From: a bacterium
GTDB lineage: Bacteria > Acidobacteriota > Blastocatellia > HR10
Length of the DNA: 64,000 nucleotides
Reading direction: 5' to 3'
Assembly (NCBI GenBank): GCA_041640655.1
Contig: JBEPZV010000002.1
Coordinates: forward strand, 94,182-158,181
Shown: positions 1 through 64,000 of the stretch, one piece after another
Position numbering within the stretch: position 1 is the stretch's first letter
How the letters are laid out: the number at the start of each line of letters is the position of its first letter
The notes under the pieces: model-generated
Told to the model about the DNA's origin: nothing
What the model saw: only the letters and a program-made list of their open reading frames with translations
The model's database searches: none
Program-made: the position numbers and the translations under genes

Positions 1-13
1 CCCGCCCCGAGCT

Positions 14-1162
14 TCACGAGTGAGCGCGGCCCTCTCGCCCGCCGAGCCACTCCTTGAAGCGCTCCAGGAGGCTCTTCTCCCCGACCTCCTTCGCCTCCAA
101 TCGCGCCAGCTCTTCAAAGAGGCGCCGCATCTCGCGGCTCAACCGCGTCGGCGTGACGACGCGAACTTCCACAATGAGATCCCCTCGACCGGGCCGATCC
201 AGGTGCGGCATCCCGCGCCCGCGCAATCGGAAGACATCTCCCGATTGCGTCCCCGGTGGGATCTGCACCGACTCCTCTCCGTCCAAGAGCGTGGGGATCT
301 TCAGCTCCGCACCGAGCGCCGCTTGAGCGAACGTGACCGGGACCGTGCAGTAGAGATCATCCCCCTGACGCGCGAAGAACTCGTGTGGACGCACGTGGAT
401 GATGACGTAGAGATCTCCGGGAGCCCCTCCGGCGATTCCCGCCTCTCCCTCTCCGTCTAGGCGCAACCGCGTCCCTTCATCCACACCCGGAGGAATCCGC
501 ACGTCCAGCACGCGTTCGCGCCGGACGCGCCCACGCCCGCGACACTCCTGACACGGGTTTCGAATGATCGTCCCCGCTCCCTGACAATGCGCGCACGTGC
601 GCGAGATGGTGAAGATGCCTTGCTGGTACCGTACCTGCCCACTGCCGCCACAGGTCGGGCACCGCGAGGGCGATGTGCCCGGAGCCGTTCCGGCTCCCCC
701 ACACAATGCACACACTTCAGTCCGGGGAACGCGAATCTGCTTCTCGACCCCGCGCGCCGCTTCCTCCAGCGTGATCTCCAGATCATAACGGAGATCCGCA
801 CCGCGCCGCGCCCGCGACCGTCGCCGCGTCGTCGTCCCGAACAGGTCGCTGAATCCAAAGAACTCGTCCAGCAGATCCTCGAACGTGGCGAATGGGTCGA
901 ATCCAGCGCCATAGCCGGCTGCCGCCGCCGAGGAGCTGACCCCCGCATGTCCGTACCGATCATAGAGGGCGCGCTTCTCCGGATCGGAGAGGACGCTATA
1001 CGCCTCGACGATCTCCTTGAACTTCTCCTCAGCCTCCTTGTCGCCCGGATTGCGATCGGGGTGGTACTTCAAGGCGAGCTTGCGATACGCGGACTTGATC
1101 TCCTGCTCGCTCGCCGTGCGGCTGACGCCCAGGACCTCGTAATAATCCCGCTTATTCTCCAA
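14..1162 (-). CDS. dnaJ: Molecular chaperone DnaJ (Hsp40)
   Basis: 382-aa ORF. J domain with HPD motif ([16 protein letters not shown]), Gly/Phe-rich linker and four CxxCxGxG zinc-finger repeats ([32 protein letters not shown]). Confidence 0.95.
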
Positions 1163-1312
1163 GGTCGCGCGCTCCCCGTGTGAGAACTCACCGAGGCGCT
1201 CAACGCCTCATCTTCGCGCTCGACGGAAAACTTAATTTTGTCCCGACCCCGGAGAATTTGCAACCGTTCGCTCAGGGGGGAATCCTCTCAGCGAAGATCG
1301 CGAACGCCAGAT

Positions 1313-3184
1313 TCACGGACACGACCCGGAGAGGGAAAGCGTGAGAAGAAACGAACGCTCGCCCATCGGCGCTCCCGCCTCGATCTCCACATGAATGGGG
1401 ACGGCGGGATTCAGCTCCTCCAGGGGGATCGCGCGCACCGTGGCCCTCACTCCCTCCCCCGAGAAGCGGATCGCCTGAGCGCCGATCAATCCCACACCGA
1501 AGATGATCGCCTCGCCAGATGAGGCGGGAGCGACTTCATCGCCCAGGATGAAGCCATCAGCCATGCTCCGCGCTGCAAGAGATCGAAACGCCCAAAGGAG
1601 ACGCCCGAAGCGAACGCGCTCTAGCGACGTGATCACCCGCTGTGACCGCAAGGCCCATGGGGGGGCGAGAGCGAAAGCCGAGAGGATGCGCTCCTCCGTG
1701 CTGAGGCCGACAATGCGCGGCGTGGAGACGACGAAGACGACGGTCCCACTGGCAACCTCCCCGTGCGGAGTCCTCAGGGAGAAGGCGCGCGGGCCGATCT
1801 CCGCGCGCGGATCAACGCTGAGCCAGACGCGCACGGGATCGTTCAGAAGCGGCGCACTGGAAGTCTCCCGCCGAACGACCCCACGAATCCCCCCCGGCTC
1901 AGCGAAAGCGATCGCCGTCGCCTCTCGAAGACCCACGCCATGGACTTCCACATCACCACAGGCGCCTGCAAGGGCTTCATTGAACCCGCGCCGATCCGCG
2001 ATGCCATCGATGCGCGGCTCGACGACCGCGAAGGTGACGCCCGTAGCGCGGCTATCCACCTGACCTGGCGGGCGCGGCACCGTCACCAAGATCGCGCGCT
2101 CGCTCAAAGGAGCGTCCGGAGCGATCGTCACATGGACGGTGAGCACCGGATTCAGCTCTCGCTGCTGCTCGGGGAATCCCGGCATCAGCCGGGCTTCGAC
2201 TCCCGAACCCGAGAACGTCACCGCCGTCGCCCCTCCGAGCCCGACCCCGAAGATGAGGACATCCCCGAAGGAATCCCGGGCACCCTCTCCGCTCAAGCGA
2301 AACCCTTCGCCAGGGCGGAAGTTATGCCCCTCCCACACGCCATCAATGCGCGGCGCGACGACCCGAAACCGCACCCGCTCGCTCCTCACTCGCGCTTGCG
2401 CCGTCTCCAGGACGAAGGCACGTTCCCCCAAGGGGGCATCCGCAGCGATCTCCAAGCCCACCTCCACAATGGGATTCACGAAGAATCCGACTTCCGAAGG
2501 GACGACGGTCCCGCGGATGCCCACCCCCTCGAATTCAATCGCGCGCGCCTGATCGAGCCCGATGCCGAAGATCTCAATTTGTCCCCGCGATCCTGGCGCG
2601 CCCTCTTCATCCCACACGGCGAGGATCTTCGGCTCGGCGACGATGAACGCCACGCCTTCGCTGCGCACGGGACCCCGCGGGGTCATGATGGTGAAAGCGC
2701 GCGGCCCTGGCTCAGCCGTCGGCTCGATCATCACGCGCACAAGCACTGACGGATTCAACTCTCCCGGCGCCCCTGCGCTCACCACCTCACCCCGAACCCC
2801 ACTGCCTTCGAATTCAATCCCCGTCGCCCCAGAGAGGCCGATCCCCGAAATGAGGATGAACCCACTGGCCCCCGGCCGCCCGTATCCATTGGGATCACCT
2901 CCGCCGGGCGACCATTGGGAGACGAGAGCACCCTGAGCCTCGGTCCTCGACCCTTTTCGGCCAATCCCCATGACGCTCATCGAGCCCAGCTCGAATAGCC
3001 GACTCCCATCCTGAATCGAGAGGATGCGCGGCTCGCCGATCCTCAGGACGACCTCTCCACTCTCCACCTTCTCAGGAGCACGCGCCCATGTCCCTCGCCA
3101 TGGAAAGGAGAGCCCCAACCCGAGCAGGGCGACAAAAACTCCGATGCTCCGCCTTCGGTCCATTCGCCATCGCCTCAGCCTCAT
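1313..3184 (-). CDS. Secreted protein built from about 5-6 tandem ~100-aa beta-rich (Ig-like?) modules, function unknown
   Basis: 623-aa ORF. N-terminal signal-like segment (RRSIGVFVALLGLGLSF). Recurring module with signature IFG[IV]GL..A.AI.F.G.G[VI]R..V ... NP.V.V.[IV]..DAP.GERAF, seen at least 5 times. Confidence 0.6.
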   Translation of the reverse strand: MRLRRWRMDRRRSIGVFVALLGLGLSFPWRGTWARAPEKVESGEVVLRIGEPRILSIQDGSRLFELGSMSVMGIGRKGSRTEAQGALVSQWSPGGGDPNGYGRPGASGFILISGIGLSGATGIEFEGSGVRGEVVSAGAPGELNPSVLVRVMIEPTAEPGPRAFTIMTPRGPVRSEGVAFIVAEPKILAVWDEEGAPGSRGQIEIFGIGLDQARAIEFEGVGIRGTVVPSEVGFFVNPIVEVGLEIAADAPLGERAFVLETAQARVRSERVRFRVVAPRIDGVWEGHNFRPGEGFRLSGEGARDSFGDVLIFGVGLGGATAVTFSGSGVEARLMPGFPEQQRELNPVLTVHVTIAPDAPLSERAILVTVPRPPGQVDSRATGVTFAVVEPRIDGIADRRGFNEALAGACGDVEVHGVGLREATAIAFAEPGGIRGVVRRETSSAPLLNDPVRVWLSVDPRAEIGPRAFSLRTPHGEVASGTVVFVVSTPRIVGLSTEERILSAFALAPPWALRSQRVITSLERVRFGRLLWAFRSLAARSMADGFILGDEVAPASSGEAIIFGVGLIGAQAIRFSGEGVRATVRAIPLEELNPAVPIHVEIEAGAPMGERSFLLTLSLSGSCP

Positions 3185-3355
3185 GAGCCTCTCTCCTCAG
3201 TCCTTCGCATCGCAGGTGAGCCTCACCGCGCTTTAACTCTATCGGGCCGATCAAGCTCGGTCAATGCCGCCGTCAAGGTGAGACCGCCTCCGCGCGCCAG
3301 AGGAATTCCGCCGGGAACTCCTGACACAAGCTGAGAGGCGATTTCAGGATGCGAC

Positions 3356-3375
3356 ATTTGGCCGAAAAAGGCCAA
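3356..3375. repeat. 20-nt exact copy (ATTTGGCCGAAAAAGGCCAA) of the CRISPR-leader hairpin core
   Basis: Identical 20-mer at 33544-33563. Here it forms only a 6-bp stem (TTGGCC/GGCCAA) with a GAAAAA loop. Lies in the gap between the anti-sigma gene stop and the start of the repeat-protein gene. Confidence 0.6.
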
Positions 3376-3418
3376 GGGTTCAGAACACGGCGCACCGCCG
3401 CTAGGGGAGGGCCAAACG

Positions 3419-4186
3419 CTAGTAGGTCACATCCAGCCGATGCAAGAGCATCACCAGCTGTGTGCTCACGGGATGCTGTCCCGCCCGCTTCGCCGGCTCG
3501 AAGCGCACGCTGGAGAAGGACGCCCTCACGTCCATCGCGTCCACCCCCGGCGACGGGGTCACGATGTCCACAAGTGAGGCCCGCCCATCCGGATGAACGA
3601 ACGTCACCACAACGAGCTGATCGCTCGCCGCCGCGCGAAACAGCTCCTCTAAATGTCCCGAGGATCGAAGGCGCGGGAAGGTGTAGATCCCATACGGATG
3701 GCTCATCTCTCCATTGAGCAAGCTATACTGCTGCGCATCGAGAGCGATGGGAGCCTGATAGTATGCCAGGGGGACCTCCGGAACAGGCCGAAGGACCGAG
3801 AGTAAGGCCCCAAGAAGCACGACCGTGACCACGAGGCTGATCAGCGCCGAAGCGGCTTTCGGATACGTGAAGACCAAACGGCCCGCCGATTGAAGCCAAT
3901 AGAGCCCAGAGCGCCTCTTCATGCGCTCACCCTCGAGGACACCGAGGAGCTGACTCCTCAAATCGTGAGGAACAGTCGGGCGCGGGAGCCGCCGCAACCC
4001 GCACGCCAATTCCCTCAAGTCCTCCAGATAACGCGCGCAGGCCGGACAGAGCGCCACGTGTGCCTTCAGGGACCGCTCCCGCTCCGGCGGAAGCTCGCCA
4101 TCCAAGTAGGCCGAGAGGTCGCGTCGAACGATCGCACAATTCCTCATGTTCGTTCCATCGGGCAGCTCACACCGCCCATCACTCAC
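3419..4186 (-). CDS. Anti-sigma factor, zf-HC2 type, single-pass membrane protein
   Basis: N-terminal Cys/His motif (NCAIV...LKAHVALCPACARYLEDL), one hydrophobic helix (ALISLVVTVVLLGALLSVL), and position directly downstream of an ECF sigma gene. The start may be the internal Met at 4147. Confidence 0.75.
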   Translation of the reverse strand: MSDGRCELPDGTNMRNCAIVRRDLSAYLDGELPPERERSLKAHVALCPACARYLEDLRELACGLRRLPRPTVPHDLRSQLLGVLEGERMKRRSGLYWLQSAGRLVFTYPKAASALISLVVTVVLLGALLSVLRPVPEVPLAYYQAPIALDAQQYSLLNGEMSHPYGIYTFPRLRSSGHLEELFRAAASDQLVVVTFVHPDGRASLVDIVTPSPGVDAMDVRASFSSVRFEPAKRAGQHPVSTQLVMLLHRLDVTY

Positions 4187-4296
4187 TCCTCTTCCCGAAC
4201 GGGACTCACCAGCTCCGGTTCGATCTCATGGTGCTGGCCTGGTTGTCAAACAGCTCGCCTCGACCCATCGGCGAACTCGGCTCGAACCGGAGCTGG

Positions 4297-5019
4297 TCAA
4301 TCCGCTCGTCTCGGCTCGCTGGCCCCGAGAGTGAGCTGCCCACCGCGCCGCTCGCGGAGACGCTGCAGCTCACGCCGCAACCCCTCGCGCCCTCGGGCGA
4401 TCCGCGACTTCACCGTGCCCACGGAGACCTGAAGCGTCGCCGCAATCTCTTCGTAACTGAGCCCCTCGACGTCGCGCAGCAGCAACGCCGTGCGAAAGAC
4501 CGGCTTGACCCGCCCGAGCGCTTCCATAAGCAACCGTTCCTCCTCCCGTGCGATCGCCTGTTGCTCCGGATCGGCTCGCGGGTCCACCAGCCTCTCGCCC
4601 CCGGAGACCTCCGCGTTCTCCTTCAGAACCTCCATCGAGATCAGGCGGTCCCCATTGCGCCGCCACCACCGATGGCGATTGGCCGCCTGATTGATCGCGA
4701 TGCGGTAAATCCACGTCTTCAATTCGCACTCGCCACGAAATCGCCCGATATGGCGGTAGACCTTCAGGAACGTCTCCTGCGTCGCATCCCGCGCCTCTTC
4801 CCGATCGCCCAGAAGCCGATAGAGCAGCCCGTACACGTCCGCCTGAAACCACGCGATCAGCTGCTCGAACGCTTCCCACTCCCCGGCGCGCAGTCGCTCG
4901 AGGAATCGCCGCTCCGCCGCACTCAATGGCTCGCCTTCGGCGCAACCAATCGCGAGCGTGTACTCCTCAATCGCCCCCGCGCGCGCCATATGTTCAGCCC
5001 CCTTCTTCATAGACACCAA
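4297..5019 (-). CDS. ECF-family RNA polymerase sigma-70 factor
   Basis: Region 2 (DVYGLLYRLLGDREEARDATQETFLKVYRHIGRFRGECELKTWIYRIAINQAANRHR) and region 4 HTH (LLRDVEGLSYEEIAATLQVSVGTVKSRIARGRE). Confidence 0.9.
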   Translation of the reverse strand: MVSMKKGAEHMARAGAIEEYTLAIGCAEGEPLSAAERRFLERLRAGEWEAFEQLIAWFQADVYGLLYRLLGDREEARDATQETFLKVYRHIGRFRGECELKTWIYRIAINQAANRHRWWRRNGDRLISMEVLKENAEVSGGERLVDPRADPEQQAIAREEERLLMEALGRVKPVFRTALLLRDVEGLSYEEIAATLQVSVGTVKSRIARGREGLRRELQRLRERRGGQLTLGASEPRRAD

Positions 5020-5145
5020 AATGTGCTCCAGGTTCCCGACGAAAGGTCAATACCCTCGGTGGTGTGGCACAGGATCTTCAAGCGAGAGCCCCACACCTTC
5101 AGAATCAGGATCGCCAGGGGACCTCACGATCGCCAACCACAGGGA

Positions 5146-5967
5146 TCACAGCAGGTTGAACTCCACGTTGATCGTCGCGCGCACACTGGCCGGGCGCCCA
5201 TCGGGACCTCGCGCCGGGATGAACTTGATCTGCTTGGCCGCTTCGATGGCTTTCTCATCCAATCCGTATCCGAGTCCCCGAATGACGCGAATATTGCGGA
5301 CGACGCCATCTGCGCCGAATGTCGCGCTGAGCACCACGACCCCTTGAATGCGATTGCGCCGCGCTTCCTCCGTCCACTCGGGACGCGGCTTATAGGTAAT
5401 GATCGGTCGGCCATATCCTCCGCGCCCGGCGATCCCCTCGCCTACGCTCTCCCCAGAAGCATCGCCTACGCCTCGTCCCTCTCCCGCTCCATTCCCCCCA
5501 CCTGTGCCACCCGTTCCTGGAGGAGCCTCGACAGGCCCGAAACTGAAGGGAGCCGTGATCTGAAGGCGCGTATCAAGCGAGGGCAACTGGGCCTGCTCCG
5601 GCGGTGGAGGCGCTTTGAACGGAACAGGGATGGGTACCGGAACCGGCTCAGACCGCAACGGGAGCTTCTGCGAGACGGGCTCCGGAGGCCGGGAATATTC
5701 GCGATTCCCCCCTCCTCCGGCGACCTCCATCTCCGGGAACTCGAACTGAATGGCCACAAGCTGCTCTGGCGGCTCCGGCTCCGGAAGCGGACGGCTCGGG
5801 AAGAGATTCTCCAAATGGAGCAGGAAGACCACCAAATGGACGAGGATGGCCACACCCGTAGCCCACAGCAGGCGGCGTCGCTCGCGCGCATCCTCGAGGA
5901 CGAAACGATCCAAAACCCCGGCGACCGGCCCTGACGCCACGACTTGCTTCGATCCCTGCGACATCAC
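5146..5967 (-). CDS. TonB-family energy transducer
   Basis: N-terminal membrane anchor (LLWATGVAILVHLVVFLLHL), Pro-rich spacer (PLPEPEPPEQ, PVPVPIPVPFKAPPPPEQ) and C-terminal TonB_C-like block (PEWTEEARRNRIQGVVVLSATFGADGVVRNIRVIRGLGYGLDEKAIEAAKQIKFIPA). Confidence 0.85.
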   Translation of the reverse strand: MMSQGSKQVVASGPVAGVLDRFVLEDARERRRLLWATGVAILVHLVVFLLHLENLFPSRPLPEPEPPEQLVAIQFEFPEMEVAGGGGNREYSRPPEPVSQKLPLRSEPVPVPIPVPFKAPPPPEQAQLPSLDTRLQITAPFSFGPVEAPPGTGGTGGGNGAGEGRGVGDASGESVGEGIAGRGGYGRPIITYKPRPEWTEEARRNRIQGVVVLSATFGADGVVRNIRVIRGLGYGLDEKAIEAAKQIKFIPARGPDGRPASVRATINVEFNLL

Positions 5968-6125
5968 TTCCTCCCCCCCACAGGGCTCACGCTCTCAAAC
6001 ACCGCACCCTCGATCGCCCCCCTTCCTTGACAGGGGCCGACCCAAGCTGCTACTACATTATAGCACCCGAAGCGAAGGGGACAAAATCAAGATGCCGGGA
6101 AGGGGCGATCGGGAGGGACCTGCAC

Positions 6126-6902
6126 GTGGCGAAGGCAGCGATCAAGGTCAAGAAGAAGAAGGTCAAGATCACCGCCCGAGACCTCAAACACGACGCCTTT
6201 CGCGATCATTATGAACGATTCGCCACGTGGGCCAAGCACCACCGGCGCCAGATCATCCGGACGGCCATCGGCCTTCTCGCCCTTCTGGTCCTGGTCACGG
6301 GAACAGCCCTTTTCACCACATCCCGACGAGAGAGCGCCGAAAAAGCTTTGGCCGAAGCCTATGAGATCTTCACGGCCGAAGTGACCTCGACCCCCTCATC
6401 CCCTGATCCGACTCGCCGAACGTACTCGAGCGAAGAGCAGAAATATCGCGAGGCCCTGGAGGCGTTCACGCGTCTGGCTCAGAGATATCCGAACTATCGC
6501 GAAGTGGCTGAATACTACGCGGCACTGTGCAAACTCCATCTCAATCGGTCAGAGGGCACACGTGATCTGGAGCGGCTGGCCCAGGGGAAGGGAGAGACCG
6601 CGCGCCTCGCTCGACTGGCGCTGGCTGAGCATCTGCTGGCCAGCGGCGACCCGGCAGGCGCCGAGCGGCAGTATCGGCAACTCCTTGAGGATCCCGGCGA
6701 ACTCCCTCAGGCTCCTCTGAAACTGGGCCTGGCGCGCGCCCTGGAATTCCAGGGCAAGAAGACCGAAGCCGTCGAACTCTATGTGAAGATCGCGATCGAC
6801 TATCGCGCCCAGGATGCCGGTCGCACGGCGCGTGAACGCCTGGCGGCGCTCGATCCTTCTGCACTGGAACGCGTACCGGAAGAAGGAACGAGCCCTTCGT
6901 GA
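6126..6902 (+). CDS. Membrane-anchored TPR-like protein (YfgM/UPF0070-like)
   Basis: The ORF is open from 6027. A GTG at 6126 is preceded by GGGAGGG about 8 nt upstream. Lys-rich N-terminus, one TM helix (AIGLLALLVLVTGTALF), then helical-repeat sequence (AEYYAALCKLHL, ALAEHLLASGDPAGAERQYRQLL). Confidence 0.6.
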   Translation: MAKAAIKVKKKKVKITARDLKHDAFRDHYERFATWAKHHRRQIIRTAIGLLALLVLVTGTALFTTSRRESAEKALAEAYEIFTAEVTSTPSSPDPTRRTYSSEEQKYREALEAFTRLAQRYPNYREVAEYYAALCKLHLNRSEGTRDLERLAQGKGETARLARLALAEHLLASGDPAGAERQYRQLLEDPGELPQAPLKLGLARALEFQGKKTEAVELYVKIAIDYRAQDAGRTARERLAALDPSALERVPEEGTSPS

Positions 6903-6916
6903 GCGAAGACCGCGCG

Positions 6917-9373
6917 TCACAGGCTCCCTCCGAGCAACGGACGCACGCGCCAGGCGCGCTCCCGCACCCGGATGAGACGCCCGTCCCCTAATCGCACCCA
7001 CTGATCCAGGCGCGTCGGATTGAATGCCCAGATCATGCGAAGCGGCTGCCCGAGAAGGGGCAGACGAAAGCGCCATTCAATACCCGTGGACGTTCGCACC
7101 AGCGCATTGGTCGCCCGAAGCACCGAGACCCCCTTGATCGGATGAACCACTGAGATGATCCCCGCATCGAAGAAGGGCACCATGGTGAAGCGCGTGGCGA
7201 GCGGCACGCGATACTCCGCTTGCCACGCGGCCACACTGTCCCCGCCGATCGCCGCAATTCCCGAGAGCGTCCCCGCCTGACCCGGTGCCTCGGCTGGCGT
7301 CACCGCCACGCGATACCGCGCGAGCGGGCCGAACTCCCCAACCGAGAATCCGCGGACGAGCTGGCCGTCCGAGAAAAACCGCTCGAATGACGGAACGATC
7401 CGCCCTCCGAATCCGGCAGCATGAGCGAGGACACTTCGGAAGGCGAACGTGTTCCGACCACCGGTGAGCGGATCCGGCGCGTATCTTCGATACTCCAGCG
7501 AGGATTTCACCATCGCCACATCGCCCCCGCTTACGCTCACCGACGCGAGCCAGATCGCTCCATGCCGCGGATCGGCAGCCGCATTAGTCGTATCCCGATT
7601 CCAGAAGACCGCGAGCGTCCGGCGCGCGAATCGGGAAGGGGGATCTCCCGGCAAAAGCCACGTCGCACGGACGCGCTCGATCTGAACGCCGAGCCCCGCC
7701 GAAGAGAACTCTGTGATCGGATAGCTGCCGCTCAGACGAATCCCCCCCTGGCGATACCAGATGCGATCAAGCGCCGTATCGAGAGTCCCAAGACTCAGCG
7801 CGTCAAATCGAGAGAATTGGGAGAAGAGCGAGAGCCCGAGCGTCACCGGCGTGTTCGCCACGCGTCGCACCAGCAGATCGAACAGCACACTGTGCATTCG
7901 AGGCCCCGCCATCGCCTCCAGCCCGAGCATCTCCCCGAGCCCCAGGACACTCACCGCTCGATACATCACGCCGAGATACCCCCCGCCGACTCCGCCCGAG
8001 CCCCCGATCATCCAGATCCCCTGCCGATCCACCTCGCGGACACGAATCGTCACGCTCACCTCTTGCCGCCCGCGGTCCACACCAAGCTCCACATCCTTCC
8101 GATCCACGGGATGCACGAGGCCCGACCGCGCGAGACGCACGAGGCTGCGATCCAGGAGGTTCTCGTCGTACAACTCCCCCTCGCGGAGCAAGATTTCGCG
8201 CCGGAGGAGCCGATCGGGGATTCGCCGATTCCCCTCGAACTCGATGCGCGCGACGCGCAGCGGCGGCGAGAGTTCGACTCGAAACAGCAGGGACACGCGC
8301 GCGGTCGCTTCATCGAAATCCTGAAGCGCGTCCGCCCGCATCGGAATCCGTCCGGCCGCTGCATAAACGGCGCGAATTCGCTCCAGGACGACGTGCACTT
8401 TCCGCGCATTGTACACCTCCCCCGGCTCAAGCGACTGAAGCGCGGCGCGCACGGCCGGTGGGATCGAGGACTCTCCCGTCTCCACCCGCACCTCCCCTAC
8501 GCGATATTGAGGCCCCTCGCGGATTGGGATCTCCACGCGCAGGTGGACACGGCGACCGCGCTCCTCAACGGGCACGAGCATGGGCTCGCCCACTTCCACC
8601 CGCGCATACCCGCGCTCTTGATAGAACGCCACCAGACGCTGCCGATCCTCCTCAGCGCGAGCGCGCGTGTACACGCCACGTTGAGAGAACCGACGAAACA
8701 GGGACCTCGGCCGCAGCCACCGCAACACGTTCTGCAGCTCCGCGCTCGCGACCGCCTGGTTCCCGCGAAAGACGACGTCTCGAATGATCCCGCGCGGCCC
8801 CCACACGATGCGGAACACGACGTCCACGGAGGCCGATCCCGCATCCTCCTGCTCCTCGCTCTCGACGCGCGCCCACGGGAATCCTCGCTCATCGGCCCAC
8901 CGTGCGATCACATGCCGCGCGCGCCACACCTCTTGCGAATCGCAGGGTCGTCCCGGGTGAAGCTCGATCTTCGCCTCGCGCAGACGTCGCGCGAGATCGG
9001 CCTCTTGCGTCGCCGTCACCCCCTCGTAACGAACGCGGCGCACAATGGGCCGCTCCTCCACGCGAACGATGAGCCGCACCCCATCGGCCACAGCCGCGCG
9101 CTCGATGCGCACCGCGCGGAACGCGCCGAGCGCATAGAGTGCCCGCACATCCTGCTCGATGCGCCGCGGATCAAAGGGCTCCCCCACCTTCGTCCGAAGG
9201 TGAAACCGAATCGCACTGTCGGGAACGCGCCGATTCCCCTGAATGACGAGCGAGCGAACAATTGGCGCCCCCTCCACATCGAGCGCTTCCGCCGCCCGGA
9301 CGCTCACCATGAGCCAGGCGAAGGCCAGGAGGAAGCGACCCAGCACTTCCCCTTCGCGCTTTTTCCGGATCAT
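6917..9373 (-). CDS. bamA: Outer-membrane protein assembly factor BamA (POTRA repeats plus Omp85 barrel)
   Basis: The ORF is open to 9718. The likely start is the ATG at 9373 (MIRKKREGEVLGRFLLAFAWLMVSVRAAEA signal), which overlaps the TGA of the upstream glycosyltransferase (ATGA). It has multiple POTRA-like modules (IVRSLVIQGNRRVPDSAIRFHLRTKVGEPFD...; IEFEGNRRIPDRLLRREILLREGELYD) and a C-terminal beta-barrel. Confidence 0.9.
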   Translation of the reverse strand: MIRKKREGEVLGRFLLAFAWLMVSVRAAEALDVEGAPIVRSLVIQGNRRVPDSAIRFHLRTKVGEPFDPRRIEQDVRALYALGAFRAVRIERAAVADGVRLIVRVEERPIVRRVRYEGVTATQEADLARRLREAKIELHPGRPCDSQEVWRARHVIARWADERGFPWARVESEEQEDAGSASVDVVFRIVWGPRGIIRDVVFRGNQAVASAELQNVLRWLRPRSLFRRFSQRGVYTRARAEEDRQRLVAFYQERGYARVEVGEPMLVPVEERGRRVHLRVEIPIREGPQYRVGEVRVETGESSIPPAVRAALQSLEPGEVYNARKVHVVLERIRAVYAAAGRIPMRADALQDFDEATARVSLLFRVELSPPLRVARIEFEGNRRIPDRLLRREILLREGELYDENLLDRSLVRLARSGLVHPVDRKDVELGVDRGRQEVSVTIRVREVDRQGIWMIGGSGGVGGGYLGVMYRAVSVLGLGEMLGLEAMAGPRMHSVLFDLLVRRVANTPVTLGLSLFSQFSRFDALSLGTLDTALDRIWYRQGGIRLSGSYPITEFSSAGLGVQIERVRATWLLPGDPPSRFARRTLAVFWNRDTTNAAADPRHGAIWLASVSVSGGDVAMVKSSLEYRRYAPDPLTGGRNTFAFRSVLAHAAGFGGRIVPSFERFFSDGQLVRGFSVGEFGPLARYRVAVTPAEAPGQAGTLSGIAAIGGDSVAAWQAEYRVPLATRFTMVPFFDAGIISVVHPIKGVSVLRATNALVRTSTGIEWRFRLPLLGQPLRMIWAFNPTRLDQWVRLGDGRLIRVRERAWRVRPLLGGSL

Positions 9374-10512
9374 GGGCCGATCTCCTTCACGACCTGCCGC
9401 GCGCTGGCGCGATCCGAGCGCGGCGCACCGAGCAGCTCGAAAAAGAGCGCCTCGTAGTGATCCACAATCCGCTCCCAATCGTACCGCTCGCGCACGCGCG
9501 CCATGGCGCGCTCGCGCAAACGGATCACGCGCTGCGGATCGGCGATGACCTCCTGCAACCGCTGCCGAAGCTCCTCCGCCGTGCGATAGTAGATACCGAC
9601 ATCCCCGGCGACTTCCCGATTCTCCGGCGTGTCCAGGACGAGGACGCAATTGCCGAACCCCATCGCCTCGACGAGCGCCGGATGCGTCCCCCCGACCTCC
9701 GTCGCATGCACGTAGCAATAGGCGTTCTGCTGGAGCCGCCGATAGTCCTCGCCATAGACGAACCCGGCGAAGAGGATGCGCGGATCCCGCGTGCGCTTCA
9801 AGCGCTGCACGTAAGCCCGCGCGTAGGGCGCGTCGCCGACGATGAGCAGCTTCATCTCCGTCTCCACCCGCTCGAACGCCTCGATCACCAAATGGGCATT
9901 GTTCTCGGGCTCCAGCCGACTCACGTAGAGGATGTACCGCTCGGGTTCCACCCCAAAGGGGCGCACCCCATCAGGATCCGGGCGCCGCTCGACTTCCGCG
10001 CCATAGGCGATCATGCGCGTCTCCACGCCGTAGCGCTGCCGGTAGTAGGCGCGGATCACCTCCGCATCGGTGATCACAACATGCGCGAGCTTCGGCGCGA
10101 GTCGCGCCGAGATCCGGTAATACAGGCGCCCGAGCCAATTCCACTTCTTCCGCTTCCACTCGAGCCCATCCACATTGATCGCCACCTTCTTCCCCACCAG
10201 ACGCAGCAGCCCCGCGGCCAGCGCATTGGCGGCATTACAGACGAGGACGACCTCGTAGGGGCGCCACCAAGCATGGAACGCACAGAGGAACGTGTGCACG
10301 ACCGTGTCGAGATACTTGTGCCGGATCGTCGGGAGGACGACCAACCGAACGCCGCGATACTCGCGTTCAGAGATCGTGACGTAGTGACGTCGCCCGTAGA
10401 CGGTCACCTCATGGCCGCGCGCCACCAGCCGCGTCGCCAACTGCTCGGCGAAGGTCTCGAAGCCTCCGTAGTTAGCCGGGATACCGCGAATCCCCAGAAT
10501 GGCGATCCGCAT
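9370..10512 (-). CDS. Glycosyltransferase family 4/GT-B (DUF1972-type N-terminus)
   Basis: MRIAILGIRGIPANYGGFETFAEQLATRLVARGHEVTVYG N-terminus. C-terminal GT1 block (ATEVGGTHPALVEAMGFGNCVLV). Confidence 0.8.
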   Translation of the reverse strand: MRIAILGIRGIPANYGGFETFAEQLATRLVARGHEVTVYGRRHYVTISEREYRGVRLVVLPTIRHKYLDTVVHTFLCAFHAWWRPYEVVLVCNAANALAAGLLRLVGKKVAINVDGLEWKRKKWNWLGRLYYRISARLAPKLAHVVITDAEVIRAYYRQRYGVETRMIAYGAEVERRPDPDGVRPFGVEPERYILYVSRLEPENNAHLVIEAFERVETEMKLLIVGDAPYARAYVQRLKRTRDPRILFAGFVYGEDYRRLQQNAYCYVHATEVGGTHPALVEAMGFGNCVLVLDTPENREVAGDVGIYYRTAEELRQRLQEVIADPQRVIRLRERAMARVRERYDWERIVDHYEALFFELLGAPRSDRASARQVVKEIGP

Positions 10513-10524
10513 CCGCCGCCCCCC

Positions 10525-11712
10525 TCATCGGGAAGCGCCCGCGGCCTGAGCCGAAGCCGCGCGCTCGGACTTCGCCCTGTGCCGGACCACATCCTCGTAA
10601 GCGCGCAACGTCAACTCGGCCGTACGCCTCCAAGAGAATTGCTGCGCCCGCCGAAGCCCCCGCTCGGACAGTTCGCGCCTCATGGCGTCGTTCCAGATGA
10701 CTTGCTGAAGAGCCTCTTCGATCGCCCGCTCATCATAGGGATTCACCAGGAGGGCCGCCTCGCCTACCACCTCAGGGAGCGAGGAGCTATGGCTCGTGAT
10801 GACCGGAACCCCGCAGGCCATCGCCTCCAGCACGGGGAGACCGAAGCCCTCGAAGATGGAGGGGTAGACGAAGACCGTCGCCCCGCTGTAGAGCGCGGGG
10901 AGGTCCTCTTCAGGGACATAGCCCGTGAAGATGATGTCCTCTGCGAAAGGCGCATGCTGCGCCGCGCGGAAGATGTCCTGATACAACCACCCCTTCTTCC
11001 CCACGATCACGAGCTGATGATCCAGCTCATCGTCCCGACGACGCAAGTTGACATACGCGCGGATCAACCGGACGAGATTCTTCCGGGGCTGAAGGCTGCC
11101 AACGCTCAAGATGTACGCGCGCGTGATGCCATAGCGTCGGCGCACGGCGTGAATCCGCTCCCGATCTCGAACCGGCACGAAGAGCGCACTCACCCCCTCA
11201 GGCGTCACCACGACCCGCTCCGGCGGAACGCGATACGTCGCCCGAATATCCCGGGCCGAATATTCCGAGACCGTGAGGATACGCGCCGCTCGGCGCGCCG
11301 TATAGCCGACGGCGAGCTTGAGGAGCCATCGCTCGCGCGGCATATAAAACTGCGGGAGATGCTCGAACGAGAGATCGTGAATCGTCGTGACGATCGGCCG
11401 CGGACAAACGGGGGGAGCCGTATATTGCACGTGCAACAGGTCCACCTGCGTTCGCCAGACGGCCCACGGCAAGCTGAGCGGAATGCGCAGATACCGCGTG
11501 TGCGGGCGCACCACCCACACGTGGAAATTTCGGAATCGGTCGCGCCACTGCTCGGCGACTTCTGGACGGGTGAAGAACAGGATGTACTCGTTCTCCTCGT
11601 CAATGGCGGCGAGCGCCTCGATGAGGTTCTTGATGTACGTCTCGTTCCCCGCCGTCTGACTTCCGATGGCGTGCGCATCAATGCCGATTCGCATTCGCCC
11701 CAGCGGTCTCAT
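10525..11712 (-). CDS. Glycosyltransferase family 4/GT-B
   Basis: C-terminal GT1 signature (VFVYPSIFEGFGLPVLEAMACGVPVITSHSSSLPEVVG). Confidence 0.85.
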   Translation of the reverse strand: MRPLGRMRIGIDAHAIGSQTAGNETYIKNLIEALAAIDEENEYILFFTRPEVAEQWRDRFRNFHVWVVRPHTRYLRIPLSLPWAVWRTQVDLLHVQYTAPPVCPRPIVTTIHDLSFEHLPQFYMPRERWLLKLAVGYTARRAARILTVSEYSARDIRATYRVPPERVVVTPEGVSALFVPVRDRERIHAVRRRYGITRAYILSVGSLQPRKNLVRLIRAYVNLRRRDDELDHQLVIVGKKGWLYQDIFRAAQHAPFAEDIIFTGYVPEEDLPALYSGATVFVYPSIFEGFGLPVLEAMACGVPVITSHSSSLPEVVGEAALLVNPYDERAIEEALQQVIWNDAMRRELSERGLRRAQQFSWRRTAELTLRAYEDVVRHRAKSERAASAQAAGASR

Positions 11713-11728
11713 CGGTCAGACCTCCGCC

Positions 11729-12343
11729 TCAGGAGGAAGCCGACGCCTCCGCGCGCAAGCGCCGATAGATGGCCTCCACCTGCGCGCGCGTCTGCTCGAA
11801 CGGCCCCGAGGTGTCGATCTCGAAAGCGGCATATCGCCGCTTCTCGCTCGTGGGGAGCTGCGCGCGGATGCGCGCCAGCGCATCCGCGCGCGTCAGACCA
11901 TCGCGCCGCATCAGGCGCGCGATCTGCTCCTCCTCATCGCAATAGACGACAATGATCCGATCGAACCGCGGCTGCGCTCCCGCCTCGATGACGAGCGCCG
12001 CCGCCACGAGGAGAATCCCCTTCGGGTCCTGACGCGCCAACTCCGCACTGCGCCGCTCGATCTCCTCCAGCACGCGCGGGTGCACCAAACGATTCAACAG
12101 CTCCCGCCGCGCCGCATCTCGAAAGACGATCGCCCCCAATCGGCCCCGATGAATCGTCCCGTCCTCGGCGAGGATCTCCGATCCGAAGGCGCGCACGACA
12201 TCATGATACGCCGGCCGACAGGGGCGCATCAGCTCATGCGCGATCTCATCCGCCTCCATCGTGTGGCATCCCAGCTCGCGGAACATGCCGAGGACGACGC
12301 TCTTGCCGACGGCGATGCTGCCGGTGAGGGCGACTCTCAACAT
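11729..12343 (-). CDS. coaE: Dephospho-CoA kinase
   Basis: The likely start is the ATG at 12343 (MLRVALTGSIAVGKSVV P-loop), which overlaps the stop of the upstream gene by 1 nt (TGATG). Typical CoaE length (204 aa) and motifs (VVYCDEEEQIARLMRRDGL). Confidence 0.85.
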   Translation of the reverse strand: MLRVALTGSIAVGKSVVLGMFRELGCHTMEADEIAHELMRPCRPAYHDVVRAFGSEILAEDGTIHRGRLGAIVFRDAARRELLNRLVHPRVLEEIERRSAELARQDPKGILLVAAALVIEAGAQPRFDRIIVVYCDEEEQIARLMRRDGLTRADALARIRAQLPTSEKRRYAAFEIDTSGPFEQTRAQVEAIYRRLRAEASASS

Positions 12344-14046
12344 CACGGCTTGATGCGATAGGCGCGCTCCTCGTTGTTGAAGATCCAGCCGACGACCTCG
12401 CCGATGTTGATCTTCTCCGACGTATAGGAGGCGCGCGTGATGGCCGCCGATCCCTGATCCACCATCGCGCCGATGTTCTGCGCCATCTCGCGAAACCGCC
12501 GCTGCCACACGCGCATGTTCTCGGGCCGCAAATCCACCCAGCCCTTTCGCGCCCACCGCTCCACCGCGGCCGGCGTGACCCGCACGCGCGGCTCGCCCTT
12601 GACCTCCGGAATGCGAATGAACGGCCCGCGAAAGAGCTTCCGCCCATCGGGCGCCAGAATCGGCACGCCAATCGAGGTGATCACATCCCGAATCTTGTTG
12701 TGGCAGATGAGACGGTACAGACTCTCGGCCATCTCCTCCGGATCGGCCTCAACCACCGCCGTGAGCGTCTTGTAGCGCATCTTCAGCAGATGCGCTTCAT
12801 AGAGGAGCTTCGTCAGCTCTGGCGGCCCCAACTGCCCGATGGCGATGCTGTAGGTCCCCGTCTCCTTCTCCAATTGCTTCAACCGCTCGATCACCAGACC
12901 GCGCAAATACCCGGCGCGATAGCTGGGCGGCATGACAGCCCCATCAATGGCGGCGATCACGTCCACGCCCGTATTGCTCCCCTTGATCTCCAACACAGCC
13001 GCCTGCGCGATCTCCTCCGGCGTCACCGCCTCCATCTGATGGAGGCTGGTGATCGTCTCAAATTCCCCGCGCGCGAAGAACCCGTTCTCCCCCGTATCCA
13101 CCCCCACAACCCGCAACTCCTCCAGGCGCTCGAACTCCTCCGGCGGGCGGATCGTGTGCAACACGTCCCCCAGCGGCTCCACTCGACTCGCATAGATGTA
13201 GACGGGCTCGCCCCCGCGTCGCACCGTCTGAAACGCGATGCGCCGATAGCTGACCAGAGCCGCCGGCTTGATCTCCTTGACGATCGGCCCCCCAGCCGTG
13301 CGCGCCATCAGGAAGAGCAATCCCGTGTGCGCGAAGGCGATGGCCGATTTCGAAATGAGGAGCGCGCTCGGACGATCCTCACTGTGCGTGTACGGGATAT
13401 TGAGCCCCATCCCCCCTGTCCCCGTCGTCCCGATCTTCAGATACACTCGCGTCCCCGCCTCCACCATCGCGCGATAGAGCAGGAGCGTGTGCCGCACCAG
13501 CTCGGGGATCCCCTGCGAGACGATCAAGGCCTCGATCTTCCGCACCGCCTCATCCTTCAACGCCGCGAGCGTCGCCGCCTCTCGGCGCTCGATCGCCCGC
13601 GCGAGCCGAGCCAGGATGTCGCGCGCTTCGATCGAAGTCGTGTAGACGTCCTGATACCCAATGGCCGTGGCCGTATTGATCGAATCCACGATGACCTCGG
13701 GCTTGAAGCGACGAATGATGGCCACCAACCACGACTTCTCATACGCCCGATCGAGATCGCCGAAGAGGTCCTGAAAGAGGGCATCTCGCCGCGCGGGATC
13801 CTCGATGAGCTGTTGCCGCGTCCGCCCACGATCCTCCGTGCGCAGGAAGATATCCCCCCACACGCCCTCCACCCTCAGCGTCGGGAATTCCTCGCGCAAG
13901 GCCGCGCGCGCCTCTTCCACCTCGCGCTCGAAGAGCCCACCAATGACCAGAAGATGGGGTTCGATCTCACGGGCGACGGCCCGGGCGATCTCAAAGCCGA
14001 TGAGTCCCGCCCCACCGAGGATGAGTACGGATCTCGGCCCGCGCAT
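12343..14046 (-). CDS. Rossmann-fold NAD(P)-binding protein, function unknown (567 aa)
   Basis: N-terminal GxGxxG (VLILGGAGLIGFEIA). The rest is not recognisable by eye. Translationally coupled to coaE. Confidence 0.5.
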   Translation of the reverse strand: MRGPRSVLILGGAGLIGFEIARAVAREIEPHLLVIGGLFEREVEEARAALREEFPTLRVEGVWGDIFLRTEDRGRTRQQLIEDPARRDALFQDLFGDLDRAYEKSWLVAIIRRFKPEVIVDSINTATAIGYQDVYTTSIEARDILARLARAIERREAATLAALKDEAVRKIEALIVSQGIPELVRHTLLLYRAMVEAGTRVYLKIGTTGTGGMGLNIPYTHSEDRPSALLISKSAIAFAHTGLLFLMARTAGGPIVKEIKPAALVSYRRIAFQTVRRGGEPVYIYASRVEPLGDVLHTIRPPEEFERLEELRVVGVDTGENGFFARGEFETITSLHQMEAVTPEEIAQAAVLEIKGSNTGVDVIAAIDGAVMPPSYRAGYLRGLVIERLKQLEKETGTYSIAIGQLGPPELTKLLYEAHLLKMRYKTLTAVVEADPEEMAESLYRLICHNKIRDVITSIGVPILAPDGRKLFRGPFIRIPEVKGEPRVRVTPAAVERWARKGWVDLRPENMRVWQRRFREMAQNIGAMVDQGSAAITRASYTSEKINIGEVVGWIFNNEERAYRIKP

Positions 14047-14099
14047 ACCGTGAAAACCTTAGCACACGCGGGCTCACCGAGCAACGAGACGCTCCCGCC

Positions 14100-14465
14100 T
14101 CAGGAGGATTCCCGCGCGCGCCCCGCCGCCTCCACCTCCTCCAAGCGCTCGAACGCCCGCCGCAGATGGGGGATCGTGATCGAGCCGCCGACGACCAACG
14201 CCACGTTGAACGCCTCGAGGAATTCCTCCCGCGTGACCCCTTCCTCGTGACAGCGCAGAAGGTGATAGGTGACGCAGTCGTCGCAGCGCAAGACGAGCGA
14301 GGCGACCAGCCCCAACAGCTCCTTCACCTTGGGCGAGAGCGCGCCGGCCGCATACGCCTGATGATCGAGCGCGAAAAAGCGCTTGATCCCCAGATGGCCG
14401 CTCTCCAGGATCTTCTCGTTCATCCTCCGGCGATACTCTTGCCATTCCTCGAGCGTCATCCTCAT
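14100..14465 (-). CDS. Carboxymuconolactone decarboxylase / AhpD-like family protein
   Basis: 121 aa. CMD-type core with CxxC (LGLVASLVLRCDDCVTYHLLRCHEEGVTREEFLEAFNVALVVGG). Confidence 0.75.
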   Translation of the reverse strand: MRMTLEEWQEYRRRMNEKILESGHLGIKRFFALDHQAYAAGALSPKVKELLGLVASLVLRCDDCVTYHLLRCHEEGVTREEFLEAFNVALVVGGSITIPHLRRAFERLEEVEAAGRARESS

Positions 14466-14597
14466 CCTCCTCTCGCGAGATCAGGCAAGAGCATACCGCC
14501 CCCACGTGCGCCGAGGGAAGAGCATGGCCCACGTTGACGCGGAGCGCATCGGCTGAGTACCATTGGCCTCTCAGACCACCGGGCGGGACACGGGACG

Positions 14598-15959
14598 ATG
14601 AAGACCATCCGCATCGCCAACGGCCAAGGCTTCTGGGGCGACAGTCTGGAAGCCCCCATCGAACAGGCCACGCTCGGCCCGATTGACTACCTATCGCTCG
14701 ATTATCTGGCCGAGGTGACCATGTCCATCCTTCAGAAACAAAGGGCTCGCGATCCGCGCCTCGGCTATGCGCGCGATTTCGTCCCCCTGATGGCGCGCCT
14801 CCTCCCGATCTGCTTGGAGAAGCACATCACAGTGATCGCCAACGCCGGCGGGGTGAATCCTCGCGCATGCGCCGAGGCCGTGCGAGACGTGGCGCGAAAC
14901 CTCGGCCTCTCGGGAGTGCGCATCGGGATCGTCGCGGGCGATGACATCCTCGATCGGCTCGACGACTTGATGGCCCGAGGCCACGAACTGCGCAATCTCG
15001 ATACGGGTCGCCCCCTGAGCGACGTCCGCCCCCGCATCCAAAGCGCGAACGTCTATTTCGGAGCCTTCCCGATCGTCGAAGCACTCCGGCAGGGCGCTCG
15101 GGTCGTCATCACCGGACGCGTGACAGATGCGGCGCTCGCGCTCGCTCCGATGATCTACGAATTCGGCTGGCGCGAGGATGAGTACGATAAGCTCGCCGCC
15201 GGCATCGTGGCCGGCCACATCATCGAATGCGGCGCTCAATGTACGGGCGGGAACTCTCAGATCGCGTGGAAGACTATTCCCGACTTGGACCGCATCGGGT
15301 ATCCCATCGCCGAAGTCTCCGAAGATGGGACGTTCATCATCACCAAGCACGAGGGCACTGGCGGGCGCGTCACCTCGGCGATCCTCAAGGAACAACTCCT
15401 CTACGAGATCGGCGATCCTCGCCGGTACATCGCCCCTGAATGCATCGCCGATTTCACGACCATCCGCCTGGAGGATGTGGGCCCCGATCGGGTCCGCGTG
15501 TGGGGAGTTCAAGGAGCTCCTCCCACCGAGTTCTACAAGGTCTCAATCAGCTACTTCGCCGGATATAAGGCCGTGGGCACGCTCGTCTATAGCTGGCCCG
15601 ATGCCTACGAGAAAGCGAAGCTGGCGGATCAGATCCTGCGGAAGCGACTGCAGCGACTCGGTCTCCAGTTCGACGAGATCCTCACCGAGTTCCTCGGCGT
15701 CAGCGCCTGCCACGGCCCACTCGCTCCCGAGCCCTCGCCCGACCTCGCCGAAGTGCAACTGCGCATCTCCGTTCGGAGCGAGAACCCGCAGGCCGTCGAA
15801 CGCTTCACGCGCGAGATCAGCCCATTGATCTTGAACGGACCTCCAACGGCCACGGGATTCGCCGGCGGTCGCCCCCGCGTCGAAGAGATTCTCGCCTACT
15901 GGCCCGCCCTCCTGCCTAAATCCGAGGCCACCCCCACCGTGGAGATCGTCGAGACCTAG
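14598..15959 (+). CDS. DUF1446 / AtuA-family (acyclic terpene utilisation-like) protein
   Basis: 453 aa. Characteristic N-terminus ([42 protein letters not shown]). Confidence 0.7.
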
Positions 15960-15995
15960 CCGCCGCAATCCCCCCACAGTCCGAACAGGACGAAG

Positions 15996-18900
15996 TTTCA
16001 ATCCCCCTTGGTTCGATTAGCACGTCGCCGCCGCGGTCGCCTCCCGTCCCACCCGCGAGGTTTCAATCCCACCTTGGTTCGATTAGCACCGAAAACAAAA
16101 AAAACGGCGAGCCGATCCGATATCAGTTTCAATCCCACCTTGGTTCGATTAGCACCCAACCCGGCGCTCCCTCCACGGCAAACTCGTAGGCGTTTCAATC
16201 CCACCTTGGTTCGATTAGCACCCCCAGCACCGCGCTTGCGTGTGTGTGCGCGGCACCGTTTCAATCCCACCTTGGTTCGATTAGCACGAGAAGGACCCCA
16301 CCTCAAACCTCTCCCGAAGAACCGTTTCAATCCCACCTTGGTTCGATTAGCACTGGTGATGGGCACGTTTTGTATCCTCATCAGGTTGGTTTCAATCCCA
16401 CCTTGGTTCGATTAGCACGCGGCCACCACTGCCGACTCGCACACGACGGGCACTCGTTTCAATCCCACCTTGGTTCGATTAGCACTGAGGGTGGGGACGG
16501 ACGGGCGGAAATTTCAACGATCGTTTCAATCCCACCTTGGTTCGATTAGCACCAGAAGCAACACGGAATGAAACACCGAAGTGAGCTCGGTTTCAATCCC
16601 ACCTTGGTTCGATTAGCACGAGTCCGTCGAAGCCATTGCGGCGGTGGTTTTGGAGCGTTTCAATCCCACCTTGGTTCGATTAGCACCCGGCCCATGTTCA
16701 TCGAGCTTCCCCCATGTTCCCACGTTTCAATCCCACCTTGGTTCGATTAGCACCCGCTTACGGGTGGCCCAGATTGTGTATACTCACGTGAGTTTCAATC
16801 CCACCTTGGTTCGATTAGCACCAGATGCTGAGCTTTACAAACAATACGGAGCGTGCTTGTTTCAATCCCACCTTGGTTCGATTAGCACGGAGCCGCTTCC
16901 GGAGAAGCCTCGCTGTCGGTTCTGGTTTCAATCCCACCTTGGTTCGATTAGCACGGGAAGCGAAGCCGTGCTCATCCCCCTGCACGCTCCGTTTCAATCC
17001 CACCTTGGTTCGATTAGCACCAGAACACTGGCAGCGGGCGCTTCGGGAGCGCACGGGTTTCAATCCCACCTTGGTTCGATTAGCACCGGCAGGGCCCTTC
17101 ATTCCCATAGACATCAGCTTCAGTTTCAATCCCACCTTGGTTCGATTAGCACGGCGCGGGGGAAAGATCATGCGACTGCGACATAGTGGTTTCAATCCCA
17201 CCTTGGTTCGATTAGCACCGCCAGTCTCTGACGGCGACATCCCCTCCATGCCCTGTTTCAATCCCACCTTGGTTCGATTAGCACGATTGGGTCATTAAGC
17301 CAGCGGCCCTCCTGTTGTGCGTTTCAATCCCACCTTGGTTCGATTAGCACTTTTGTGACCGGTGGAATTCCCAGCGGATGGAATAAGTTTCAATCCCACC
17401 TTGGTTCGATTAGCACCTGAGCAAATACTCCACGATACCATCGTGATCAAACTGTTTCAATCCCACCTTGGTTCGATTAGCACAAGCGGAGATCACGCTG
17501 AGCGATAAGTGTCTACACGGGTTTCAATCCCACCTTGGTTCGATTAGCACAGTTGAATCACGAGCGCGAGGGCAAGGTTGATCCGCGTTTCAATCCCACC
17601 TTGGTTCGATTAGCACGGGCCGCTCCCACGGCCACAAATCTCCATACACCGCGTTTCAATCCCACCTTGGTTCGATTAGCACCGTAGAATTAAGCGAGCC
17701 GTCCCGAGACAGGCGCCGGTTTCAATCCCACCTTGGTTCGATTAGCACAAAATAAAAACTCCACGATCCTGTCGCGATCAAAATGTTTCAATCCCACCTT
17801 GGTTCGATTAGCACCGGGCTCCCGGCCCGCAACACCCTCTACGCACCCTGGTTTCAATCCCACCTTGGTTCGATTAGCACCTTTGGAGTATTTTGACCCC
17901 GCGCGATATGTAGCCGGTTTCAATCCCACCTTGGTTCGATTAGCACCCGCGCGATCTCAACAAATTCCTTTCGCGCCTCCAGGTTTCAATCCCACCTTGG
18001 TTCGATTAGCACAAGAAAAGGATTGAAGCTTCAGCAAGACCCTAGCTGGTTTCAATCCCACCTTGGTTCGATTAGCACCGGTCCGGCGCCGAAGCCGACC
18101 CGACGTGCGCAGCTGTTTCAATCCCACCTTGGTTCGATTAGCACCCCGTCTTTTTGATTTCACCGCAAGGAGGGGGAAAAGTTTCAATCCCACCTTGGTT
18201 CGATTAGCACGCCCCCCGGTTACGTAGAGCTCCCCAGCAGGTTCCTGTTTCAATCCCACCTTGGTTCGATTAGCACGGGAAGCATGGGGGACGACCGAAC
18301 TTCCATCGCCATTGTTTCAATCCCACCTTGGTTCGATTAGCACTCGATCGCCTTCTCCTGCTCCCTCAATCCGAGCCTTCGTTTCAATCCCACCTTGGTT
18401 CGATTAGCACCTTTCAGCGTTGCACCGTTTTCCTATTCAACCCTAGTTTCAATCCCACCTTGGTTCGATTAGCACCAATCCGTTAGCAATCTCTAACTCG
18501 GCAGCCGCATCGTTTCAATCCCACCTTGGTTCGATTAGCACGGTTAATAGTGTTACGGGAATCGCCGTGAATAATAGGTTTCAATCCCACCTTGGTTCGA
18601 TTAGCACAGGAAGTTTGGCCGAAATCGAACGCCGTGTGGTATCGTTTCAATCCCACCTTGGTTCGATTAGCACCCGGTTGAACCAGACATTCCCGAACCC
18701 GTTGAATCGTTTCAATCCCACCTTGGTTCGATTAGCACTGTCCACCGCGAGCGTCTCGACCTCGCGGCTTTCAAGTTTCAATCCCACCTTGGTTCGATTA
18801 GCACGGTATTGGGATAGGGTGAGCACCGGGGGATCTTACGGTTTCAATCCCACCTTGGTTCGATTAGCACCTCTTCACAGCAAGCTCCGCCTGCACGCGC

Positions 18901-21900
18901 TCGTCTGTTTCAATCCCACCTTGGTTCGATTAGCACCCTGCGCCTCCAGCATGTCCCCGTACTCCCTCTCCGTTTCAATCCCACCTTGGTTCGATTAGCA
19001 CCGGCTCCGCGTGAGGCGGCGCGGTTTGTGCCGCTCCTCGTTTCAATCCCACCTTGGTTCGATTAGCACTCATCCCTCCACACCGAGAAGATTCCAAACG
19101 ACTGCGTTTCAATCCCACCTTGGTTCGATTAGCACCGTGGTGGGAAGCTCAACGCGGAGCGGGTGGGATCAGTTTCAATCCCACCTTGGTTCGATTAGCA
19201 CGCTACTCCGAAGCCGATGCGCGACGCGCCATCGCGCGTTTCAATCCCACCTTGGTTCGATTAGCACGGTCGCGCTCCCCGCGCGACTGGAGATCACTAC
19301 TGGGTTTCAATCCCACCTTGGTTCGATTAGCACTTCTCCCTGCGCGTGAGCTTTTTGTGCACGCGCAGCGGTTTCAATCCCACCTTGGTTCGATTAGCAC
19401 CTGGGCCCGCGCCGCGTTAAGGATCTCCTCAGCGCGTTTCAATCCCACCTTGGTTCGATTAGCACGCACGAAACCGAAAGGAGGGAAGAGATGATCGCCT
19501 GGTTTCAATCCCACCTTGGTTCGATTAGCACGCGCTCGGCGAGATCGCGAGCGTGCTCGCGATCTCGGTTTCAATCCCACCTTGGTTCGATTAGCACCAG
19601 CGCATCGTCGTCTTTGACGATGACGCGCTGAAGTTTCAATCCCACCTTGGTTCGATTAGCACGCTACTCCGAAGCCGATGCGCGGCGCGCCATCGCGCGT
19701 TTCAATCCCACCTTGGTTCGATTAGCACTAGAATCGGATTGCCATAATCAACCTCCTCTAAATTGTTTCAATCCCACCTTGGTTCGATTAGCACCGATCC
19801 AAGACCACGCGCAACAGAGCCGCCTGGACCGGTTTCAATCCCACCTTGGTTCGATTAGCACGCGCGAAGGATCTCCTCCACGGATTGCGTAGTACGTGTT
19901 TCAATCCCACCTTGGTTCGATTAGCACCCCGAGAGACGCCGAGCAACCGAGCCGCGTCTGAAAGTTTCAATCCCACCTTGGTTCGATTAGCACCCTTGGC
20001 GTCGGAGACGACGCCGATGAACTGGTCCCCGTTTCAATCCCACCTTGGTTCGATTAGCACAACTTGAACAGCGCGGTCTTCCGACCGCGCTACCGTGTTT
20101 CAATCCCACCTTGGTTCGATTAGCACTCGAAGTCGCCGGGCGAGTCGGGCTGCACCAATTCAGTTTCAATCCCACCTTGGTTCGATTAGCACCCACGCGG
20201 TGGGCGTGAACCTTCCCCTGCCGGATCCGTTTCAATCCCACCTTGGTTCGATTAGCACCCTACTCCGAAGCCGATGCGCGACGCGCCATCGCGCGTTTCA
20301 ATCCCACCTTGGTTCGATTAGCACGCGCTCAGCCCAAGATCCATCCCCTCGATCTCCTCGGTTTCAATCCCACCTTGGTTCGATTAGCACTCAAGCGCGC
20401 GGAGATAGAGCGCGCGCGTCGCACTTGGGTTTCAATCCCACCTTGGTTCGATTAGCACCCCCTCCGCTGCGGGATCGGGTATCATGCCGACGCTAGTTTC
20501 AATCCCACCTTGGTTCGATTAGCACGAGCAGATCTTCTCCGAATACGAGCGACTCTCCCGCGTTTCAATCCCACCTTGGTTCGATTAGCACCTTTCTCGA
20601 ATTGCCGGGGAGGGGGAAACTTATGCGTTTCAATCCCACCTTGGTTCGATTAGCACCAATCTCGCCATAGACAACAGTTCGACTTTCCACCGGTTTCAAT
20701 CCCACCTTGGTTCGATTAGCACGAGGAGGTCGCGCTCCCCGCGCGACTTGAGATTCGGCGTTTCAATCCCACCTTGGTTCGATTAGCACCACACTGCTCA
20801 ACGATCTTGAAGAGTGCGTCCGCGTACGTTTCAATCCCACCTTGGTTCGATTAGCACCGAGCTCCGGATCCGGAAGGTCAACCTCCCGAGCCCGTTTCAA
20901 TCCCACCTTGGTTCGATTAGCACCCGTGCGCGCGGAGATCGCGCGCGGGCGCGGCATCCGTTTCAATCCCACCTTGGTTCGATTAGCACACAAGCGCCCG
21001 GGCCTTCGCCCAAAGCGCCATGTCCGTTTCAATCCCACCTTGGTTCGATTAGCACATGGGGATCTCGTTCACATGATCCCCACGATCTACGTTTCAATCC
21101 CACCTTGGTTCGATTAGCACCGTGCTCGTCTTCGTTGCCAGCACGGATCCCGACAGTTTCAATCCCACCTTGGTTCGATTAGCACTGGAGCGCCGCCACC
21201 GCGACCGCTCCCATGAACGTTGTTTCAATCCCACCTTGGTTCGATTAGCACGGGATCCGATCAAGCAGCGGAACATCGTCTATCCGAGTTTCAATCCCAC
21301 CTTGGTTCGATTAGCACCGCCGGGCGTGCCCGGCGCCGCTCCTGGAGTCACCGGTTTCAATCCCACCTTGGTTCGATTAGCACCAGGGGTCGGCGATCTT
21401 TCTCGCCGACCCCACAAGCGTTTCAATCCCACCTTGGTTCGATTAGCACCTCGATGCGCTCTTCGAGCGCGCGCGCGTCTTCGCTTGTTTCAATCCCACC
21501 TTGGTTCGATTAGCACTCAGCACGAAGAACAAGTGCGCCAAGCTAGCGCACGTTTCAATCCCACCTTGGTTCGATTAGCACCGCGCTTTATAGCCGTGGC
21601 CCATAGTCACCACACTAGTTTCAATCCCACCTTGGTTCGATTAGCACAAGCGCTCGAATACTTCGATCCCGCGCGCTTCATTGGTTTCAATCCCACCTTG
21701 GTTCGATTAGCACGCGCGCGAGTGTACTATGAGGGGTACGATAGACAGCGTTTCAATCCCACCTTGGTTCGATTAGCACGCGCGGCGTTCTCACTGCCTT
21801 AATGGCGTTGGCCCCGTTTCAATCCCACCTTGGTTCGATTAGCACGCGCGCCGACCCATTCGCCCGGGGCCAGCGCTAGCAGTTTCAATCCCACCTTGGT

Positions 21901-24900
21901 TCGATTAGCACCACGCGCCGAATGGGGGGGCTACCGCCGCCCCCCCTGTTTCAATCCCACCTTGGTTCGATTAGCACCAATGGCTATCCCTACGCGCATC
22001 CGCACGTCTTCAGGTTTCAATCCCACCTTGGTTCGATTAGCACGGGGACGGATCGAGCGCCGCGTGACGCGCTCGATCCTTGTTTCAATCCCACCTTGGT
22101 TCGATTAGCACGAGGGGAAGCGGTGATCGAGGCGGATCCCCACCGCCGTTTCAATCCCACCTTGGTTCGATTAGCACACGTGAAGCGCCGGACGCGCTTT
22201 CGCCGCGACCCTGGTTTCAATCCCACCTTGGTTCGATTAGCACCTGAGTGAACGCGACCGCGTGGCCGTGTACTTCGAGTTTCAATCCCACCTTGGTTCG
22301 ATTAGCACAGGAATTTGGCTCGCTCCGCGCACGTCGTAGATGTCGTTTCAATCCCACCTTGGTTCGATTAGCACCGGCTACTCCGAAGCCGATGCGCGAC
22401 GCGCCATCGCGCGTTTCAATCCCACCTTGGTTCGATTAGCACGCTGATCCTCGTCTCCTACTGATCCTCTCGCTCCCGTTTCAATCCCACCTTGGTTCGA
22501 TTAGCACGGGCGATCAATTTACACCACTGACCGTCATAAACAAGTTTCAATCCCACCTTGGTTCGATTAGCACTCCCCTCCGTGACGACCATTCTCGACC
22601 TGATCTACGTTTCAATCCCACCTTGGTTCGATTAGCACTGCCTTCACATCCAGGTGAAGACGACAGTGACCCCCGTTTCAATCCCACCTTGGTTCGATTA
22701 GCACTTGCCACCCCCTTTCTGCCCCAATGTCGCACACTGAGTTTCAATCCCACCTTGGTTCGATTAGCACGAGACCTATGCGCGTTTGGTCACCTTGGCC
22801 GAACGCGTTTCAATCCCACCTTGGTTCGATTAGCACACGAGGTGCTCACGACTGAAAGGCTATTGAAGATCCGTTTCAATCCCACCTTGGTTCGATTAGC
22901 ACCGTGGCCCCTCGATGATGATCACCTCAAGATCTCCCGTTTCAATCCCACCTTGGTTCGATTAGCACCCGCCAGGTGGTTCCGCGAGATCCTGAAAATC
23001 GTCGCGTTTCAATCCCACCTTGGTTCGATTAGCACCGCGGGTTGAACGATTTGCTCAAGTGGCTGTCCGGGTTTCAATCCCACCTTGGTTCGATTAGCAC
23101 AATACTCACGTCGCCAACTCGAAAACTTCTAACATTGTTTCAATCCCACCTTGGTTCGATTAGCACGCGATAGCGAGAGCGCTCGCTTTCACGCGTGGCG
23201 GGTTTCAATCCCACCTTGGTTCGATTAGCACCGGCCCCTCGATGATGATCACCTCCAGATCTCCCCGTTTCAATCCCACCTTGGTTCGATTAGCACATGA
23301 GGCGTTCCTCGCCCCGATCGCGGAGTTCCGCGGTTTCAATCCCACCTTGGTTCGATTAGCACCGTCAGGATGGGAATGATTGAAATAATCAGGCGCGAGT
23401 TTCAATCCCACCTTGGTTCGATTAGCACCGCGAGTGTGTCAGTTTGACACGCTCAAACCTCATCGTTTCAATCCCACCTTGGTTCGATTAGCACGAAGCC
23501 GTGAGAGCATGCCTCCGCAAGACGCCATCAGTTTCAATCCCACCTTGGTTCGATTAGCACCCACCCGCCCTTCTTCAGCCTGGGGTATGGAACCGAGTTT
23601 CAATCCCACCTTGGTTCGATTAGCACAAGTAGTAAGCGCTAGGGTGTTTGAGGTGGCCGAACGTTTCAATCCCACCTTGGTTCGATTAGCACCAATCCCC
23701 GTCTTCTTCGTCTTCTTCAACGCCCCGCGTTTCAATCCCACCTTGGTTCGATTAGCACTGATGGGCGGCCGGTGATGGATACTCATACCCTCTGGTTTCA
23801 ATCCCACCTTGGTTCGATTAGCACTACATGGCAGAGACGACCCCTTCGGTTCCATACCCCGTTTCAATCCCACCTTGGTTCGATTAGCACGAGGGTGAGC
23901 CCCTTTTTTTGCCCTCACGCGCATCAGTTTCAATCCCACCTTGGTTCGATTAGCACAGGGACGTCGGCTCTTGCGGCGAATGAGCCAGCCTGGTTTCAAT
24001 CCCACCTTGGTTCGATTAGCACGCGTCGGGAAACCGCCATCCGCTCGATCTCCTCTCGGTTTCAATCCCACCTTGGTTCGATTAGCACTGCTATCGCGGC
24101 CAGGGAGGACATGAGCCTATATGGTTTCAATCCCACCTTGGTTCGATTAGCACTTCACCCCGCGCAACCGAATCCGCCCGAAAATCCTCGTTTCAATCCC
24201 ACCTTGGTTCGATTAGCACCCTTTTGCAGGAGGCGCATGAGAAATGTCGGTCGTCGTTTCAATCCCACCTTGGTTCGATTAGCACCAACGCGCGCGAGAA
24301 AGCGCAAGAGATCAACTTTCGGTTTCAATCCCACCTTGGTTCGATTAGCACCAGCCCGGAGGAGATCTTACGGGCGGCTGAGGCCCGTTTCAATCCCACC
24401 TTGGTTCGATTAGCACGCGCGCTACGTCGCGGTGGCGCATAGCCACCACTCGAGTTTCAATCCCACCTTGGTTCGATTAGCACCGCTCGGCGAGAGTGCG
24501 AGATTGCGAGCGATCTCGGTTTCAATCCCACCTTGGTTCGATTAGCACCTTGCGCATAATCCCCAATGTGGATCTCGCCAAAAGGTTTCAATCCCACCTT
24601 GGTTCGATTAGCACCTCTCGGCCTCGGCCTCCGCTGTGCGAAGGATTTCTTGTTTCAATCCCACCTTGGTTCGATTAGCACTAATCCGCGCGCCGTTTTT
24701 TTTTGGGAGGGGAGAGAGTTTCAATCCCACCTTGGTTCGATTAGCACTAGTTTGTCATCTTGGCCTCCTCGCTCAATGCCCCGGTTTCAATCCCACCTTG
24801 GTTCGATTAGCACCGTTCAATACCGTCCGTGAGCGCCCCCCTATGAACAGTTTCAATCCCACCTTGGTTCGATTAGCACGGGCATCGCCGCCCCGGGTGG

Positions 24901-27900
24901 AACCGCCGTCTTGTACGTTTCAATCCCACCTTGGTTCGATTAGCACCGTTGCGGCTCCTGTGCGCATGGACGTCAGGAGCCTGTTTCAATCCCACCTTGG
25001 TTCGATTAGCACTTGCCCGCCTTTGGCGGTCCCGTCAGAACAACTACGAGTTTCAATCCCACCTTGGTTCGATTAGCACAGCACAGCGTGCACTTCACAC
25101 CGTGCCCGCTGTGTAGTTTCAATCCCACCTTGGTTCGATTAGCACCCTGACTTTCCACCGTGATTTCGAGGCGGTCACGGGTTTCAATCCCACCTTGGTT
25201 CGATTAGCACCGGATTCACAAGCCGGCGACGCGTCCGGGTCTAGCCGTTTCAATCCCACCTTGGTTCGATTAGCACCCTCCGGCGATTTCGCCGCCGACG
25301 ACCGAACATCGCGTTTCAATCCCACCTTGGTTCGATTAGCACCGGATTCGGAGGGCAGACCTCGCGAGGCTCCTCCGTTTCAATCCCACCTTGGTTCGAT
25401 TAGCACTGAGGATCCGTTCCCGCAACCGTCGAAAACTCTCGAGTTTCAATCCCACCTTGGTTCGATTAGCACGCTACTCCGAAGCCGATGCGCGACGCGC
25501 CATCACGCGTTTCAATCCCACCTTGGTTCGATTAGCACCCCGATCGGCTTTGGCCGAATAAAACCCATAATCCCGTTTCAATCCCACCTTGGTTCGATTA
25601 GCACGCGGCTGGATGGGGTGTCCTTTCAAGTGCCCATATGGTTTCAATCCCACCTTGGTTCGATTAGCACTCGCCTACATCCTTAGCCAACGTGCGAATG
25701 TGCTCTGTTTCAATCCCACCTTGGTTCGATTAGCACCAGTTTGCAAGGCCGCTTTTAACCAGTTACTCACTGGTTTCAATCCCACCTTGGTTCGATTAGC
25801 ACGATTCCACGACTCATAGAGTCGTGGGCACCCTCTAGGTTTCAATCCCACCTTGGTTCGATTAGCACCATCCTCAGAGACATCGCCCGTGATGGAGTAC
25901 CCTAGTTTCAATCCCACCTTGGTTCGATTAGCACCAATTTGTTTCACATTGTCATTTCCCGTGAAATCTTGTTTCAATCCCACCTTGGTTCGATTAGCAC
26001 CGATGCTTTTCGCGTAGTCCCCTAAAACCCGTTGAAGTTTCAATCCCACCTTGGTTCGATTAGCACCCTTGTGCGAGAAATGTCACAGAAAGAAACATGA
26101 AGTTTCAATCCCACCTTGGTTCGATTAGCACAAAACCGAGAGGAGGGAGTATGAGCATGATCGCCTGGTTTCAATCCCACCTTGGTTCGATTAGCACCAG
26201 CATGGAGCGCGGAGGCGATTCTTGAGCAGGCAGGTTTCAATCCCACCTTGGTTCGATTAGCACCTCAATCCCCCTGTACTTGATGGTAACCACTCGATCG
26301 TTTCAATCCCACCTTGGTTCGATTAGCACTTGTCGCGCGCGGACTTGGCTTCTCGCGCAATCCGCGTTTCAATCCCACCTTGGTTCGATTAGCACGAAGT
26401 ATGCCGTTCAGACTGGAACCCACCCCCAGCGGTTTCAATCCCACCTTGGTTCGATTAGCACCCCGCCGAGCGCATCGCCGAGGATCTCGTGCAGATCGTT
26501 TCAATCCCACCTTGGTTCGATTAGCACGGGACGGATCGAGCGCCGCGTGACGCGCTCGATCATCGTTTCAATCCCACCTTGGTTCGATTAGCACATGCCG
26601 TGTAGCGAGAAGCGCGCCCGTCTGCTCCTTGTTTCAATCCCACCTTGGTTCGATTAGCACTCGCCTTCGTGGGGAACCTCATCGCCCACGTGGCCCGGTT
26701 TCAATCCCACCTTGGTTCGATTAGCACCCGAGTGGGAATTCATATAACACTGAATTCATTACTGTTTCAATCCCACCTTGGTTCGATTAGCACTGATCGT
26801 CGTTCGTCGGTTTCCGACATTTCCGCAAGGTTTCAATCCCACCTTGGTTCGATTAGCACATCCTCGTCTCCTACTGATCTCCTACTGAGACTCCCGTTTC
26901 AATCCCACCTTGGTTCGATTAGCACTTTGGAGGGGAAGATGGATCAGAGGCTCTTCGTGATGTTTCAATCCCACCTTGGTTCGATTAGCACCTTGAGTAG
27001 GGGGGAGCACTGCGCGAAGATGGCGCATGTTTCAATCCCACCTTGGTTCGATTAGCACCGCGCGCGGGCTTGGCTTTTCCCGCAATCCCGGCCAAGTTTC
27101 AATCCCACCTTGGTTCGATTAGCACCGGGCGAAATCCTCGCGGTCAAGACGGCGGCAGGATGTTTCAATCCCACCTTGGTTCGATTAGCACCGCGCAGCG
27201 GGGAGTGATCGCCCGTTGCGGAGAGTGGTTTCAATCCCACCTTGGTTCGATTAGCACCTGTCGGCGCTATTCAACATCAATCTCAATAGCGGTTTCAATC
27301 CCACCTTGGTTCGATTAGCACCCATTATAGCACAGAACCGCTCCAAAAAGCAAAACCGTTTCAATCCCACCTTGGTTCGATTAGCACTTCGCCCCCCAAT
27401 GTGCGGAGCGTATGAAACATATTGTTTCAATCCCACCTTGGTTCGATTAGCACATTGCGCGCGCGCTCGGCTACTCCGAAGCCGATGCGGTTTCAATCCC
27501 ACCTTGGTTCGATTAGCACTGGACGCCCTTCGTCACTTGCGGCAGATGCAGGAACGTTTCAATCCCACCTTGGTTCGATTAGCACTATGTTATTGATATT
27601 GCGTGACTTAATGACAGCAAGGTTTCAATCCCACCTTGGTTCGATTAGCACGAAGCAGCTCATCTTGTGCTGGTTCCAAGTCGTCTTGTTTCAATCCCAC
27701 CTTGGTTCGATTAGCACCCGCACGTGCGGAGGACGAAATCTATCCAAGCCTCGTTTCAATCCCACCTTGGTTCGATTAGCACCGGCGACCACGCCCTCTT
27801 TGTCATCTCCCCGGGGAGTTTCAATCCCACCTTGGTTCGATTAGCACTTGTACGCCCGGCCATCCGCCGCGAGGAGGATCTCGGTTTCAATCCCACCTTG

Positions 27901-30900
27901 GTTCGATTAGCACGCTACTCCGAAGCCGATGCGCGGCGCGCCATCGCGCGTTTCAATCCCACCTTGGTTCGATTAGCACATATTGAAGAGCGCCGACAGC
28001 GCGCCCGCCAGCCCGGTTTCAATCCCACCTTGGTTCGATTAGCACCGATCGAGCACGGCGCATTGTCTACACCGTGCTCGTGTTTCAATCCCACCTTGGT
28101 TCGATTAGCACCACGAGCAGCTTTGCGGGTGAACAGGGCAGAGTTTGGTTTCAATCCCACCTTGGTTCGATTAGCACCTGATTGAGGTCATCCCTCCGCT
28201 GCCCCCCCCGAGACGTTTCAATCCCACCTTGGTTCGATTAGCACCAGCACCTCGCTGATCAGGAACCAAAAATCATCATCCGTTTCAATCCCACCTTGGT
28301 TCGATTAGCACTCCCGCCTCCTCCAGCTCCCGGAGAAAGTCCTCTAGGTTTCAATCCCACCTTGGTTCGATTAGCACGATGAGCGCTCTGACCTCCGCGA
28401 GTGAGATCACGTACGTTTCAATCCCACCTTGGTTCGATTAGCACCCGCGCCTGCAGGGGCGCGGGGAGCACGAAACCGAAGTTTCAATCCCACCTTGGTT
28501 CGATTAGCACCTTCAAGGCACTCATTCTCCGTGAGCGCCTCGACGAGTTTCAATCCCACCTTGGTTCGATTAGCACGGAGCCGCCCGACGTGCGGAGGAC
28601 GAAGTCCACCCAGTTTCAATCCCACCTTGGTTCGATTAGCACTAGTCGCGTTAAGGGGGGACTGTTGCCTTCACATCCGTTTCAATCCCACCTTGGTTCG
28701 ATTAGCACCGGCGGACGCGCTCTTACAGCGCGTGGCCACGATTGGTTTCAATCCCACCTTGGTTCGATTAGCACTACGATGAATGGGTACTTCAAGGGGC
28801 AGGGTACGCAGTTTCAATCCCACCTTGGTTCGATTAGCACGTCCCTCTCTCATCCCTCTTGACACACTCTTGACACGTTTCAATCCCACCTTGGTTCGAT
28901 TAGCACTATCCCCTCTGTGACGACCATACTCGATCTGATATATGTTTCAATCCCACCTTGGTTCGATTAGCACTTGGAATGCAACCCTCTCGAGGATGGT
29001 GGCGCCTTGGTTTCAATCCCACCTTGGTTCGATTAGCACGATCCATCATGAGGAAGTCGTTCGCCGCATCGCTTCGTTTCAATCCCACCTTGGTTCGATT
29101 AGCACCGGGCGCGGGGAAACGGGCACGATGACCGGGACGCGGTTTCAATCCCACCTTGGTTCGATTAGCACATCCTCCCCCACCAATGTCCTTCCCTTGA
29201 ATCAAATGTTTCAATCCCACCTTGGTTCGATTAGCACGAGGAGACCGTATGCTCGTGCTGACGGAAAACGGACGTTTCAATCCCACCTTGGTTCGATTAG
29301 CACGCTTCCGAGTCTACCGAGAGAATACACCGAACTCGTGTTTCAATCCCACCTTGGTTCGATTAGCACCAAACGGCGCGCGGGCCGAAAAGCCCACGCG
29401 CCGAATGTTTCAATCCCACCTTGGTTCGATTAGCACCTGCCGCCGGTGTGCTGCTGCTCATCCTCGTTCTCGTTTCAATCCCACCTTGGTTCGATTAGCA
29501 CGGGACTGAGGAGGCGAAGGCGTTCATCGCCTTCGCCGGTTTCAATCCCACCTTGGTTCGATTAGCACCTCGAACTTCTCAACAGACTGCTCGAAACCGT
29601 TCGCGTTTCAATCCCACCTTGGTTCGATTAGCACTATATCTGCACTGGGATGGTGAATGCTCACATTCAGTTTCAATCCCACCTTGGTTCGATTAGCACT
29701 CATCCGTGAGCGGCTGCGGCTGCGTGTGCGGCTGAGTTTCAATCCCACCTTGGTTCGATTAGCACCAAATCTCCGGACTTCAGTTGTGAGGTTTTGGCCA
29801 AGTTTCAATCCCACCTTGGTTCGATTAGCACCAATCCCCAAGACGCGATCCTCGCAGTCCAACCCTAGTTTCAATCCCACCTTGGTTCGATTAGCACCTT
29901 TGACGTCCTCGGCCTCCGCGAGGGGACGCTCACGCGTTTCAATCCCACCTTGGTTCGATTAGCACCCAGGATCCCATCCTCGATCGCCAGATTTCACCGG
30001 GTTTCAATCCCACCTTGGTTCGATTAGCACAAGAAGTCGCGCTTCCCGCGCGACTTGAAATTGTCCGTTTCAATCCCACCTTGGTTCGATTAGCACCAGA
30101 AGATCAACTTTCGAGGGGAACGCCCGCCCGAGTTTCAATCCCACCTTGGTTCGATTAGCACAGGATGAGCGTATGCCGAGAAGCCGCTACCCACATCGTT
30201 TCAATCCCACCTTGGTTCGATTAGCACCGTCTTCGGCGGCGGGCGTGTGTGTTTTGGGGACGTCGTTTCAATCCCACCTTGGTTCGATCAGCACCAACTC
30301 CCCCGCCAGTGAAGCCGAGAGACCACACCAAGTTTCAATCCCACCTTGGTTCGATTAGCACCTCAAGCGTCATAGCCATGATCATCCTCCTTCTTCAGTT
30401 TCAATCCCACCTTGGTTCGATTAGCACGTGTACACCCACATCCGTCGAACCTACGACCGCATGCGTTTCAATCCCACCTTGGTTCGATTAGCACGTGTAC
30501 ACCCACATCCGTCGAACCTACGACCGCATGCGTTTCAATCCCACCTTGGTTCGATTAGCACAATCGCCGGAAGCGCTCACGTTTTGCCGCACGAAAAGTT
30601 TCAATCCCACCTTGGTTCGATTAGCACCGGGTACCCGTACGCGCACCCGCACGTCTTCAGCGAGTTTCAATCCCACCTTGGTTCGATTAGCACGAATTGA
30701 AACAATCCTTGAATACGCGCTTGATCGCGGTTTCAATCCCACCTTGGTTCGATTAGCACAGATATCCGCATCCTGCGTCTTGAGCAGCGCGTGCCAGTTT
30801 CAATCCCACCTTGGTTCGATTAGCACACTTGAGCGGTGGGAGAAGCTGTCCGAGTATTCGATTGTTTCAATCCCACCTTGGTTCGATTAGCACATTCTCT

Positions 30901-33536
30901 CGAGTTTTTCGATCCCGCGCGCTACGTCGCGTTTCAATCCCACCTTGGTTCGATTAGCACGCCGCCAGCGCAGGAGTGGATCGAGCTGGCCTCAGAGTTT
31001 CAATCCCACCTTGGTTCGATTAGCACTCTGAAGAACTCCGTGTTGGAGACGTTTCCCTCGAGTTTCAATCCCACCTTGGTTCGATTAGCACCACCTCTTC
31101 ACCGATGCCGAATATGAGCTGCTCCGTGTTTCAATCCCACCTTGGTTCGATTAGCACCGATCTCCCTCCCACCATCGCGCACGCGATGATCGGTTTCAAT
31201 CCCACCTTGGTTCGATTAGCACAAGCGCTCGAGCACTTCGATCCCACGCGCTACGTCGGTTTCAATCCCACCTTGGTTCGATTAGCACCGCGCGATCTCG
31301 ACAAACTCGCGTCGCGCGTCGAGGTTTCAATCCCACCTTGGTTCGATTAGCACCCGCTGCGGAGAGTGCGGCGATGTCGAGCGCGTTCGGTTTCAATCCC
31401 ACCTTGGTTCGATTAGCACCGTCGGGAAACCGCCATCCGCTCGATCTCCTCTCTGTTTCAATCCCACCTTGGTTCGATTAGCACCTCCGCCTGAGCCGCC
31501 GCCTGCTCCAAAATTTCCTCGTTTCAATCCCACCTTGGTTCGATTAGCACCATCACTGCGCGCGCGGAGAGCGCGCGCGAGGACGAGGTTTCAATCCCAC
31601 CTTGGTTCGATTAGCACTCGTGATTGACGCCGACCATCACCGGGGGGATTTTGTTTCAATCCCACCTTGGTTCGATTAGCACCTACGACCTTCCCCCCAC
31701 CATCGCGCACGCGATGCTGGCGTTTCAATCCCACCTTGGTTCGATTAGCACGATGAGGAGAAGCGGGTGTGGAAGCCGTTTCTCGAGGTTTCAATCCCAC
31801 CTTGGTTCGATTAGCACCAGCGAAAGCGTACGCTTTCGCTATCTGTTCTTCGATGGTTTCAATCCCACCTTGGTTCGATTAGCACAGGTCTGTCCCCTGC
31901 TTCCAAGGAAGCTGCAGAATTGTTTCAATCCCACCTTGGTTCGATTAGCACGATTGTCGAACTTTCGCGCGCCCACGCGAATTCAACGTTTCAATCCCAC
32001 CTTGGTTCGATTAGCACGCTGGGCCGCCGCGGCCTTCTCGGCAGGCCGATCACGTTTCAATCCCACCTTGGTTCGATTAGCACCCTGGTCGGGGCGTCGA
32101 ATGAGCTTCCGTCCATCAGTTTCAATCCCACCTTGGTTCGATTAGCACCCCGCAGAGCGCATCGCCGAGGATCTTGTGCAGATCGTTTCAATCCCACCTT
32201 GGTTCGATTAGCACCGTCATCGTCTTTGACGATGACGCGCTTGAGGGGACGTTTCAATCCCACCTTGGTTCGATTAGCACACATCCTCGACTCCGGGGCA
32301 GGTTCCCTTGCCGCTCGTTTCAATCCCACCTTGGTTCGATTAGCACCCCGGCCCGCCAGCGCCGCAGAGGCCCGCACGACCTGTTTCAATCCCACCTTGG
32401 TTCGATTAGCACTGCGTGCGCTTGCGGATGCGGAACTCCGCGTCACGCGTTTCAATCCCACCTTGGTTCGATTAGCACTTTCCGACATTTCCGCAAGTGG
32501 TCGAAGCCATGCGTGTTTCAATCCCACCTTGGTTCGATTAGCACCGCTCGGCGAGGCGCTCGGCGAGCCGCGCGCCGTGGTTTCAATCCCACCTTGGTTC
32601 GATTAGCACGATGCAGACGAAGAGGTTGAAGAAGCTGTTGAACCGGTTTCAATCCCACCTTGGTTCGATTAGCACGAGGGGGAATCGTCCCCCTCGCTCC
32701 AGGAGGGAATCGTTTCAATCCCACCTTGGTTCGATTAGCACCTCTCGGACCTCGACAATAAAATTGCCGACTCGCGTGTTTCAATCCCACCTTGGTTCGA
32801 TTAGCACAAGCCGTCGAGGCGATCACGGCTGTCGTCCTCGAACGTTTCAATCCCACCTTGGTTCGATTAGCACTGAGAAGCTGCCACCGTCCCTGCCGTC
32901 ACCCCAAGAGTTTCAATCCCACCTTGGTTCGATTAGCACTTGATGAGCGCGAGCCAATCGTCCAGCCTGCTCCGCGTTTCAATCCCACCTTGGTTCGATT
33001 AGCACCCCCATGTGTACTCCCTAGCTAGCAGAACGTTTTCCGTTTCAATCCCACCTTGGTTCGATTAGCACCGTCGGCGCCTGGCACGCCGATGCGGCCG
33101 ACTACAGGTTTCAATCCCACCTTGGTTCGATTAGCACCGTTGAGCGTGCGCCCGGAGCGACCGCGACGGAATCGTTTCAATCCCACCTTGGTTCGATTAG
33201 CACGAGATGATCGTGGTAGCTCCATTGTCGGTGATTCAGGTTTCAATCCCACCTTGGTTCGATTAGCACTGACTACTTCGGGTCTTTCCTGCTCCTTGAA
33301 ATAACGTTTCAATCCCACCTTGGTTCGATTAGCACCAGCGGCGGGAACCGGTTTCCCCCATCGGCCGAACTTGTTTCAATCCCACCTTGGTTCGATTAGC
33401 ACCGGCGATGTCGAGCGCGTTCACGGCATCGCCGCGAACGGTTTCAATCCCACCTTGGTTCGATTAGCACAGAACGGCCTCGACAAGGGCGAGGAGGGCT
33501 TCTAAAGTTTCAATCCCACCTTGGTTCGATTAGCAC
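15996..33536 (-). CRISPR. CRISPR array of about 264 repeats of 30 bp (plus strand GTTTCAATCCCACCTTGGTTCGATTAGCAC; transcribed orientation GTGCTAATCGAACCAAGGTGGGATTGAAAC), spacers about 34-39 bp
   Basis: Perfectly periodic repeat across 17.5 kb. Eleven unit lengths measured by hand were 64-67 bp. The reverse complement ends in ATTGAAAC (canonical 8-nt 5-prime handle). The only degenerate repeat (29 nt, one A deleted) is at the low-coordinate end (15996-16024). The cas genes and a promoter lie at the high-coordinate end, which gives minus-strand transcription. Confidence 0.98.
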
Positions 33537-33540
33537 CCAC

Positions 33541-33568
33541 GAAATTTGGCCGAAAAAGGCCAAATTTC
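33541..33568 (-). other. Perfect 11-bp-stem hairpin (GAAATTTGGCC-GAAAAA-GGCCAAATTTC) 4 nt from the leader-proximal repeat
   Basis: Inverted repeat read directly. Lies between the predicted -10 box and the first repeat, so it would form the 5-prime end of the pre-crRNA. Confidence 0.8.
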
Positions 33569-33575
33569 GGCGTTT

Positions 33576-33605
33576 ATTATGCCGTCGTCCCCCGGTTTCT
33601 GTCAA
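33576..33605 (-). promoter_or_regulatory. Putative sigma70-type promoter of the CRISPR array
   Basis: Minus strand reads TTGACA (33605-33600), 18 nt, CATAAT (33581-33576). This is about 40 nt upstream of the first repeat, in a locally AT-richer patch. Confidence 0.55.
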
Positions 33606-34213
33606 GGGGGCGGGGAACGACGGCACTGCGTTCGAGAAGGGACCCCGGCCAACCGCCTCGGCGTTCCGTGAAACCTTGATAGAGCGAGAGATCGTCGATG
33701 CTGCCTCGAAACTCCGTCCGCGCCCCACAAGTTTCTTGCAGTCTCGAGAAGGCGAGAGAACGACCTGCGGATTTCATCCTAAGGTATGCTCTCAGATGAT
33801 GCCGAATCTCCAACTCAGGCGGCATGAGCGTACGCTCAAAGAGACATACCCTCCGCCGACGTCAAACCTCCCCTTGAGTCTCGTGGGACCTCGTGAGGCA
33901 CGCTATCCCCTTTCCCAACCGAAGTGGGTTCCCGATGACCCCATCCGCCTCACAAGCAGCTGCCAGCAGAGCCGGCCCCACGGTAGTCTGAACGCATCGC
34001 CAGCGGCCGCGAAGATGCTCCAGTCGGGAGCCCCCGCCGCAGCTTTGTTCCTCATCGGGATGGGCGAGCAGCAGTGCGTCACAAACCCTCAGCCCTGCCG
34101 CCCGGCATTTCCTCTCACGATCGGAGGAGCGCACCCAACCGTGATCCCGATGTTTCAGCCGGCATCCGTCGCTCGTGATCTCCCCCTGTTCGGCAAATGC
34201 GCGCTTTCGTCCC

Positions 34214-34477
34214 TTACACGATATTCTCCGTCTCTCCCCTGATCTGCCCTAGGACCTCCTTCCTCACCCACCGCGCCTCCCTCAAGATGTAGAGGTAGAT
34301 GGAATCGCGCTCCTCATCGATGATGTCCTTCAACCCGAGCTTCACACGCTCCAGTTGCGCCTCGCTCAGCTCCCCCTCGAATGCGGAATTCTGCACCCAA
34401 TTCAGGTAGCGGCGCAGGAACTGACAGACTTTCGCGACCCGCTCTTGCTCCACATCATAGACGAGGATAACGTACAT
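34214..34477 (-). CDS. cas2: CRISPR-associated endoribonuclease Cas2
   Basis: 87 aa from the ATG at 34477, with GGGGGAGGG just upstream. Sequence MYVILVYDVEQERVAKVCQFLRRYLNWVQNSAFEGEL is typical of Cas2. Lies 13 nt after the cas1 stop. Confidence 0.9.
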   Translation of the reverse strand: MYVILVYDVEQERVAKVCQFLRRYLNWVQNSAFEGELSEAQLERVKLGLKDIIDEERDSIYLYILREARWVRKEVLGQIRGETENIV

Positions 34478-34490
34478 TGCCCTCCCCCTC

Positions 34491-35678
34491 TCACCACCAT
34501 GCGCGCAGCGCCTGATACGGCTCAATTCCCAGCAGATGCCGCACGAGCTTGTAGCACTCTAATCGGATGAACCCACGATACGAGACATGCCGCCCAAGGC
34601 GCCGATGCTTCACCGTCGTTTGCAGCCGATGCTCGAACTCCTGCACGACGATCTTGCGCGCGCGTTCCTTCAAAGCTGCGAACCCCACCTCCGACAGGAG
34701 ATCGCCCTCGCCGATCATTTGCCGATTGATCAACGCGAAGATCATCTTGTCTACAATCATCGGCTTGAAGACCTCAGCGATGTCCAGCGCCAGGGAGAAC
34801 CGACGCGTCCCCGGTTCATGCAGGTACGAGATCGTGGGATTGAGGGGCGTTCGGTAGATCTGCGAGAGCACGGCCGCATACAACAGTGAGTTCCCGAAGC
34901 TGATCAGCGCGTTGATCAAATTATCGGGCGGACGCTTCACGCGCTTGAGAAACGGCGTCTCCAGATCGAGAATCTCATTGAAGGCGCGATAGTAGATCTC
35001 GCGCATGCGCCCTTCGGCCCCCATGAGCGCCGCGATGGAGTCGGCGCGTTCAAGCTCCGCAGCCTCTCGCTCCAAGGCTTCGATGACCTCTTGCAACGCC
35101 TTGCCCCGATTCCGGTAGTAGAGCACGTTGCGATGGAGGTTGTGATAAGCGCCGCGCGCGAACTCCCGCGCGATCGTGAGCCGCTTGGCCGCATCGGTGT
35201 AATGCTCCACCTGCCTCACGAGCAGGTGTCCGGAAACGTTCGTCTCTCGCGGATAGTAGGAACCGCTGTAGAACCCATAGTAGTTGAAGACGTGAACCGG
35301 AATGCCCTTCTGCGCGAGGAAGTTCAGAAGCTTCGTATTCAGGGCGATCTCACCGAAGAGGAAGAGTTCGGTGACATCCTCAACCGGGATAATCCGCCGA
35401 CGCTCAGATGAAACTGCGGTCTTACGCCTCTCGTCATCTGGCGGAGATCCGGCTTCTCCTGCGGAATTGGGCGCTCGCCCTACCTCGGCCGCCGAAGATT
35501 CTTCGGGCTCCTCGCCCGCGCGTTCCGAGGGAAGCCCGTGCCCATACTCAGTCCCCGCAGAAGATCGCTCGGCTTCGTCCACGCGTTGAGAGATCGCCGG
35601 ATCTTCCCCCTCCAAATATAACGTGTTCCCTCTTCGCCGAAGACGCCCGTTTTGGAAGACATAATAACTGCGCGCCAT
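34491..35678 (-). CDS. cas1: CRISPR-associated integrase Cas1 (I-B-like) with a low-complexity N-terminal-domain insertion
   Basis: ATG at 35678 preceded by GGGAGGGGG (the ORF is open to 35693). Cas1 blocks: YYVFQNGRLRRRGNTLYLEG, IIPVEDVTELFLFGEIALNTKLLNFLAQKGIPVHVFNYYGFYSGSYYPRE and the C-terminal catalytic domain (ISYLHEPGTRRFSLALDIAEVFKP). Confidence 0.9.
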   Translation of the reverse strand: MARSYYVFQNGRLRRRGNTLYLEGEDPAISQRVDEAERSSAGTEYGHGLPSERAGEEPEESSAAEVGRAPNSAGEAGSPPDDERRKTAVSSERRRIIPVEDVTELFLFGEIALNTKLLNFLAQKGIPVHVFNYYGFYSGSYYPRETNVSGHLLVRQVEHYTDAAKRLTIAREFARGAYHNLHRNVLYYRNRGKALQEVIEALEREAAELERADSIAALMGAEGRMREIYYRAFNEILDLETPFLKRVKRPPDNLINALISFGNSLLYAAVLSQIYRTPLNPTISYLHEPGTRRFSLALDIAEVFKPMIVDKMIFALINRQMIGEGDLLSEVGFAALKERARKIVVQEFEHRLQTTVKHRRLGRHVSYRGFIRLECYKLVRHLLGIEPYQALRAWW

Positions 35679-35823
35679 CTCGCCCCCTCCCATTCATCAT
35701 CAGCCCACAAAGCCGCCCCCATCCGCGCGACTCATGTCTCGGATGAGCTTCGTCGGCACTGCGATCTCCACACCGCGCTCAGCGCGCCATAAATCCGGCG
35801 CGATTTCGACCGCCTCATTCAGT

Positions 35824-36339
35824 TCATCCCCAACACAACTCAGCATAAGCGCAGGACCGACAAATCGGCATGAACTCGACTTGTGGCGGCGCGGGAAGCT
35901 GCTCAATCCGACGGATCTCCCGCAACGCCGCTTCGACCTCTCGCTCAGCGTCTTCGGTCAGCCACACTGGTTCCCGCCGCCGCTCTTTGGGAAAGCGCAG
36001 CTCGCCGGTCAGTCCCGCCACGCCCAGGCGTTTCAGGTAATAGAGGTAGTAGAGGACTTGCCGTCGGGCGGCCTCTTTCATACACTGAGAATATTTAACC
36101 TCCAGCACCTTCCATTCGCTTTCCAGAAGATCCACCTTAATGAGATTATCAATGAGCAATTCTCGTCGTGGCTTCTCGCCGTAGGCACGCTCGTGAAGCA
36201 ATTTGCCCAAAGCCACGCGGTCGCTCTCTTGCTCCATGCGAATGTCGTGGCTATAGAGCCAGAGTTTCCGCGGACAGACCACATAGTAGTTGACCTTGAT
36301 ACCGTTCGTCTTCAGCTCGGCAAATTCTTCATCGGTCAT
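35824..36339 (-). CDS. cas4: CRISPR-associated exonuclease Cas4 (RecB-like, Fe-S Cys cluster)
   Basis: 171 aa from the ATG at 36339 (the ORF track extends it spuriously to 36582). One N-terminal Cys (YYVVCPRKLWLY) plus a C-terminal CRSCAYAELC cluster. Position between cas3 and cas1. Confidence 0.85.
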   Translation of the reverse strand: MTDEEFAELKTNGIKVNYYVVCPRKLWLYSHDIRMEQESDRVALGKLLHERAYGEKPRRELLIDNLIKVDLLESEWKVLEVKYSQCMKEAARRQVLYYLYYLKRLGVAGLTGELRFPKERRREPVWLTEDAEREVEAALREIRRIEQLPAPPQVEFMPICRSCAYAELCWG

Positions 36340-36352
36340 CGTCCATCTCTCC

Positions 36353-38905
36353 TCAAATGATCCAGTCGGGCACGGGAGACTCGACCTCGCCTTCGCGAAC
36401 ATCCAAAGTTTCATAAACAGCGCGTGACAAATAGGGAAAACCTTCGGTAATCTGGCCGACCGAGAAATCGCCCAATCGCTGGATAGGCATCGAGAGGGTA
36501 TACGCCTGGAACATCGGTCGGAGCAACCGACTGATGCTGAACGCCAACCGACGCCCCGTCTCACGAGAGAGCTGACACGCATATTGCTTCACTCTCTCTG
36601 CTTCAACATGGAGAAATTCTCTCAATGGGCGGAACAATTCTCCCGAGTCACAGAGTTTGCACAGTAAATCCAATGCTCTCATTGGATCTTTACTCGACCA
36701 CAGCTCAACAGCAATCTCCTTCAAAAATTCAGCCGTCTCATCGGCAATGCAAAATACCGAAACCTTCCAGGCCCGCTCCTCACCACGAAAGAGCTTCTGG
36801 AAATCCAGCTCGTCAAACTGCCAGGCGAGCGCCGAGCGCAAGATCTGCTCGGACGGCTCGCTCGACAACCGCCGCTCTAACTCCTCCACATACTCTCGCT
36901 GAATCTCCCCATAGTCGCATTCCTCGATGATATTTCGCCTTCTTGAAAGGACATCCAGCGTTGCCGCCGTGAAGAGAGAATCGTAGATGTAGCTGTGGAA
37001 CTCTCGTCCACGGTCGTTTTCATCATCCACCCAGCGATGCACCCAGACATCGGCCGGCGGTCGCTTGCCAAACCGATTCACCCGCCCGCAGATCTGCAAC
37101 AGCGAATCCCACGGCGCAAAGTCCCGCACCGCCTCGTCCATATCGAGATCAACGCCGGCCTCGACGCATTGCGTCGAGACAACGCCCACCCACGCCTCCG
37201 GATCGCTTTCGATGAGCGTGCGGATTTCCTTGATCCGCCGGAGGCGTTCTACCGGCACAACGCTACCCGATAGATGGAAGAGCCTGAGCTCCCGAAACTC
37301 CCTTTCCTCTTCCTTGAGCTGACTGAGACGCGCGAATAGATCCCGCGCGCTGCGAATCGTATTGGCCACAAGCAGAACTTTTTTCCCCTTGCGTTGGAGG
37401 AGCCAATCGCCGAGCTGCGATAGATAGTGGCTAAATGGAATGGGCTCCAGGTCGCGATGCAGGCGCGTCCGCGCGAGCGATCCGAAGTAAGATTTCTCAT
37501 CTCGCACGAGTCCCGGTATGCCCCGCAGAAAAGGCGGATGCGTGGCCGTCATATACAGGATCCGAACGCCGAGCTTTTCGCGAAGCTTTTCCAGAAATGT
37601 CCCTACGGCCGGGATGAGCCGCGCCGGGATCGTCTGCACTTCATCGAGCAGCGACACCGCTCCCGGTAGGCGAAAGAAACGACGGATGAAGCCGCGATCC
37701 TGCGAGAGGAACGAATAGAAGAGTTGATCAAAGGTCGTCACGATGAGGTCCGCGTCCCAATCCTCTAAGGCGAATCGCGCCTTCTCGAAGTTCGCTTCTT
37801 CGTTACTTTTGCTTTCGGGGAAGCTCAGGCTGTGATGCTGGATCACGGAAACGCCGGTTTTGTCTTCTGGGAAAACTCGACGCGCAATGTCCGTCGCCTG
37901 CTCGATGATGGAAAGATAAGGCAGCGCGTAAATGACGGGCTTCGATCCTTGCCTATCCTCGTGCTTGCGTTGCACGGCTCCAGCGAGGTAAAGGCCCATC
38001 AGCGTCTTGCCAAGTCCCGTCGGCAGAGTCAATCTGAAGGCCGAATCGTCCGAGCCTTCGAGGGCTTTTTGAATCTCCTGCCAGGCTCTCTCGCGAAGCC
38101 CCTGAAAGAGCGGGCTGGCCGGCGGTTGAGCGGACGCGTACTGTCGAATCCGTTCGGGATCAAGCGGCGCGGCTTGTTGGGGTTCGGGCGCTCTCACGAC
38201 GCAAGCGACATCGGCTTCAGTCAGAGCCGAGACGACGAGCAGGAGGGCGAAATAAAGGTCAACGAGCCAACTCTCGGAAGGATTCGCTTCGTCGGCTTTC
38301 TGTCTGAGCAGTTGGCCGAATTTTTGAAAGCATTTAGTGATCTGTTGGGCCGTCATTTTCTCGAACTGCTTGCGGTAATCCGCAAAGCGTAGAGTCAGGT
38401 CGAGCGGCTCGCATCGCATCACGAAACCCCAGATGCGCTCGTCTATGTTGCTTTGAGCAACGGCGATCTGATGCTCGATACTCGCTTCTTCAAAAGCTTC
38501 TTCGAGGTTACAGAGCAGCCCATGATGGCGGTTGACGGCGTAGGCGCAGACGAAGGGGAGCAGCCGCGTCGGCTGCGGCTTCTGGCCGAAAACATGCGAG
38601 GCGACGATGAAGGTGAAGACCGAGGAGATCGCCGCGTGATCTTTATCCTTGCCTTTGCCGCCATGGATGTAATCCTGGAACTGATGCTTCGCCTTTCCGA
38701 AGTCGTGCGTGCATCCGGTGATGAAGGCCGCTTTAGCGAGATCGTCGGCGCGAACGGCTAAATTCAAACCTGATTTGAGGCGGAGGATGAGCGTTGCGGC
38801 GCGACGGCCGGTGTCGCTAAGGTGATCGTAAAGCCGAATCGGCCGCCCCGACGCATCCGGCGGATGCGAGATCAATTCACGCATCTGGGGCGAAGGTATC
38901 GTCAT
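36353..38905 (-). CDS. cas3: Cas3 HD nuclease / DEAD-DEAH helicase fusion
   Basis: 850 aa. HD region (ITGCTHDFGKAKHQFQDY, DHAAISS), helicase motif I (LTLPTGLGKTLMG), motif II (LLDEVQ) and later helicase motifs (VSTQCVEAGVDLD). Confidence 0.92.
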   Translation of the reverse strand: MTIPSPQMRELISHPPDASGRPIRLYDHLSDTGRRAATLILRLKSGLNLAVRADDLAKAAFITGCTHDFGKAKHQFQDYIHGGKGKDKDHAAISSVFTFIVASHVFGQKPQPTRLLPFVCAYAVNRHHGLLCNLEEAFEEASIEHQIAVAQSNIDERIWGFVMRCEPLDLTLRFADYRKQFEKMTAQQITKCFQKFGQLLRQKADEANPSESWLVDLYFALLLVVSALTEADVACVVRAPEPQQAAPLDPERIRQYASAQPPASPLFQGLRERAWQEIQKALEGSDDSAFRLTLPTGLGKTLMGLYLAGAVQRKHEDRQGSKPVIYALPYLSIIEQATDIARRVFPEDKTGVSVIQHHSLSFPESKSNEEANFEKARFALEDWDADLIVTTFDQLFYSFLSQDRGFIRRFFRLPGAVSLLDEVQTIPARLIPAVGTFLEKLREKLGVRILYMTATHPPFLRGIPGLVRDEKSYFGSLARTRLHRDLEPIPFSHYLSQLGDWLLQRKGKKVLLVANTIRSARDLFARLSQLKEEEREFRELRLFHLSGSVVPVERLRRIKEIRTLIESDPEAWVGVVSTQCVEAGVDLDMDEAVRDFAPWDSLLQICGRVNRFGKRPPADVWVHRWVDDENDRGREFHSYIYDSLFTAATLDVLSRRRNIIEECDYGEIQREYVEELERRLSSEPSEQILRSALAWQFDELDFQKLFRGEERAWKVSVFCIADETAEFLKEIAVELWSSKDPMRALDLLCKLCDSGELFRPLREFLHVEAERVKQYACQLSRETGRRLAFSISRLLRPMFQAYTLSMPIQRLGDFSVGQITEGFPYLSRAVYETLDVREGEVESPVPDWII

Positions 38906-39044
38906 GGTCTTTCAGATTCGAAATATTAAGCTCGATCTTCCCCGAAGTCGTTCGTGAGGAGGTTCAAGGAGCAAGAGATGCTGATTGAGTCTACGCCGTG
39001 TCCCATCGCTGCTCAATCCCCTATCCTTACAGATCAAAGCTCCG

Positions 39045-40325
39045 TTAATCATCCTCGGGAAGCTGAGGAAGATGATACTCATTGAGATTTTTCAAGCGAT
39101 CCTGAACTAGTTTCGACAAAAAGTCTTCCACCACGACATCTCGGAGCTTCTGAAAGGCTTCTTGACCCACCGGTTGGAAACCATGCGCCAAGGGCGAGAT
39201 GTTGCGGCATTCAAGATAGGGCTTCAGCCGAGATTTAGATTCTCGATACAGGTTGAGAAAATGTTGCCCTAGCTCGTCTCCAAGATCAGCGAGGAGCTCG
39301 TAGCCATGGAGCATACCTACCTTGAGGCGCCCGTCAGGCCCCACACGGGATTCCCATTTGGGCCGCACGGCTTCTGGGATAACCCCCAAACAGACGTTGT
39401 CACTTCGAATGCCCTTGTCGTGGAGGCGCCGTTGGGCGATATACTCCATCAAACGATAGAGGAGGGCCACGGCCACATCATATCTATGCTCCTTCGCTCG
39501 CCGATCCGCATTCGCCAGGATGTCTAAGGAGATTGCCTCGTTTAACGGTAAGCCGCACCTGCAGCTCTCACTTTTACACCGACTATTCCAGATCCCATGG
39601 ACGATGGGGCTAGCCCTTTTAAGTTCGTTTTCAAGCCCTAAATCCTGTACGATGTCCTCGAAGTCCTTAAGCACCTGGCGAAGGCCCTGAGCTGCATCTT
39701 CGTAGTGAAGCACGTCCCAGGCTTCGCAGGCCTTCGCCAGTTGCTCTACAAAATTCAACCGTCTTTTGTGTTCTTCTCTGACTATACGCCACTGAAGGTC
39801 CTCGATGCGATTCAGAACGCTCGCAAAGTGGCCCGCATTGAAAAGTTGGACCAATGTCTTCCAATGTCGCCGGAACAGGAGATTTGATGGCGGGAAGCTC
39901 AATAGGCGCTCGGTGCCTGACTTGACCTGACCCCGTTCGTCCCGCTCCCCCTCAATATAACTAACGCCAGCCAATTCGAGATTGATGGCCACATAGTCCA
40001 CAGCGGCTGACATCGCTTTGGTGCCTCGCGTGTAGTCAACATAAACCTGATTAGGTTGAAACCCTCGATCCCGGAATAAAACCCGACGAATGACCTTCTC
40101 GTATTGTAATGCTAGCTCTTGAACATCATTGATCTCTTGAAACTCTTCGATCTTGTAGCGAGACTCAGGGAGGGATTGGGTTTGAACGACCTTATCAACG
40201 TTGCTTCGGCTCTGAGGCGTACAGAGAAAAAGAACGAAGTCTGGATTATGCTGGTCGGTGGCAAATACCAGCGAGCGATCTACATCCTTACCAACCCCAA
40301 CTGTCAGAACTAATGCTTTACTCAT
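39045..40325 (-). CDS. CARF-HEPN protein (Csm6/Csx1 class; resembles the TIGR02710-type family)
   Basis: 426 aa from the ATG at 40325, with GGAGG 11 nt upstream. N-terminal CARF signatures (ALVLTVGVGKD, VDYTRGTKAMSAA). C-terminal R-x6-H HEPN motif (ECRNISPLAHG). Visibly lower GC than the flanks (one 60-nt line counted at 38%). Confidence 0.75.
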   Translation of the reverse strand: MSKALVLTVGVGKDVDRSLVFATDQHNPDFVLFLCTPQSRSNVDKVVQTQSLPESRYKIEEFQEINDVQELALQYEKVIRRVLFRDRGFQPNQVYVDYTRGTKAMSAAVDYVAINLELAGVSYIEGERDERGQVKSGTERLLSFPPSNLLFRRHWKTLVQLFNAGHFASVLNRIEDLQWRIVREEHKRRLNFVEQLAKACEAWDVLHYEDAAQGLRQVLKDFEDIVQDLGLENELKRASPIVHGIWNSRCKSESCRCGLPLNEAISLDILANADRRAKEHRYDVAVALLYRLMEYIAQRRLHDKGIRSDNVCLGVIPEAVRPKWESRVGPDGRLKVGMLHGYELLADLGDELGQHFLNLYRESKSRLKPYLECRNISPLAHGFQPVGQEAFQKLRDVVVEDFLSKLVQDRLKNLNEYHLPQLPEDD

Positions 40326-40359
40326 AGTAGCTGGTCCCTCCGCAAAATAAGAAGAGCGA

Positions 40360-41358
40360 TCATCGAACTTCCTCCACAATCCAGCGCTCGACTTCTTGGC
40401 GGGCGCGCTCAAGTTGTCCGGGAGTTTGCGCAGTGGTCGTGAGCCGAAAGCCGATTCCCCGAACCCTCCGCCCCGGCAAATAGAGAACGAGCGCCTTCGG
40501 AGCTTCTGCCCTCACCCTGGGCTGCCCTTCCCGCCAGCCGATGTCCTCGATGCGCTCTACAAACAGAAAACGGTTGGCTAAACGGTCTGCCCACTTTCTG
40601 GTTTCCTCGGCTTCCTTAGGCTCTTTTCGTGCCAGGCTCTTCTCGCATTCGCCAGCCCGGGGTTCGGGCAGGGCCTCGACGCTCTCCAGGACCCGCAAGA
40701 CCATCCGCCCCAGATCGGTCGGTCCACTAGCCGTGAGCAGTCCGTTCTGTTCGAGAAGTCCTTTGACCTCGGGACGCACCGAGCTGCCTTTCAGCCCCGC
40801 GATGATGTCCCCTAACAGCGGGAAAAGCCCAATGAAGGGCAGATTCACCAGCTTGATCTGGTCGACGGGCGGATGAAGTGCCCGCTCTTGCTCTTCTTTG
40901 CTCTTGTTCCGGAGTTTCGAAATGTGCCCTTCCTCCTCCAGCACAGGGTCATCCACAAGCACATGGAAAAGGCGCCTGGCACCATAAAACTGTACTGCCA
41001 GCGTCAGGAGTGCCGACATGGCCTTGCGTCCGCCGGCGATGGAGGCGTAGACCTCCCAGCCCTTCTTGCGGTATTCCCTCAGGACGGCGCAGGCTTGATT
41101 CATGAACTCCAAGGCGGCTGTATCGGAGTCTACATCGTAGAAGGCTTCCAGGATGGGGGGCTCCAGAAGCGTTACCTTGCCATCGTAGTAATCCGGCAGA
41201 TGCTCTCTCAAAAGACTCAGTGCATCCCGGGCATCGGTGTCTTGAGTCGTCAGAATGACGACATAGTCTATATGCACGCCGTCTGCCCGGAGGCGGTCAA
41301 TGGCTTCCGTGACGACGGCGGGGCTCTCCCCCAGCGTGGCGAGGAGGACTTTCTTCAT
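40360..41358 (-). CDS. CARF-domain protein (NE0113/Csx14-like N-terminus) with wHTH-like middle and unassigned C-terminal domain
   Basis: 332 aa from the ATG at 41358. MKKVLLATLGESPAVVTEAIDRL and SIAGGRKAMSALL are CARF hallmarks. The segment LLEQNGLLTASGPTDLGRMVLRVLES looks like a winged helix. I could not assign the last ~100 aa (FLFVERIEDIGWREGQPRVRAEAPKALVLYLPGRRVRGIGFRLTTT...). Confidence 0.7.
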   Translation of the reverse strand: MKKVLLATLGESPAVVTEAIDRLRADGVHIDYVVILTTQDTDARDALSLLREHLPDYYDGKVTLLEPPILEAFYDVDSDTAALEFMNQACAVLREYRKKGWEVYASIAGGRKAMSALLTLAVQFYGARRLFHVLVDDPVLEEEGHISKLRNKSKEEQERALHPPVDQIKLVNLPFIGLFPLLGDIIAGLKGSSVRPEVKGLLEQNGLLTASGPTDLGRMVLRVLESVEALPEPRAGECEKSLARKEPKEAEETRKWADRLANRFLFVERIEDIGWREGQPRVRAEAPKALVLYLPGRRVRGIGFRLTTTAQTPGQLERARQEVERWIVEEVR

Positions 41359-41671
41359 GGCGGCTCCCTCTCCTTTCGGCAAACCACACAAGGAAGCGGC
41401 TGGTGTACCCGAGCACCTCGGTCACATCTTCTCTCGACAGCGGGGACAGGCGCGAGCGCCATTCCTGCATCACAATAGCAATTGTGCGCGCTGCCCGTTG
41501 AGGATCGGAGCGAAGTGCCGGAGAACTCGCCATCGAATGGGCAAGCTGAATTGCCTTGTCCAACCCTTGGCGCGCAGCATACTGTGCCCACCGCTCCCAC
41601 TCCGTCCGCCGCAGACCCCCTAACCGCTCGGCAAGCTGACGTGCCAGTTCGACTTTCTCATCCGTGGTCAT
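41297..41671 (-). CDS. Small helical hypothetical protein (124 aa), coupled to the last III-D RAMP gene
   Basis: The ATG at 41671 overlaps the TGA of the upstream gene by 1 nt. Helical-looking sequence (MTTDEKVELARQLAERLGGLRRTEWERWAQYAARQGLDKAIQLAHS...). The 3-prime end overlaps the next gene by 62 nt. Confidence 0.45.
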   Translation of the reverse strand: MTTDEKVELARQLAERLGGLRRTEWERWAQYAARQGLDKAIQLAHSMASSPALRSDPQRAARTIAIVMQEWRSRLSPLSREDVTEVLGYTSRFLVWFAERRGSRHEESPPRHAGGEPRRRHGSH

Positions 41672-42663
41672 CAGTACACCTCCCGGGGACACCGTTCATC
41701 TTTCGACTCAAAACCCGCTTTCAGCGCATTCCACGACGCCTTATGCAGAAGTCCGCTATCTTGACACGCCTGGAGGTACCGGGAAATGAGCCGAAGCACC
41801 TCTTTGCCTTGCACTACCTGGGGATTCAGTAAGCCTTTCACATTCCCGCCCCAGAACCGCATCCTCACCGGACGAAATTCCACTGAGCCAAAGCACCGGG
41901 GCTTGGCGCCGCCCAGTTTGGGAGAAAAGGCAATCTGGACCGACCCGTCTGCCAGCTCCCATCCGAGTGCATGCAGGAGTAACCCCAACTCCGCTTCGCT
42001 CAGGTTCTCAAACAGGAGAGCACCGCGAAATTTCGCCTCCCTCTGCACAGCCTCTACAAAGCGAAAGTTTTGCTGAGGAATAGAGTTCCCCACGGGCTGA
42101 AAGGTCTTGCGCTCATAGAAACGGCGCCGGTTCGGGTCAAAGCGCTTGGGCTCCCAGAGCTCGCCGATTTTCTCCACCTTAGGCTGCGTCTCTCCCTGCA
42201 CCAGGAAATCGGTGAAATGCACTCGCCCTCGATAGCCGGTCGTCCCAAACAGCCGGCACGCTGGGCAGAGCGGGCTTCTCTCGTCGCGAAAGCGGCAGGG
42301 CTGATGCTGGCTTGAGCTAACGCGCTCCCGTGGACGCCGAATCTGTGATACGCACGAATTCGAGATCGCCTCCACGATCGCCCGGATAGCGCCTTTGAGG
42401 CTGGTGCCCGGCACGCAGAGCTGCCCGTTCCGACGGTAGAAGGTGTACCACACATCGGGGCGCCGATTCCCGTGGTTCTGGTCGAACTCATACGCCCCGG
42501 AGCCTACGAAGAGGTATTCCGAGACGACCGTAAAGGTAAGCTCAAGCCGTCCAGTAAGCCCTGTAAATCTTTCGTGGGTTGTGACCTGCTGGCGCACCGG
42601 CGCCTCAGACGGGATCGGCACCAGCACAAACGGCTTAGGCTCAGCGTTCGGATTCCTGGGCAT
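41671..42663 (-). CDS. RAMP-superfamily Cas7-like protein (type III-D terminal Cas7/Csm5-like position)
   Basis: 330 aa. VPGTSLKGAIRAIVEA, CPACRLFG and G-rich loop KLGGAKPRCFG. Confidence 0.75.
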   Translation of the reverse strand: MPRNPNAEPKPFVLVPIPSEAPVRQQVTTHERFTGLTGRLELTFTVVSEYLFVGSGAYEFDQNHGNRRPDVWYTFYRRNGQLCVPGTSLKGAIRAIVEAISNSCVSQIRRPRERVSSSQHQPCRFRDERSPLCPACRLFGTTGYRGRVHFTDFLVQGETQPKVEKIGELWEPKRFDPNRRRFYERKTFQPVGNSIPQQNFRFVEAVQREAKFRGALLFENLSEAELGLLLHALGWELADGSVQIAFSPKLGGAKPRCFGSVEFRPVRMRFWGGNVKGLLNPQVVQGKEVLRLISRYLQACQDSGLLHKASWNALKAGFESKDERCPREVY

Positions 42664-43102
42664 CGCTTCTTACCTCCCGTGGACTGACAAAGGTTGCGAC
42701 CTTGTCCCGATAAAAGACCCGACATATCAGGCGAGCTTCCCGAGCGTTGACGACAGGGTAGACTTCAAACTGCGGGGCAAAGCGCTTGTCTTCCAGGTTG
42801 ACCAATTGGCTTGTACACTCCACGACCTCCCACTCTCCCGGGACCGGCCTGAGCGCATCAGGCAGATCCCGGCGCTCCGCATCGCTCAGGACCCAGACCC
42901 GATAGAGCCCCTCGGCTGCCTTCTCCCAGCGGATCTCTACCTCGTGGTTGAAGGCACACCCAGCATCCCGGAGTTCCACGCTGTTCGGAAAATCAAGCTG
43001 CGCAAGCTCCCAGCTCAGGAGCACCCGCCCAGATAGCCGCTCGATGAGCTGCACGAGCGCTTCTGCGCCGAGTTCGCCCGCATAGACCCAGCCCCGCATC
43101 AT
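42641..43102 (-). CDS. Small type III-D accessory protein, Csx19/all1473-like by position and size (not verified by sequence)
   Basis: 153 aa. ATGA overlap with the upstream cas7. Occupies the slot that Csx19 holds in the canonical III-D gene order. Confidence 0.4.
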   Translation of the reverse strand: MMRGWVYAGELGAEALVQLIERLSGRVLLSWELAQLDFPNSVELRDAGCAFNHEVEIRWEKAAEGLYRVWVLSDAERRDLPDALRPVPGEWEVVECTSQLVNLEDKRFAPQFEVYPVVNAREARLICRVFYRDKVATFVSPREVRSDAQESER

Positions 43103-43983
43103 ACCGTCTCCAGAATCTGCGTGAGAGATTCCACCGCCTTGTCTGCTACTCTCTTCCAGGCTTCCCGGTCGTAGGTGCGCCGGAGGAAGACTGCAAGGTC
43201 AGTCTCGGCGCTCTCGGGAAGGTCTTCCAGGCGATCGGAAGCCTGAAGGCCGTAGGCCTTGCGTTCTTCCTCACTGACAAAGGCGCCCACGCCCCAGATC
43301 GCATTGGGAGAAAGCCCCGGCTTTTTGGCCAGCTCTACCGTGGCGTTCTCAACGCTCATCGAGACTTCACCAAAGCCCCGGTTCTTGCCAAAGCCCAGTT
43401 TCACAAGCCCGTCGTTGATCGCCTGAAGCGTCAGCGCCAGAAGCCCCAGCTGCCAGACCTCGAAGTTCTCCAGCACCAGCGCGGTCCGGAAGCGCCCCTG
43501 CACCAGCACCTCGATGTCAAAAGGGCCCACGGCTACGGCATTCGTCAGCCGGGAGATCGCCACGCCGTAGCGGGTTTCGGTCTTGACCGCACCCTCGGGG
43601 AAGGCGTCCGTAAAGGAGAGCCGACCCTTCAGGCGGGTATTGCCATAGATTCTGCAGGCGCGGCAGGATTTCTTGTAGACCGTCGCCGGATCTTTTTCAC
43701 TTTCCAATCTACGCCCGCAGTAGTCCGGGTTAGAGGGAAAGGGCTCAGGGCAGGCTCCATCCTCCCTCACGGTCCGCAGCACCTTTTCCGTGAAGCTTCG
43801 GAACGTGCCCTTAAGCGAAGAGCCGGGGATAAAGACTATCTCACCCTCGGACGTCCACGTGCGCACAAACTGCATATCGGGAAGCGAGGGATTGGGCGAA
43901 GCCAGTCCCGACTTGATGAGAAGGGGTGCACGAGGCTCAATCACAAGATCCAGCTTCAGGGCGTTCCAGCGGCGCTTATGCAT
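43099..43983 (-). CDS. cas7: Cas7-family RAMP (Csm3/Cmr4-like), type III
   Basis: 294 aa. IPGSSLKGTFRSFTEKVLR, CRACRIYGNT and G-rich loop KLGFGKNRGFGEV. Confidence 0.85.
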   Translation of the reverse strand: MHKRRWNALKLDLVIEPRAPLLIKSGLASPNPSLPDMQFVRTWTSEGEIVFIPGSSLKGTFRSFTEKVLRTVREDGACPEPFPSNPDYCGRRLESEKDPATVYKKSCRACRIYGNTRLKGRLSFTDAFPEGAVKTETRYGVAISRLTNAVAVGPFDIEVLVQGRFRTALVLENFEVWQLGLLALTLQAINDGLVKLGFGKNRGFGEVSMSVENATVELAKKPGLSPNAIWGVGAFVSEEERKAYGLQASDRLEDLPESAETDLAVFLRRTYDREAWKRVADKAVESLTQILETV

Positions 43984-44875
43984 GGCTTCCTCCCTCCTTC
44001 AGGGCTTGTACAAGTCCCTGCAGAAGCTCCGAATGCGAAACGGCGGGAGGCTGACCCGCACCCGTCAGGTAGTCCAGCAGATTTTCTCTGCCGATTTTCC
44101 GAATGGTGAGTTCAACCAGTTCGCCCCAGCCGGGACCGCGGGTGGTCTTGCCGCCCACGGGCAGTTCGCCCTTACGCATCGCTTCCAGCGCCAGAAGCAG
44201 GAGCCCCACTTCCCACTCCTCGGCGTTTTCCACCACGATGGTAATGCCGAACGCTGCTCCTGCAGGCACAGTCTCGAAGTCGTATTTGATGCCGGATTTC
44301 GCCGAGCCCAGGTCGCGGTCAATTCCCACGCCGTCGCGGATTTCTGTGAGGCGGAGTAGGCTCTCTTGATTGGACAACATAGCATCCCGGAACGAGACCC
44401 GGGATGCCAGCCAGGGCGAACCAAAAATCCGACAGGCAGTGCAGGAGTGCTGCCAGACCTGTTGCACGAGCTTTTCATCGTCCAACTGGTTATTCTGCGT
44501 TGCACGTTGGACCATACAGTTTTTGCACCTGCCGCAATCGGAACAGCAACTTCCTTTGCAGTCCTCACAGTGCTCACAGCATTTGGCGATGATGCAGCGA
44601 TTCTTCTCATCCAGCGGGTCGCACGCCCAGAGCCGTTCGCCCTGGTGGGTCTGCTTGAGTTCGTCCATCGTGCGCAGGAGCCGCTCTACGTGCGCGCGCA
44701 CCGCGCCCTTGAGGGAGGAACCCGGGATGAAGGGAACGCCTTCCGGGGTCTTGATGACGGGAAGGTCGGAGCCAGCGGGCATGAGCGATGCGCGGGCGCC
44801 CACGGAAAGGGCGGTCTTCATCCGCAGGGTTGCGGTAATGAGCCAACGGTTTTCGAAGTGCCAGAAGGAATGCAT
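43976..44875 (-). CDS. cas7: Cas7-family RAMP (Csm3-like) with Cys-rich insertion
   Basis: 299 aa. AGSDLPVIKTPEGVPFIPGSSLKGAVRAHVERLLR, CTACRIFGSP and VGGKTTRGPGWGEL. Residues 85-120 contain 11 Cys. Confidence 0.85.
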   Translation of the reverse strand: MHSFWHFENRWLITATLRMKTALSVGARASLMPAGSDLPVIKTPEGVPFIPGSSLKGAVRAHVERLLRTMDELKQTHQGERLWACDPLDEKNRCIIAKCCEHCEDCKGSCCSDCGRCKNCMVQRATQNNQLDDEKLVQQVWQHSCTACRIFGSPWLASRVSFRDAMLSNQESLLRLTEIRDGVGIDRDLGSAKSGIKYDFETVPAGAAFGITIVVENAEEWEVGLLLLALEAMRKGELPVGGKTTRGPGWGELVELTIRKIGRENLLDYLTGAGQPPAVSHSELLQGLVQALKEGGSHA

Positions 44876-44878
44876 GCT

Positions 44879-45715
44879 CTATCCCTCCCTCTGCTTTTCT
44901 AGCCACACGGCAACTTCTCGGGTAAAGGTGGAGAACTGTTCCGGGGCCTGCTGGAGGGCTTCGAGCACATGCCGAAGATCAATCTGCACGTATTCGTGCA
45001 CAAGCACGTTCCGAAACCCTCCCGCTCCGCGCAAAGAAGCATACAGGGATTGGGAGATCACACCCACCGAGCACAGCTCTCGCAAAAGCGCCTCGTACGT
45101 TTCCGGCTTCCTTCGGAAGTGCTCGGCGAGGATGTGGTCGGCAAGCTGGAAAATCAGCGTTAATCCCGCCAGGAGCCCTCGTTCCACTGTCCAGCGGAGG
45201 CTCAGATTGGTCTCTAGCTCCAGCAGGGTTACGGTTCGATATTTCGCCAGCTCCGCACTGACCTTCTGGAGCTCCTCCAGCGCTGCGGCGATGAAGGTGC
45301 GGTTCAGTCCCATGGCTTCCTCCTTTTTCCGATGCGTCCGGAGACCTTCCTCCCGGAGAAGTGCTCGCGTAGCGGCTTCCCAGCGCATTCGTTCGCCCGA
45401 CTCTCGCTCGTAGAGGCAGATTCCCGTGCGCATGATCTGCTCCCGCAGCCAGAGGGGCGCCTGGGGAAGCTCCACCAGGTCCAGTCGGTCGGTGCCGAGC
45501 GCTTCGGAAAGCTCTGCATAGAACGGCTGGAAGCGAAAGTCTGGGGCAGGCAAGAGCGCCAGGTCCACATCTTCTGCCTCCTCCGGCATACGGGCTGCCG
45601 AGCCGAACAGGTAGACAAGCCGCACCGGGTGACGGGCGAAGAGGGCATCGAGCTCCGAAAGCCGGAAACCTCTTCTCAAGGATGGCAGATGCGCGTATTT
45701 CTCTCGCACTCCCAT
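44879..45715 (-). CDS. Fused minimal nucleotidyltransferase (MNT/MntA-like) and HEPN (DUF86/HepT-like) protein
   Basis: 278-aa single ORF. N-terminal half has LVYLFGSAARMPEEAEDVDLALL (GS...DxD nucleotidyltransferase motif). C-terminal half has GGFRNVLVHEYVQID (R-x4-H HEPN motif). An internal ATG at 45313 is preceded by AAGGAGG. Confidence 0.8.
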   Translation of the reverse strand: MGVREKYAHLPSLRRGFRLSELDALFARHPVRLVYLFGSAARMPEEAEDVDLALLPAPDFRFQPFYAELSEALGTDRLDLVELPQAPLWLREQIMRTGICLYERESGERMRWEAATRALLREEGLRTHRKKEEAMGLNRTFIAAALEELQKVSAELAKYRTVTLLELETNLSLRWTVERGLLAGLTLIFQLADHILAEHFRRKPETYEALLRELCSVGVISQSLYASLRGAGGFRNVLVHEYVQIDLRHVLEALQQAPEQFSTFTREVAVWLEKQREG

Positions 45716-45720
45716 GCCAC

Positions 45721-46098
45721 TCAGCTCTTCCGCTCCGCTACGAACTTCCGCACCAGAAAACCCAGATAGAGGCGGATCAGCTCCATACGCACCCGGCGGA
45801 GCAGTTCAGGATTCCGTTGTGCAATCTGCTCCGCCCTCCGACTTAGCTCTCGCATATCCTCCAGAATCTGGCGCCCCACCTCAGCAGGGAGCTTTCTCCG
45901 CCCCATCTGGTAGCCGATGAAGTTTTCCAGCGCCAACACGGAATCGGTAGCCGAGGCCAGATTTTGAAGGTTGCGCAGTTGGGATTCCTCAAGGTCTAGG
46001 CTCGCTGCACGGGTTCTTGTAATGCAGGACTCCGCCTTCTGCACGATGTCGTCGAGGCTGTGTTCAATCTGCTGCAAAACCTTTGCTTCGGTGCTCAT
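45721..46098 (-). CDS. cas11: Type III small subunit (Cas11/Csm2-like)
   Basis: 125 aa, all-helical and charged. ATGA overlap with the csx10-like gene. Canonical III-D position. Confidence 0.6.
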   Translation of the reverse strand: MSTEAKVLQQIEHSLDDIVQKAESCITRTRAASLDLEESQLRNLQNLASATDSVLALENFIGYQMGRRKLPAEVGRQILEDMRELSRRAEQIAQRNPELLRRVRMELIRLYLGFLVRKFVAERKS

Positions 46099-47294
46099 AC
46101 CGGCATCACCTCCATGTGGAACGGATGGCAGATGAGGATTTCGCCCAGCCCTTCGTCGGTACGGATTCCCACACCTCGGGCTTCACGGTCTTCGAGAAAC
46201 GGCAAAAGCGCCTGCGGGGAGGCGTCCACCCGGAACACATACACACTCCCCATCGCCGCACCCAGATGGGTGGGCTTAGGCAGCCCCCAGGCCGTGGAGA
46301 AGCCTCCCACGAAGGTCGGCTGCGTCGCCCAAAAGACGGGCTCCAGTATCTGCCCGTTGAAGGGCAGAAAGAGCTTCAGTGTAGGCAGACCGTCCGGATC
46401 ACGAAGAACGGCGGGCACCAGCAGGTCCACGCTGAAGTAGGTTCCAGATGGCGCATCTGGCACGGAACTGCCCACCTGCCGGGCAAGTGCGGCAAGGTCG
46501 CGCCAGACCTCGCGGAGCTTGTCATTGAAGATCCTGAGGCGCTCTGCAATCGGGTCCACGCGGGGTTCGGTTTCCCGCAGACGGGCGGCGCCGAAGCCCC
46601 GCGTGGTCAGGGCGCCAACGCCTGCCTCTTCCACCGCCTGCTTGAGTTCTTCGATGACCGTTTCGTCCTCGGTCCAGATCCTCCCCACGAAACACCCCTG
46701 CGGTTGCATCCCGATCAACCGATAGAGCATTCCTTCCTGCGCGGCACGGCGGTGACGGCTGAGCGCTACCTTCGTTTGCACACCTTGAGACATAGGGACT
46801 TTCATCCACCCCTCAGGCAAGCTTGCATAAAATCCACCGACCTTCTCCATCCGTCCGCCGCAGCGCTTATCCTCCGCCATCTGCGCCGTACAGCGAAGGA
46901 GCAGCGGAACAGGGAAGCGAGCCCCCAAACGTTTCAACTCTGAGTATGCCACAGCAACGAGGAGACTATCACGGATACCATGTCCTACGTCCTTCCGCCT
47001 CTCTCGGAGAACGTTACGAAAGCCACCGTGAAGCTTACACTCCAGGGCTGTCATCGGAAATGGCAAAGCGTACACGCTTTCTGAAGGCGTTGGAAAGAAA
47101 TTACCAAACCGAATTTGTTGCACGGCAGGCAGAATTTCATTTGTGTTTCCCTGCAGTTTAAGCCACTCCGCCAACGCCCCCCGGAGCACGCTGCCAGGGA
47201 TATAACCTCGCGTGCCAAGGTAGTCGCCTTTGGGCTTCACATCGCCCGTAAGAATCGGTTCTTCAGGAATCACTACAATGAAATACTCCCTCAT
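46095..47294 (-). CDS. csx10: Csx10-like RAMP (Cas5-group subunit of type III-D)
   Basis: 399 aa. YIPGSVLRGALAEWL and G-rich loops GALTTRGFGAARL and GVGIRTDEGLGEILI. Follows cas10-cas7 as in III-D loci. Confidence 0.6.
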   Translation of the reverse strand: MREYFIVVIPEEPILTGDVKPKGDYLGTRGYIPGSVLRGALAEWLKLQGNTNEILPAVQQIRFGNFFPTPSESVYALPFPMTALECKLHGGFRNVLRERRKDVGHGIRDSLLVAVAYSELKRLGARFPVPLLLRCTAQMAEDKRCGGRMEKVGGFYASLPEGWMKVPMSQGVQTKVALSRHRRAAQEGMLYRLIGMQPQGCFVGRIWTEDETVIEELKQAVEEAGVGALTTRGFGAARLRETEPRVDPIAERLRIFNDKLREVWRDLAALARQVGSSVPDAPSGTYFSVDLLVPAVLRDPDGLPTLKLFLPFNGQILEPVFWATQPTFVGGFSTAWGLPKPTHLGAAMGSVYVFRVDASPQALLPFLEDREARGVGIRTDEGLGEILICHPFHMEVMPV

Positions 47295-47941
47295 GATGCA
47301 GCCCCATCAGGTCGTTCAACAAATGCCCTGACCTTGTGAGCGAGGTCATCCTTAGAGATATTCTGTCCGTTCACGCTTGCTTGAAAGTCTTCCAACTCTA
47401 CCCAGCCTAGACCTCGGGAGCGTGCCGCGCCAATAGCATAGCCCATATTGGCTCCCAGCCAAAGGAGCGCCGCCGCTGCTCTGGCTTCGCTCTCAGAATC
47501 GAAAATTCCCTGAACCTTGCCCTCCAATGTCGGATACCATGCCACCTCTGTGGAGAACAATCGCTCTTCATAAGCGGTCTTGCGACGCCGGCTCAAAGAA
47601 ACACTCATCTTCACATCCCGCAAAGCACCCTGAAACTTAGCATCGTGGAACCGGAGAGGCGACCTATCCCGCGGGTGTCCGAAGACCTCGCACACGGGAC
47701 AGAGCCCACAGATGGTGGATACTGTAGAAGCGTCGCATACACGCACACCGAGACCCCGCAAGGCGCGTTCTGCTCCCTCTCGCAGCCAACCTTTGAGCGT
47801 GGTGGCGGGGATGACAGGATGCTTGCCGTCATGCCAATCCAGCACCAGCGCCTTGTCGGTCCACAACTTTGCTCGCTCGCCGGTCACATGTACGCCCGAC
47901 GCGAACCGGAAGCGAAGAAGAACTTCAAGCCGACTCCTCAT
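47291..47941 (-). CDS. cas7: Cas7-family RAMP (Csm3-like), type III
   Basis: 216 aa from the ATG at 47941 (ATGA overlap with the cas10 stop). IPATTLKGWLREGAERAL, CPVCEVFGHP and GAARSRGLGWVEL. Confidence 0.8.
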   Translation of the reverse strand: MRSRLEVLLRFRFASGVHVTGERAKLWTDKALVLDWHDGKHPVIPATTLKGWLREGAERALRGLGVRVCDASTVSTICGLCPVCEVFGHPRDRSPLRFHDAKFQGALRDVKMSVSLSRRRKTAYEERLFSTEVAWYPTLEGKVQGIFDSESEARAAAALLWLGANMGYAIGAARSRGLGWVELEDFQASVNGQNISKDDLAHKVRAFVERPDGAAS

Positions 47942-49671
47942 AGACGAACCTCCAAGACGGGATACTTGTGTGCCTCCAGCTCGATTAGTTCCAGCACATC
48001 CAGAAGAGCCGTCTGCCAGCCGCCAGCATTTCTCCGCCAAAACCAGAATCCCTCAGGAGCTGGTGTTCCACCGTCCACTAACTCCCCTAACTCCTCATAA
48101 GCAGCTCGCAGGTCCTCTTTATGCTCTTTGGAGCGCGCCACCTGATACAACGCATAATTGAGAGACACATGGACGCCCTTTTCCAACGATTCGGCCAAGG
48201 TTCTACGCTGAGCGGCTGGGCTATGGGATAACTTCCTCGCCAGCGCTGACAGTCGCTCTGCTTGTGCTACCGTATAAGGGCGAGCGGTCAGATGGCGCGC
48301 AGCCTCGTCACGCGCATATAGAGCCTTCAGTATAACCTTCGCCTCTTCGGATATAACCGGCGCTCGCAACCACAGATGGCAGAGCGTTCCGGTTCGTTTC
48401 TCTCGCGCCAATCTCTTCGCTTCCTTGAGCAACCCTTCCGCCAGATCGAACAGAAAGCGAATGGGATATTTCACATCGGCGATCGCCAAACCAGCGGACG
48501 TGGTCAGACGAGTTCCTCTGCCGCCAAATGCAGCTTGGAGTTTTTGAATCTCAGTATGGCTCTCAAACCCCCTGAGCAGATTCACCGCCAACGCCCAACC
48601 AGCACTTGCGGGCACGATGACCACGACATCATCTCCTCCGAGGGCGATGATCTCAAACGGCAGCGTGTTCCGTGCGAGCCGCTCTGATCCGAACGTTTCC
48701 CACAGGGCCGCAAAGAGCGCCTCCTCCGTCGCTGTGCTCAAAGCTGTTGAAATATCGCGGTACTCCTGCAACGATTTCGCTCGTTGCAGCAGATCGCCCA
48801 TGTTATTTCCGTCGGCGTAGAGCAGGGCAATTCTTCCTTCTCCGGCTGCCAGGGCATCCAAATCTTGTGGGGTTTTCCCAATGATTTCCACACCTTTTTT
48901 CTCCCGCACCCACTTGCGGAATCTCAGCAAAAACTCTCGTTTCCCCCCTCGGCCTTTCCGGCGCTTCATCGAACACAAGCCGCAGAGCCACTCTGCTGGT
49001 TCTCGCGCCTCATCACGCTCCTCTGCCGCCCGTTTCCCGCACGATTGGCACCGCTGGTGAATGGGCAAAGTTTCGTAGAAAGGCGCGCGTTCTTTCCGGC
49101 GCTTTGCCTCCTGAAGCTTCCCCGTGAGTTGAGCAACGAGTTCACCGAAGTTCTTTCGATCCGCGCGGTTCGTGACGATCGCATCAAAATGGCTAAAGAG
49201 CAAATCTTGGGCAATCCCGCGCCCCTGGAGTTGGTTGAGGGTTCGCTCATCATGAGGAAAGATGCCTCGCTCCAAATCAGCACGATCCATCGGATCCGAT
49301 GCGACGACAGTGATGGTTGCAGTTTTCGTGCGTTCAAGGTAAAGCCGTTCGATTTCCCGCTTCAACCTGTCCGCCTCACCCGCGGGCACTACGGCAAGGA
49401 AACCGCCACCTCCACAATAAATCAGATCCTTCTCTGGAGCATTTTGTGGGAAAAGCTCGCGAATCTCTTCTTCCAGCTCCGTTAAGATTTCGCTCCCGCC
49501 ACGGATCTCCGGCAAAGCGCTTGTCTCATACACGAACGTCTTGATCGCGTCCACGTCGCCGAGCAGGAGGCGAACAGGCGTAACTTCTTTGCCATTTTCA
49601 GTTTGTGCGCTCAATTTATTCTCCTCGTCTCCACATCGCGCGTTTCGTTCGCGGGGATCAAAGTGTGCCAA
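47938..49671 (-). CDS. cas10: Cas10 large subunit without HD domain (type III-D style), cyclase GGDD intact
   Basis: Two Palm-like modules (LLLGDVDAIKTFVYETS...YCGGGGFLAVVP; IALLYADGNNMGDLL...IIALGGDDVVVIVPA) and a Zn ribbon (CQSCGKRAAE...CGLCSMKR). No H..HD N-terminal domain. The start is uncertain: the TTG at 49614 has GAGGAG 6 nt upstream and may be the real start. Confidence 0.85.
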   Translation of the reverse strand: MAHFDPRERNARCGDEENKLSAQTENGKEVTPVRLLLGDVDAIKTFVYETSALPEIRGGSEILTELEEEIRELFPQNAPEKDLIYCGGGGFLAVVPAGEADRLKREIERLYLERTKTATITVVASDPMDRADLERGIFPHDERTLNQLQGRGIAQDLLFSHFDAIVTNRADRKNFGELVAQLTGKLQEAKRRKERAPFYETLPIHQRCQSCGKRAAEERDEAREPAEWLCGLCSMKRRKGRGGKREFLLRFRKWVREKKGVEIIGKTPQDLDALAAGEGRIALLYADGNNMGDLLQRAKSLQEYRDISTALSTATEEALFAALWETFGSERLARNTLPFEIIALGGDDVVVIVPASAGWALAVNLLRGFESHTEIQKLQAAFGGRGTRLTTSAGLAIADVKYPIRFLFDLAEGLLKEAKRLAREKRTGTLCHLWLRAPVISEEAKVILKALYARDEAARHLTARPYTVAQAERLSALARKLSHSPAAQRRTLAESLEKGVHVSLNYALYQVARSKEHKEDLRAAYEELGELVDGGTPAPEGFWFWRRNAGGWQTALLDVLELIELEAHKYPVLEVRL

Positions 49672-49958
49672 TAATATACCACGAAGCTAAGCAAAGAGTA
49701 ATAAGACCAGAGATCCCTCACCTTTAGAAAGCCGGAGCTTCGGTAGAGCCATCGCTCAGGGAGCCCTTGAAAATCAGGGCAGTCCTGAAAGCGCTTGCGC
49801 GTTGAGCACTCGACTTCGCGCCTTTTGGGCTCAAGATGGGGAATTCCTTTTTCCACTGCCAAGACGCAGAGGATCGAGTAGCGCGATTTGACCAATCGCG
49901 CCACTTTAACTGCACGCCAAACCGTATGCTCAATCCACGCATCGCTCAAAAAATACAC
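49611..49958 (-). CDS. Candidate unannotated small ORF (115 aa) with C-terminal hydrophobic/aromatic helix
   Basis: GTG at 49958 with AGGAGG exactly 6 nt upstream (inside the cas5 3-prime end). The stop TGA overlaps the SD-supported TTG start of cas10 (TTGA). Sequence ...RKRFQDCPDFQGLPERWLYRSSGFLKVRDLWSYYSLLSFVVYYWHTLIP... No homology is recognisable by eye. Confidence 0.35.
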   Translation of the reverse strand: MYFLSDAWIEHTVWRAVKVARLVKSRYSILCVLAVEKGIPHLEPKRREVECSTRKRFQDCPDFQGLPERWLYRSSGFLKVRDLWSYYSLLSFVVYYWHTLIPANETRDVETRRIN

Positions 49959-50694
49959 ATTGCACCTCCTTCTTCCTAAGCACGAAGATCGGGATTTTAC
50001 CTCCGGCACATCGCACCTTCAGCGGTTTCGCTTCGCGCGAGAGATAGGCCAGATAGAGATGGCGAAAGCGACGATCCGGGAAGACTTCGTTGGGAACTCG
50101 CTCTTCGCGCAAGATGGCTTCGGACTCGGAAAGATCAATCGCCTTCGCTGTCGCCTCATCGAGAGGGAGGACCGAACAGATATCGGCTTGCTCTACCTCA
50201 ATCAGTTCTGCAACATCTTCTCCTTCCCACTCGATGTCGGCCAAAAAACCCATGATTCCCATGCAAGGCGGATACACCCATCGTTTCTGCTGGAGACGCT
50301 CTCTCAGTTCGTTCATCAGCTGCTCATCCCGATGCCAAAAGACAATCCGATAGTGAGGTCGGCGAATGACCTCCAGGTTCTCCTGAAATGACTCGATCAT
50401 CTTGGCAGGGCGGAATCTCCCTTTATTCAGGATTGGTGGACCTTGGCGCCACTTTTCAGGAAGACGATCCTTCACGATCGATCGCAGCGGACAGACGGCG
50501 ATACGCGTCGCGTCTGCCGGAAAGCGTTCCGCCAGCTTGCTACGTGGGACGCCCAAGATCGCGCCGACCATCCCGATCACGGATGTGCGCGGCGGAAAAC
50601 TATAGGTCAGGGCCGAGGTAGTCGTGAACCACTTGCGCCAGTGCCCAAATGTGCCACGAATGGTGAAAAGATAGACTGGTATCCCATCGCCCAT
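49930..50694 (-). CDS. cas5: Cas5 (type I-B)
   Basis: 254 aa. VYLFTIRGTFGHWRKWFTTTSALTYSFPPRTSVIGMVGAILG is a typical Cas5 N-terminus. Follows cas7. Confidence 0.85.
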   Translation of the reverse strand: MGDGIPVYLFTIRGTFGHWRKWFTTTSALTYSFPPRTSVIGMVGAILGVPRSKLAERFPADATRIAVCPLRSIVKDRLPEKWRQGPPILNKGRFRPAKMIESFQENLEVIRRPHYRIVFWHRDEQLMNELRERLQQKRWVYPPCMGIMGFLADIEWEGEDVAELIEVEQADICSVLPLDEATAKAIDLSESEAILREERVPNEVFPDRRFRHLYLAYLSREAKPLKVRCAGGKIPIFVLRKKEVQCVFFERCVD

Positions 50695-50710
50695 AGTACC
50701 TCCATCACGC

Positions 50711-51736
50711 TTAGAATTCTCGGATGGTCAAGGCATCAGACTTGTCGCCCAGGAGCTCCTTTAACTTTTCGCTCAGCTCCTCAGGCGAGAGCCTCAGCCC
50801 GGCATCTATCCAGCATTCGATTCGGGCCAAATTCTCGCGCCGCCGTTGAACGCACTCCAGCACGCCGTCTATTTTCACTTTGTAGTCTTTAGGAGAGCGG
50901 ATGCGCCGCTCGTCTCCCAGATTGTGCTCCAGCTCGACGCGGTCGAGGAAATAGCCACATTGAACTTCGTTCCGGAAGTCGAAGCGCAAAAGAAGACGCG
51001 GATGGTGGAAAGCCTTCGAGCGCGAATGCAGCGCCAACGTGCCGTGCCACAGCGCTTCCATCAGCAGTTTTACATCATCCTCGGTGAGGCCCGTTTCCTT
51101 TGCCAGGTTCTCGTTGATCACACCGTAGAAGCCGATGAGCGCGTAGGGGACGATGAACTCGCGCCGAAACGTCTTCTGTCGGGCTGTTTCTTTGGAAGCG
51201 AAGCCGCCGGTGCCCGCGATTTCGATGATCTCAGCAGCATGGAGGCTCTGTCCCGGATTGAACTGCACGGCTCCGGTCAGTTGAATGCCTCCGCTCTCGC
51301 CCTTTTCCTCGGTCTTCGCTGAGGCTTCGCCCCCACCCTTCTTGCCCTTCGTTGTTTTCTTCTCAGTGATCGGCACGAGAGCGCCGAACAGCCGCACATC
51401 CACGCACTTCTTGATGAGCTGCTCTTTAGCCTTTTCCACTTCGCCGGCTTTCGGCAAGCTTCCGAAAATCTCTTCGTAGCGTCGCTCCGCCGTTAGAGCC
51501 TTCTCATCAGCGACGCGAACGAAGATTTCCAGGCCATCGTCCCGATCGCGGCGCTTGTAGCGGAGGATATAATCCCGAATGGTCCGTTTGAGGCGCACAT
51601 CGGTGACATCAATCCGACCCGTTTCGGGGTCCTGTCTTGGGCGGTTTTCGAACGGATCGCCGTTCGGATTGCAGCGAAACACGTCGTAGAGAAAGAGGAT
51701 CTCAGACCGATAGGGATAGGTTGAACTTTTTTCCAT
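50711..51736 (-). CDS. cas7: Cas7 (type I-B, Csh2/Csd2-like)
   Basis: 341 aa. LFLYDVFRCNPNGDPFENRPRQDPETGRIDVTDVRLKRTIRDYI (NPNGDP signature). Confidence 0.9.
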   Translation of the reverse strand: MEKSSTYPYRSEILFLYDVFRCNPNGDPFENRPRQDPETGRIDVTDVRLKRTIRDYILRYKRRDRDDGLEIFVRVADEKALTAERRYEEIFGSLPKAGEVEKAKEQLIKKCVDVRLFGALVPITEKKTTKGKKGGGEASAKTEEKGESGGIQLTGAVQFNPGQSLHAAEIIEIAGTGGFASKETARQKTFRREFIVPYALIGFYGVINENLAKETGLTEDDVKLLMEALWHGTLALHSRSKAFHHPRLLLRFDFRNEVQCGYFLDRVELEHNLGDERRIRSPKDYKVKIDGVLECVQRRRENLARIECWIDAGLRLSPEELSEKLKELLGDKSDALTIREF

Positions 51737-51753
51737 GACGCACCTCCTTGGGT

Positions 51754-53766
51754 TTAGGATTCACCTTCTATTTCCTCTTCGGGAGAAGCTTCCTCGGCCT
51801 CTTCGCCCGGTGGCGTCTCTAACGCCTTACGGACGGCATCCACCGTCGCCCACCAGAGCCCCCAGCCCAGACAGAAGCAAAACCGAGCCTCCTCATCCGA
51901 GAGCTCGCCGTCCTGCGAAGCGAAATCGCACGCCGCCTGTTGAATCGCCTGAATCGCCTGGGTGTTGGCGTCTAATTGGCGAAGCTTCAGCATGAGTTCA
52001 GGGAAGATCTTCACCATGATCTCTTCCCGCGAAACCGCAAGCCCTCGCAGGCGGCTGACGATGGGCATCTCGCCGGCCTTGCTCTGTCTCTCGCCTCGCT
52101 GCTTGCTTTCCACCTGCCCAAAGAGAACACCAATGAGGAACGCCGCACGCTTTGCGGGGGAATCAAGGAGAAGCCTTGGCTTGAAGAAATTCTCCCAAAA
52201 CTCCGGCGTCACCCCGGACTTTACTGGTTGCGTTGTGGTTTGCGTTGCCATATTTGCACCTCCTTCGAGTTCCGTTGAACGATAAATGAGTGTCCATATT
52301 GCCCAGATGAGCCTTGCACGCTCGGCGAGAGCGCTCTGCACGGTTCGCTTTTGGTCCTTGCTGCTGATCGTCTCTTGATATGTGGCCCGCAAGAGGCTGT
52401 CAGCATCCTGCCAGAACTCGCGCTCCTGTGGGCGTTGATCCGTCAGGATCGCCGCCACAAGATGCATCGGAGTGAACTTGAGCGCGCCTTGCGTTTCATC
52501 TCGACCTCGGCGGGGCCATTTCCAGGCCCGCCCCACGAACTCGAAATCCGCCCGCAGTTGTGAAGATAATCGGCTCCCCTCTTCATCAAGAGCCCCTTCC
52601 CGTAAAAGCTCGCGTAGCCTTCCCAACCTCCGTTTTGATCTCCGCAGGTTAGTGGGCAGTATCTCAGAGATGGTGTAGAGGAACATGAACTTCTGACCCG
52701 ACTGGTAGAAAACGAGCGAAGCCGAACGAAAAGGAGGCCTGTCCTTAAATCGCCCCTCGGACTCCTCGACGAGTCCTTCAAACAGATTCGGAAAAGAATC
52801 TCCGCCTTCGTTCTCGGCGTCACCTGCGCTTTTCGGCTTCGCTTTCTTTCCCTTGTCTTGGATTGGAAATTCCTCTTGTGGCACGACCTTATCCTTCGTG
52901 CGCTCGCGCCATTCCCAGAGGAAGTGGACGAAGGAACCTTCGATCTCCGCCGCATCAGGCTCCAGCTCGGGCACAAGATAAGTAGGTGTGCCGGCAACTT
53001 GCGTGCGCAGGTTCTCTTCAAGGTAGCTCTCAGCTACATAGAGCCATTTCGCGCATTCCTCACAAACGGGAGCGTATTTCCAAAGGTTCACTTCGCGGCC
53101 CATCGGACTGAAGCCGAGCTTTTCTACAGTGAAGAAGCGGAAGGGAATAGTTGAGCATACCTCGCCCTTCTTGCCACAGACAGCACAACGACCCTTACCT
53201 TTAGCTTGAGCCCTGCGCTCACCGAAGATTTTTCTCTTAATGAACCTCTCACAGAGTTTTTCTTGATCCCCTGGCATTTTTCCATTCCACATAACGCTCA
53301 GCAAGACGGAAGTTTCATCCCTCGTCGCCTCATCGAGCTTCTCTGATAAACCACTCTCGCTCCATTCTTTCAACTTCTGAGCGATATCATTGGGTAGCGA
53401 GGCGCTTATTTCTCTGAGTCCCGTTTGAATGATTTCCTGGCGGGTTTTCTTTGGTTTCGCACTGCTGCGCCCCTTGGAGCTTCGGTCTTCACGGAAGACC
53501 AAGAGCCATGATGGGCCTATGGCGTGCTTGCCCGTGGACAAAGCATAGAGATACTTATACCGCTCATCGTCCTTGTAATCTTCGAGGCGCACCTCTTGAT
53601 TTGTTACATCAACCACGGCCACCTTGGGGATGATTTTATCTTTGCCTTTTGTTCTGATGGCGCTCTCGCACAGGCGATGAAGGATAACTTGTTCCAGAGT
53701 CCAGCCGCGCTTTTTGCTTTCATAGCGGGCCATCTCTCGGGCGACTTGAACCAGTGTTGCGATCAT
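51754..53766 (-). CDS. cas8b: Cas8b-like large subunit (type I-B, TM1802-like)
   Basis: 670 aa between cas6 and cas7. Zn-ribbon-like CAVCGKKGEVCS ... PVCEECAKWL. Called mainly on size and position. Confidence 0.7.
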   Translation of the reverse strand: MIATLVQVAREMARYESKKRGWTLEQVILHRLCESAIRTKGKDKIIPKVAVVDVTNQEVRLEDYKDDERYKYLYALSTGKHAIGPSWLLVFREDRSSKGRSSAKPKKTRQEIIQTGLREISASLPNDIAQKLKEWSESGLSEKLDEATRDETSVLLSVMWNGKMPGDQEKLCERFIKRKIFGERRAQAKGKGRCAVCGKKGEVCSTIPFRFFTVEKLGFSPMGREVNLWKYAPVCEECAKWLYVAESYLEENLRTQVAGTPTYLVPELEPDAAEIEGSFVHFLWEWRERTKDKVVPQEEFPIQDKGKKAKPKSAGDAENEGGDSFPNLFEGLVEESEGRFKDRPPFRSASLVFYQSGQKFMFLYTISEILPTNLRRSKRRLGRLRELLREGALDEEGSRLSSQLRADFEFVGRAWKWPRRGRDETQGALKFTPMHLVAAILTDQRPQEREFWQDADSLLRATYQETISSKDQKRTVQSALAERARLIWAIWTLIYRSTELEGGANMATQTTTQPVKSGVTPEFWENFFKPRLLLDSPAKRAAFLIGVLFGQVESKQRGERQSKAGEMPIVSRLRGLAVSREEIMVKIFPELMLKLRQLDANTQAIQAIQQAACDFASQDGELSDEEARFCFCLGWGLWWATVDAVRKALETPPGEEAEEASPEEEIEGES

Positions 53767-53769
53767 GGC

Positions 53770-54513
53770 TTACCCTCCGGGCTCTATCATACCAAAGCCC
53801 TGGCTATTTTTAATTCCAAGCCCAACGTCGTAAGCGAAGCGGATCAGTCCTTCATCCCCCCACATCTGAAGGTTCAGGTACCATGCTCGCACGGCCGTAT
53901 CAAAGACGCGAACCAGTTTTTGCTTGGGATTCCAAACACGAATACTGAGCTCCCCTCCGTGCCATTCCCGCCCATGAAAAGCTTGCCACTTGTTGATGAG
54001 ATTACGCTGAAGCGCTTCGACGAACTCAGGCTGATCGGGACGGAGGTAAATAGGATGTCGCGAGCAATTCGGATCTCCTATCGAAGCGGCGATAGGAGAA
54101 GCTGTCCGAAAAACCAAGCCACTTCCAAGTTCGGGGGGTTCGATGCGAACTATGTCCACAACCTCGATAAGAGTGCCAAAGATATGGAGCTTTCCTGCTT
54201 GCCGCTCTATGCCTTTTATGAAGGTATCCGTGAATTGCTGGTCTGGACTACTGATCTGCCACGTCATCCACTGAACATCAGTCAGACCGTGCGAGGACAG
54301 ACTCCAGCGCGTGGGGGTTAAATCTGAGTAGACAAAGAGACGGTATATGCGATTCTTCCAGGAAAAACCCTGATCATGGAGCTTGGTGCCGTAATCTGAA
54401 TCGGCGGTATTCAAGGTCATGTAAACCACCTTAGTCAGGGCAGCGCGGTAATCCCAAGGGATAGTGATAGGTTTATGAGCTTCAAGTAACAATCGCAATC
54501 TCATCCCGATCAC
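53770..54513 (-). CDS. cas6: Cas6 endoribonuclease (copy adjacent to the I-B effector genes)
   Basis: About 245 aa (likely the ATG at 54504). RAMP fold signature with C-terminal G-rich loop (GLGIKNSQGFGMI). Lower GC, like the downstream cas genes. Confidence 0.85.
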   Translation of the reverse strand: MIGMRLRLLLEAHKPITIPWDYRAALTKVVYMTLNTADSDYGTKLHDQGFSWKNRIYRLFVYSDLTPTRWSLSSHGLTDVQWMTWQISSPDQQFTDTFIKGIERQAGKLHIFGTLIEVVDIVRIEPPELGSGLVFRTASPIAASIGDPNCSRHPIYLRPDQPEFVEALQRNLINKWQAFHGREWHGGELSIRVWNPKQKLVRVFDTAVRAWYLNLQMWGDEGLIRFAYDVGLGIKNSQGFGMIEPGG

Positions 54514-54657
54514 CTCACCACTTGTACTTTAGTCCTCCTTACTACATTTTCTGCGGGAGCCGGCTTCTGGAGTTACGCATCTTATGCCCACCTTAAACGG
54601 TTCCAGCAAGACCGCCCGTCTTGTGTCCACCCAGAAGTTGCTGGTGGGGCGGTTGGG

Positions 54658-54754
54658 GTGGAGTTGAATTACAGGTGATGGCGATGTGACCAGGCTCGGT
54701 CTGGGTTCGACTGGCCCGAGCCACCAGTGGAGTCGGATTACGGGTGATGGCGAT
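54658..54754. repeat. Two 28-nt direct repeats (25/28 identical) with 69-bp period in the cas6-cas6 intergenic region
   Basis: GTGGAGTTGAATTACAGGTGATGGCGAT at 54658-54685 and GTGGAGTCGGATTACGGGTGATGGCGAT at 54727-54754. The 41-nt interval contains the inverted repeat GGCTCGG...CCGAGCC. Confidence 0.7.
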
Positions 54755-55467
54755 CTCACTTTTGTCCTCCTCGTTCGTGTGCTGATATTTTCCCCACGCA
54801 TGCGTCTCGGTGTCAAGCGGTTTCTTCACCGAACTCGCCTGCGCCCGCACGTCGTCTCGGCACGGAGCTCCGAGCGGCGCCTTCGTCACCCCCTCATCCC
54901 TATCCTCGCTCTGGATCGGGGGAGGGGCCTGAATCTCCAGGTGCTCCCCGTCACGAACCTTTCCACGAATCGCAGAGTGATCGTCGCTCGACCCGAAGGG
55001 CTCTTTGCGCACGCAAGACAATATGCCGTCATGTCGTCTGCCCTCACCCGTTCAGATGAAGGAGCATGCTCAACGCATCGCCTCCTCTGCTCTCTCGGCG
55101 CCACTCCCGGTGTTCCGGAGGTACGCGGTCGCACTACGGCGCATCCGGTGATGAGGGCGCGGCGGTGAGCGCCGGTTGAACTCATCGCTCCGCGCGAGAG
55201 ATTCTCGGCAGCGGCCGTGTCCGCCAGGCGAAGGCGTTGTGCCAGGGAGAGTGCGCTCATGCGCCGGAATGCTGCGTGAGCAGAAGTACAGAGAGGAGTC
55301 CGAGCGCTTCGGCCGCTGCCCAGCGGCCGAGGGCCATGATGAATCGTTGGACGAAGGTGCAAGGATGCCCTCGCGCGAGAGCGATCAATGGATGGGGACG
55401 CGTGCTCTCTGCCCATTTCGGGTCCTCCCTTGACCAGAAGCGGCGCGCGCCGCATGTCCGCCTCCGC

Positions 55468-56235
55468 TCATGCCCTTTGCCGCAAAGAGGTCGGGTGCTC
55501 GTGCGGCAGGCACACCATGCCGAAGCCCTGCGCGTTGCGCTCGCCGAATCCGGCGTCATATCCGAGTCGGATGAGGTCGAGCGATCCACTCACGCGAAAC
55601 GACATCAGCCATCCGCGCACATCGGTCTCGTTCACCCGCATCAGTTTCGATCTCGGCTCGCTCAGCCACTCGAACTGAAGCTCGCCCTCGGGCGCCTCGC
55701 CGTAGATCGCCAGAGCCTTCCGCTTCAAGTTCTCGACGAGCACGCGCGCGAAGTCGGGCTCCGCGGGCGAGAGGAATCGTTTGCGAAACCTCCCTTCAGC
55801 GTCACGGGAGCCCGTGGAGGCGAAGATGGGCGACAGGGTCACGAGCGTCATCGTCTCGGCGAACGTCGGGGGCAGAAGGACGCCGATCTGTCCCACGTGG
55901 AGCACACTGGCGCCGAGCCGGATTTCCGGTCGCATGAGCAAGCCAAGCGCCAGGGCTTCGATGAGTGACTCCAACGGCGAGGAGACCCACCACCGGAGGC
56001 GACCGCGCGCGCGCAACCCTCCGGGAGTTCGCTCATACTGTTCCGGGTACAAGAGCGAGAAGGTCGCGAGCTTATAACGTTTGCCGCCGCCGGAGAACCC
56101 CTCGTCGTGCACGTCCCGCGCCAACTTCGGCCGGCCTTGTTCCATCGCCCGGTAGAAGATCCCGCGCAGCCAATCGAGATAATCCCACGGCAGGAAGATC
56201 TCGTCCGGGGCGAAGAATTCAACGCTGATTCGCAT
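55468..56235 (-). CDS. cas6: Cas6 endoribonuclease (second, GC-rich, isolated paralog)
   Basis: 255 aa, collinear with the other Cas6 (FLPWDYLDWLRGIFYRAM; C-terminal GFGERNAQGFGMV). Separated from the rest of the operon by about 950 bp. Confidence 0.85.
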   Translation of the reverse strand: MRISVEFFAPDEIFLPWDYLDWLRGIFYRAMEQGRPKLARDVHDEGFSGGGKRYKLATFSLLYPEQYERTPGGLRARGRLRWWVSSPLESLIEALALGLLMRPEIRLGASVLHVGQIGVLLPPTFAETMTLVTLSPIFASTGSRDAEGRFRKRFLSPAEPDFARVLVENLKRKALAIYGEAPEGELQFEWLSEPRSKLMRVNETDVRGWLMSFRVSGSLDLIRLGYDAGFGERNAQGFGMVCLPHEHPTSLRQRA

Positions 56236-56499
56236 GGCGTGCTCTCCCGCGGAAGATCTCCTGGCCGGAGCGCATGGACCTCATATCGCCCTCGCCCTTC
56301 ACTCCTGCTCCTCGCGCGACGCCGACGGAAGGTCCCCCATCCGGCGCGATCCGCGGGCAGGATAGCACACGAGGCCCCGCGCTTCAAAGAGAGCCTTCGC
56401 CTTCGATCCCTCCGGAGCGCATCCGCGAAATCGCTCAAGGGGTGACCGAGACTTCAGCCCGATTCGCACTCGTGTGACGATCAGGCGACGAACCATTCA

Positions 56500-57438
56500 T
56501 CAAAAGACGATCCCCAAGCCCGTGGTGAATGTCACTTCGTTCTTGCGCACGCCCGGCTGCGGGCGGTTGTCATACGCGTCGCTGACCCCGAATCGGATGG
56601 TGAACAACTCGCTCACCCGAAAGCGCAGCGCGCTCTCCAGACGGAATTTGAAGCGCGTGGCCTCGCGCAGATCCTGCAGGAAATGGAACTGCTGCTCCAG
56701 TTGACTCTGCGGCGAGAGCTTCTGTCGGAACTCCTGGCGGAAGACGCCGGAGAGAAATTCCCGACGCGCGCCATCGCGGAAGCTCTCGCGAGTGTAACCG
56801 CTGCCCCCGCTGATCGAGAGCGCGCGCGATTCGGAGACGAGGAGATCGGCGCCGAAGCCCACAGCGTAGATGCTTCGCAGATTCACGCGCTCGACCTCAT
56901 CGAACTCGAAATCGCCGGAGGCGAAGACGAAGAGGCGTGGCGAGAAGAACCGATCCAGGCGTCCTCCCCCAAGCCATTCGTTCCCGGCGAGGGAGCGATC
57001 CTTGAGCGCGCGGAAATACCGAGAACGCAGTCGGAGGCGCCAGGGCTCGCGCTGCCGTTCGGCGCGCACGTCCAGGACGAGGCTATCCGAATCGGTCGTG
57101 CCGCGATGTCCGGCGTAGCTCACATCGAAGGCCCCGCGCCAGGATCGCTCATCCGATCTCGCTGTCGCGGGCGAGGAATCAGGGGGCGAAGCCTGCTTCT
57201 CTGTGGGGAGCCGGGCTCCCATCGCCGCGATACTGTTCGGCCCCAAGCTCAACCGAAGGACGTCACTCGGAGCGACTTCGCGCATCGTCCCGTCCGCTGT
57301 GCGAAAGACGATCTGCTCTCGACTCCACGAGACGAGTGTTCCCACGAACCGCGTGCCATCGGACAGTATGATCTCGTCCGTCGCAGCGACTTCCTGTGAG
57401 GCGAAGATGAGCATAAGACACAAAACGCCGATCCCCAT
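56500..57438 (-). CDS. DUF481-type outer-membrane beta-barrel protein
   Basis: Signal peptide (MGIGVLCLMLIFASQEVAA), then alternating beta-strand pattern ending in an aromatic residue (TFTTGLGIVF). Confidence 0.55.
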   Translation of the reverse strand: MGIGVLCLMLIFASQEVAATDEIILSDGTRFVGTLVSWSREQIVFRTADGTMREVAPSDVLRLSLGPNSIAAMGARLPTEKQASPPDSSPATARSDERSWRGAFDVSYAGHRGTTDSDSLVLDVRAERQREPWRLRLRSRYFRALKDRSLAGNEWLGGGRLDRFFSPRLFVFASGDFEFDEVERVNLRSIYAVGFGADLLVSESRALSISGGSGYTRESFRDGARREFLSGVFRQEFRQKLSPQSQLEQQFHFLQDLREATRFKFRLESALRFRVSELFTIRFGVSDAYDNRPQPGVRKNEVTFTTGLGIVF

Positions 57439-57542
57439 GCTGCCACCGCCTCCTCGCGCGAGAGATTCGAGAACCCGTTGTGATTATGGAGGCGCGTCGA
57501 ATGGAGGGCAAGCGGAGACGACGTCACACACCGCTTGTCCGC

Positions 57543-58457
57543 TCACATTCTCCTCGCTGCTGCCAGCAGGACGTCACTCAGGCGCAGTGTGAGCGTTCGC
57601 TCTTCCCACCCCAAGCGGGCGAGGCCGCGCATGAAGAACCGTCCTAAGGGAGCGTGCCATCGTCGGAGGCGATCGGCCAGGAGCCTCAGGCTCACGGTGC
57701 GCCGCGGATGCGTGAGCGCGAGCACGCGAAATCCGTTCTCCTCCAAGAGTCGGGTCAAGGTCGCGGGCGAGAAGAAATAGTAGTGATCGGGGATGAATTG
57801 CCGCCAGCGCCGGCCGAAGAGGCGGAACCAGACCGAAGCGATGTTCGGCGTTTCAAGGACGACGACGCCTCCGGGTCGGAGCACGCGATGGATCTCCTGA
57901 AGCGCGCGTCGCGGCGAATCCAGATGCTCCAGGACGTGGAAGAGGACGACGACGTCGAACGACGCGGCCGGATATTGGGCGTCGGCGAGCGTGCCGGGGA
58001 AGACGTGGATCCCGGTGTGCTGCTGAGCCCGCGCGCTCGTCGTCGGATCGGGCTCAACTCCATGCGCATGGAATCCCGCGCGAGCGGCCAGGGCGAGAAA
58101 CGCGCCATCGGCGCATCCGATCTCCAGCAGCCGTCCCGAGGCGACGAAGCGCCGCACCCACTGCAGGCGCTCCTGCATCACGCGCTCGCGAATCGGGGCT
58201 TCGCGCGCTTCGACCTCCTCGTCCACCAGTGCGAGCGCCCGCACGCGTTCGGCCAAGCGGCGCGAGCGCTCGGGATCGAACCGCGAGAACGTGAAATCCT
58301 CGCGACGCGCGCCCACATAGACGAGGCCGCACCGTCGGCATTGCACGAGTGGTCCGTCCAACCGCTCGCATGTCATCAGGAATCGCGCGTCGGTTCCGCC
58401 GCAGAGATCGCAGGGCAGATAGGTCATGCTGGGACCCCGCGCGCAAGCGGCGATCAT
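57543..58457 (-). CDS. Class I SAM-dependent methyltransferase with N-terminal Zn-ribbon
   Basis: CDLCGG...CRRCGLVY, SAM motif I (RLLEIGCADGAFL) and a Methyltransf_11-like core (VVVLFHVLEHLDSPRRAL). Confidence 0.8.
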   Translation of the reverse strand: MIAACARGPSMTYLPCDLCGGTDARFLMTCERLDGPLVQCRRCGLVYVGARREDFTFSRFDPERSRRLAERVRALALVDEEVEAREAPIRERVMQERLQWVRRFVASGRLLEIGCADGAFLALAARAGFHAHGVEPDPTTSARAQQHTGIHVFPGTLADAQYPAASFDVVVLFHVLEHLDSPRRALQEIHRVLRPGGVVVLETPNIASVWFRLFGRRWRQFIPDHYYFFSPATLTRLLEENGFRVLALTHPRRTVSLRLLADRLRRWHAPLGRFFMRGLARLGWEERTLTLRLSDVLLAAARRM

Positions 58458-58463
58458 CCGCCC

Positions 58464-59429
58464 TCACGCGAGCGCGCGCTCGGAGACCGGCACGGCGCTC
58501 CCCGCGAATCCCACCAGCCGTCGTTCGCGGATGAAGAGGTCCAGACGTCCGAGGACGATGCCGCCGAATCCAACTTGAAAGATGAGCGTCGCGCCCCCGC
58601 TCGGACGGCGGATGAGTTCCGGTTCCTTCATGAACGTATGCGTATGTCCGCCGATGATGACATCAATGCCCTCGACGGCGTGCGCCAGCTCGCGATCACC
58701 GATCGGAGGTGGGGTCACCTTCATCCGCTCGGATTCGTCGTAGAGTCCCAAGTGCGAGAGGCAGACGACAAGCAACGCGTCCTCTCGCTCTCGCAAGGTT
58801 CGGACCATCGCGCGCGCCGTCGCGATGGGATCGCGATAGCGTACCCCCGCACGATAGCGCTCGGGGACCAATCCCTCCAGCGCGATCCCGAGCCCGAAGA
58901 TGCCGATGCGGATGCCGGCCAGCTCCCGCACGACGTAGGGCTTGATGCGATCCCGAAGCAACGTCTCCTGGAAATCGTAGTTCGCCGAGACGACGTCGAA
59001 CGTGGCGAAGTTGAGGGCGCGCGCGAGCGCCTCCAATCCGCTGTCGAACTCGTGATTCCCCAAGGTCACGACATCGTAGCCGATGGCCGACATTACCCGA
59101 TAATCGGCCTCGCCGCGATACACGTTGTAGTAGGGCGTCCCCTGAAAGGCATCGCCCGCGTCCAGAAGCAGCGTGTTCGGATTCTCCCGGCGAAGGCGCT
59201 TGACGAGCGCAGCGCGTCGCGCGGCTCCGCCCAATCCCGCGTATCGCGGATCATCGTCGGGGAACGGCTCCAGCCGCGAATGCACGTCATTCGTATGCAG
59301 GAGCGTGATCCGCGTCTCCGCTTCGCCGGCGGCGAGGCCACGCACAAGCTCCGGGGCGCTGGCGCCCAGGAGCACGGCTGCCCCGGCTCGAAGACCACTC
59401 GTGAGAAAGCCTCGGCGTGAGAGATTCAT
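58464..59429 (-). CDS. Tat-exported metallophosphoesterase of the 5-prime-nucleotidase (UshA N-terminal) family
   Basis: Twin-arginine signal ([19 protein letters not shown]). Metallophosphatase motifs ([35 protein letters not shown]). Confidence 0.8.
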
Positions 59430-60721
59430 ACGTCCCCCTCGCGCTCCGCCACCAAGGCGCGGATGGCGTCATTCACAGCCTCCGGGAAGCAGAGCCGATC
59501 AATATGGAATCGGCGCAACCGGCGGATGGCCGGAGAGACTTCGGTGATCTCGCGCAGCGTGCGGCTTCCTCCGTCCACCTCGACGTAGATGCGACTCTCC
59601 GGACCCGATGTCTCCGGAGAATAGGGGCCGAGATAGGGGATGTCGCTCGCGCGATCTTCGATCAGGTAATAGCGCGGGTCGAAACCCGCCGCTTCGACGA
59701 TCTGGCGCGCGCGCTCGATGAGTTGGCGCCGGCGCTCGGCATTGACCTGCAGGTCCACGGCTTTGAAGAGGCGGCGATGGAGGAACCCACTGGCCAGATC
59801 GCGCAGGATCGGATCCGGGGCCTTCGTCCACCACTTGATGTGGAACATGACATCGTGATCGTCAAGGGCCAGATATTCCTCGGTCGAGAGCGGTTCGCGC
59901 CGCAATACCTTCACCATCACGGAATCGGGGACGACGAGTGACAACTGCCCGCTCGCCATGAGATCAATCGCGCGACGGAAGATGGAGCGGAGCATCACCT
60001 CGGCCGTCCGCAAGTTGCGATGGAAGTAGACCTGGCGGAACATGTAGTAACGCGCCTGCAGGTACTCCTCGACGGCGTAAAGCCCTTTGGCCGCGACGTA
60101 GAGGCATTCCTCATCGGGAGCGATCTCCAACGTGTGCAGGATCCACTCCAGATCGTAGAAGCCGTATTTGGCGCCGGTCATCAAGCTGTCGCGCAGGAGA
60201 TAATCGAAGCGGTCCACGTCCATCTGGCTGGAGATGAGCTGCGAGATGAATCGCGGCCGATAGGCGTGCTGCAAGACGGCGACGACTCGCGTCGGGAGAT
60301 CGCGATCCCTCTGGACGAGGATCCGATGGACCGTCGTCTCCTCATCGAGAATGATGCGCGCTCCCCACGCTTCGTGCCGATACCCGAGAACGGCCTCCAC
60401 GACGTGAGAGAATGGCCCGTGCCCGATGTCGTGAAGCAGCGCGGCGCAGGTGGCCGTCAGGCGCGTCTCGCGAGCGATCGGGTACCGTCGCCCCAAATGG
60501 GCGAGGACGCGCCGCATCAGATGCATCACGCCGAGCGAATGCGAGAAGCGGCTGTGTTCGGCTCCCTGATAGGTGAAGAGCGCCAAGCCCAATTGCTTGA
60601 TCCGGCGCAGGCGCTGGAACTCGGGGGTATCAATCAACCGGATGAGCACCCGATCATCCGGGTCGGCTTCGTCAAGCGAGATGATGTTGTGCACCGGATC
60701 GCGATAGATGCGCTCGGCCAT
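59426..60721 (-). CDS. HD-domain phosphohydrolase, dNTP triphosphohydrolase-like (SAMHD1/Dgt-related family)
   Basis: [35 protein letters not shown] and [16 protein letters not shown] overlap with the downstream gene. Confidence 0.8.
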
Positions 60722-60725
60722 GACC

Positions 60726-61793
60726 TCACCCTCTCCCGCGAGGCGCGTGGCGGCCCGATCGCGCGTCCACCTGATGCAAGCGCAGGCCGGGCTCGGCCGT
60801 CAACTCCCATCCCGAGCGTTCGCCGCGCTGCAGCTTCGGATACGCGGCCGCCGCGATCATGGCAGCGTTATCGGTCGTGAGCGGCGGGCTGGGGACATAG
60901 ACGGGGAGGCTCGCCTCTCGCCCCAGGCGAAACGCTTCTTCGCGCAACCGGCTGTTGCAGGCGACCCCCCCCGTCAGAATGAGCGTGTGTGCCTCGTACT
61001 CCTCCAGGGCGCGCGACAGGCGCTGAATGAGCGTGCGCACGACCGTGTCCTGAAAGCTCGCGAGGAGATCGAGAATGATGTTCGGCACTTCCTCCCCCTC
61101 GCGCACGGGGCGAATGCCCCGCTCGCGCACGTAGCGGGCGACGGCCGTCTTGAGCCCGCTGAAGCTGAAATCGAAATCGTTCTCACTCATCCTCGGGATC
61201 GTGAAGCGAACGGCGCGAGGATTCCCGCGCTTCGCCAACCGATCAATCACGGGGCCACCCGGATACCCGAGCCCCAGCAGTTTCGCCACCTTATCGAAGG
61301 CCTCGCCCGCGGCATCGTCGCGCGTGTGCCCGAGCAGGTGATACCGCTCCGGCTCCGGCATCCAGAAGAGGCTCGTATCGCCTCCGGAGACGACGAGCGC
61401 GAGCGCGGGGTATCGAACGGGGGGATTCTCGAAGACGACGGAGAAGATGTGCCCCTCGTGATGATTCACGCCAAGCAGCGGGCGCGAGAGCGCATACGCG
61501 ACCGATTTCGCATAGCAGATGCCCACCAGCAGTGAGCCGATCAATCCCGGCCCGCGGGTCACCGCGACGGCATCAATCTCTCTGAAGGTGACGCCGGCTT
61601 CGTGGAGCGCCTCCCGGACGACGGGGACGATGTTCCGCAGATGCTCGCGCGAGGCCAATTCGGGCACGATCCCCCCATAGGGCCGATGGATCGCATACTG
61701 CGTGGCCACGATGTTCGACCGAATGAGCCGCCCATCTTCAACGACGGCGGCCGCCGTCTCATCGCACGAGGTCTCGATTCCCAGGATCAACAT
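60726..61793 (-). CDS. tsaD: tRNA N6-adenosine threonylcarbamoyltransferase TsaD
   Basis: [22 protein letters not shown]..., GVNHHEGHI and the later Kae1/TsaD blocks. Confidence 0.93.
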
Positions 61794-61807
61794 CGCCGTT
61801 CTCCTGG

Positions 61808-62944
61808 TCAGGAGCGCTCCGGGGACGATGCGCCCTCGGCGCGTATCCCTTCGTCGGCGGGACTGTGCGCGACATCCGGCTGCGCGGCGAGCGCGCTCAA
61901 GCTCTCCCGATAGGGCGGATGTGCGATCCCCCGCTCGGTCACAATCGCCGTCACGTAACGATGGGGGGTGATGTCGAAGGCCGGATTGGCGACGGCAATA
62001 CCCTCGGGGGCGATGGGCTGTCCGTTGATGTGCGTGACTTCGTGAGCCGGGCGTTCCTCGATGGGGATGTGTTCGCCGGATTCGATGGAGAGATCGAGCG
62101 TCGAAATGGGCGCGACGACGTAGAAGGGGATGCCGTGCTCCTTCGCCAAGACGGCGAGCGTATAGGTGCCGATCTTATTGGCGACATCACCGTTGGCGGC
62201 GATGCGGTCCGCACCGACGAGCACGCAATCCACCAATCCGCGATACATCAGGTATCCGGCCATATTGTCCGTGATGAGCGTGGCCGGGATCTGCTCCTTG
62301 AGCAACTCCCACGCCGTCAATCGCGCGCCTTGGAGGAAGGGACGCGTCTCGTCCACGTACACGTGCACGCGCTTGCCCATGAGCACGGCCGCGCGCACAA
62401 CGCCGAGCGCCGTCCCCATGCCGCCGGCCGTCGCCAGCGCCCCCGTGTTGCAGTGTGTGAGGACGCGGGCGGGATCGGGGAGCAAGGCCGCCCCATTTCG
62501 CGCCATGCGCCAATTCGTCTCGATGTCCTCCCGATAGATGTTCTGCGCTTCTTGAATGAGCCACTCGCGGACGAGCGGCAGCGGCAAGTTCCGCCGACGG
62601 GCTTCGGCCAGCGCGCGACGCATGCGCTCGATGGCCCAGAAGAGGTTCACCGCCGTCGGCCGCGCGCGCGCCATCAGGCGACACCAGGCCTCGAACTCCG
62701 CCTCCAATTCCTCCACCGTGCGCGCGCTCGATCGCTTCACCCCGAGCGCCAGACCGAACGCCGCTGTCACGCCGATGGCCGGCGCGCCGCGCACGACCAT
62801 CTGGCGAATAGCCTCGGTCACCTCTTCCGGCGTGCGCAAGAGCGAATAGACCTCCTCATGGGGCAGCTTTCGCTGATCAATCACGCGAACGCCTTCGTCT
62901 GTCCATTCGACCGTCTTGATCATGGGCCGGACCTCGCTCGACAA
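61808..62944 (-). CDS. mtnA: S-methyl-5-thioribose-1-phosphate isomerase (eIF-2B alpha/beta/delta family)
   Basis: [41 protein letters not shown] and [19 protein letters not shown]. Confidence 0.9.
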
Positions 62945-63082
62945 CGGGAAATCTTATCCGAAGGTCGACGAGCGGCGCAACCGCACCGCTTCGCGATGTC
63001 ACATGAGGCGGATCGCTTCCTGCCCCCTCAAGGAAGGCGTCGCTGCCTTCCGACCGCGCCCTCCCCCTTCGCTTGCGCTCGA

Positions 63083-63814
63083 TCACAAATCTCCCCAGAG
63101 GAATTGGACCATGCTGAGCACGACGAGCCCAGCCGTCTCCGTGCGGAGGACGCGCGGCCCGAGAGAGAGCAGTGCCGCTCCAGCGCGTCGAGCGGCCTCG
63201 ATCTCCTCATCCGCCCATCCCCCCTCCGGACCGATGAAGATCGTGAGCTGACGCGGAAGGACATCTCCCCATTGCCGCGCGATCTCGCGTAGCGGCAGCC
63301 CTCCGCGTTCCGAGCAAAAGAGCGCGGGCGCGCGCAGGTCCTCGAGCAGAGCCTGCACCGGCTGAGGCTCCTCGACCTCCACCAGACGCGTCCGATGCGA
63401 TTGCTTCACAGCTTCCAGGGCGATGCGGCGCCACCGCTGCAACCGATGGGGCGAATACCGTTCGACCACCGCGCGACGCGTCAGCACAGGGATGATGCGC
63501 GCGACGCCCAGCTCGGTCGCCTTCTGCACGACGAGATCGAACTTCTCGCCCTTGATGAGGGCCTGCGCGAGCGTGAGCGCCAGGGGCGACTCGACCGACG
63601 GCACGGTCCGCGCCTGAATGCGTACCGCCACACGTCGCTCGCGTGTCTCCAGCACGATCCCCTCATACTCGATCCCCGTTCCGTCGAAGACGGCGACGAG
63701 GGCGCCCGGCTTCAACCGCAGCACGTGTCGCAAATGATGCGACTCCCGTTCATCGAGCCGGATCACCCCTTCCTGCAGGGCCTCCGGAGGAGCGTAAAAC
63801 CGATGTCGGCTCAT
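63083..63814 (-). CDS. rsmE: 16S rRNA (uracil1498-N3)-methyltransferase RsmE
   Basis: Likely the ATG at 63814 (MSRHRFYAPPEALQEGVIRLDERESHHLRHVLRLKPG). C-terminal SPOUT block (IFIGPEGGWADEEI). Confidence 0.85.
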   Translation of the reverse strand: MSRHRFYAPPEALQEGVIRLDERESHHLRHVLRLKPGALVAVFDGTGIEYEGIVLETRERRVAVRIQARTVPSVESPLALTLAQALIKGEKFDLVVQKATELGVARIIPVLTRRAVVERYSPHRLQRWRRIALEAVKQSHRTRLVEVEEPQPVQALLEDLRAPALFCSERGGLPLREIARQWGDVLPRQLTIFIGPEGGWADEEIEAARRAGAALLSLGPRVLRTETAGLVVLSMVQFLWGDL

Positions 63815-64000
63815 ATCGCGCGATGATTGTCTGCCATTCGCCTCCCGGCTTGATCTCGATGAGGCGAAAGGCCCTCGCCGCGAGCGCCTCCCGGAATACT
63901 TCGTCCTCTCCCTTGAGGAGACCGGAGAGGACGAGTGTCCCGCCCGACTCAAGCCGATGGGGGAACAGCGGCAGCATGCTCAGGAGCACATCGGCGGTGA
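63750..64000 (-). CDS. prmA: Ribosomal protein L11 methyltransferase PrmA, C-terminal fragment (runs off the window)
   Basis: GGTLVLSGLLKGEDEVFREALAARAFRLIEIKPGGEWQTII resembles the PrmA C-terminus, and prmA-rsmE adjacency is common. Truncated by the window edge. Confidence 0.55.
   Translation of the reverse strand, partial: TADVLLSMLPLFPHRLESGGTLVLSGLLKGEDEVFREALAARAFRLIEIKPGGEWQTIIARYEPTSVLRSSGGPAGRGDPAR

Follow-up and report, generated by a model that had tools for sequence, protein, structure and literature searches.

A single CRISPR array of an uncultured, thermophilic, Acidobacteriota-like hot-spring bacterium, lying in a type I-B/III-D locus, holds seven spacers directed at one site with a combined length of 52 nt, and the evidence supports their independent acquisition rather than a segmental duplication. 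The locus was analysed within a stretch of 64,000 nt, hereafter the window. With moderate confidence, the seven integrations are attributed to biased (primed or interference-driven) type I-B re-acquisition at a favoured site; here we infer the mechanism as well as the coding nature and the origin of the target.

The array and its leader occupy the following positions:
15995..33536, minus strand, CRISPR array of 266 repeats and 265 spacers, with the leader end at 33536 and the trailer end at 15995
33537..34213, minus strand, leader, in which a sigma-70-like promoter (TTGACA-18-CATAAT; 33605-33576) precedes the first repeat by about 40 nt

The 30-nt repeat reads GTGCTAATCGAACCAAGGTGGGATTGAAAC on the minus strand and terminates at its 3' end in ATTGAAAC, which is the usual 8-nt crRNA handle. 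Among the 265 regular copies, 264 are identical; on the far left (15995-16023), the array closes with a degenerate repeat that carries a 1-nt deletion. Spacers range from 34 to 39 nt over the whole array with a mode of 36, and their numbering here starts at the left. Several features show that transcription of the array proceeds on the minus strand: the cas operon, with cas2 foremost, adjoins its right end, the leader promoter lies on the minus strand, and the degenerate repeat is found at the opposite, left end. The leader and the newest spacers therefore stand at the right, and the constant right-hand (+3') spacer end becomes PAM-proximal when read on the minus strand. Among same-site spacers of unequal length, this +3' end was anchored in 6 cases versus 3, and a 5'-CCN PAM, read from overlapping spacers rather than from real targets, was observed in 11 of 16 independent cases against an expectation of about 8-10%. 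The array thereby shows a type I-B feature, namely a PAM located 5' of the protospacer and fixing one end of the spacer. It also contains one genuine tandem unit duplication, #218/#219.

The cas genes beyond the leader were assigned as follows, with scores compared with the respective cut-offs:
34214..38905, minus strand, adaptation and nuclease module (cas2, cas1b, cas4, cas3)
34214-34477, minus strand, cas2 (PF09827 recorded on the same-position gene of contig L001, 100% identical here)
34491-35693, minus strand, cas1b (428.7 bits, cut-off 304.1)
35824-36582, minus strand, cas4 (75.7 bits, cut-off 65)
36353-38905, minus strand, cas3 with HD and helicase parts (Cas3 core and HD domains above their cut-offs)
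39045..49671, minus strand, type III-D module and accessory genes (Csx10 275.4 versus 177.3; Csx7 228.1 versus 108; Cas10 89.2, under its cut-off of 170)
49930..56235, minus strand, type I-B effector genes (cas5b, cas7/csh2, cas8b and two cas6)
49930-50694, minus strand, cas5b (97.6 bits, cut-off 97)
50711-51736, minus strand, cas7/csh2 (Cas7/Csh2 213.8 bits, cut-off 171.55)
51754-53766, minus strand, cas8b (Cas8b/Csh1 68.2, under the cut-off of 104, in the expected position)
53770-54513 and 55468-56235, minus strand, two cas6 genes (117.9 and 133.6, cut-off 58.65)

The type III-D module encodes a CARF protein, a Csx14/ring-nuclease-like protein, several Csx7-like RAMP proteins, Csx10 and Cas10, and an MntA-HepT fusion is embedded within it. 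The effector genes, the cas3, cas4, cas1b and cas2 genes by the leader and the regular array with the ATTGAAAC handle assign the locus to type I-B, and cas10, csx10 and csx7-type RAMP genes assign it to type III-D as well, with Cas10 scoring below its cut-off.

The seven spacers under consideration are listed from the oldest to the newest:
19202..19237, minus strand, spacer #48, the oldest copy (A allele, 36 nt; crRNA-sense sequence GCGCGATGGCGCGTCGCGCATCGGCTTCGGAGTAGC)
19663..19698, minus strand, spacer #55 (G allele, that is T>C at crRNA-sense position 14; 36 nt; identical to #180)
20259..20294, minus strand, spacer #64 (A allele; G instead of C at the last, PAM-distal base, position 36)
22375..22412, minus strand, spacer #96 (A allele, 38 nt; common PAM-proximal end, PAM-distal end extended by 2 nt)
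25473..25508, minus strand, spacer #143 (A allele with C>T at crRNA-sense position 4, in the seed)
27454..27489, minus strand, spacer #173 (16-nt shift; an overlapping but distinct protospacer of the same strand)
27914..27949, minus strand, spacer #180, the newest copy (G allele, identical to #55)

All seven were found exactly where a preliminary description of this DNA had placed them on one target. In the order of acquisition (#48, #55, #64, #96, #143, #173, #180), the alleles run A, G, A, A, A', G-derived and G, and all the spacers share one orientation, antisense to the inferred mRNA. Five distinct sequences occur among them, differing in length, allele or register. Six spacers have one PAM-anchored end in common and thus derive from the same protospacer; they are drawn from at least three co-circulating alleles. 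On the plus strand, the variable positions comprise an A/G transition at 23 (A in four of these six copies and G in two), a G/A transition at 33 in #143 and a G>C transversion at 1 in #64, which correspond to crRNA-sense position 14, seed position 4 and position 36, respectively. The transitions and boundary shifts described beforehand were recovered, the latter as a 2-nt length difference in #96, and the transversion in #64 has to be added to them. The offset of #173, formerly given as 17 nt, is in fact 16 nt relative to the 36-nt copies and 14 nt relative to #96, leaving an overlap of 20 nt with the common protospacer. For #173, the G allele supplies CCG as the PAM and the A allele TCG, so the canonical CCG PAM of this spacer is present only in the G allele. 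At every new capture, the previous copy lay 7 to 47 units deep, and a full or partial match was already held each time.

Such a concentration on one site is far from random. The window contains six occurrences of the 31-nt core, compared with 0 expected from 100 shuffles. The all-against-all alignment of 264 spacers, which had been suggested at the outset, yielded 48 pairs at a score of at least 15, with 21 of them inside the seven-spacer cluster, and Markov-chain nulls gave at most one such pair. About 10 other same-protospacer groups exist in the array, each with no more than three members; this background implies roughly 3000 effective sites, and with so many sites the expectation for a six-fold coincidence is about 2e-6. 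The array also shows that the host draws most of its immune memory from a small pool of related elements, none of which was found in the public virus and plasmid collections searched; about 55-75 of the 264 spacers have a site in common with another spacer. Offset-overlapping pairs lean weakly towards the same strand (about 8 versus 3), and a codon-usage test of the spacers gave no overall strand bias (133 versus 131).

The merged 52 nt contain 17 codons, translated as IARALGYSEADARRAIA, plus 1 nt; the final R of the peptide read previously is absent from the sequence. The target is probably coding, as had been proposed, because, in the proposed frame, the A/G polymorphism falls on a third codon position and is synonymous, and a homologous spacer from HR10 carries one further synonymous change. 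In this relative, whose flank is 94.6% identical, the spacer is directed to the homologous site on the opposite strand, matches at 22/23 nt and has its own CCG PAM. A 20-aa query, the last 3 residues of which were taken from the HR10 homologue, matched RuvA_C (PF07499) at 18.5 bits (E = 0.003), under the gathering score of 24. No match to the target was found in the rest of the window, in the GTDB representative genomes or in 11 other runs holding the same host, which rules out a host repeat within this scope and supports a foreign target, while the HR10 spacer to the homologous site supports its conservation. The target element itself had no match in any collection searched, public virus and plasmid collections included.

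These results suggest a route of biased re-acquisition. The type I-B adaptation module (Cas1-Cas2-Cas4) would have carried out seven separate integrations from one stretch of about 52 bp, which probably belongs to a protein-coding gene of a recurrent mobile element. Six of these events would have cut the same protospacer with a fixed PAM-proximal end and a ragged PAM-distal end (36 or 38 nt), and the seventh (#173) may have used the overlapping protospacer with the 5'-CCG PAM of the G allele. A crRNA already present, matching fully or in part, would guide the I-B Cascade and Cas3 to the site, followed by primed or interference-driven adaptation that would re-sample the favoured protospacer at or beside the recognised site upon each invasion by a relative. 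Such adaptation is expected to leave new spacers clustered around the recognised site with a strand-asymmetric gradient, and #173, with its 20-nt overlap on the same strand, is the one spacer that bears on this expectation. The genes for the I-B Cascade, Cas3 and Cas4, a set able to prime, are present at the locus; in Pyrococcus furiosus, all three are required for priming (PMC7293040). In type I-F, acquisition is also driven by perfectly matched targets (PMC5059440). Because an older copy 7 to 47 spacers deep already made most of the new ones redundant, biased acquisition best accounts for their number, with the conservation of the site helping the retention of the copies. Exact re-capture is not a prediction of priming alone, which makes it necessary to assume either an intrinsic hot spot or selection in addition.

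A pure race of escape and recapture, in which each copy was selected because mutation had freed the element from the preceding spacer and no acquisition bias is needed, is rather unlikely. The preliminary description had offered either primed adaptation or a long arms race with escape mutants, and part of the record agrees with the latter: #143 differs from every older copy at seed position 4, the G and A alleles are unlike, and in natural Legionella arrays, overlapping sites are covered by imperfect older spacers and perfect newer ones (PMC5071653). Nevertheless, a newer copy does not generally match a variant missed by the older ones, as #64 and #96 repeat the A allele of #48 and #180 is identical to #55; most captures add nothing new (A four times, G twice). 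Coincidence of the variants with the seed, another point raised earlier, holds for one of the three positions (#143), and the other two lie at positions 14 and 36. The A/G site, outside the seed and synonymous at a third codon position, looks like a neutral polymorphism. In addition, random naive capture would hardly hit one site six times (the 2e-6 expectation above), and the co-located III-D system should, by analogy with the case described in PMC5576922, tolerate single mismatches. With most copies functionally redundant, escape and recapture alone are insufficient, and the alternation of the alleles without progression points to co-circulating variants plus an acquisition bias. Biased re-acquisition during repeated encounters with co-circulating variants fits better than escape and recapture alone.

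About equally doubtful is an intrinsic acquisition hot spot independent of existing spacers, such as a fixed DNA end produced by packaging or injection or a stalled-fork site, from which naive adaptation would sample at each infection. The extreme over-representation of one protospacer together with one overlapping neighbour is consistent with it, as are the ~10 other sites of the array captured 2 or 3 times, and protospacers are known to differ widely in the efficiency of their use (PMC6282206). Contrarily, a host with a perfectly matching spacer normally destroys the invader by interference, and acquisition under such circumstances amounts to targeted or primed adaptation.

A further reading, which we regard as unlikely, gives the copy number a meaning of its own: the memory may be weighted by spaced guide copies against the most conserved site of a chronic or recurrent element, or the element may bear a hyper-acquired site in the form of, for example, a fixed DNA end or a decoy. 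Either copy-number weighting or a built-in hyper-acquired site, if true, would add a quantitative layer to CRISPR memory, of which no example in natural arrays is known to us.

Copying within the array by recombination, gene conversion or re-integration, for example of #180 from #55 or of #64 from #48 with a point mutation, is quite improbable. The identity of #55 and #180 and the genuine tandem duplication #218/#219 would suit it, and repeated spacers in CRISPRCasdb are mostly classed as duplications, with few reacquisitions or independent insertions (PMC11472070). However, the copies lie 7 to 125 units apart, no two of them share a flanking spacer, and only #55 and #180 are the same. No related neighbours were detected within three spacers on either side of any copy, the two scores obtained (12 and 14) being at chance level, and no spacer block is duplicated in the array. 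Copying cannot yield #96 with 38 nt, #173 with its 16-nt shift, #143 or the two alleles. The repeat bases preceding each spacer are AAC rather than a CCN PAM, which disfavours self-acquisition from the array. An independent public contig (L016) is collinear with spacers 143 to 180 and breaks exactly inside #143 and #180, and in run X2 the unitig depths of about 3500, 6500-6700 and 10000 stand at 1:2:3, as is expected of one, two and three array copies in a single genome if the unitigs are correctly assigned to the alleles; contig and depths together confirm the layout. The absence of common neighbours, the collinear contig, the depth ratios and the improbable coincidence thus support independent acquisition, and the five distinct forms argue in the same direction. 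The preliminary description was right to call the spacers at 19663 and 27914 identical with unrelated neighbours and to prefer independent acquisition over segmental duplication.

Very improbable, too, is selection for dosage, by which extra copies against the most dangerous or conserved target would raise its crRNA share in a 265-unit array in which each guide would be strongly diluted. Redundant identical or equivalent copies are indeed kept over a long stretch of the array, and all seven, being antisense to the inferred mRNA, would be usable by the III-D system too. This selection, however, accounts for the retention of copies and not for their origin, and identical copies are recombination substrates that should delete the intervening spacers, following the argument of PMC11472070. 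An assembly artefact, in which a chimera of several strains' arrays inflates the copy number, is extremely improbable: long arrays of identical repeats do assemble poorly and strain variants exist (L002 is without spacers 11-27 and carries an additional one at the trailer), but spacers 144-179 are collinear in L016, k-mer depths in X2 follow the window copy numbers at 1:2:3, and no spacer blocks are duplicated.

Primed adaptation by type I-B systems has been reported for Haloarcula hispanica. A close parallel to the biased re-acquisition proposed here is the I-B priming of P. furiosus, which shares the Cascade, Cas3, Cas4 and Cas1-Cas2 gene set and the 5'-CCN / NGG prespacer end, and in which a full or partial crRNA match stimulates uptake from the same DNA (PMC7293040). 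Unlike that assay, the present array is a natural record, and the recognised protospacer itself was recaptured six times along with one overlapping site. In Legionella pneumophila, type I-C spacers against the episome LME-1 led the authors to infer repeated invasion by close relatives and natural priming (PMC5071653). There, the target is known and overlapping-site spacers occur in pairs, whereas seven are found here, most of them redundant and without progressively better matches. Interference-driven ("targeted") acquisition in type I-F Pectobacterium atrosepticum explains how further uptake from the same region can occur despite a perfect spacer (PMC5059440), although that system belongs to a different subtype with a Cas2-3 fusion.

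The SpacerPlacer catalogue likewise contains spacers present more than once per array: 3.3% of spacers are duplicate candidates, of which 86% are classed as duplications and about 1% each as reacquisitions and independent insertions. For curated arrays, independent recapture of an identical spacer is rated as rare (PMC11472070). In contrast, at least five of the seven copies described here cannot be duplications. Marinomonas mediterranea, in which type III backs up type I against escape, also combines a type III module with a type I module and a single array, and its crRNAs are antisense to the inferred transcript as they are here (PMC5576922); the pairing is III-B with I-F there and III-D with I-B here, and use of the present array by III-D is putative.

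The array is an unusually strong, extreme natural case of known behaviour and in itself reveals no new system type or mechanism. It documents cleanly, in nature, that one site was captured independently at least five times, in a known temporal order, with known alleles and an inferable PAM. Recovery of the element could allow this one locus to tell priming from targeted acquisition, an intrinsic hot spot or selection in an uncultured I-B/III-D thermophile.

Seven spacers of the array were found at the positions assigned to them in the preliminary description, and the observation was confirmed as a whole, as all seven sequences cover one merged target of 52 nt. No other spacer in the array extends this target at either end. 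Numbered from the left end of the array and written in crRNA sense, the spacers are as follows:

#48, 19202-19237, minus strand: GCGCGATGGCGCGTCGCGCATCGGCTTCGGAGTAGC
#55, 19663-19698, and #180, 27914-27949, minus strand: #48 with T14>C
#64, 20259-20294, minus strand: #48 with C36>G
#96, 22375-22412, minus strand: #48 with CG added at the 3' end, 38 nt in total
#143, 25473-25508, minus strand: #48 with C4>T
#173, 27454-27489, minus strand: CGCATCGGCTTCGGAGTAGCCGAGCGCGCGCGCAAT, same strand, shifted by 16 nt

The shift of #173, previously put at 17 nt, is thus corrected to 16 nt, while the identical pair was described accurately: #55 and #180 lie 125 units apart and their flanks differ on both sides. 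The transition at crRNA-sense position 14 defines an A and a G allele. In order of acquisition, #48 (A) is the oldest, followed by #55 (G) seven spacers later, #64 (A) after nine more, #96 (A) after 32, #143 (A with a seed change) after 47, #173 (G-derived) after 30, and #180 (G) after a further seven.

The all-against-all spacer comparison that had been proposed returned 48 pairs at a score of at least 15, with 21 of them inside the seven-fold cluster. Markov-chain nulls gave at most one pair at this score, and the clustering is far outside what chance would give. Two or three captures were seen for about ten other protospacers; should these be random recaptures, they imply about 3000 effective sites and an expectation of about 2e-6 for a six-fold coincidence.

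The layout of the array is real on two independent grounds. A contig of an NCBI metagenome assembly (L016, VAPR01009252.1) begins inside #143, finishes in #180 and carries spacers 144-179 in identical order, #173 among them; its ends lie exactly where a short-read assembler should be expected to break. The hot-spring run X2 was the sole run containing these spacers, with unitig depths of ~3500 at the #96-specific junction, ~6500-6700 in two unitigs with one mismatch, and 10000 over the 3' part of the A allele common to #48, #64 and #96. With the assignment of unitigs to alleles that we infer, this 1:2:3 ratio is the prediction for one clonal genome with the copy numbers of the window.

Recombination or duplication inside the array would be indicated by flanking spacers shared between the copies. 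Spacers up to three units away from the copies were unrelated to each other, with just two scores, 12 and 14, both at noise level. Moreover, allele, length or register differs among five of the seven sequences, and #55/#180 is the only identical pair. The unrelated neighbours and differing sequences therefore argue for independent acquisition, which has good support for at least five events and is likely for all seven. High confidence attaches to the independence of the captures, far more than to the composite mechanism considered below. The sole true tandem duplication of a repeat-spacer unit in the array shows the picture of intra-array copying: #218 and #219 are adjacent, identical 37-nt spacers (30428-30464 and 30495-30531; TRF, 100% identity over 30398-30561).

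The repeat GTTTCAATCCCACCTTGGTTCGATTAGCAC was present in 265 copies at 16060-33536 in a repeat scan, 264 of them identical and one with a T>C change, and spacer length ranges over 34-39 nt, most often 36. A further, degenerate repeat at the terminus (15995-16023), shortened by a 1-nt deletion, brings the array to 266 repeats and 265 spacers. Together with the last spacer it occupies 15995-16059, a stretch overlooked by exact-repeat scans that marks the trailer end adjoining atuA; the related genome HR10 has the same trailer layout, with a degenerate terminal repeat too (851-881 of contig L008). The sole variant among the 265 full-length repeats, at 30265-30294 (GATCAGCAC versus GATTAGCAC), lies in the array interior, some 50 units in from the leader rather than at the trailer. 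All cas genes lie to the right of the array. Outward from it they are grouped as follows:

first group, minus strand: cas2, cas1b, cas4 and cas3
second group, minus strand: a CARF protein and a Csx14/ring-nuclease-like protein
third group, minus strand: type III-D, with Csx7-like RAMP proteins, Csx10, Cas10 and an embedded MntA-HepT fusion
fourth group, minus strand: cas5b, cas7/csh2, cas8b and two cas6 genes

The minus strand is the reading direction of the array, as five features consistently indicate: on that strand the repeat terminates in ATTGAAAC, a standard 8-nt crRNA handle; cas2 directly adjoins the array on the right; a minus-strand promoter, TTGACA-18-CATAAT, lies in the 677-nt leader at a distance of about 40 nt from the first repeat; the degenerate repeat stands at the far left end; and in same-site spacers of unequal length the + strand 3' end is usually the fixed one. 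The newest spacers are therefore at the right end. The left-to-right order used earlier coincides with oldest to newest, whereas the terms seed and PAM-proximal have to be referred to the right-hand end of the + strand spacers.

The locus is a standard I-B/III-D one. The MntA-like nucleotidyltransferase antitoxin and the HepT-like HEPN RNase toxin share a single ORF within the type III-D operon (44879-45715, minus strand; 73.2 and 59 bits, both near or above the 60-bit cut-off). The two cas6 genes (53770-54513 and 55468-56235, minus strand) head the I-B operon, and a type III-associated Cas6 of Thermus is reported to be a negative regulator of I-B (PMC12102369).

The PAM was read from the three bases past the PAM-side end of one spacer, taken from an overlapping spacer. 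In the window array and related arrays, 11 of 16 independent overlaps gave 5'-CCN, for which base composition predicts about 8-10%, and the convergent pair #114/#118 supplied two further CCT cases. The prespacer end of the Pyrococcus furiosus I-B system is likewise CCN (PMC7293040). For the six-fold protospacer, the site of every member except #173, the PAM next to ...CCATCGCGC is predicted to be NGG on the + strand, which is CCN. The PAM of #173 is CCG on the G-allele target and TCG on the A-allele target, so #173 was most likely taken from a G-allele genome. Counted from the PAM end, variation falls at position 4, in the seed (#143), at position 14 (A/G) and at position 36, the last base (#64).

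In the + frame the 52-nt target reads IARALGYSEADARRAIA. The suggestion that it is probably coding is supported by the A/G polymorphism, a synonymous third-position change (CGA/CGG); the #143 change, GCG>ACG, replaces Ala with Thr. An old, trailer-proximal spacer of HR10 (L008 1014-1049) matches the target region on the opposite strand at 22 of 23 nt with a further synonymous change, GCC>GCG, and the target as represented in the window supplies a CCG PAM for it. The 20-aa peptide, including three residues from HR10, gave a sub-threshold match to RuvA_C (PF07499; 18.5 bits, E = 0.003, gathering score 24), and a RuvA_C-like target is no more than a lead. With respect to the + frame the crRNAs are in antisense orientation, and III-D could therefore use them as well.

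A host repeat, the alternative raised beforehand, was checked and set aside: no target match was found elsewhere in the window, in GTDB representatives including HR08 and HR10 (degenerate pattern) or in 11 other runs containing the same host, and on this basis the target is not of host origin. Nor does any spacer match the window beyond the array itself.

The element was not found in the collections searched. The target was absent from IMG/VR (exact 20-mer and three codon-degenerate patterns), and the degenerate pattern was unmatched in JGI metagenomes and GTDB genomes. By blastn, the merged 52 nt gave only chance matches (E >= 0.09) in GenBank phages and PLSDB plasmids, and the array sequence had no match when about 16 kb of it was compared with phages and 7.9 kb with plasmids. 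None of about 240 spacers tested had a GenBank phage match, so the array targets elements outside those collections. Logan contigs of 20 hot-spring runs, searched with the six-fold spacer and in four cases also with #173, did not contain the target element; X2 alone matched, in pieces of at most 60 nt resembling array fragments. PHROGs yielded no match for the target peptide. A looser protein-level pattern returned seven metagenome matches, one being L016, an array fragment of the same organism. The other six were rejected as chance-like occurrences of the motif Y[TC/stop]EADAR[RS]A[IM]; the sequences carrying it are unrelated, some are HEPN-like, and one has a stop codon within the match. Two patterns from other multiply captured spacers had no match, and six IMG/VR contigs hit by one 20-mer of another such spacer were rejected; among the BLAST matches listed, they matched no other spacer beyond chance.

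In about a dozen metagenomes from hot springs, 100% of the leader words sampled were present, and the exact repeat is shared by 'Bacterium HR08', 'Bacterium HR10' and hot-spring MAGs that carry the label Acidobacteriota or Blastocatellia. The left flank of the window is 93.4% identical to HR08 and 94.6% to HR10, which has the same layout from atuA to the array trailer. Considering these repeat, leader and flank matches, the host is a thermophilic, Acidobacteriota-like bacterium. Its k-mer depth of ~3500x in X2, a 2019 run (window 22370-22417), indicates that it dominates that sample. The identical leader occurs in 11 other runs with none of these spacers, so arrays differ between populations beyond the shared trailer. 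Compared over window 16754-17850, a co-occurring strain variant (L002; GCA_006214125.1, VAPR01004118.1) shares spacers 1-10 and 28-44 exactly, is without spacers 11-27 (17 units) and has one additional spacer before spacer 1; the old end is thus polymorphic for block deletions and insertions. Two array-only contigs with the exact repeat in a 'Thermomicrobium sp.' MAG (DAOTWO010000406.1 and DAOTWO010000196.1) are probably mis-binned and not evidence of a second host.

Other sites were also re-captured. The second most frequent target is covered by #28, #85, #225 and #230 with the overlapping #127 (17881-17916, 21648-21683, 24417-24453, 30894-30930 and 31223-31258 in positional order); these encode variants of LE[YFH]FDP[AT]R[YF][VI], which differ among themselves more than the seven-fold set does and had no match in IMG/VR. 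About 55-75 of 264 spacers have a target site in common with at least one other, in about 20-30 groups (for example 22044/26528, 22903/23232, 24023/31420, 26462/32149, 26794/32479 and 31354/33403), so the memory is drawn from a small pool of related elements. The HR10 array also targets several of those sites (W41, W50, W54/W245, W158/W244 and W207). Spacers #52 and #153, with #188 overlapping #52 (19466-19501, 26132-26167 and 28445-28480), represent two diverged versions of a gene-start-like sequence, each with a Shine-Dalgarno-like AGGAGGG followed by ...ATGATCGCCTG. A codon-usage test revealed no global sense/antisense bias among the spacers (133 versus 131).

As to origin, the part of the earlier interpretation that invoked independent capture stands, and a stepwise race with escape mutants fits poorly, since captures are redundant and alleles alternate: #64, #96, #180 and arguably #55 (a single non-seed mismatch) add no new specificity. 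The series may instead reflect recurrent invasion by variants of one element circulating side by side, together with biased acquisition at this site. The bias could stem from primed or interference-driven adaptation, the known mechanism by which a host takes spacers from DNA already recognised. Priming in P. furiosus requires the I-B Cascade, Cas3 and Cas4 and works with full or partial matches (PMC7293040), and exactly this gene set is present here; in type I-F, a perfect match stimulates the uptake of spacers close to the protospacer (PMC5059440). Priming scatters new spacers around the site, the main peak in P. furiosus lying on the PAM-side non-target strand and not at the primed protospacer (PMC7293040), so exact six-fold recapture requires, in addition, that the protospacer be intrinsically favoured or that a conserved site be selected for. 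We lean modestly towards this composite of primed or interference-driven bias with a favoured protospacer or conserved-site selection; the main limit is that the spatial signature separating priming, hot spot and selection depends on the element, which was not recovered in the collections searched.

For Legionella, recurrence of the same spacer, or of overlapping ones, in a single natural array was reported and read as repeated invasion with natural priming (PMC5071653). In a large-scale array reconstruction, 3.3% of spacers were duplicate candidates, of which 86% were classed as duplications and about 1% each as reacquisitions and independent insertions (PMC11472070). The present locus is an unusually strong example of a known phenomenon and not a new kind of system.

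What the first reader, a model, noticed from the sequence alone, without database searches (positions are those of the whole stretch)
34214..56235. Type III-D effector cassette nested inside a type I-B operon, sharing one adaptation module and one array
Gene order on the minus strand runs: cas6 / about 950-bp gap / cas6-cas8b-cas7-cas5 / (small ORF) / the III-D block / cas3-cas4-cas1-cas2 / leader / array. The III-D block reads cas10-cas7-csx10-cas11-(MNT-HEPN)-cas7-cas7-csx19-like-cas7-small ORF-CARF-CARF/HEPN. The canonical I-B order is cas6-cas8b-cas7-cas5-cas3-cas4-cas1-cas2. Here about 11 kb of III-D genes sit exactly between cas5 and cas3. Every gene is on the same strand. Most junctions are ATGA or TGATG overlaps or gaps of a few nt. 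The only sizeable gap is 38906-39044, in front of cas3. Only one repeat type and one cas1-cas2-cas4 set are present in the window. This suggests that a DNA-targeting Cascade/Cas3 system and an RNA-sensing, cOA-signalling III-D complex both draw on the same pool of about 263 spacers. Nesting one effector class inside the operon of another is a less usual architecture than side-by-side loci.
Basis: partly seen in the sequence, partly recalled or inferred. Interest (0 to 1): 0.7.

Follow-up and report, generated by a model that had tools for sequence, protein, structure and literature searches.

The report
Interleaved type I-B / III-D CRISPR locus
One chromosomal CRISPR locus of a hot-spring acidobacterium carries a DNA-cutting (type I-B) and an RNA-sensing (type III-D) effector set interleaved on one strand, with a single spacer-acquisition module and a 265-spacer array; this is a real, clade-wide gene-order variant of the already known "composite type I + type III" loci, not a new kind of system.

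Summary
On the minus strand the order is cas6, cas6-cas8b-cas7-cas5 (I-B), an 11-kb III-D block, then cas3-cas4-cas1-cas2, a leader and a 266-repeat array. The III-D block reads cas10, cas7, csx10, cas11, MntA-HepT, cas7, cas7, csx19, cas7, small ORF, Csx14-like CARF, Csm6. Four independent assemblies carry the same junctions.

New findings:
- The distal cas6 is of the III-D-linked kind and the proximal one is I-B, so the two systems are interleaved rather than one simply inserted in the other.
- Relatives of this I-B system with Cas3 at or below 66% identity are canonical (cas5 directly followed by cas3).
- All eight loci of the closer Cas3 subclade (at least 70% identity) carry a III-D cassette between cas5 and cas3. 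Two unrelated III-D variants occupy that slot and are intermixed on the Cas3 tree, so cassettes have been swapped.
- The window's own III-D block is a recombinant, with a breakpoint inside csx10.

crRNA sharing is inferred, not shown. Composite I-B + type III loci with one adaptation module are well documented, and crRNA sharing is proven in Pyrococcus furiosus. Interest is therefore moderate.

The parts
15995..33536 (-). CRISPR array: 266 repeats (30 nt) and 265 spacers. The trailer-end repeat at 15995-16023 is degenerate.
   Evidence: The reverse complement of the repeat ends in ATTGAAAC, the 8-nt 5' tag, so transcription is on the minus strand. The degenerate repeat lies at the low-coordinate end, which is the trailer.
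33537..34213 (-). Leader. The repeat-proximal 92 nt are conserved and include a palindrome next to the first repeat.
   Evidence: Positions 33537-33628 are 85% identical to the sequence that follows an identical repeat at the start of contig L058.
34214..34477 (-). cas2 (I-B type)
   Evidence: Cas2b, E 3.5e-33. The profile match starts at residue 17 of the ORF.
34491..35693 (-). cas1 (I-B type), with a low-complexity insertion of about 70 aa after residue ~25
   Evidence: Cas1b E 2e-137; Pfam Cas_Cas1 covers residues 94-354.
35824..36339 (-). cas4
   Evidence: Cas4b E 8e-55; Pfam Cas_Cas4 E 6e-52.
36353..38884 (-). cas3 (HD nuclease + helicase, I-B type)
   Evidence: Cas3b E 2e-137; member of a distinct Cas3 clade (44-85% identity, then a drop to 30% or less).
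39045..40325 (-). csm6-like CARF-HEPN effector RNase
   Evidence: CARF_HEPN E 3e-76; Pfam Csm6 HEPN and 6H domains; TIGR02710 above its cutoff.
40360..41358 (-). Csx14/NE0113-like CARF protein (CARF5), a possible ring nuclease or sensor
   Evidence: CARF5 E 6e-155; PF09623; TIGR03642 Csx14 at 92.2 bits (cutoff 90.35).
41297..41671 (-). Conserved small all-alpha protein of unknown function. It is the last gene of the III-D effector module.
   Evidence: homologues at the same position in about 34 loci. No Pfam, NCBIfam, PADLOC or PDB hit.
41671..42663 (-). cas7 (Csm3/Csm5-like RAMP, III-D)
   Evidence: Csm3 E 4e-32, Cas7_IIId.
42641..43102 (-). csx19
   Evidence: Csx19 (CAS-III-D) E 3.8e-44.
43099..43983 (-). 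cas7 (Csm3-like)
   Evidence: E 4e-34.
43976..44875 (-). cas7 (Csm3-like)
   Evidence: E 2e-63.
44879..45715 (-). Fused MntA (nucleotidyltransferase) - HepT (HEPN RNase) protein inside the effector operon
   Evidence: Pfam Polbeta + HepT-like; NCBIfam HepT_toxin 73 bits and MntA 59 bits.
45721..46098 (-). cas11 (III-D Csm2-like small subunit)
   Evidence: Csm2 CAS-III-D E 4e-29.
46095..47294 (-). csx10 (III-D Cas5). It contains the recombination breakpoint near 46650.
   Evidence: TIGR02674 at 275 bits, cutoff 177; sliding-window identity.
47291..47941 (-). cas7 (Csm3-like)
   Evidence: E 1e-21. Gene start as called.
47938..49614 (-). cas10 (558 aa; palm/cyclase with GGDD; no HD domain)
   Evidence: no HD-like sequence in any frame, and no room for one upstream.
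49615..49929 (-). Non-conserved 315-nt spacer between cas5 and cas10. It is 48-64 nt in the relatives L008 and L058.
   Evidence: no homologue of the ORF or of the DNA in any other locus.
49930..50694 (-). cas5 (I-B)
   Evidence: Cas5b E 6e-43.
50711..51736 (-). cas7 (I-B, Csh2 type)
   Evidence: Cas7b E 9e-64.
51754..53766 (-). cas8b
   Evidence: Cas8b E 3e-42.
53770..54513 (-). cas6, I-B lineage
   Evidence: it clusters with the single cas6 of canonical I-B relatives (44-69% identity).
54514..55467 (-). 954-nt gap between the two cas6 genes. It holds a remnant of about 30 codons (54586-54690) of a cas8-like gene.
   Evidence: 55-67% aa identity to the N-terminus of the ~500-aa gene that follows stand-alone III-D modules. 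In L058 the two cas6 genes are 3 nt apart.
55468..56235 (-). cas6, III-D-linked lineage
   Evidence: it clusters with the cas6 genes that sit directly upstream of cas10 in stand-alone III-D loci (43-52% identity, against about 30% to the I-B type).

Best explanation
This is a composite, interleaved type I-B / type III-D CRISPR-Cas locus on the chromosome of a thermophilic Blastocatellia-like acidobacterium.

Proposed mechanism:
1. One Cas1-Cas2-Cas4 module of I-B type acquires PAM-selected spacers at the leader end of a single array.
2. The array is transcribed on the minus strand.
3. Cas6 cuts each repeat and leaves the 8-nt AUUGAAAC 5' tag. Two paralogues are present, one from each parental system.
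4. The same crRNA pool is loaded into (a) a Cas8b-Cas7-Cas5 Cascade that recruits Cas3 to degrade DNA, and (b) a III-D complex of Cas10, Csx10, Cas11, Csx19 and 4x Cas7.
5. The III-D complex binds complementary transcripts, cuts them with Cas7, and uses the Cas10 cyclase to make cyclic oligoadenylate.
6. That signal activates the CARF-HEPN RNase Csm6. It is probably sensed or degraded by the Csx14-like CARF protein.
7. Cas10 has no HD nuclease, so the III-D arm should act through RNA cleavage and signalling only.

What is shown: gene identities, order, strand, intact motifs, the single array and adaptation module within 64 kb, and conservation of the arrangement.

What is inferred: co-transcription, crRNA sharing, cOA signalling, and the roles of the two Cas6 proteins.

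Evolution: the split between cas5 and cas3 arose once in a I-B subclade. The slot has since exchanged III-D cassettes by recombination.
For: Typing.

Array orientation and acquisition:
- Orientation and trailer degeneracy.
- Seven spacers target one protospacer. Six share the same end, which is the tag-proximal and PAM-proximal end in crRNA sense; the seventh is offset by about 16 nt. Length varies at the other end. This is as expected for PAM-anchored I-B acquisition.

Compatibility of the III-D family with this repeat and adaptation type:
- The stand-alone relative L054 carries a cas1-cas2 pair 61% identical to the window's, next to cas10.
- The stand-alone L009 has a repeat that also ends GGGATTGAAAC.
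- The nested relative L058 begins with the identical 30-nt repeat and a homologous leader.

Integrity:
- All ORFs are full length.
- Read directly from the translations: GGDD in Cas10; the HD motif (HDFGK), GKT and DEVQ in Cas3; R-x6-H in Csm6; R-x4-H in HepT.

Not an artefact: four assemblies share the same junctions.

Conservation:
- Variant A is nested in the window, L008 and L058/59.
- Variant B is nested in L062, L071, L142, L143 and L144.
- The nested loci form one Cas3 clade inside canonical I-B relatives.

[quoted passage not shown] Precedent for complex loci with one adaptation module: PMC7145637.
Against: - No expression or RNA-binding data exist, so sharing is not demonstrated.
- Only 64 kb of the genome was visible. 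Another array or adaptation module may exist elsewhere.
- Two Cas6 paralogues could mean two repeat specificities.
- Non-coding gaps of 315 nt and 160 nt flank the III-D block in this genome. They could hold internal promoters or terminators. The consensus scans were uninformative: 6 promoter-like sites against 5.1 expected, and 11 terminator-like sites against 19.3 expected.
- No protospacer was found, so the PAM and the strand bias are unknown.
Confidence: 0.75

Rival explanations
1. The two systems are merely neighbours. The III-D complex uses crRNAs from another array, or has its own adaptation genes elsewhere in the genome, and does not share the 265-spacer pool.
For: - Only 64 kb was examined.
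- A III-D-lineage cas6 is retained beside the I-B one.
- In L058 an array sits at the cas6 end of the locus. Multiple arrays per locus therefore occur in this family.
Against: - The array next to the III-D-type cas6 in L058 has exactly the same repeat and leader as the window's array.
- Stand-alone members of this III-D family use I-B-like Cas1/Cas2 and repeats with an ATTGAAAC tag.
- 86% of complex loci have a single cas1 (PMC7145637).
Confidence: 0.1
2. One of the two effector sets is a decaying remnant. For example, the Cascade genes may be functionally uncoupled from cas3 by the 11-kb insertion, or the III-D set may be disabled by loss of the HD domain.
For: - Cas10 lacks the HD domain that 14 stand-alone relatives have.
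- Non-coding gaps flank the block.
- A cas8-like pseudogene fragment lies in the cas6-cas6 gap.
Against: - All 20+ genes are intact, with catalytic motifs.
- The arrangement has persisted through 28-55% protein divergence in eight lineages.
- HD-less Cas10 is common in stand-alone loci of this family and is typical of III-D.
- The 265 repeats are almost perfectly uniform.
Confidence: 0.08
3. Assembly chimera: a metagenomic mis-join placed a III-D contig inside a I-B locus.
For: - The sequence appears to come from metagenome-assembled data.
- In one MAG copy (L002) cas3 is cut off at 71% and followed by an unrelated gene.
Against: - The cas5-cas10 junction is identical in three assemblies other than the window: JGI, NCBI and one Logan run (L001-L003; the fourth assembly, L004, holds only the interior of the III-D block).
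- The csm6-cas3 junction is identical in two of them.
- The homologous nested order is found in different species.
Confidence: 0.01
4. There is functional coupling beyond crRNA sharing. The slot between cas5 and cas3 would be selected because HD-less III-D complexes rely on, or license, the I-B Cas3 for DNA clearance.
For: - All eight nested loci, with two unrelated III-D variants, have an HD-less Cas10 and place cas3 directly after the cassette. In variant B the last cas7 overlaps or abuts the cas3 start.
- The arrangement has a single origin and was retained through cassette swaps.
Against: - HD-less Cas10 is equally common in stand-alone loci.
- No known interaction links type III complexes to Cas3.
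- Gene order alone is explained by recombination between the conserved flanks.
Confidence: 0.06

Closest known systems
Pyrococcus furiosus cas cluster 1 (Cst type I-G + Cmr type III-B + cas6 + cas1/2/4)
   Same: - One co-located cluster holds a type I and a type III effector module with a single adaptation set.
- The repeats are unstructured and cut by Cas6 to give an 8-nt 5' tag.
- Experiments show that every crRNA enters all the complexes (PMC4436667; PMC4666368 abstract).
   Different: - The type III module is III-B (Cmr), not III-D.
- There is one Cas6, not two.
- From my own recollection of the gene map (not tested here), the Cmr genes lie between cas6 and the type I genes, not between cas5 and cas3.
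Complex CRISPR-Cas loci of Bernheim et al. 2020 (I-B + type III, single adaptation module)
   Same: - Several effector clusters in one locus.
- One cas1.
- Arrays of one (often I-B) repeat type (PMC7145637).
   Different: - Those loci are described as adjacent clusters, mostly I-B + III-B in Firmicutes.
- An effector cassette that splits cas5 from cas3 is not described in the text I read.
Adjacent or 'hybrid' I-B + III-B/III-D loci of Clostridium botulinum/sporogenes, including replacement of III-B by III-D with cas6 retained
   Same: - I-B and III-D sit in one chromosomal site.
- Effector-module replacement by recombination is documented (PMC8865420, citing Puigbo/Kristensen 2017).
   Different: - The clusters lie side by side, not interleaved.
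- The host phylum is different.
Marinomonas mediterranea I-F / III-B
   Same: The type III system uses type I crRNAs as a second line of defence against PAM escape (PMC5576922, title and abstract).
   Different: - The loci are separate.
- The type III system has its own RT-Cas1.
Stand-alone III-D loci with the same gene order (e.g. Thermoflexus hugenholtzii L060; Armatimonadota MAG L056)
   Same: - The module cas10-cas7-csx10-cas11-(MntA-HepT)-cas7-cas7-csx19-cas7-small ORF-CARF is identical in order.
- Proteins are 57-96% identical.
   Different: - Cas10 carries an N-terminal HD domain.
- cas6 lies directly upstream of cas10.
- A type I-like cluster lies downstream, side by side.

Membership tests
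Type I-B CRISPR-Cas | Signature large subunit Cas8b, with Cas7 and Cas5 of I-B type | tested here: met
   Cas8b E 3e-42; Cas7b/Csh2 E 9e-64; Cas5b E 6e-43.
Type I-B CRISPR-Cas | Cas3 with fused HD nuclease and helicase | tested here: met
   Cas3b E 2e-137, plus a Cas3-HD profile hit. The HD, GKT and DEVQ motifs are visible in the translation.
Type I-B CRISPR-Cas | Canonical contiguous order cas6-cas8b-cas7-cas5-cas3-cas4-cas1-cas2 | tested here: not met
   An 11-kb III-D block separates cas5 from cas3. Relatives with Cas3 at or below 66% identity do have the contiguous order.
Type III-D CRISPR-Cas | Cas10 large subunit (often without HD) with an intact cyclase palm | tested here: met
   Cas10 E 3e-85 and the palm2 domain. 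GGDD is present. No HD.
Type III-D CRISPR-Cas | Csx10 (a distinct Cas5) and Csx19/all1473 | tested here: met
   TIGR02674 at 275 bits (cutoff 177); Csx19 E 4e-44.
Type III-D CRISPR-Cas | Several separate Csm3-like Cas7 genes plus a Csm2-like Cas11 (III-D1-like, not the fused III-D2/Dv form) | tested here: met
   four separate Cas7 genes and one III-D Csm2.
Composite type I + type III locus with shared adaptation module and array | Two effector modules, one cas1-cas2(-cas4), and one repeat type in the locus | tested here: met
   (within the 64-kb window only).
Composite type I + type III locus with shared adaptation module and array | The same crRNAs are physically loaded into both complexes | not testable with these tools
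   This needs RNA sequencing of purified complexes.
cOA-signalling type III system | Active Cas10 cyclase plus a CARF-domain effector | tested here: met
   Met at sequence level only. GGDD is present. Csm6 CARF-HEPN and a Csx14-like CARF are present. cOA synthesis itself was not tested.

The most novel reading that the evidence does not exclude
The cas5|cas3 junction of this I-B subclade is a selected 'cassette slot'. Interchangeable HD-less type III-D effectors are plugged into a I-B frame because the two machines are functionally coupled. One example would be RNA-activated III-D complexes recruiting or licensing the I-B Cas3 for DNA destruction. Another would be obligatory co-transcription that sets the ratio of the two complexes. 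In this reading the link goes beyond sharing crRNAs.
Probability: 0.06. Interest if true: 0.75.

Novelty: new variant of a known kind. Interest (0 to 1): 0.38.

Why it matters
[quoted passage not shown] This locus adds a natural case where the two effector gene sets are physically interleaved. The arrangement has persisted through deep divergence. The type III cassette has been exchanged between two unrelated III-D variants while the I-B frame stayed in place.

That gives a compact, apparently single-operon test bed of about 22 kb plus a mini-array. It could be used to study how one crRNA pool is partitioned between Cascade and a type III complex. It is also a clear example of modular recombination in CRISPR-Cas evolution.

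It does not reveal a new mechanism.

Tried and rejected
1. HD-domain remnant between cas5 and cas10. tblastn with three HD-Cas10 N-termini found nothing in the window.
2. 'HD loss is linked to nesting'. Rejected: HD-less Cas10 is also common in stand-alone loci of this family.
3. Protospacer, PAM and strand-bias search. Four IMG/VR scans with cores of multiply-acquired spacers gave no hits. Spacers versus the window and 140 loci gave only chance matches of 16-20 nt and no self-targets.
4. Promoter and terminator scans across the locus. Counts were at or below shuffled expectation, so they are uninformative.
5. Rfam search of the window: no hits.
6. Repeat hairpin: folding energy is not better than shuffles (z -0.54), so the repeat is an unstructured type.
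7. Small ORF 41297-41671 as a second Cas11. hhalign probability against the Cas11 alignment is 8%. There is no PDB relative. The single-sequence AlphaFold model has pLDDT 58, too poor for a fold search.
8. Arrays next to related loci. Few lie within the 10-kb flanks.
9. Assembly chimera. Rejected.
10. Solved structures. Cas10 is only remotely similar to the III-D Cas10 chains 8s9t, 9wxh and 8bmw (E 5e-9 to 8e-7). Csx10 has no hit.

Full report
OBSERVATION

All large minus-strand ORFs between 34214 and 56235 were scanned against PADLOC, Pfam and NCBIfam.

- The outer genes are type I-B:
  - Cas2b (E 3.5e-33), Cas1b (2e-137), Cas4b (8e-55) and Cas3b (2e-137).
  - On the other side, Cas5b (6e-43), Cas7b/Csh2 (9e-64), Cas8b (3e-42) and two Cas6.
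- The inner 11 kb is type III-D:
  - Cas10 (3e-85; only the palm2 domain in Pfam; GGDD present).
  - Four separate Csm3-like Cas7 proteins.
  - Csx10 (TIGR02674, 275 bits against a cutoff of 177).
  - A III-D Csm2/Cas11 (4e-29) and Csx19 (4e-44).
- The accessory genes are a fused MntA-HepT protein, a Csx14/NE0113-like CARF protein and a CARF-HEPN Csm6 (TIGR02710).

The array has 265 copies of the 30-nt repeat (0 expected by chance) plus a degenerate trailer copy at 15995-16023. That gives 265 spacers of 34-39 nt, with a mode of 36. The reverse complement of the repeat ends in ATTGAAAC. The degenerate copy lies at the low-coordinate end. The array is therefore read on the minus strand from the 677-nt leader next to cas2.

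The rest of the window encodes DnaJ, BamA, glycosyltransferases, CoaE, AtuA, DUF481, TsaD, MtnA and RsmE. It holds no other cas gene, array or Rfam family.

The cas island has 57% G+C against 65% in the flanks.

The TsaD protein is 98% identical to that of 'bacterium HR10'. It is 90% identical to that of a MAG on the same 3,082,426-nt contig as locus L059, whose record is titled Blastocatellia. The host is therefore a thermophilic acidobacterium.

CORRECTIONS

With the gene starts called in other assemblies, the non-coding gaps are:
- cas5 to cas10: 315 nt.
- csm6 to cas3: 160 nt.
- cas4 to cas1: 130 nt.
- cas6 to cas6: 954 nt.

The gap before cas3 is therefore not the only sizeable one. The ORF in the cas5-cas10 gap has no homologue anywhere else. 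The small ORF after the last cas7 (41297-41671) is conserved in about 34 loci.

NOT AN ARTEFACT

The same protein-coding order recurs at 100% identity on a JGI contig, an NCBI MAG contig and two Logan assemblies.

RELATIVES OF THE III-D MODULE

A Csx10 search found homologues at 45-77% identity in many phyla. A scan of one genome per GTDB species returned 49 loci. tblastn with the window's proteins gave two results:
- The module cas10-cas7-csx10-cas11-(MntA-HepT)-cas7-cas7-csx19-cas7-small ORF-CARF is conserved almost everywhere.
- I-B genes flank it on both sides in only one of the 49 loci (L008, Blastocatellia).

Context look-ups added a second nested relative, L058/L059 (two Blastocatellia MAGs). 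The closest stand-alone relatives (L054/55, Armatimonadota L056, Thermoflexus hugenholtzii L060) share three features:
- cas6 lies directly upstream of cas10.
- Cas10 is an HD-containing protein of about 750 aa.
- A type I-like cluster lies downstream, side by side.

RELATIVES OF THE I-B FRAME

Cas3 belongs to a sharply bounded clade. Identities run from 44% to 85% and then drop to 30% or less. A metagenome scan with a Cas3 alignment, followed by tblastn, showed two groups.

Canonical, uninterrupted cas6-cas8b-cas7-cas5-cas3 with one cas6:
- L063, L064 and L065 (Cas3 61-66% identical to the window's).
- L066 and L067 (48-49%).
- L069, L070 and L072 (44-46%).

All loci with Cas3 at or above 70% identity are split between cas5 and cas3. 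Three carry the window's III-D variant: the window, L008 and L058/59. Five carry a different III-D variant: L062, L071, L142 (= bacterium HR08), L143 and L144. That second variant consists of:
- a Card1/CARF-PD-DExK nuclease;
- a Cas10 of about 550 aa;
- a Cas7 of 226 aa;
- a Csx10-like protein of about 540 aa;
- a fused double Cas7 of 485 aa;
- Csx19;
- a Cas7 of about 820 aa.

Its Cas10 is only 28-31% identical to the window's.

In a neighbour-joining Cas3 tree the eight split loci form one clade nested within the canonical ones. The two III-D variants are intermixed on it, and the window is sister to HR08.

Between the window and HR08, the 3' part of cas5 is 92.7% identical at the nucleotide level. 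cas3 is 86.1% identical, starting exactly at its start codon (38884). Everything in between is unrelated.

The simplest reading is a single origin of the split, followed by cassette replacement through recombination in the conserved flanks.

INTERLEAVING

The proximal cas6 (53770-54513) clusters with the single cas6 of canonical I-B relatives. The distal cas6 (55468-56235) clusters with the cas6 genes that precede cas10 in stand-alone III-D loci.

The layout is therefore cas6(III-D) | cas6-cas8b-cas7-cas5 (I-B) | cas10...csm6 (III-D) | cas3-cas4-cas1-cas2 (I-B).

The 954-nt gap between the two cas6 genes is specific to this lineage; they are 3 nt apart in L058. The gap holds a remnant of about 30 codons of the ~500-aa cas8-like gene that follows stand-alone III-D modules.

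MOSAICISM

Sliding-window nucleotide identity gives two segments:
- 49632 to about 46650 (cas10, cas7 and the 5' half of csx10) is closest to the nested relative L058. Identity is 69-81%, against 55-70% to stand-alone loci.
- About 46650 to 40633 is closest to the stand-alone loci L056/L054. Identity is 73-97%, peaking at 94-97% over the MntA-HepT gene, against 52-75% to L058. The profile stopped at 40633; a separate blastn alignment extends the 81.7% match to L056/L054 down to 40348.

The III-D block is thus itself a recent recombinant, with a breakpoint inside csx10.

HOW IT MOST LIKELY WORKS

Shown:
- Both effector sets, the adaptation set and the array are intact.
- Catalytic motifs are present: GGDD in Cas10, HD plus helicase motifs in Cas3, and R-x-H HEPN motifs in Csm6 and HepT.

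Supported indirectly:
- Seven spacers target one protospacer. Six share the same tag-proximal end (the seventh is offset by about 16 nt), and length varies at the distal end. This is the signature of PAM-anchored acquisition by Cas4-Cas1-Cas2.
- This III-D family is compatible with I-B-type memory. L054 has a cas1-cas2 pair 61% identical to the window's, next to its cas10. L009's repeat also ends GGGATTGAAAC. The nested relative L058 starts with the identical repeat and a homologous leader.
- The repeat is unstructured, like the Cas6-processed repeats of P. furiosus.

Inferred:
- One pre-crRNA is cut by Cas6 to give 8-nt-tagged crRNAs.
- These crRNAs load into Cascade (PAM-dependent DNA targeting with Cas3) and into the III-D complex.
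- The III-D complex performs transcript binding, Cas7 cleavage and cOA synthesis. cOA activates Csm6. The Csx14-like CARF protein acts as sensor or ring nuclease.
- Without an HD domain, the III-D arm should lack direct DNase activity.

COMPARISON WITH WHAT IS KNOWN

- Complex loci that combine I-B with type III modules, one cas1 and I-B-type repeats are common (PMC7145637).
- I-B with adjacent III-B or III-D, and replacement of III-B by III-D, are described in Clostridium (PMC8865420).
- P. furiosus has a type I-G + III-B cluster whose crRNAs enter all complexes (PMC4436667; PMC4666368).
- The gene order of the III-D block matches the canonical III-D order as I recall it from the Makarova classifications. 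This is my own knowledge and was not tested here. It corresponds to the unfused, III-D1-like form rather than III-D2 (PMC12669027, PMC13294483).

What I did not find described:
- placement of the cassette between cas5 and cas3;
- the two Cas6 lineages;
- exchange of III-D variants in one slot.

VERDICT

The finding is real, correctly interpreted and conserved in a clade. It is a gene-order variant of a known kind of composite system, with no evidence for a new mechanism. I score interest at about 0.38.

LIMITS

- There are no expression or biochemical data.
- Only 64 kb of the genome was visible.
- The trees are neighbour-joining on tblastn-derived sequences.
- The flanks of many related contigs are short.
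- No protospacers were recovered.

Noticed in passing
window 40350-49632 (breakpoint near 46650, inside csx10): The III-D block is a mosaic. The cas10-cas7-5'csx10 part resembles the nested relative L058. The part from 3'csx10 to the CARF gene resembles stand-alone loci from other phyla, with up to 94-97% nt identity over the MntA-HepT gene. This implies recent inter-phylum recombination.
   Followed up: yes
window 44879-45715 (-): A single polypeptide fuses an MntA-like nucleotidyltransferase to a HepT HEPN RNase (the type VII toxin-antitoxin pair). It sits between cas11 and cas7 inside the effector operon. It is present in only a subset of related III-D loci: L007 (partial), L010, L016, L054-57 and L058/59.
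   Followed up: partly
window 41297-41671 (-): A conserved protein of about 124 aa, predicted to be all-alpha, ends the III-D module in about 34 loci. It has invariant Trp25 and Trp28. It has no family, PDB or Cas11 relationship and may be an undescribed III-D component.
   Followed up: partly
L062 1-21000 (contig Ga0209479_1000008); also L142, L143, L144, L071: Sister I-B loci carry a different III-D variant, with fused Cas7s and a Card1-like nuclease, in the same cas5|cas3 slot. In L062, Cmr1 and Cmr6 genes (III-B) follow cas3, which would make it a triple composite.
   Followed up: partly
window 34491-35693 (-), Cas1 residues ~26-95: Cas1 carries a low-complexity, acidic, Ser/Gly-rich insertion of about 70 aa between profile positions ~25 and ~26. 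Related loci also have long Cas1 proteins of 371-400 aa.
   Followed up: no
window array: spacers at 19202, 19663, 20259, 22375, 25473, 27454, 27914; identical neighbours at 30428-30464 and 30495-30531: Seven spacers hit one protospacer. Two of them are identical, and six share one fixed end. Sixteen further groups of two or three related spacers exist. One adjacent pair is an exact duplicate, which may be a real duplication or an assembly effect.
   Followed up: partly
window 54586-54690 (-), within the cas6-cas6 gap: A short remnant (27-36 aa, 55-67% identity) of the N-terminus of the ~500-aa cas8-like gene found downstream of stand-alone III-D modules. A promoter-like site matching 10 of 12 positions lies just upstream at 54816-54787.
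   Followed up: partly
L058 1-125: In the nested relative the contig begins with the identical 30-nt repeat and a homologous leader. There the array lies upstream of the distal cas6 and is divergently oriented. Array position therefore differs between relatives.
   Followed up: partly
L002 13880-16690 (GCA_006214125.1, VAPR01000997.1): In this MAG copy of the same locus, cas3 stops at 71% of its length and is followed by a 'Metalloenzyme' gene. This is either a strain-level deletion or a mis-join.
   Followed up: no
window 33541-33570: A perfect palindrome, GAAATTTGGCC-GAAAAA-GGCCAAATTTC, directly abuts the leader-proximal repeat. It is conserved with compensating changes in L058 (GGAATTTGTCC...GGACAAATTCC). 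It may be a leader-anchoring or host-factor site.
   Followed up: no
window 34214-56235 versus the flanks: The cas island has 57% G+C (I-B effector genes 54%) against 65% in the flanking housekeeping genes. This is consistent with horizontal acquisition.
   Followed up: no

Follow-up and report, generated by a model that had tools for sequence, protein, structure and literature searches.

Why should a type III-D CRISPR effector operon carry, between two of its cas genes, an ORF with the domains of a toxin-antitoxin (TA) pair, and does this ORF belong to the effector or travel with it? The question was raised by one operon in the window (the whole 64,000-nucleotide stretch of DNA that was analyzed). 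Profile matches identified the operon as III-D (Csx10, TIGR02674, 8.6e-82; Csx19, 4e-44), and its genes run cas10, cas7, csx10, cas11, the MNT-HepT fusion, csx7, cas7, csx19, and cas7, with a cas10 that lacks the HD domain. An earlier note on this DNA had described the canonical III-D gene order with an extra 278-aa ORF between cas11 and a cas7. Both points held: matches to Csx10, Csx7, Csm2/Cas11, and Csx19 supported the order, and the ORF was found exactly as spaced there, 5 nt after the cas11 stop codon (45721-45723) and with 3 nt between its own stop codon and the csx7 start (44875). The operon and the genes around the insertion are as follows.

41671..49671, minus strand: host III-D effector operon, assigned by profile matches and collinear in relatives
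45721..46098, minus strand: cas11 (III-D small subunit), the upstream flank (PADLOC Csm2 'CAS-III-D effector_SS', 4e-29)
44879..45715, minus strand: fused MNT-HepT ORF, 278 aa, stop codon within the coordinates, both domains matched
43976..44875, minus strand: csx7 (Cas7), the downstream flank (TIGR02581, 9e-68)

The fusion is a single ORF that starts with ATG and runs uninterrupted across both domains, and the Shine-Dalgarno (SD) sequence of csx7 (GGGAGGGA; SD energy -11.9) lies within its 3′ end. It is transcribed together with the cas genes, and its translation is coupled to theirs. The same locus also encodes, at 39045-40412, a CARF-HEPN accessory RNase of the Csm6/Csx1 type.

Domain searches divided the ORF into an N-terminal nucleotidyltransferase and a C-terminal RNase joined by a short linker.

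45368..45646, minus strand: MNT (MntA-like minimal nucleotidyltransferase) domain, aa 24-116, with Pfam, NCBIfam, and PDB matches
45563..45604, minus strand: catalytic nucleotidyltransferase motif G38-S39-x9-D49-V-D51, read from the sequence
45311..45334, minus strand: inter-domain linker, aa 128-135, predicted to be disordered, last residue M135
44915..45280, minus strand: HepT-type HEPN RNase domain, aa 146-267, with Pfam, NCBIfam, and Foldseek matches
44990..45013, minus strand: RNase motif R235-N-V-L-V-H240-E-Y242 (Rx4H plus Tyr), read from the sequence

Both domains exceeded the curated Pfam cut-offs (Polbeta/MNT, PF18765, aa 24-105, 2e-11; HepT-like, PF01934, aa 154-267, 2e-16) in a check that the earlier note had proposed. 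The NCBIfam HepT_toxin model (NF047751) scored 73 bits against a cut-off of 60, whereas MntA_antitoxin (aa 28-116) scored 59 bits, 1 bit short of its cut-off of 60. The MNT half resembled MntA structures in the PDB by both profile and fold (5YEP_A, 6M6U_A, and 7BXO), and the PDB profile search matched both characterized systems, the 7AE9/7AE8 HEPN toxins/MNT antitoxins as well as 5YEP/6M6U. The MNT motif that had been read in the N-terminal half (GS-x9-DxD) and the DUF86/HEPN R-x4-H motif of the C-terminal half (RNVLVHEY) were confirmed by PF18765 and PF01934, respectively. That both catalytic signatures are intact was borne out by 42 aligned homologues, in which G38, S39, D49, D51, N236, H240, and Y242 were invariant and R235 was present in at least 90%. 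The RNase motif aligned with RLVHEY of 7AE9, Tyr included, and Y242 would thereby correspond to the Tyr that is oligoAMPylated in characterized HepT and in FhepTA. Structure prediction, also proposed in the earlier note, was informative in part. In the AF2 model (pLDDT 83 overall, below 50 at linker residues 128-135), the HEPN half matched the HEPN toxin 7AE9_C by Foldseek with a TM of 0.94 and an rmsd of 1.5 A, but the arrangement of the two domains, and with it the geometry of AMPylation in cis, was uncertain (pTM 0.52). No CARF, SAVED, or other sensor domain was found in the fusion by Pfam, NCBIfam, or PADLOC, which recovered MNT and HepT only, and a cOA-sensing accessory effector of the Csm6/Csx1/Can/NucC type was ruled out for this reason. 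Judging from these sequence features, the ORF derives from the MntA-HepT type VII TA pair, with both parts in one chain.

The single chain might instead have been an assembly or sequencing artifact, a two-gene mntA-hepT pair that seems fused through an indel error, and related two-gene pairs with the junction at the same place do exist. A database search, however, returned 105 homologous clusters, nearly all of 260-307 aa with both domains. About 95 of these, drawn from NCBI, JGI, ENA, and Logan assemblies, shared the same uninterrupted ~280-aa architecture, and 25 further single-ORF copies were present in species-representative genomes. Because so many independent clusters and genome copies share the single ORF, an artifact is hardly credible, and the in-frame fusion in one polypeptide claimed earlier was substantiated. 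The two-gene state was found only in more distant relatives. Furthermore, the fusion is under purifying selection where it is retained (dN/dS ~0.1): dN/dS was 0.10-0.16 over the whole gene, 0.11-0.21 in MNT, and 0.06-0.13 in HEPN, compared with 0.2-0.6 in the linker.

The fused architecture is neither new nor unusual. MNT and HEPN domains were noted in 2013 to be 'often fused' (Makarova 2013), with DUF86 HEPN 'occasionally fused to MNT' (Anantharaman 2013), and FhepTA (SO_1440), a fused MNT-HEPN toxin-antitoxin of the Shewanella oneidensis prophage CP4So, was characterized in 2026 (Yao et al., NAR 2026, PMC13000451). What appears to be unreported so far is a fixed slot between cas11 and csx7 of III-D operons, together with a preserved internal start; no earlier description of MNT-HEPN within III-D operons turned up in the accessory census of type III systems, in the 2025 classification, or in keyword searches, whose coverage is incomplete.

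The slot was followed in 52 related metagenomic III-D loci that had been collected by searching with a Csx7 probe, among which it was full in 16, partial in 1, and empty in 35, and full and empty states interleaved on the Cas tree. Collinear operons with an empty slot bear out the proposed insertion into a conserved III-D backbone, and a search of III-D loci for orthologous insertions found the same slot filled in 15 loci besides the window (L081, L082, L090, L091, L092, L107, L109, L110, L115, L118, L119, L121, L126, L003, and L005). These III-D operons of hot-spring bacteria share the slot down to a fusion identity of 40-52%. Such same-slot recurrence could mean a functional tie to III-D rather than carriage as cargo.

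Several slots held remnants. The empty slot of L136 contained a decayed HEPN C terminus in which the His had changed to Arg (blastx 4e-5); the first 17 codons of the fusion remained in L132, L133, and L135, an MNT fragment in L124, L125, and L143, and an N-terminal remnant in L144. The L145 allele kept MNT and lost HEPN residues ~135-270. A direct joining of the internal SD to the csx7 start by the L145 deletion was ruled out by alignment, which showed that the deletion was internal, removing HEPN, and left the native 3′ terminus in place, csx7 SD included. Deletion alleles retained the last 16-30 nt of the gene, which bear that SD. The gene has been repeatedly deleted in the III-D lineage where it was not retained. 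The frequency of clean gene loss, with the III-D operon left intact, speaks against strong addiction.

Copies outside the slot were numerous, and the family resides mostly outside cas loci. Some affinity for cas loci was nevertheless evident, as 4 of the 25 species-representative single-ORF copies (L003, L004, L005, and L021) were in or beside them. Other copies lay beside smpB, between atpB and atpE, or amid housekeeping genes. A copy with 79% identity (L001) is nested inside the III-D clade, yet it adjoins a DNA methylase and lies outside any cas locus. Within cas loci, copies also occupy positions other than the slot (L004, L021, and L106), and a two-gene pair (L037) adjoins csm6. A 563-aa ORF upstream of L004, a Blastocatellia copy, was considered as a diverged Cas10 or Cas8 and rejected, as it showed no similarity and no Pfam match. 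The many unrelated insertion contexts suggest that the family is mobile. A phage or plasmid origin gained no support, since no phage match was found and plasmids (haloarchaeal and cyanobacterial) carried only distant two-gene pairs with 24-30% identity.

These distributions bear on whether the fusion serves the III-D complex as a structural or regulatory subunit, for example as a nucleotidyltransferase acting on Cas proteins or crRNA, or as a docked HEPN nuclease. Its position amid subunit genes, between cas11 and cas7, and its translational coupling would suit such a role. Nevertheless, the gene is missing from 35 of 52 related, otherwise intact operons, its remnants testify to loss, the family lives mostly elsewhere, L001 lies outside a cas context although nested within the III-D clade, and the type III census and classification papers do not list the fusion. 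We consider a subunit role very improbable.

The same comparison also bears on a looser tie, in which the III-D lineage has recruited the fusion as a functionally coupled accessory effector, a second abortive-infection arm or fail-safe that would work independently of CARF and might be triggered by, for example, a phage block of cas expression, an anti-CRISPR that disables the complex, or Cas10 draining ATP. The slot stays constant even where identity between the Cas proteins of two operons falls to 55-65%, and the divergence of the fusion roughly parallels that of the Cas proteins (in L003, Cas proteins 45-63% identical and the fusion 52%). Spacing is tight, with gaps of 5 nt and 3 nt in the window and ATGA overlaps with csx7 in relatives. 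Purifying selection, the further copies in or by cas loci (L004, L021, L106, and the pair L037), and the ATP-dependent neutralization of characterized homologues point the same way. Weighing against these are the lack of a sensor domain, the absence of the gene from two thirds of related operons with decay in several, and the 79%-identical copy outside any cas context. In addition, other accessory genes did not differ between loci with and without the fusion among the 52 loci, NE0113 CARF occurring in both, and loss of the Cas10 HD domain did not correlate with the insert, HD-less and HD-containing Cas10 both being accompanied by it. On balance, recruitment as an accessory effector seems unlikely. 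A more specific form, in which a self-neutralized full-length protein and HepT started at M135 are co-opted as a fail-safe released when AMPylation fails upon operon shut-down or Cas10 ATP drain, is distinctly improbable; if true, it would tie a type VII TA switch to type III signaling and make the operon self-protecting.

The M135 start in that scheme lies at the domain junction.

45319..45325, minus strand: internal Shine-Dalgarno AAGGAGG, with a 5-nt spacer to the M135 ATG
45311..45313, minus strand: internal ATG (M135), coinciding with the N terminus of stand-alone HepT toxins

In the alignment with 7AE9, a stand-alone HEPN toxin, residue 3 of the toxin fell 2-3 residues past M135. The internal SD:anti-SD duplex was calculated at -11.6 kcal/mol, which matches the genuine cas11, csx7, and cas7 starts (-11.7 to -13.6) and confirms the strong ribosome-binding site plus ATG that had been noticed exactly at the junction; the full-length fusion start reached only -3.5 kcal/mol. 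The junction column was ATG (26) or GTG (6) in 32 of 39 fused genes, GTG being the codon in all six cases of Val in this column, and an SD of -10 kcal/mol or lower occurred at 49% of the junctions of fused homologues versus 1.4% of other in-frame positions, although shared ancestry among the 39 junctions means that the counts overstate independence. This preservation suggests that a free HepT may be translated separately. The start was kept in most relatives, not all: in the closest ones, L081 and L109 (93-94% identity), the codon is ATA and the SD is weakened, L126 has ATA, and L110 has ACG. A free HepT is therefore not essential.

The junction SD and ATG could also be a slowly decaying relic of a two-gene ancestor, and it is here that a purely selfish origin has to be weighed, namely that a mobile fused TA landed once in a permissive slot and that its internal start is unused. 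In two-gene relatives, stop and start overlap at the junction point, so that a 1-nt indel would fuse the genes yet keep the SD and ATG. The loss of the junction ATG in the nearest relatives and the function of FhepTA without an internal start fit this explanation, as do the polymorphic presence of the gene, its remnants, and its many unrelated contexts. What it explains less well is that an SD and a start-competent codon have survived at saturated synonymous sites (dS > 1) within a fast-evolving linker, that Val at the junction is always encoded by GTG, and that purifying selection on both domains indicates maintenance of the gene itself. We regard a purely selfish passenger as doubtful. Even so, this case would still put on record a slot in III-D operons that tolerates insertion, and a clear TA decay series running from the full gene through a toxin-deleted allele to fragments.

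Taken together, the comparative data favor the fusion being optional cargo in a fixed slot rather than part of the III-D effector machinery. The best explanation, to which we assign a probability of roughly 0.6, is a self-neutralizing RNase module, a type VII TA derivative of the FhepTA kind, carried by the cas operon as optional addiction or abortive-infection cargo. Its most likely role is that of a self-contained module that rides with the cas operon and possibly stabilizes it or backs it up.

How such a module would work can be drawn wholly from homology with proteins ~20-25% identical (the PDB matches). The MNT domain would use ATP to oligoAMPylate Tyr242 beside the Rx4H site of its own chain and would also block HEPN dimerization, so that the RNase is kept off. 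Loss of MNT by proteolysis, de-AMPylation, or ATP shortage would then free a non-specific RNase and arrest the cell. Ribosomes probably also initiate at M135 and yield free HepT alongside the full-length protein, whose MNT would neutralize it in trans, and the two-component TA logic would thus be rebuilt from one ORF. A conserved internal start would then offer a simple example from nature in which a single ORF gives both a toxin and a tethered antitoxin.

FhepTA is a close parallel, the likeness being judged from published motif positions and length alone. It has 276 aa versus 278 aa in the window protein, with MNT N-terminal, a short linker, and HEPN C-terminal, and its motifs are equivalent (GS-x~10-DxD with D41/D43 versus D49/D51; RxxxxHxY with Y240 versus Y242). 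FhepTA self-oligoAMPylates, its MNT domain prevents HEPN dimerization, its HEPN half alone is toxic, and its neutralization is ATP-dependent (PMC13000451). Both proteins derive from mntA-hepT pairs, from which they differ mainly at the junction. FhepTA reportedly has no ribosome-binding site and ATG for the HEPN half, whereas this family keeps a strong SD and ATG or GTG. The two proteins also differ in that the redox switch of FhepTA uses the HEPN cysteines C163 and C270, whereas the cysteines of the window protein are confined to C100 (in MNT) and C215, and no Cys column was conserved in the alignment of 42 sequences. Furthermore, FhepTA is at home in prophages and genomic islands, and the window gene in a III-D cas operon.

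With the two-gene type VII HepT/MntA systems of Shewanella (SO_3166/SO_3165; 5YEP/6M6U/7BXO) and Aphanizomenon (HEPN/MNT; 7AE2-7AE9), the fusion shares the two domains, the MNT-first order, the catalytic motifs, and the target Tyr, as profile and fold matches indicate. Unlike them, it is one ORF rather than two genes, and it has ~20-25% identity to the solved proteins.

The RNA modules CreTA/CrePA (review, PMC12737573) are likewise TA elements in cas loci, and the analogy is one of role only: like the fusion, they could make a cas locus costly to lose or trigger abortive infection. CreTA-type modules, however, are small RNAs under Cas effector control, whereas the fusion is a pair of protein enzymes, shows no evident dependence on Cas proteins, and has often disappeared from operons that themselves persist. 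Should the fusion act together with the III-D operon or guard it, these RNA-based safeguards would have a counterpart made of protein enzymes.

The Csm6/Csx1 CARF-HEPN RNases, finally, also place a HEPN RNase with a type III system, where non-specific cleavage is possible in principle. The HEPN domain of the fusion differs from theirs in belonging to the HepT/DUF86 family, in having no cOA sensor, and in being controlled by an attached nucleotidyltransferase. If the fusion does act with the III-D operon or guard it, this type III system would carry a sensor-less, ATP-gated RNase beside a cOA-gated one.

The III-D effector operon of the window carries one extra ORF, which the earlier note had described from the sequence alone as an N-terminal MNT and, at the C-terminus, a HEPN domain fused in frame. 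Its coordinates, its size and both quoted catalytic motifs were confirmed by reading the sequence, which carries the following features.

44879..45715, minus strand: MNT-HepT ORF, ATG start, 278 aa
45563-45604, minus strand: nucleotidyltransferase motif G38-S39...D49-V-D51
45313, minus strand: internal ATG (M135), with AAGGAGG at 45325-45319 and a 5-nt spacer
44990-45013, minus strand: RNase motif R235-N-V-L-V-H240-E-Y242
aa 24-105 of the ORF: Pol-beta-type minimal nucleotidyltransferase (Pfam PF18765, 2e-11)
aa 154-267 of the ORF: HepT-like RNase domain (Pfam PF01934, 2e-16)

As claimed, the gene starts 5 nt past the stop of the 125-aa gene before it and ends 3 nt ahead of the ATG of the next gene, a RAMP. 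Among the NCBIfam models, the type VII toxin model HepT_toxin matched the window protein at 73 bits (cut-off 60), and the antitoxin model MntA_antitoxin reached 59 bits, 1 bit short of its cut-off of 60. A III-D effector operon as the host was borne out by the flanking Csx10 (TIGR02674, 8.6e-82) and Csx7 (TIGR02581, 9e-68), additional RAMPs, a palm-domain Cas10, the III-D small subunit (PADLOC Csm2 'CAS-III-D effector_SS', 4e-29) and Csx19 (PADLOC, 4e-44). The anatomy of the locus had been read correctly, and the observation is real.

Searching about 5.8 billion proteins gave 105 clusters of homologues, nearly all of 260-307 aa and with both Pfam domains, from Armatimonadota, Blastocatellia, Chloroflexota (Thermoflexus, Anaerolineae), Fimbriimonadales, Bryobacterales and others. 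G38, S39, D49, D51, N236, H240 and Y242 were invariant in 42 aligned homologues, and R235 was kept in at least 90% of them. The profile of this alignment matched solved HEPN toxins and MNT antitoxins of the two characterised type VII systems (7AE2-7AE9; 5YEP/6M6U/7BXO), in which the residue aligned with the Tyr after the motif His is oligoAMPylated. An AlphaFold2 model of the fusion (mean pLDDT 83, pTM 0.52), the structural check that the earlier note had proposed, superposed on the HEPN toxin 7AE9_C (TM 0.94) and, with its N-terminal half, on MntA chains; linker residues 128-135 were disordered. More distant relatives were ordinary two-gene mntA-hepT pairs, whose stop/start overlap lies where the fusion is joined. 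The fusion is a real, conserved protein family and not an error, and an artefactual joining of the two halves is excluded.

Nei-Gojobori dN/dS between slot copies was 0.10-0.16 over the full gene; taken separately, the MNT half gave 0.11-0.21, the HEPN half 0.06-0.13 and the linker a higher 0.2-0.6. This purifying selection indicates that both enzymatic halves are maintained wherever the gene is kept. Between window 44879-45715 and its near relative L081, the synonymous distance was 0.06 in the MNT half and 0.47 in the HEPN half, a mosaic that suggests recombination near the domain junction.

When III-D loci were searched for orthologous insertions, as the earlier note had advised, copies 93% to 52% identical were found in the same slot between cas11 and csx7. 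The closest homologues with informative contigs, P0001 (93% identity), P0003 (83%), P0006 (81%), P0008 (72%) and P0015 (65%), all showed the order cas11, MNT-HepT, csx7 in collinear operons, and at least one of these contigs came from a hot-spring metagenome. The same slot was occupied in species-representative MAGs of Armatimonadota (L003) and Kapaibacterium (L005), whose fusion copies were only 52% identical. The downstream Csx7, a probe indifferent to whether the insert is present, was then used to query metagenomes, and all window Cas proteins were mapped onto the matches. Among 52 III-D loci with a visible slot, 16 were filled, 1 was partly filled and 35 were empty, with cas11 abutting csx7. 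In the Csx10+Csx7 tree the two states interleaved: L107 was full and its sister L111 empty, L110 was full and L144 empty, and the window's own filled clade contained a nested empty clade. The slot is thus fixed in position but optional in content.

Several 'empty' slots were longer than needed and still encoded pieces of the gene. L136 retained 156 nt ('...NALAREYVAID...ILAALKRAPEVHCLFQAEVSAWLQQHK'; blastx 4e-5) of a decayed HEPN C-terminus with Arg in place of the catalytic His; L132, L133 and L135 kept the first 17 codons (MSVRENYAALQSLPKKI), with an in-frame stop in L135; L124, L125 and L143 kept an MNT fragment (DISLVALPDEGLPW..., E 0.006); and L144 had only an N-terminal scrap. At L145 (4388-4835) HEPN residues ~135-270 were internally deleted, leaving the MNT half intact and the 3' end with the csx7 Shine-Dalgarno (SD) in place; its sister locus L121 carried an intact fusion gene. 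In L096, L106 and L108 all that was left of the gene was its final ~16 nt, fused to the end of cas11, and these survived because the csx7 SD lies there. The empty state is therefore often derived by deletion, and the III-D operon can do without the MNT-HepT gene, which has been repeatedly lost; that the fusion is a subunit of the complex is unlikely. In three remnant lineages (L145; L132/L133/L135; L124/L125/L143) an N-terminal or MNT piece was left and HEPN was gone; with the mutated His of the HEPN piece in L136 and the N-terminal scrap in L144, this decay order matches the expectation for a toxin-antitoxin unit. At L106, where the slot was empty, an MNT-HepT-like gene (12502-12894; 63% identity over aa 1-124, truncated at the end of the locus) lay ~1.5 kb downstream of NE0113.

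Copies outside the slot show the gene to be autonomous and imply that it is mobile. Most slot occupants formed one clade of the fused-protein tree, and nested inside it was L001, an Anaerolineae MAG copy (79% identity) flanked by a CBS-domain gene and an N6/N4 DNA methyltransferase on a 7.5-kb contig with no cas gene. Slot occupants L003, L005 and L110 were placed among copies from non-cas contexts. A Thermoflexus copy adjoined smpB and a separate NTP_transf_2/HEPN pair, and a Fimbriimonadales copy was surrounded by housekeeping genes. In L085 (Thermoflexus japonica, 6571-7480) smpB lay between the fused copy and the two-gene pair, which was found two genes upstream. In a Bryobacterales genome (L089, 7244-9278) the fused gene interrupted the ATP synthase operon between atpB and atpE, which shows the module landing freely inside operons.

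Of 25 single-ORF copies in one-genome-per-species contigs, two occupied the III-D slot and two more lay beside cas genes: L004, with cas6 on one side and a cas3 fragment, cas4 and cas1 on the other, and L021, near csm6 and cas1. Cas proximity is far above the level of a random gene, yet concerns a minority of the family. The L004 locus (Blastocatellia MAG, 7457-13294) was a reduced one, consisting of cas6 (75% identity with that of the window), an unknown 563-aa ORF, MNT-HepT, a C-terminal cas3 fragment, cas4 and cas1; here the fused gene outlived the surrounding effector genes, which are now gone. One rival reading, a genuine functional coupling of the fusion to III-D, would fit this cas affinity and the recurrence of the slot, but it agrees poorly with the presence/absence polymorphism, with the absence of a sensor domain and with L001 as a copy away from cas genes. 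Another rival reading is that the gene is a purely selfish hitch-hiker whose junction start is a relic.

The earlier note had proposed that the locus makes both the fusion and a free HEPN from an RBS and ATG at the domain junction. That site is present, and its SD pairs with the anti-SD at -11.6 kcal/mol, level with the -11.7 to -13.6 kcal/mol of the genuine starts of cas11, csx7 and two cas7 genes. The annotated start of the fusion reached just -3.5 kcal/mol and is therefore probably dependent on coupling to cas11. At the M135 column, which is the N-terminus position of stand-alone HepT, 26 of 39 phylogenetically related, non-independent fused genes had ATG and 6 had GTG, the codon used in 6/6 cases of Val. 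In 49% the junction was preceded by an SD reaching at least -10 kcal/mol in strength; at the remaining in-frame positions of these genes the figure was 1.4%. Persistence of this SD and start codon in a fast-evolving linker, with synonymous sites saturated across lineages, suggests selection for a second product, putatively free HepT. The site is mostly conserved but not universal: the nearest relatives L081 and L109 have ATA and AAGAGGA, L126 has ATA and L110 has ACG. A functional internal start seems to us about as likely as not.

By homology, the RNase would be held off by ATP-dependent self-AMPylation of Y242 together with steric blocking, and released on MNT-domain loss, de-AMPylation or ATP shortage. 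Its context points to a self-contained addiction or abortive-infection unit whose expression would go along with that of the cas operon, which it may stabilise or back up.

Other features of the window's cas loci were recorded. A very large CRISPR array (17454-33470, about 16 kb, roughly 240 units of ~66 bp; 30-nt repeat GTTTCAATCCCACCTTGGTTCGATTAGCAC) adjoins cas1/cas4/cas3. Directly upstream of the III-D operon lies a type I effector module (49930-56235, minus strand) with cas8-like (670 aa), cas7/DevR-like (341 aa), cas5 (254 aa) and two cas6 genes; the same junction occurs in L136, and the type I module and the III-D operon appear to be served by a single adaptation module and array. Cas10 (47938-49671, minus strand) has no HD domain, and would be about 557 aa from a TTG near 49613 (GAGGAG SD, promoter-like stretch upstream). 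It is also HD-less in L003 and L136 and HD-containing (731-757 aa) in L081, L082, L090 and L091; among the loci compared, including these, HD state did not correlate with the insert. A 131-aa ORF (41297-41692, minus strand) directly behind the last cas7 overlaps the start of the NE0113 CARF gene, and virtually every related III-D locus has it in the same place (34-85% identity). It had no Pfam match and weak, probably spurious PADLOC matches, and may be an unrecognised III-D component.

Frequent fusion of the MNT and HEPN domains has been described before (Makarova et al. 2013), and DUF86 HEPN domains are 'occasionally fused to MNT' (Anantharaman et al. 2013). In FhepTA (SO_1440, 276 aa), from a Shewanella prophage, the MNT domain self-oligoAMPylates Y240, apparently intramolecularly, and prevents HEPN dimerisation; of the isolated halves, HEPN is toxic and MNT Lon-labile, and two extra cysteines add redox control (Yao et al. 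2026, PMC13000451). The window protein resembles FhepTA in architecture, size and motif positions and belongs to this known, recently characterised kind. It differs in that the redox cysteines are missing, C100 and C215 being its only cysteines, and in that its gene has an internal RBS and ATG, both of which FhepTA reportedly lacks. No paper on an MNT-HepT module inside III-D operons was found in a type III accessory-gene census, the 2025 CRISPR-Cas classification, a 2025 TA-CRISPR coupling review or keyword searches, an incomplete coverage that amounts to absence of evidence only. New here are the slot inside III-D effector operons, conserved yet dispensable, the series of decay alleles, and comparative support for a putative internal start that is absent from the characterised FhepTA.
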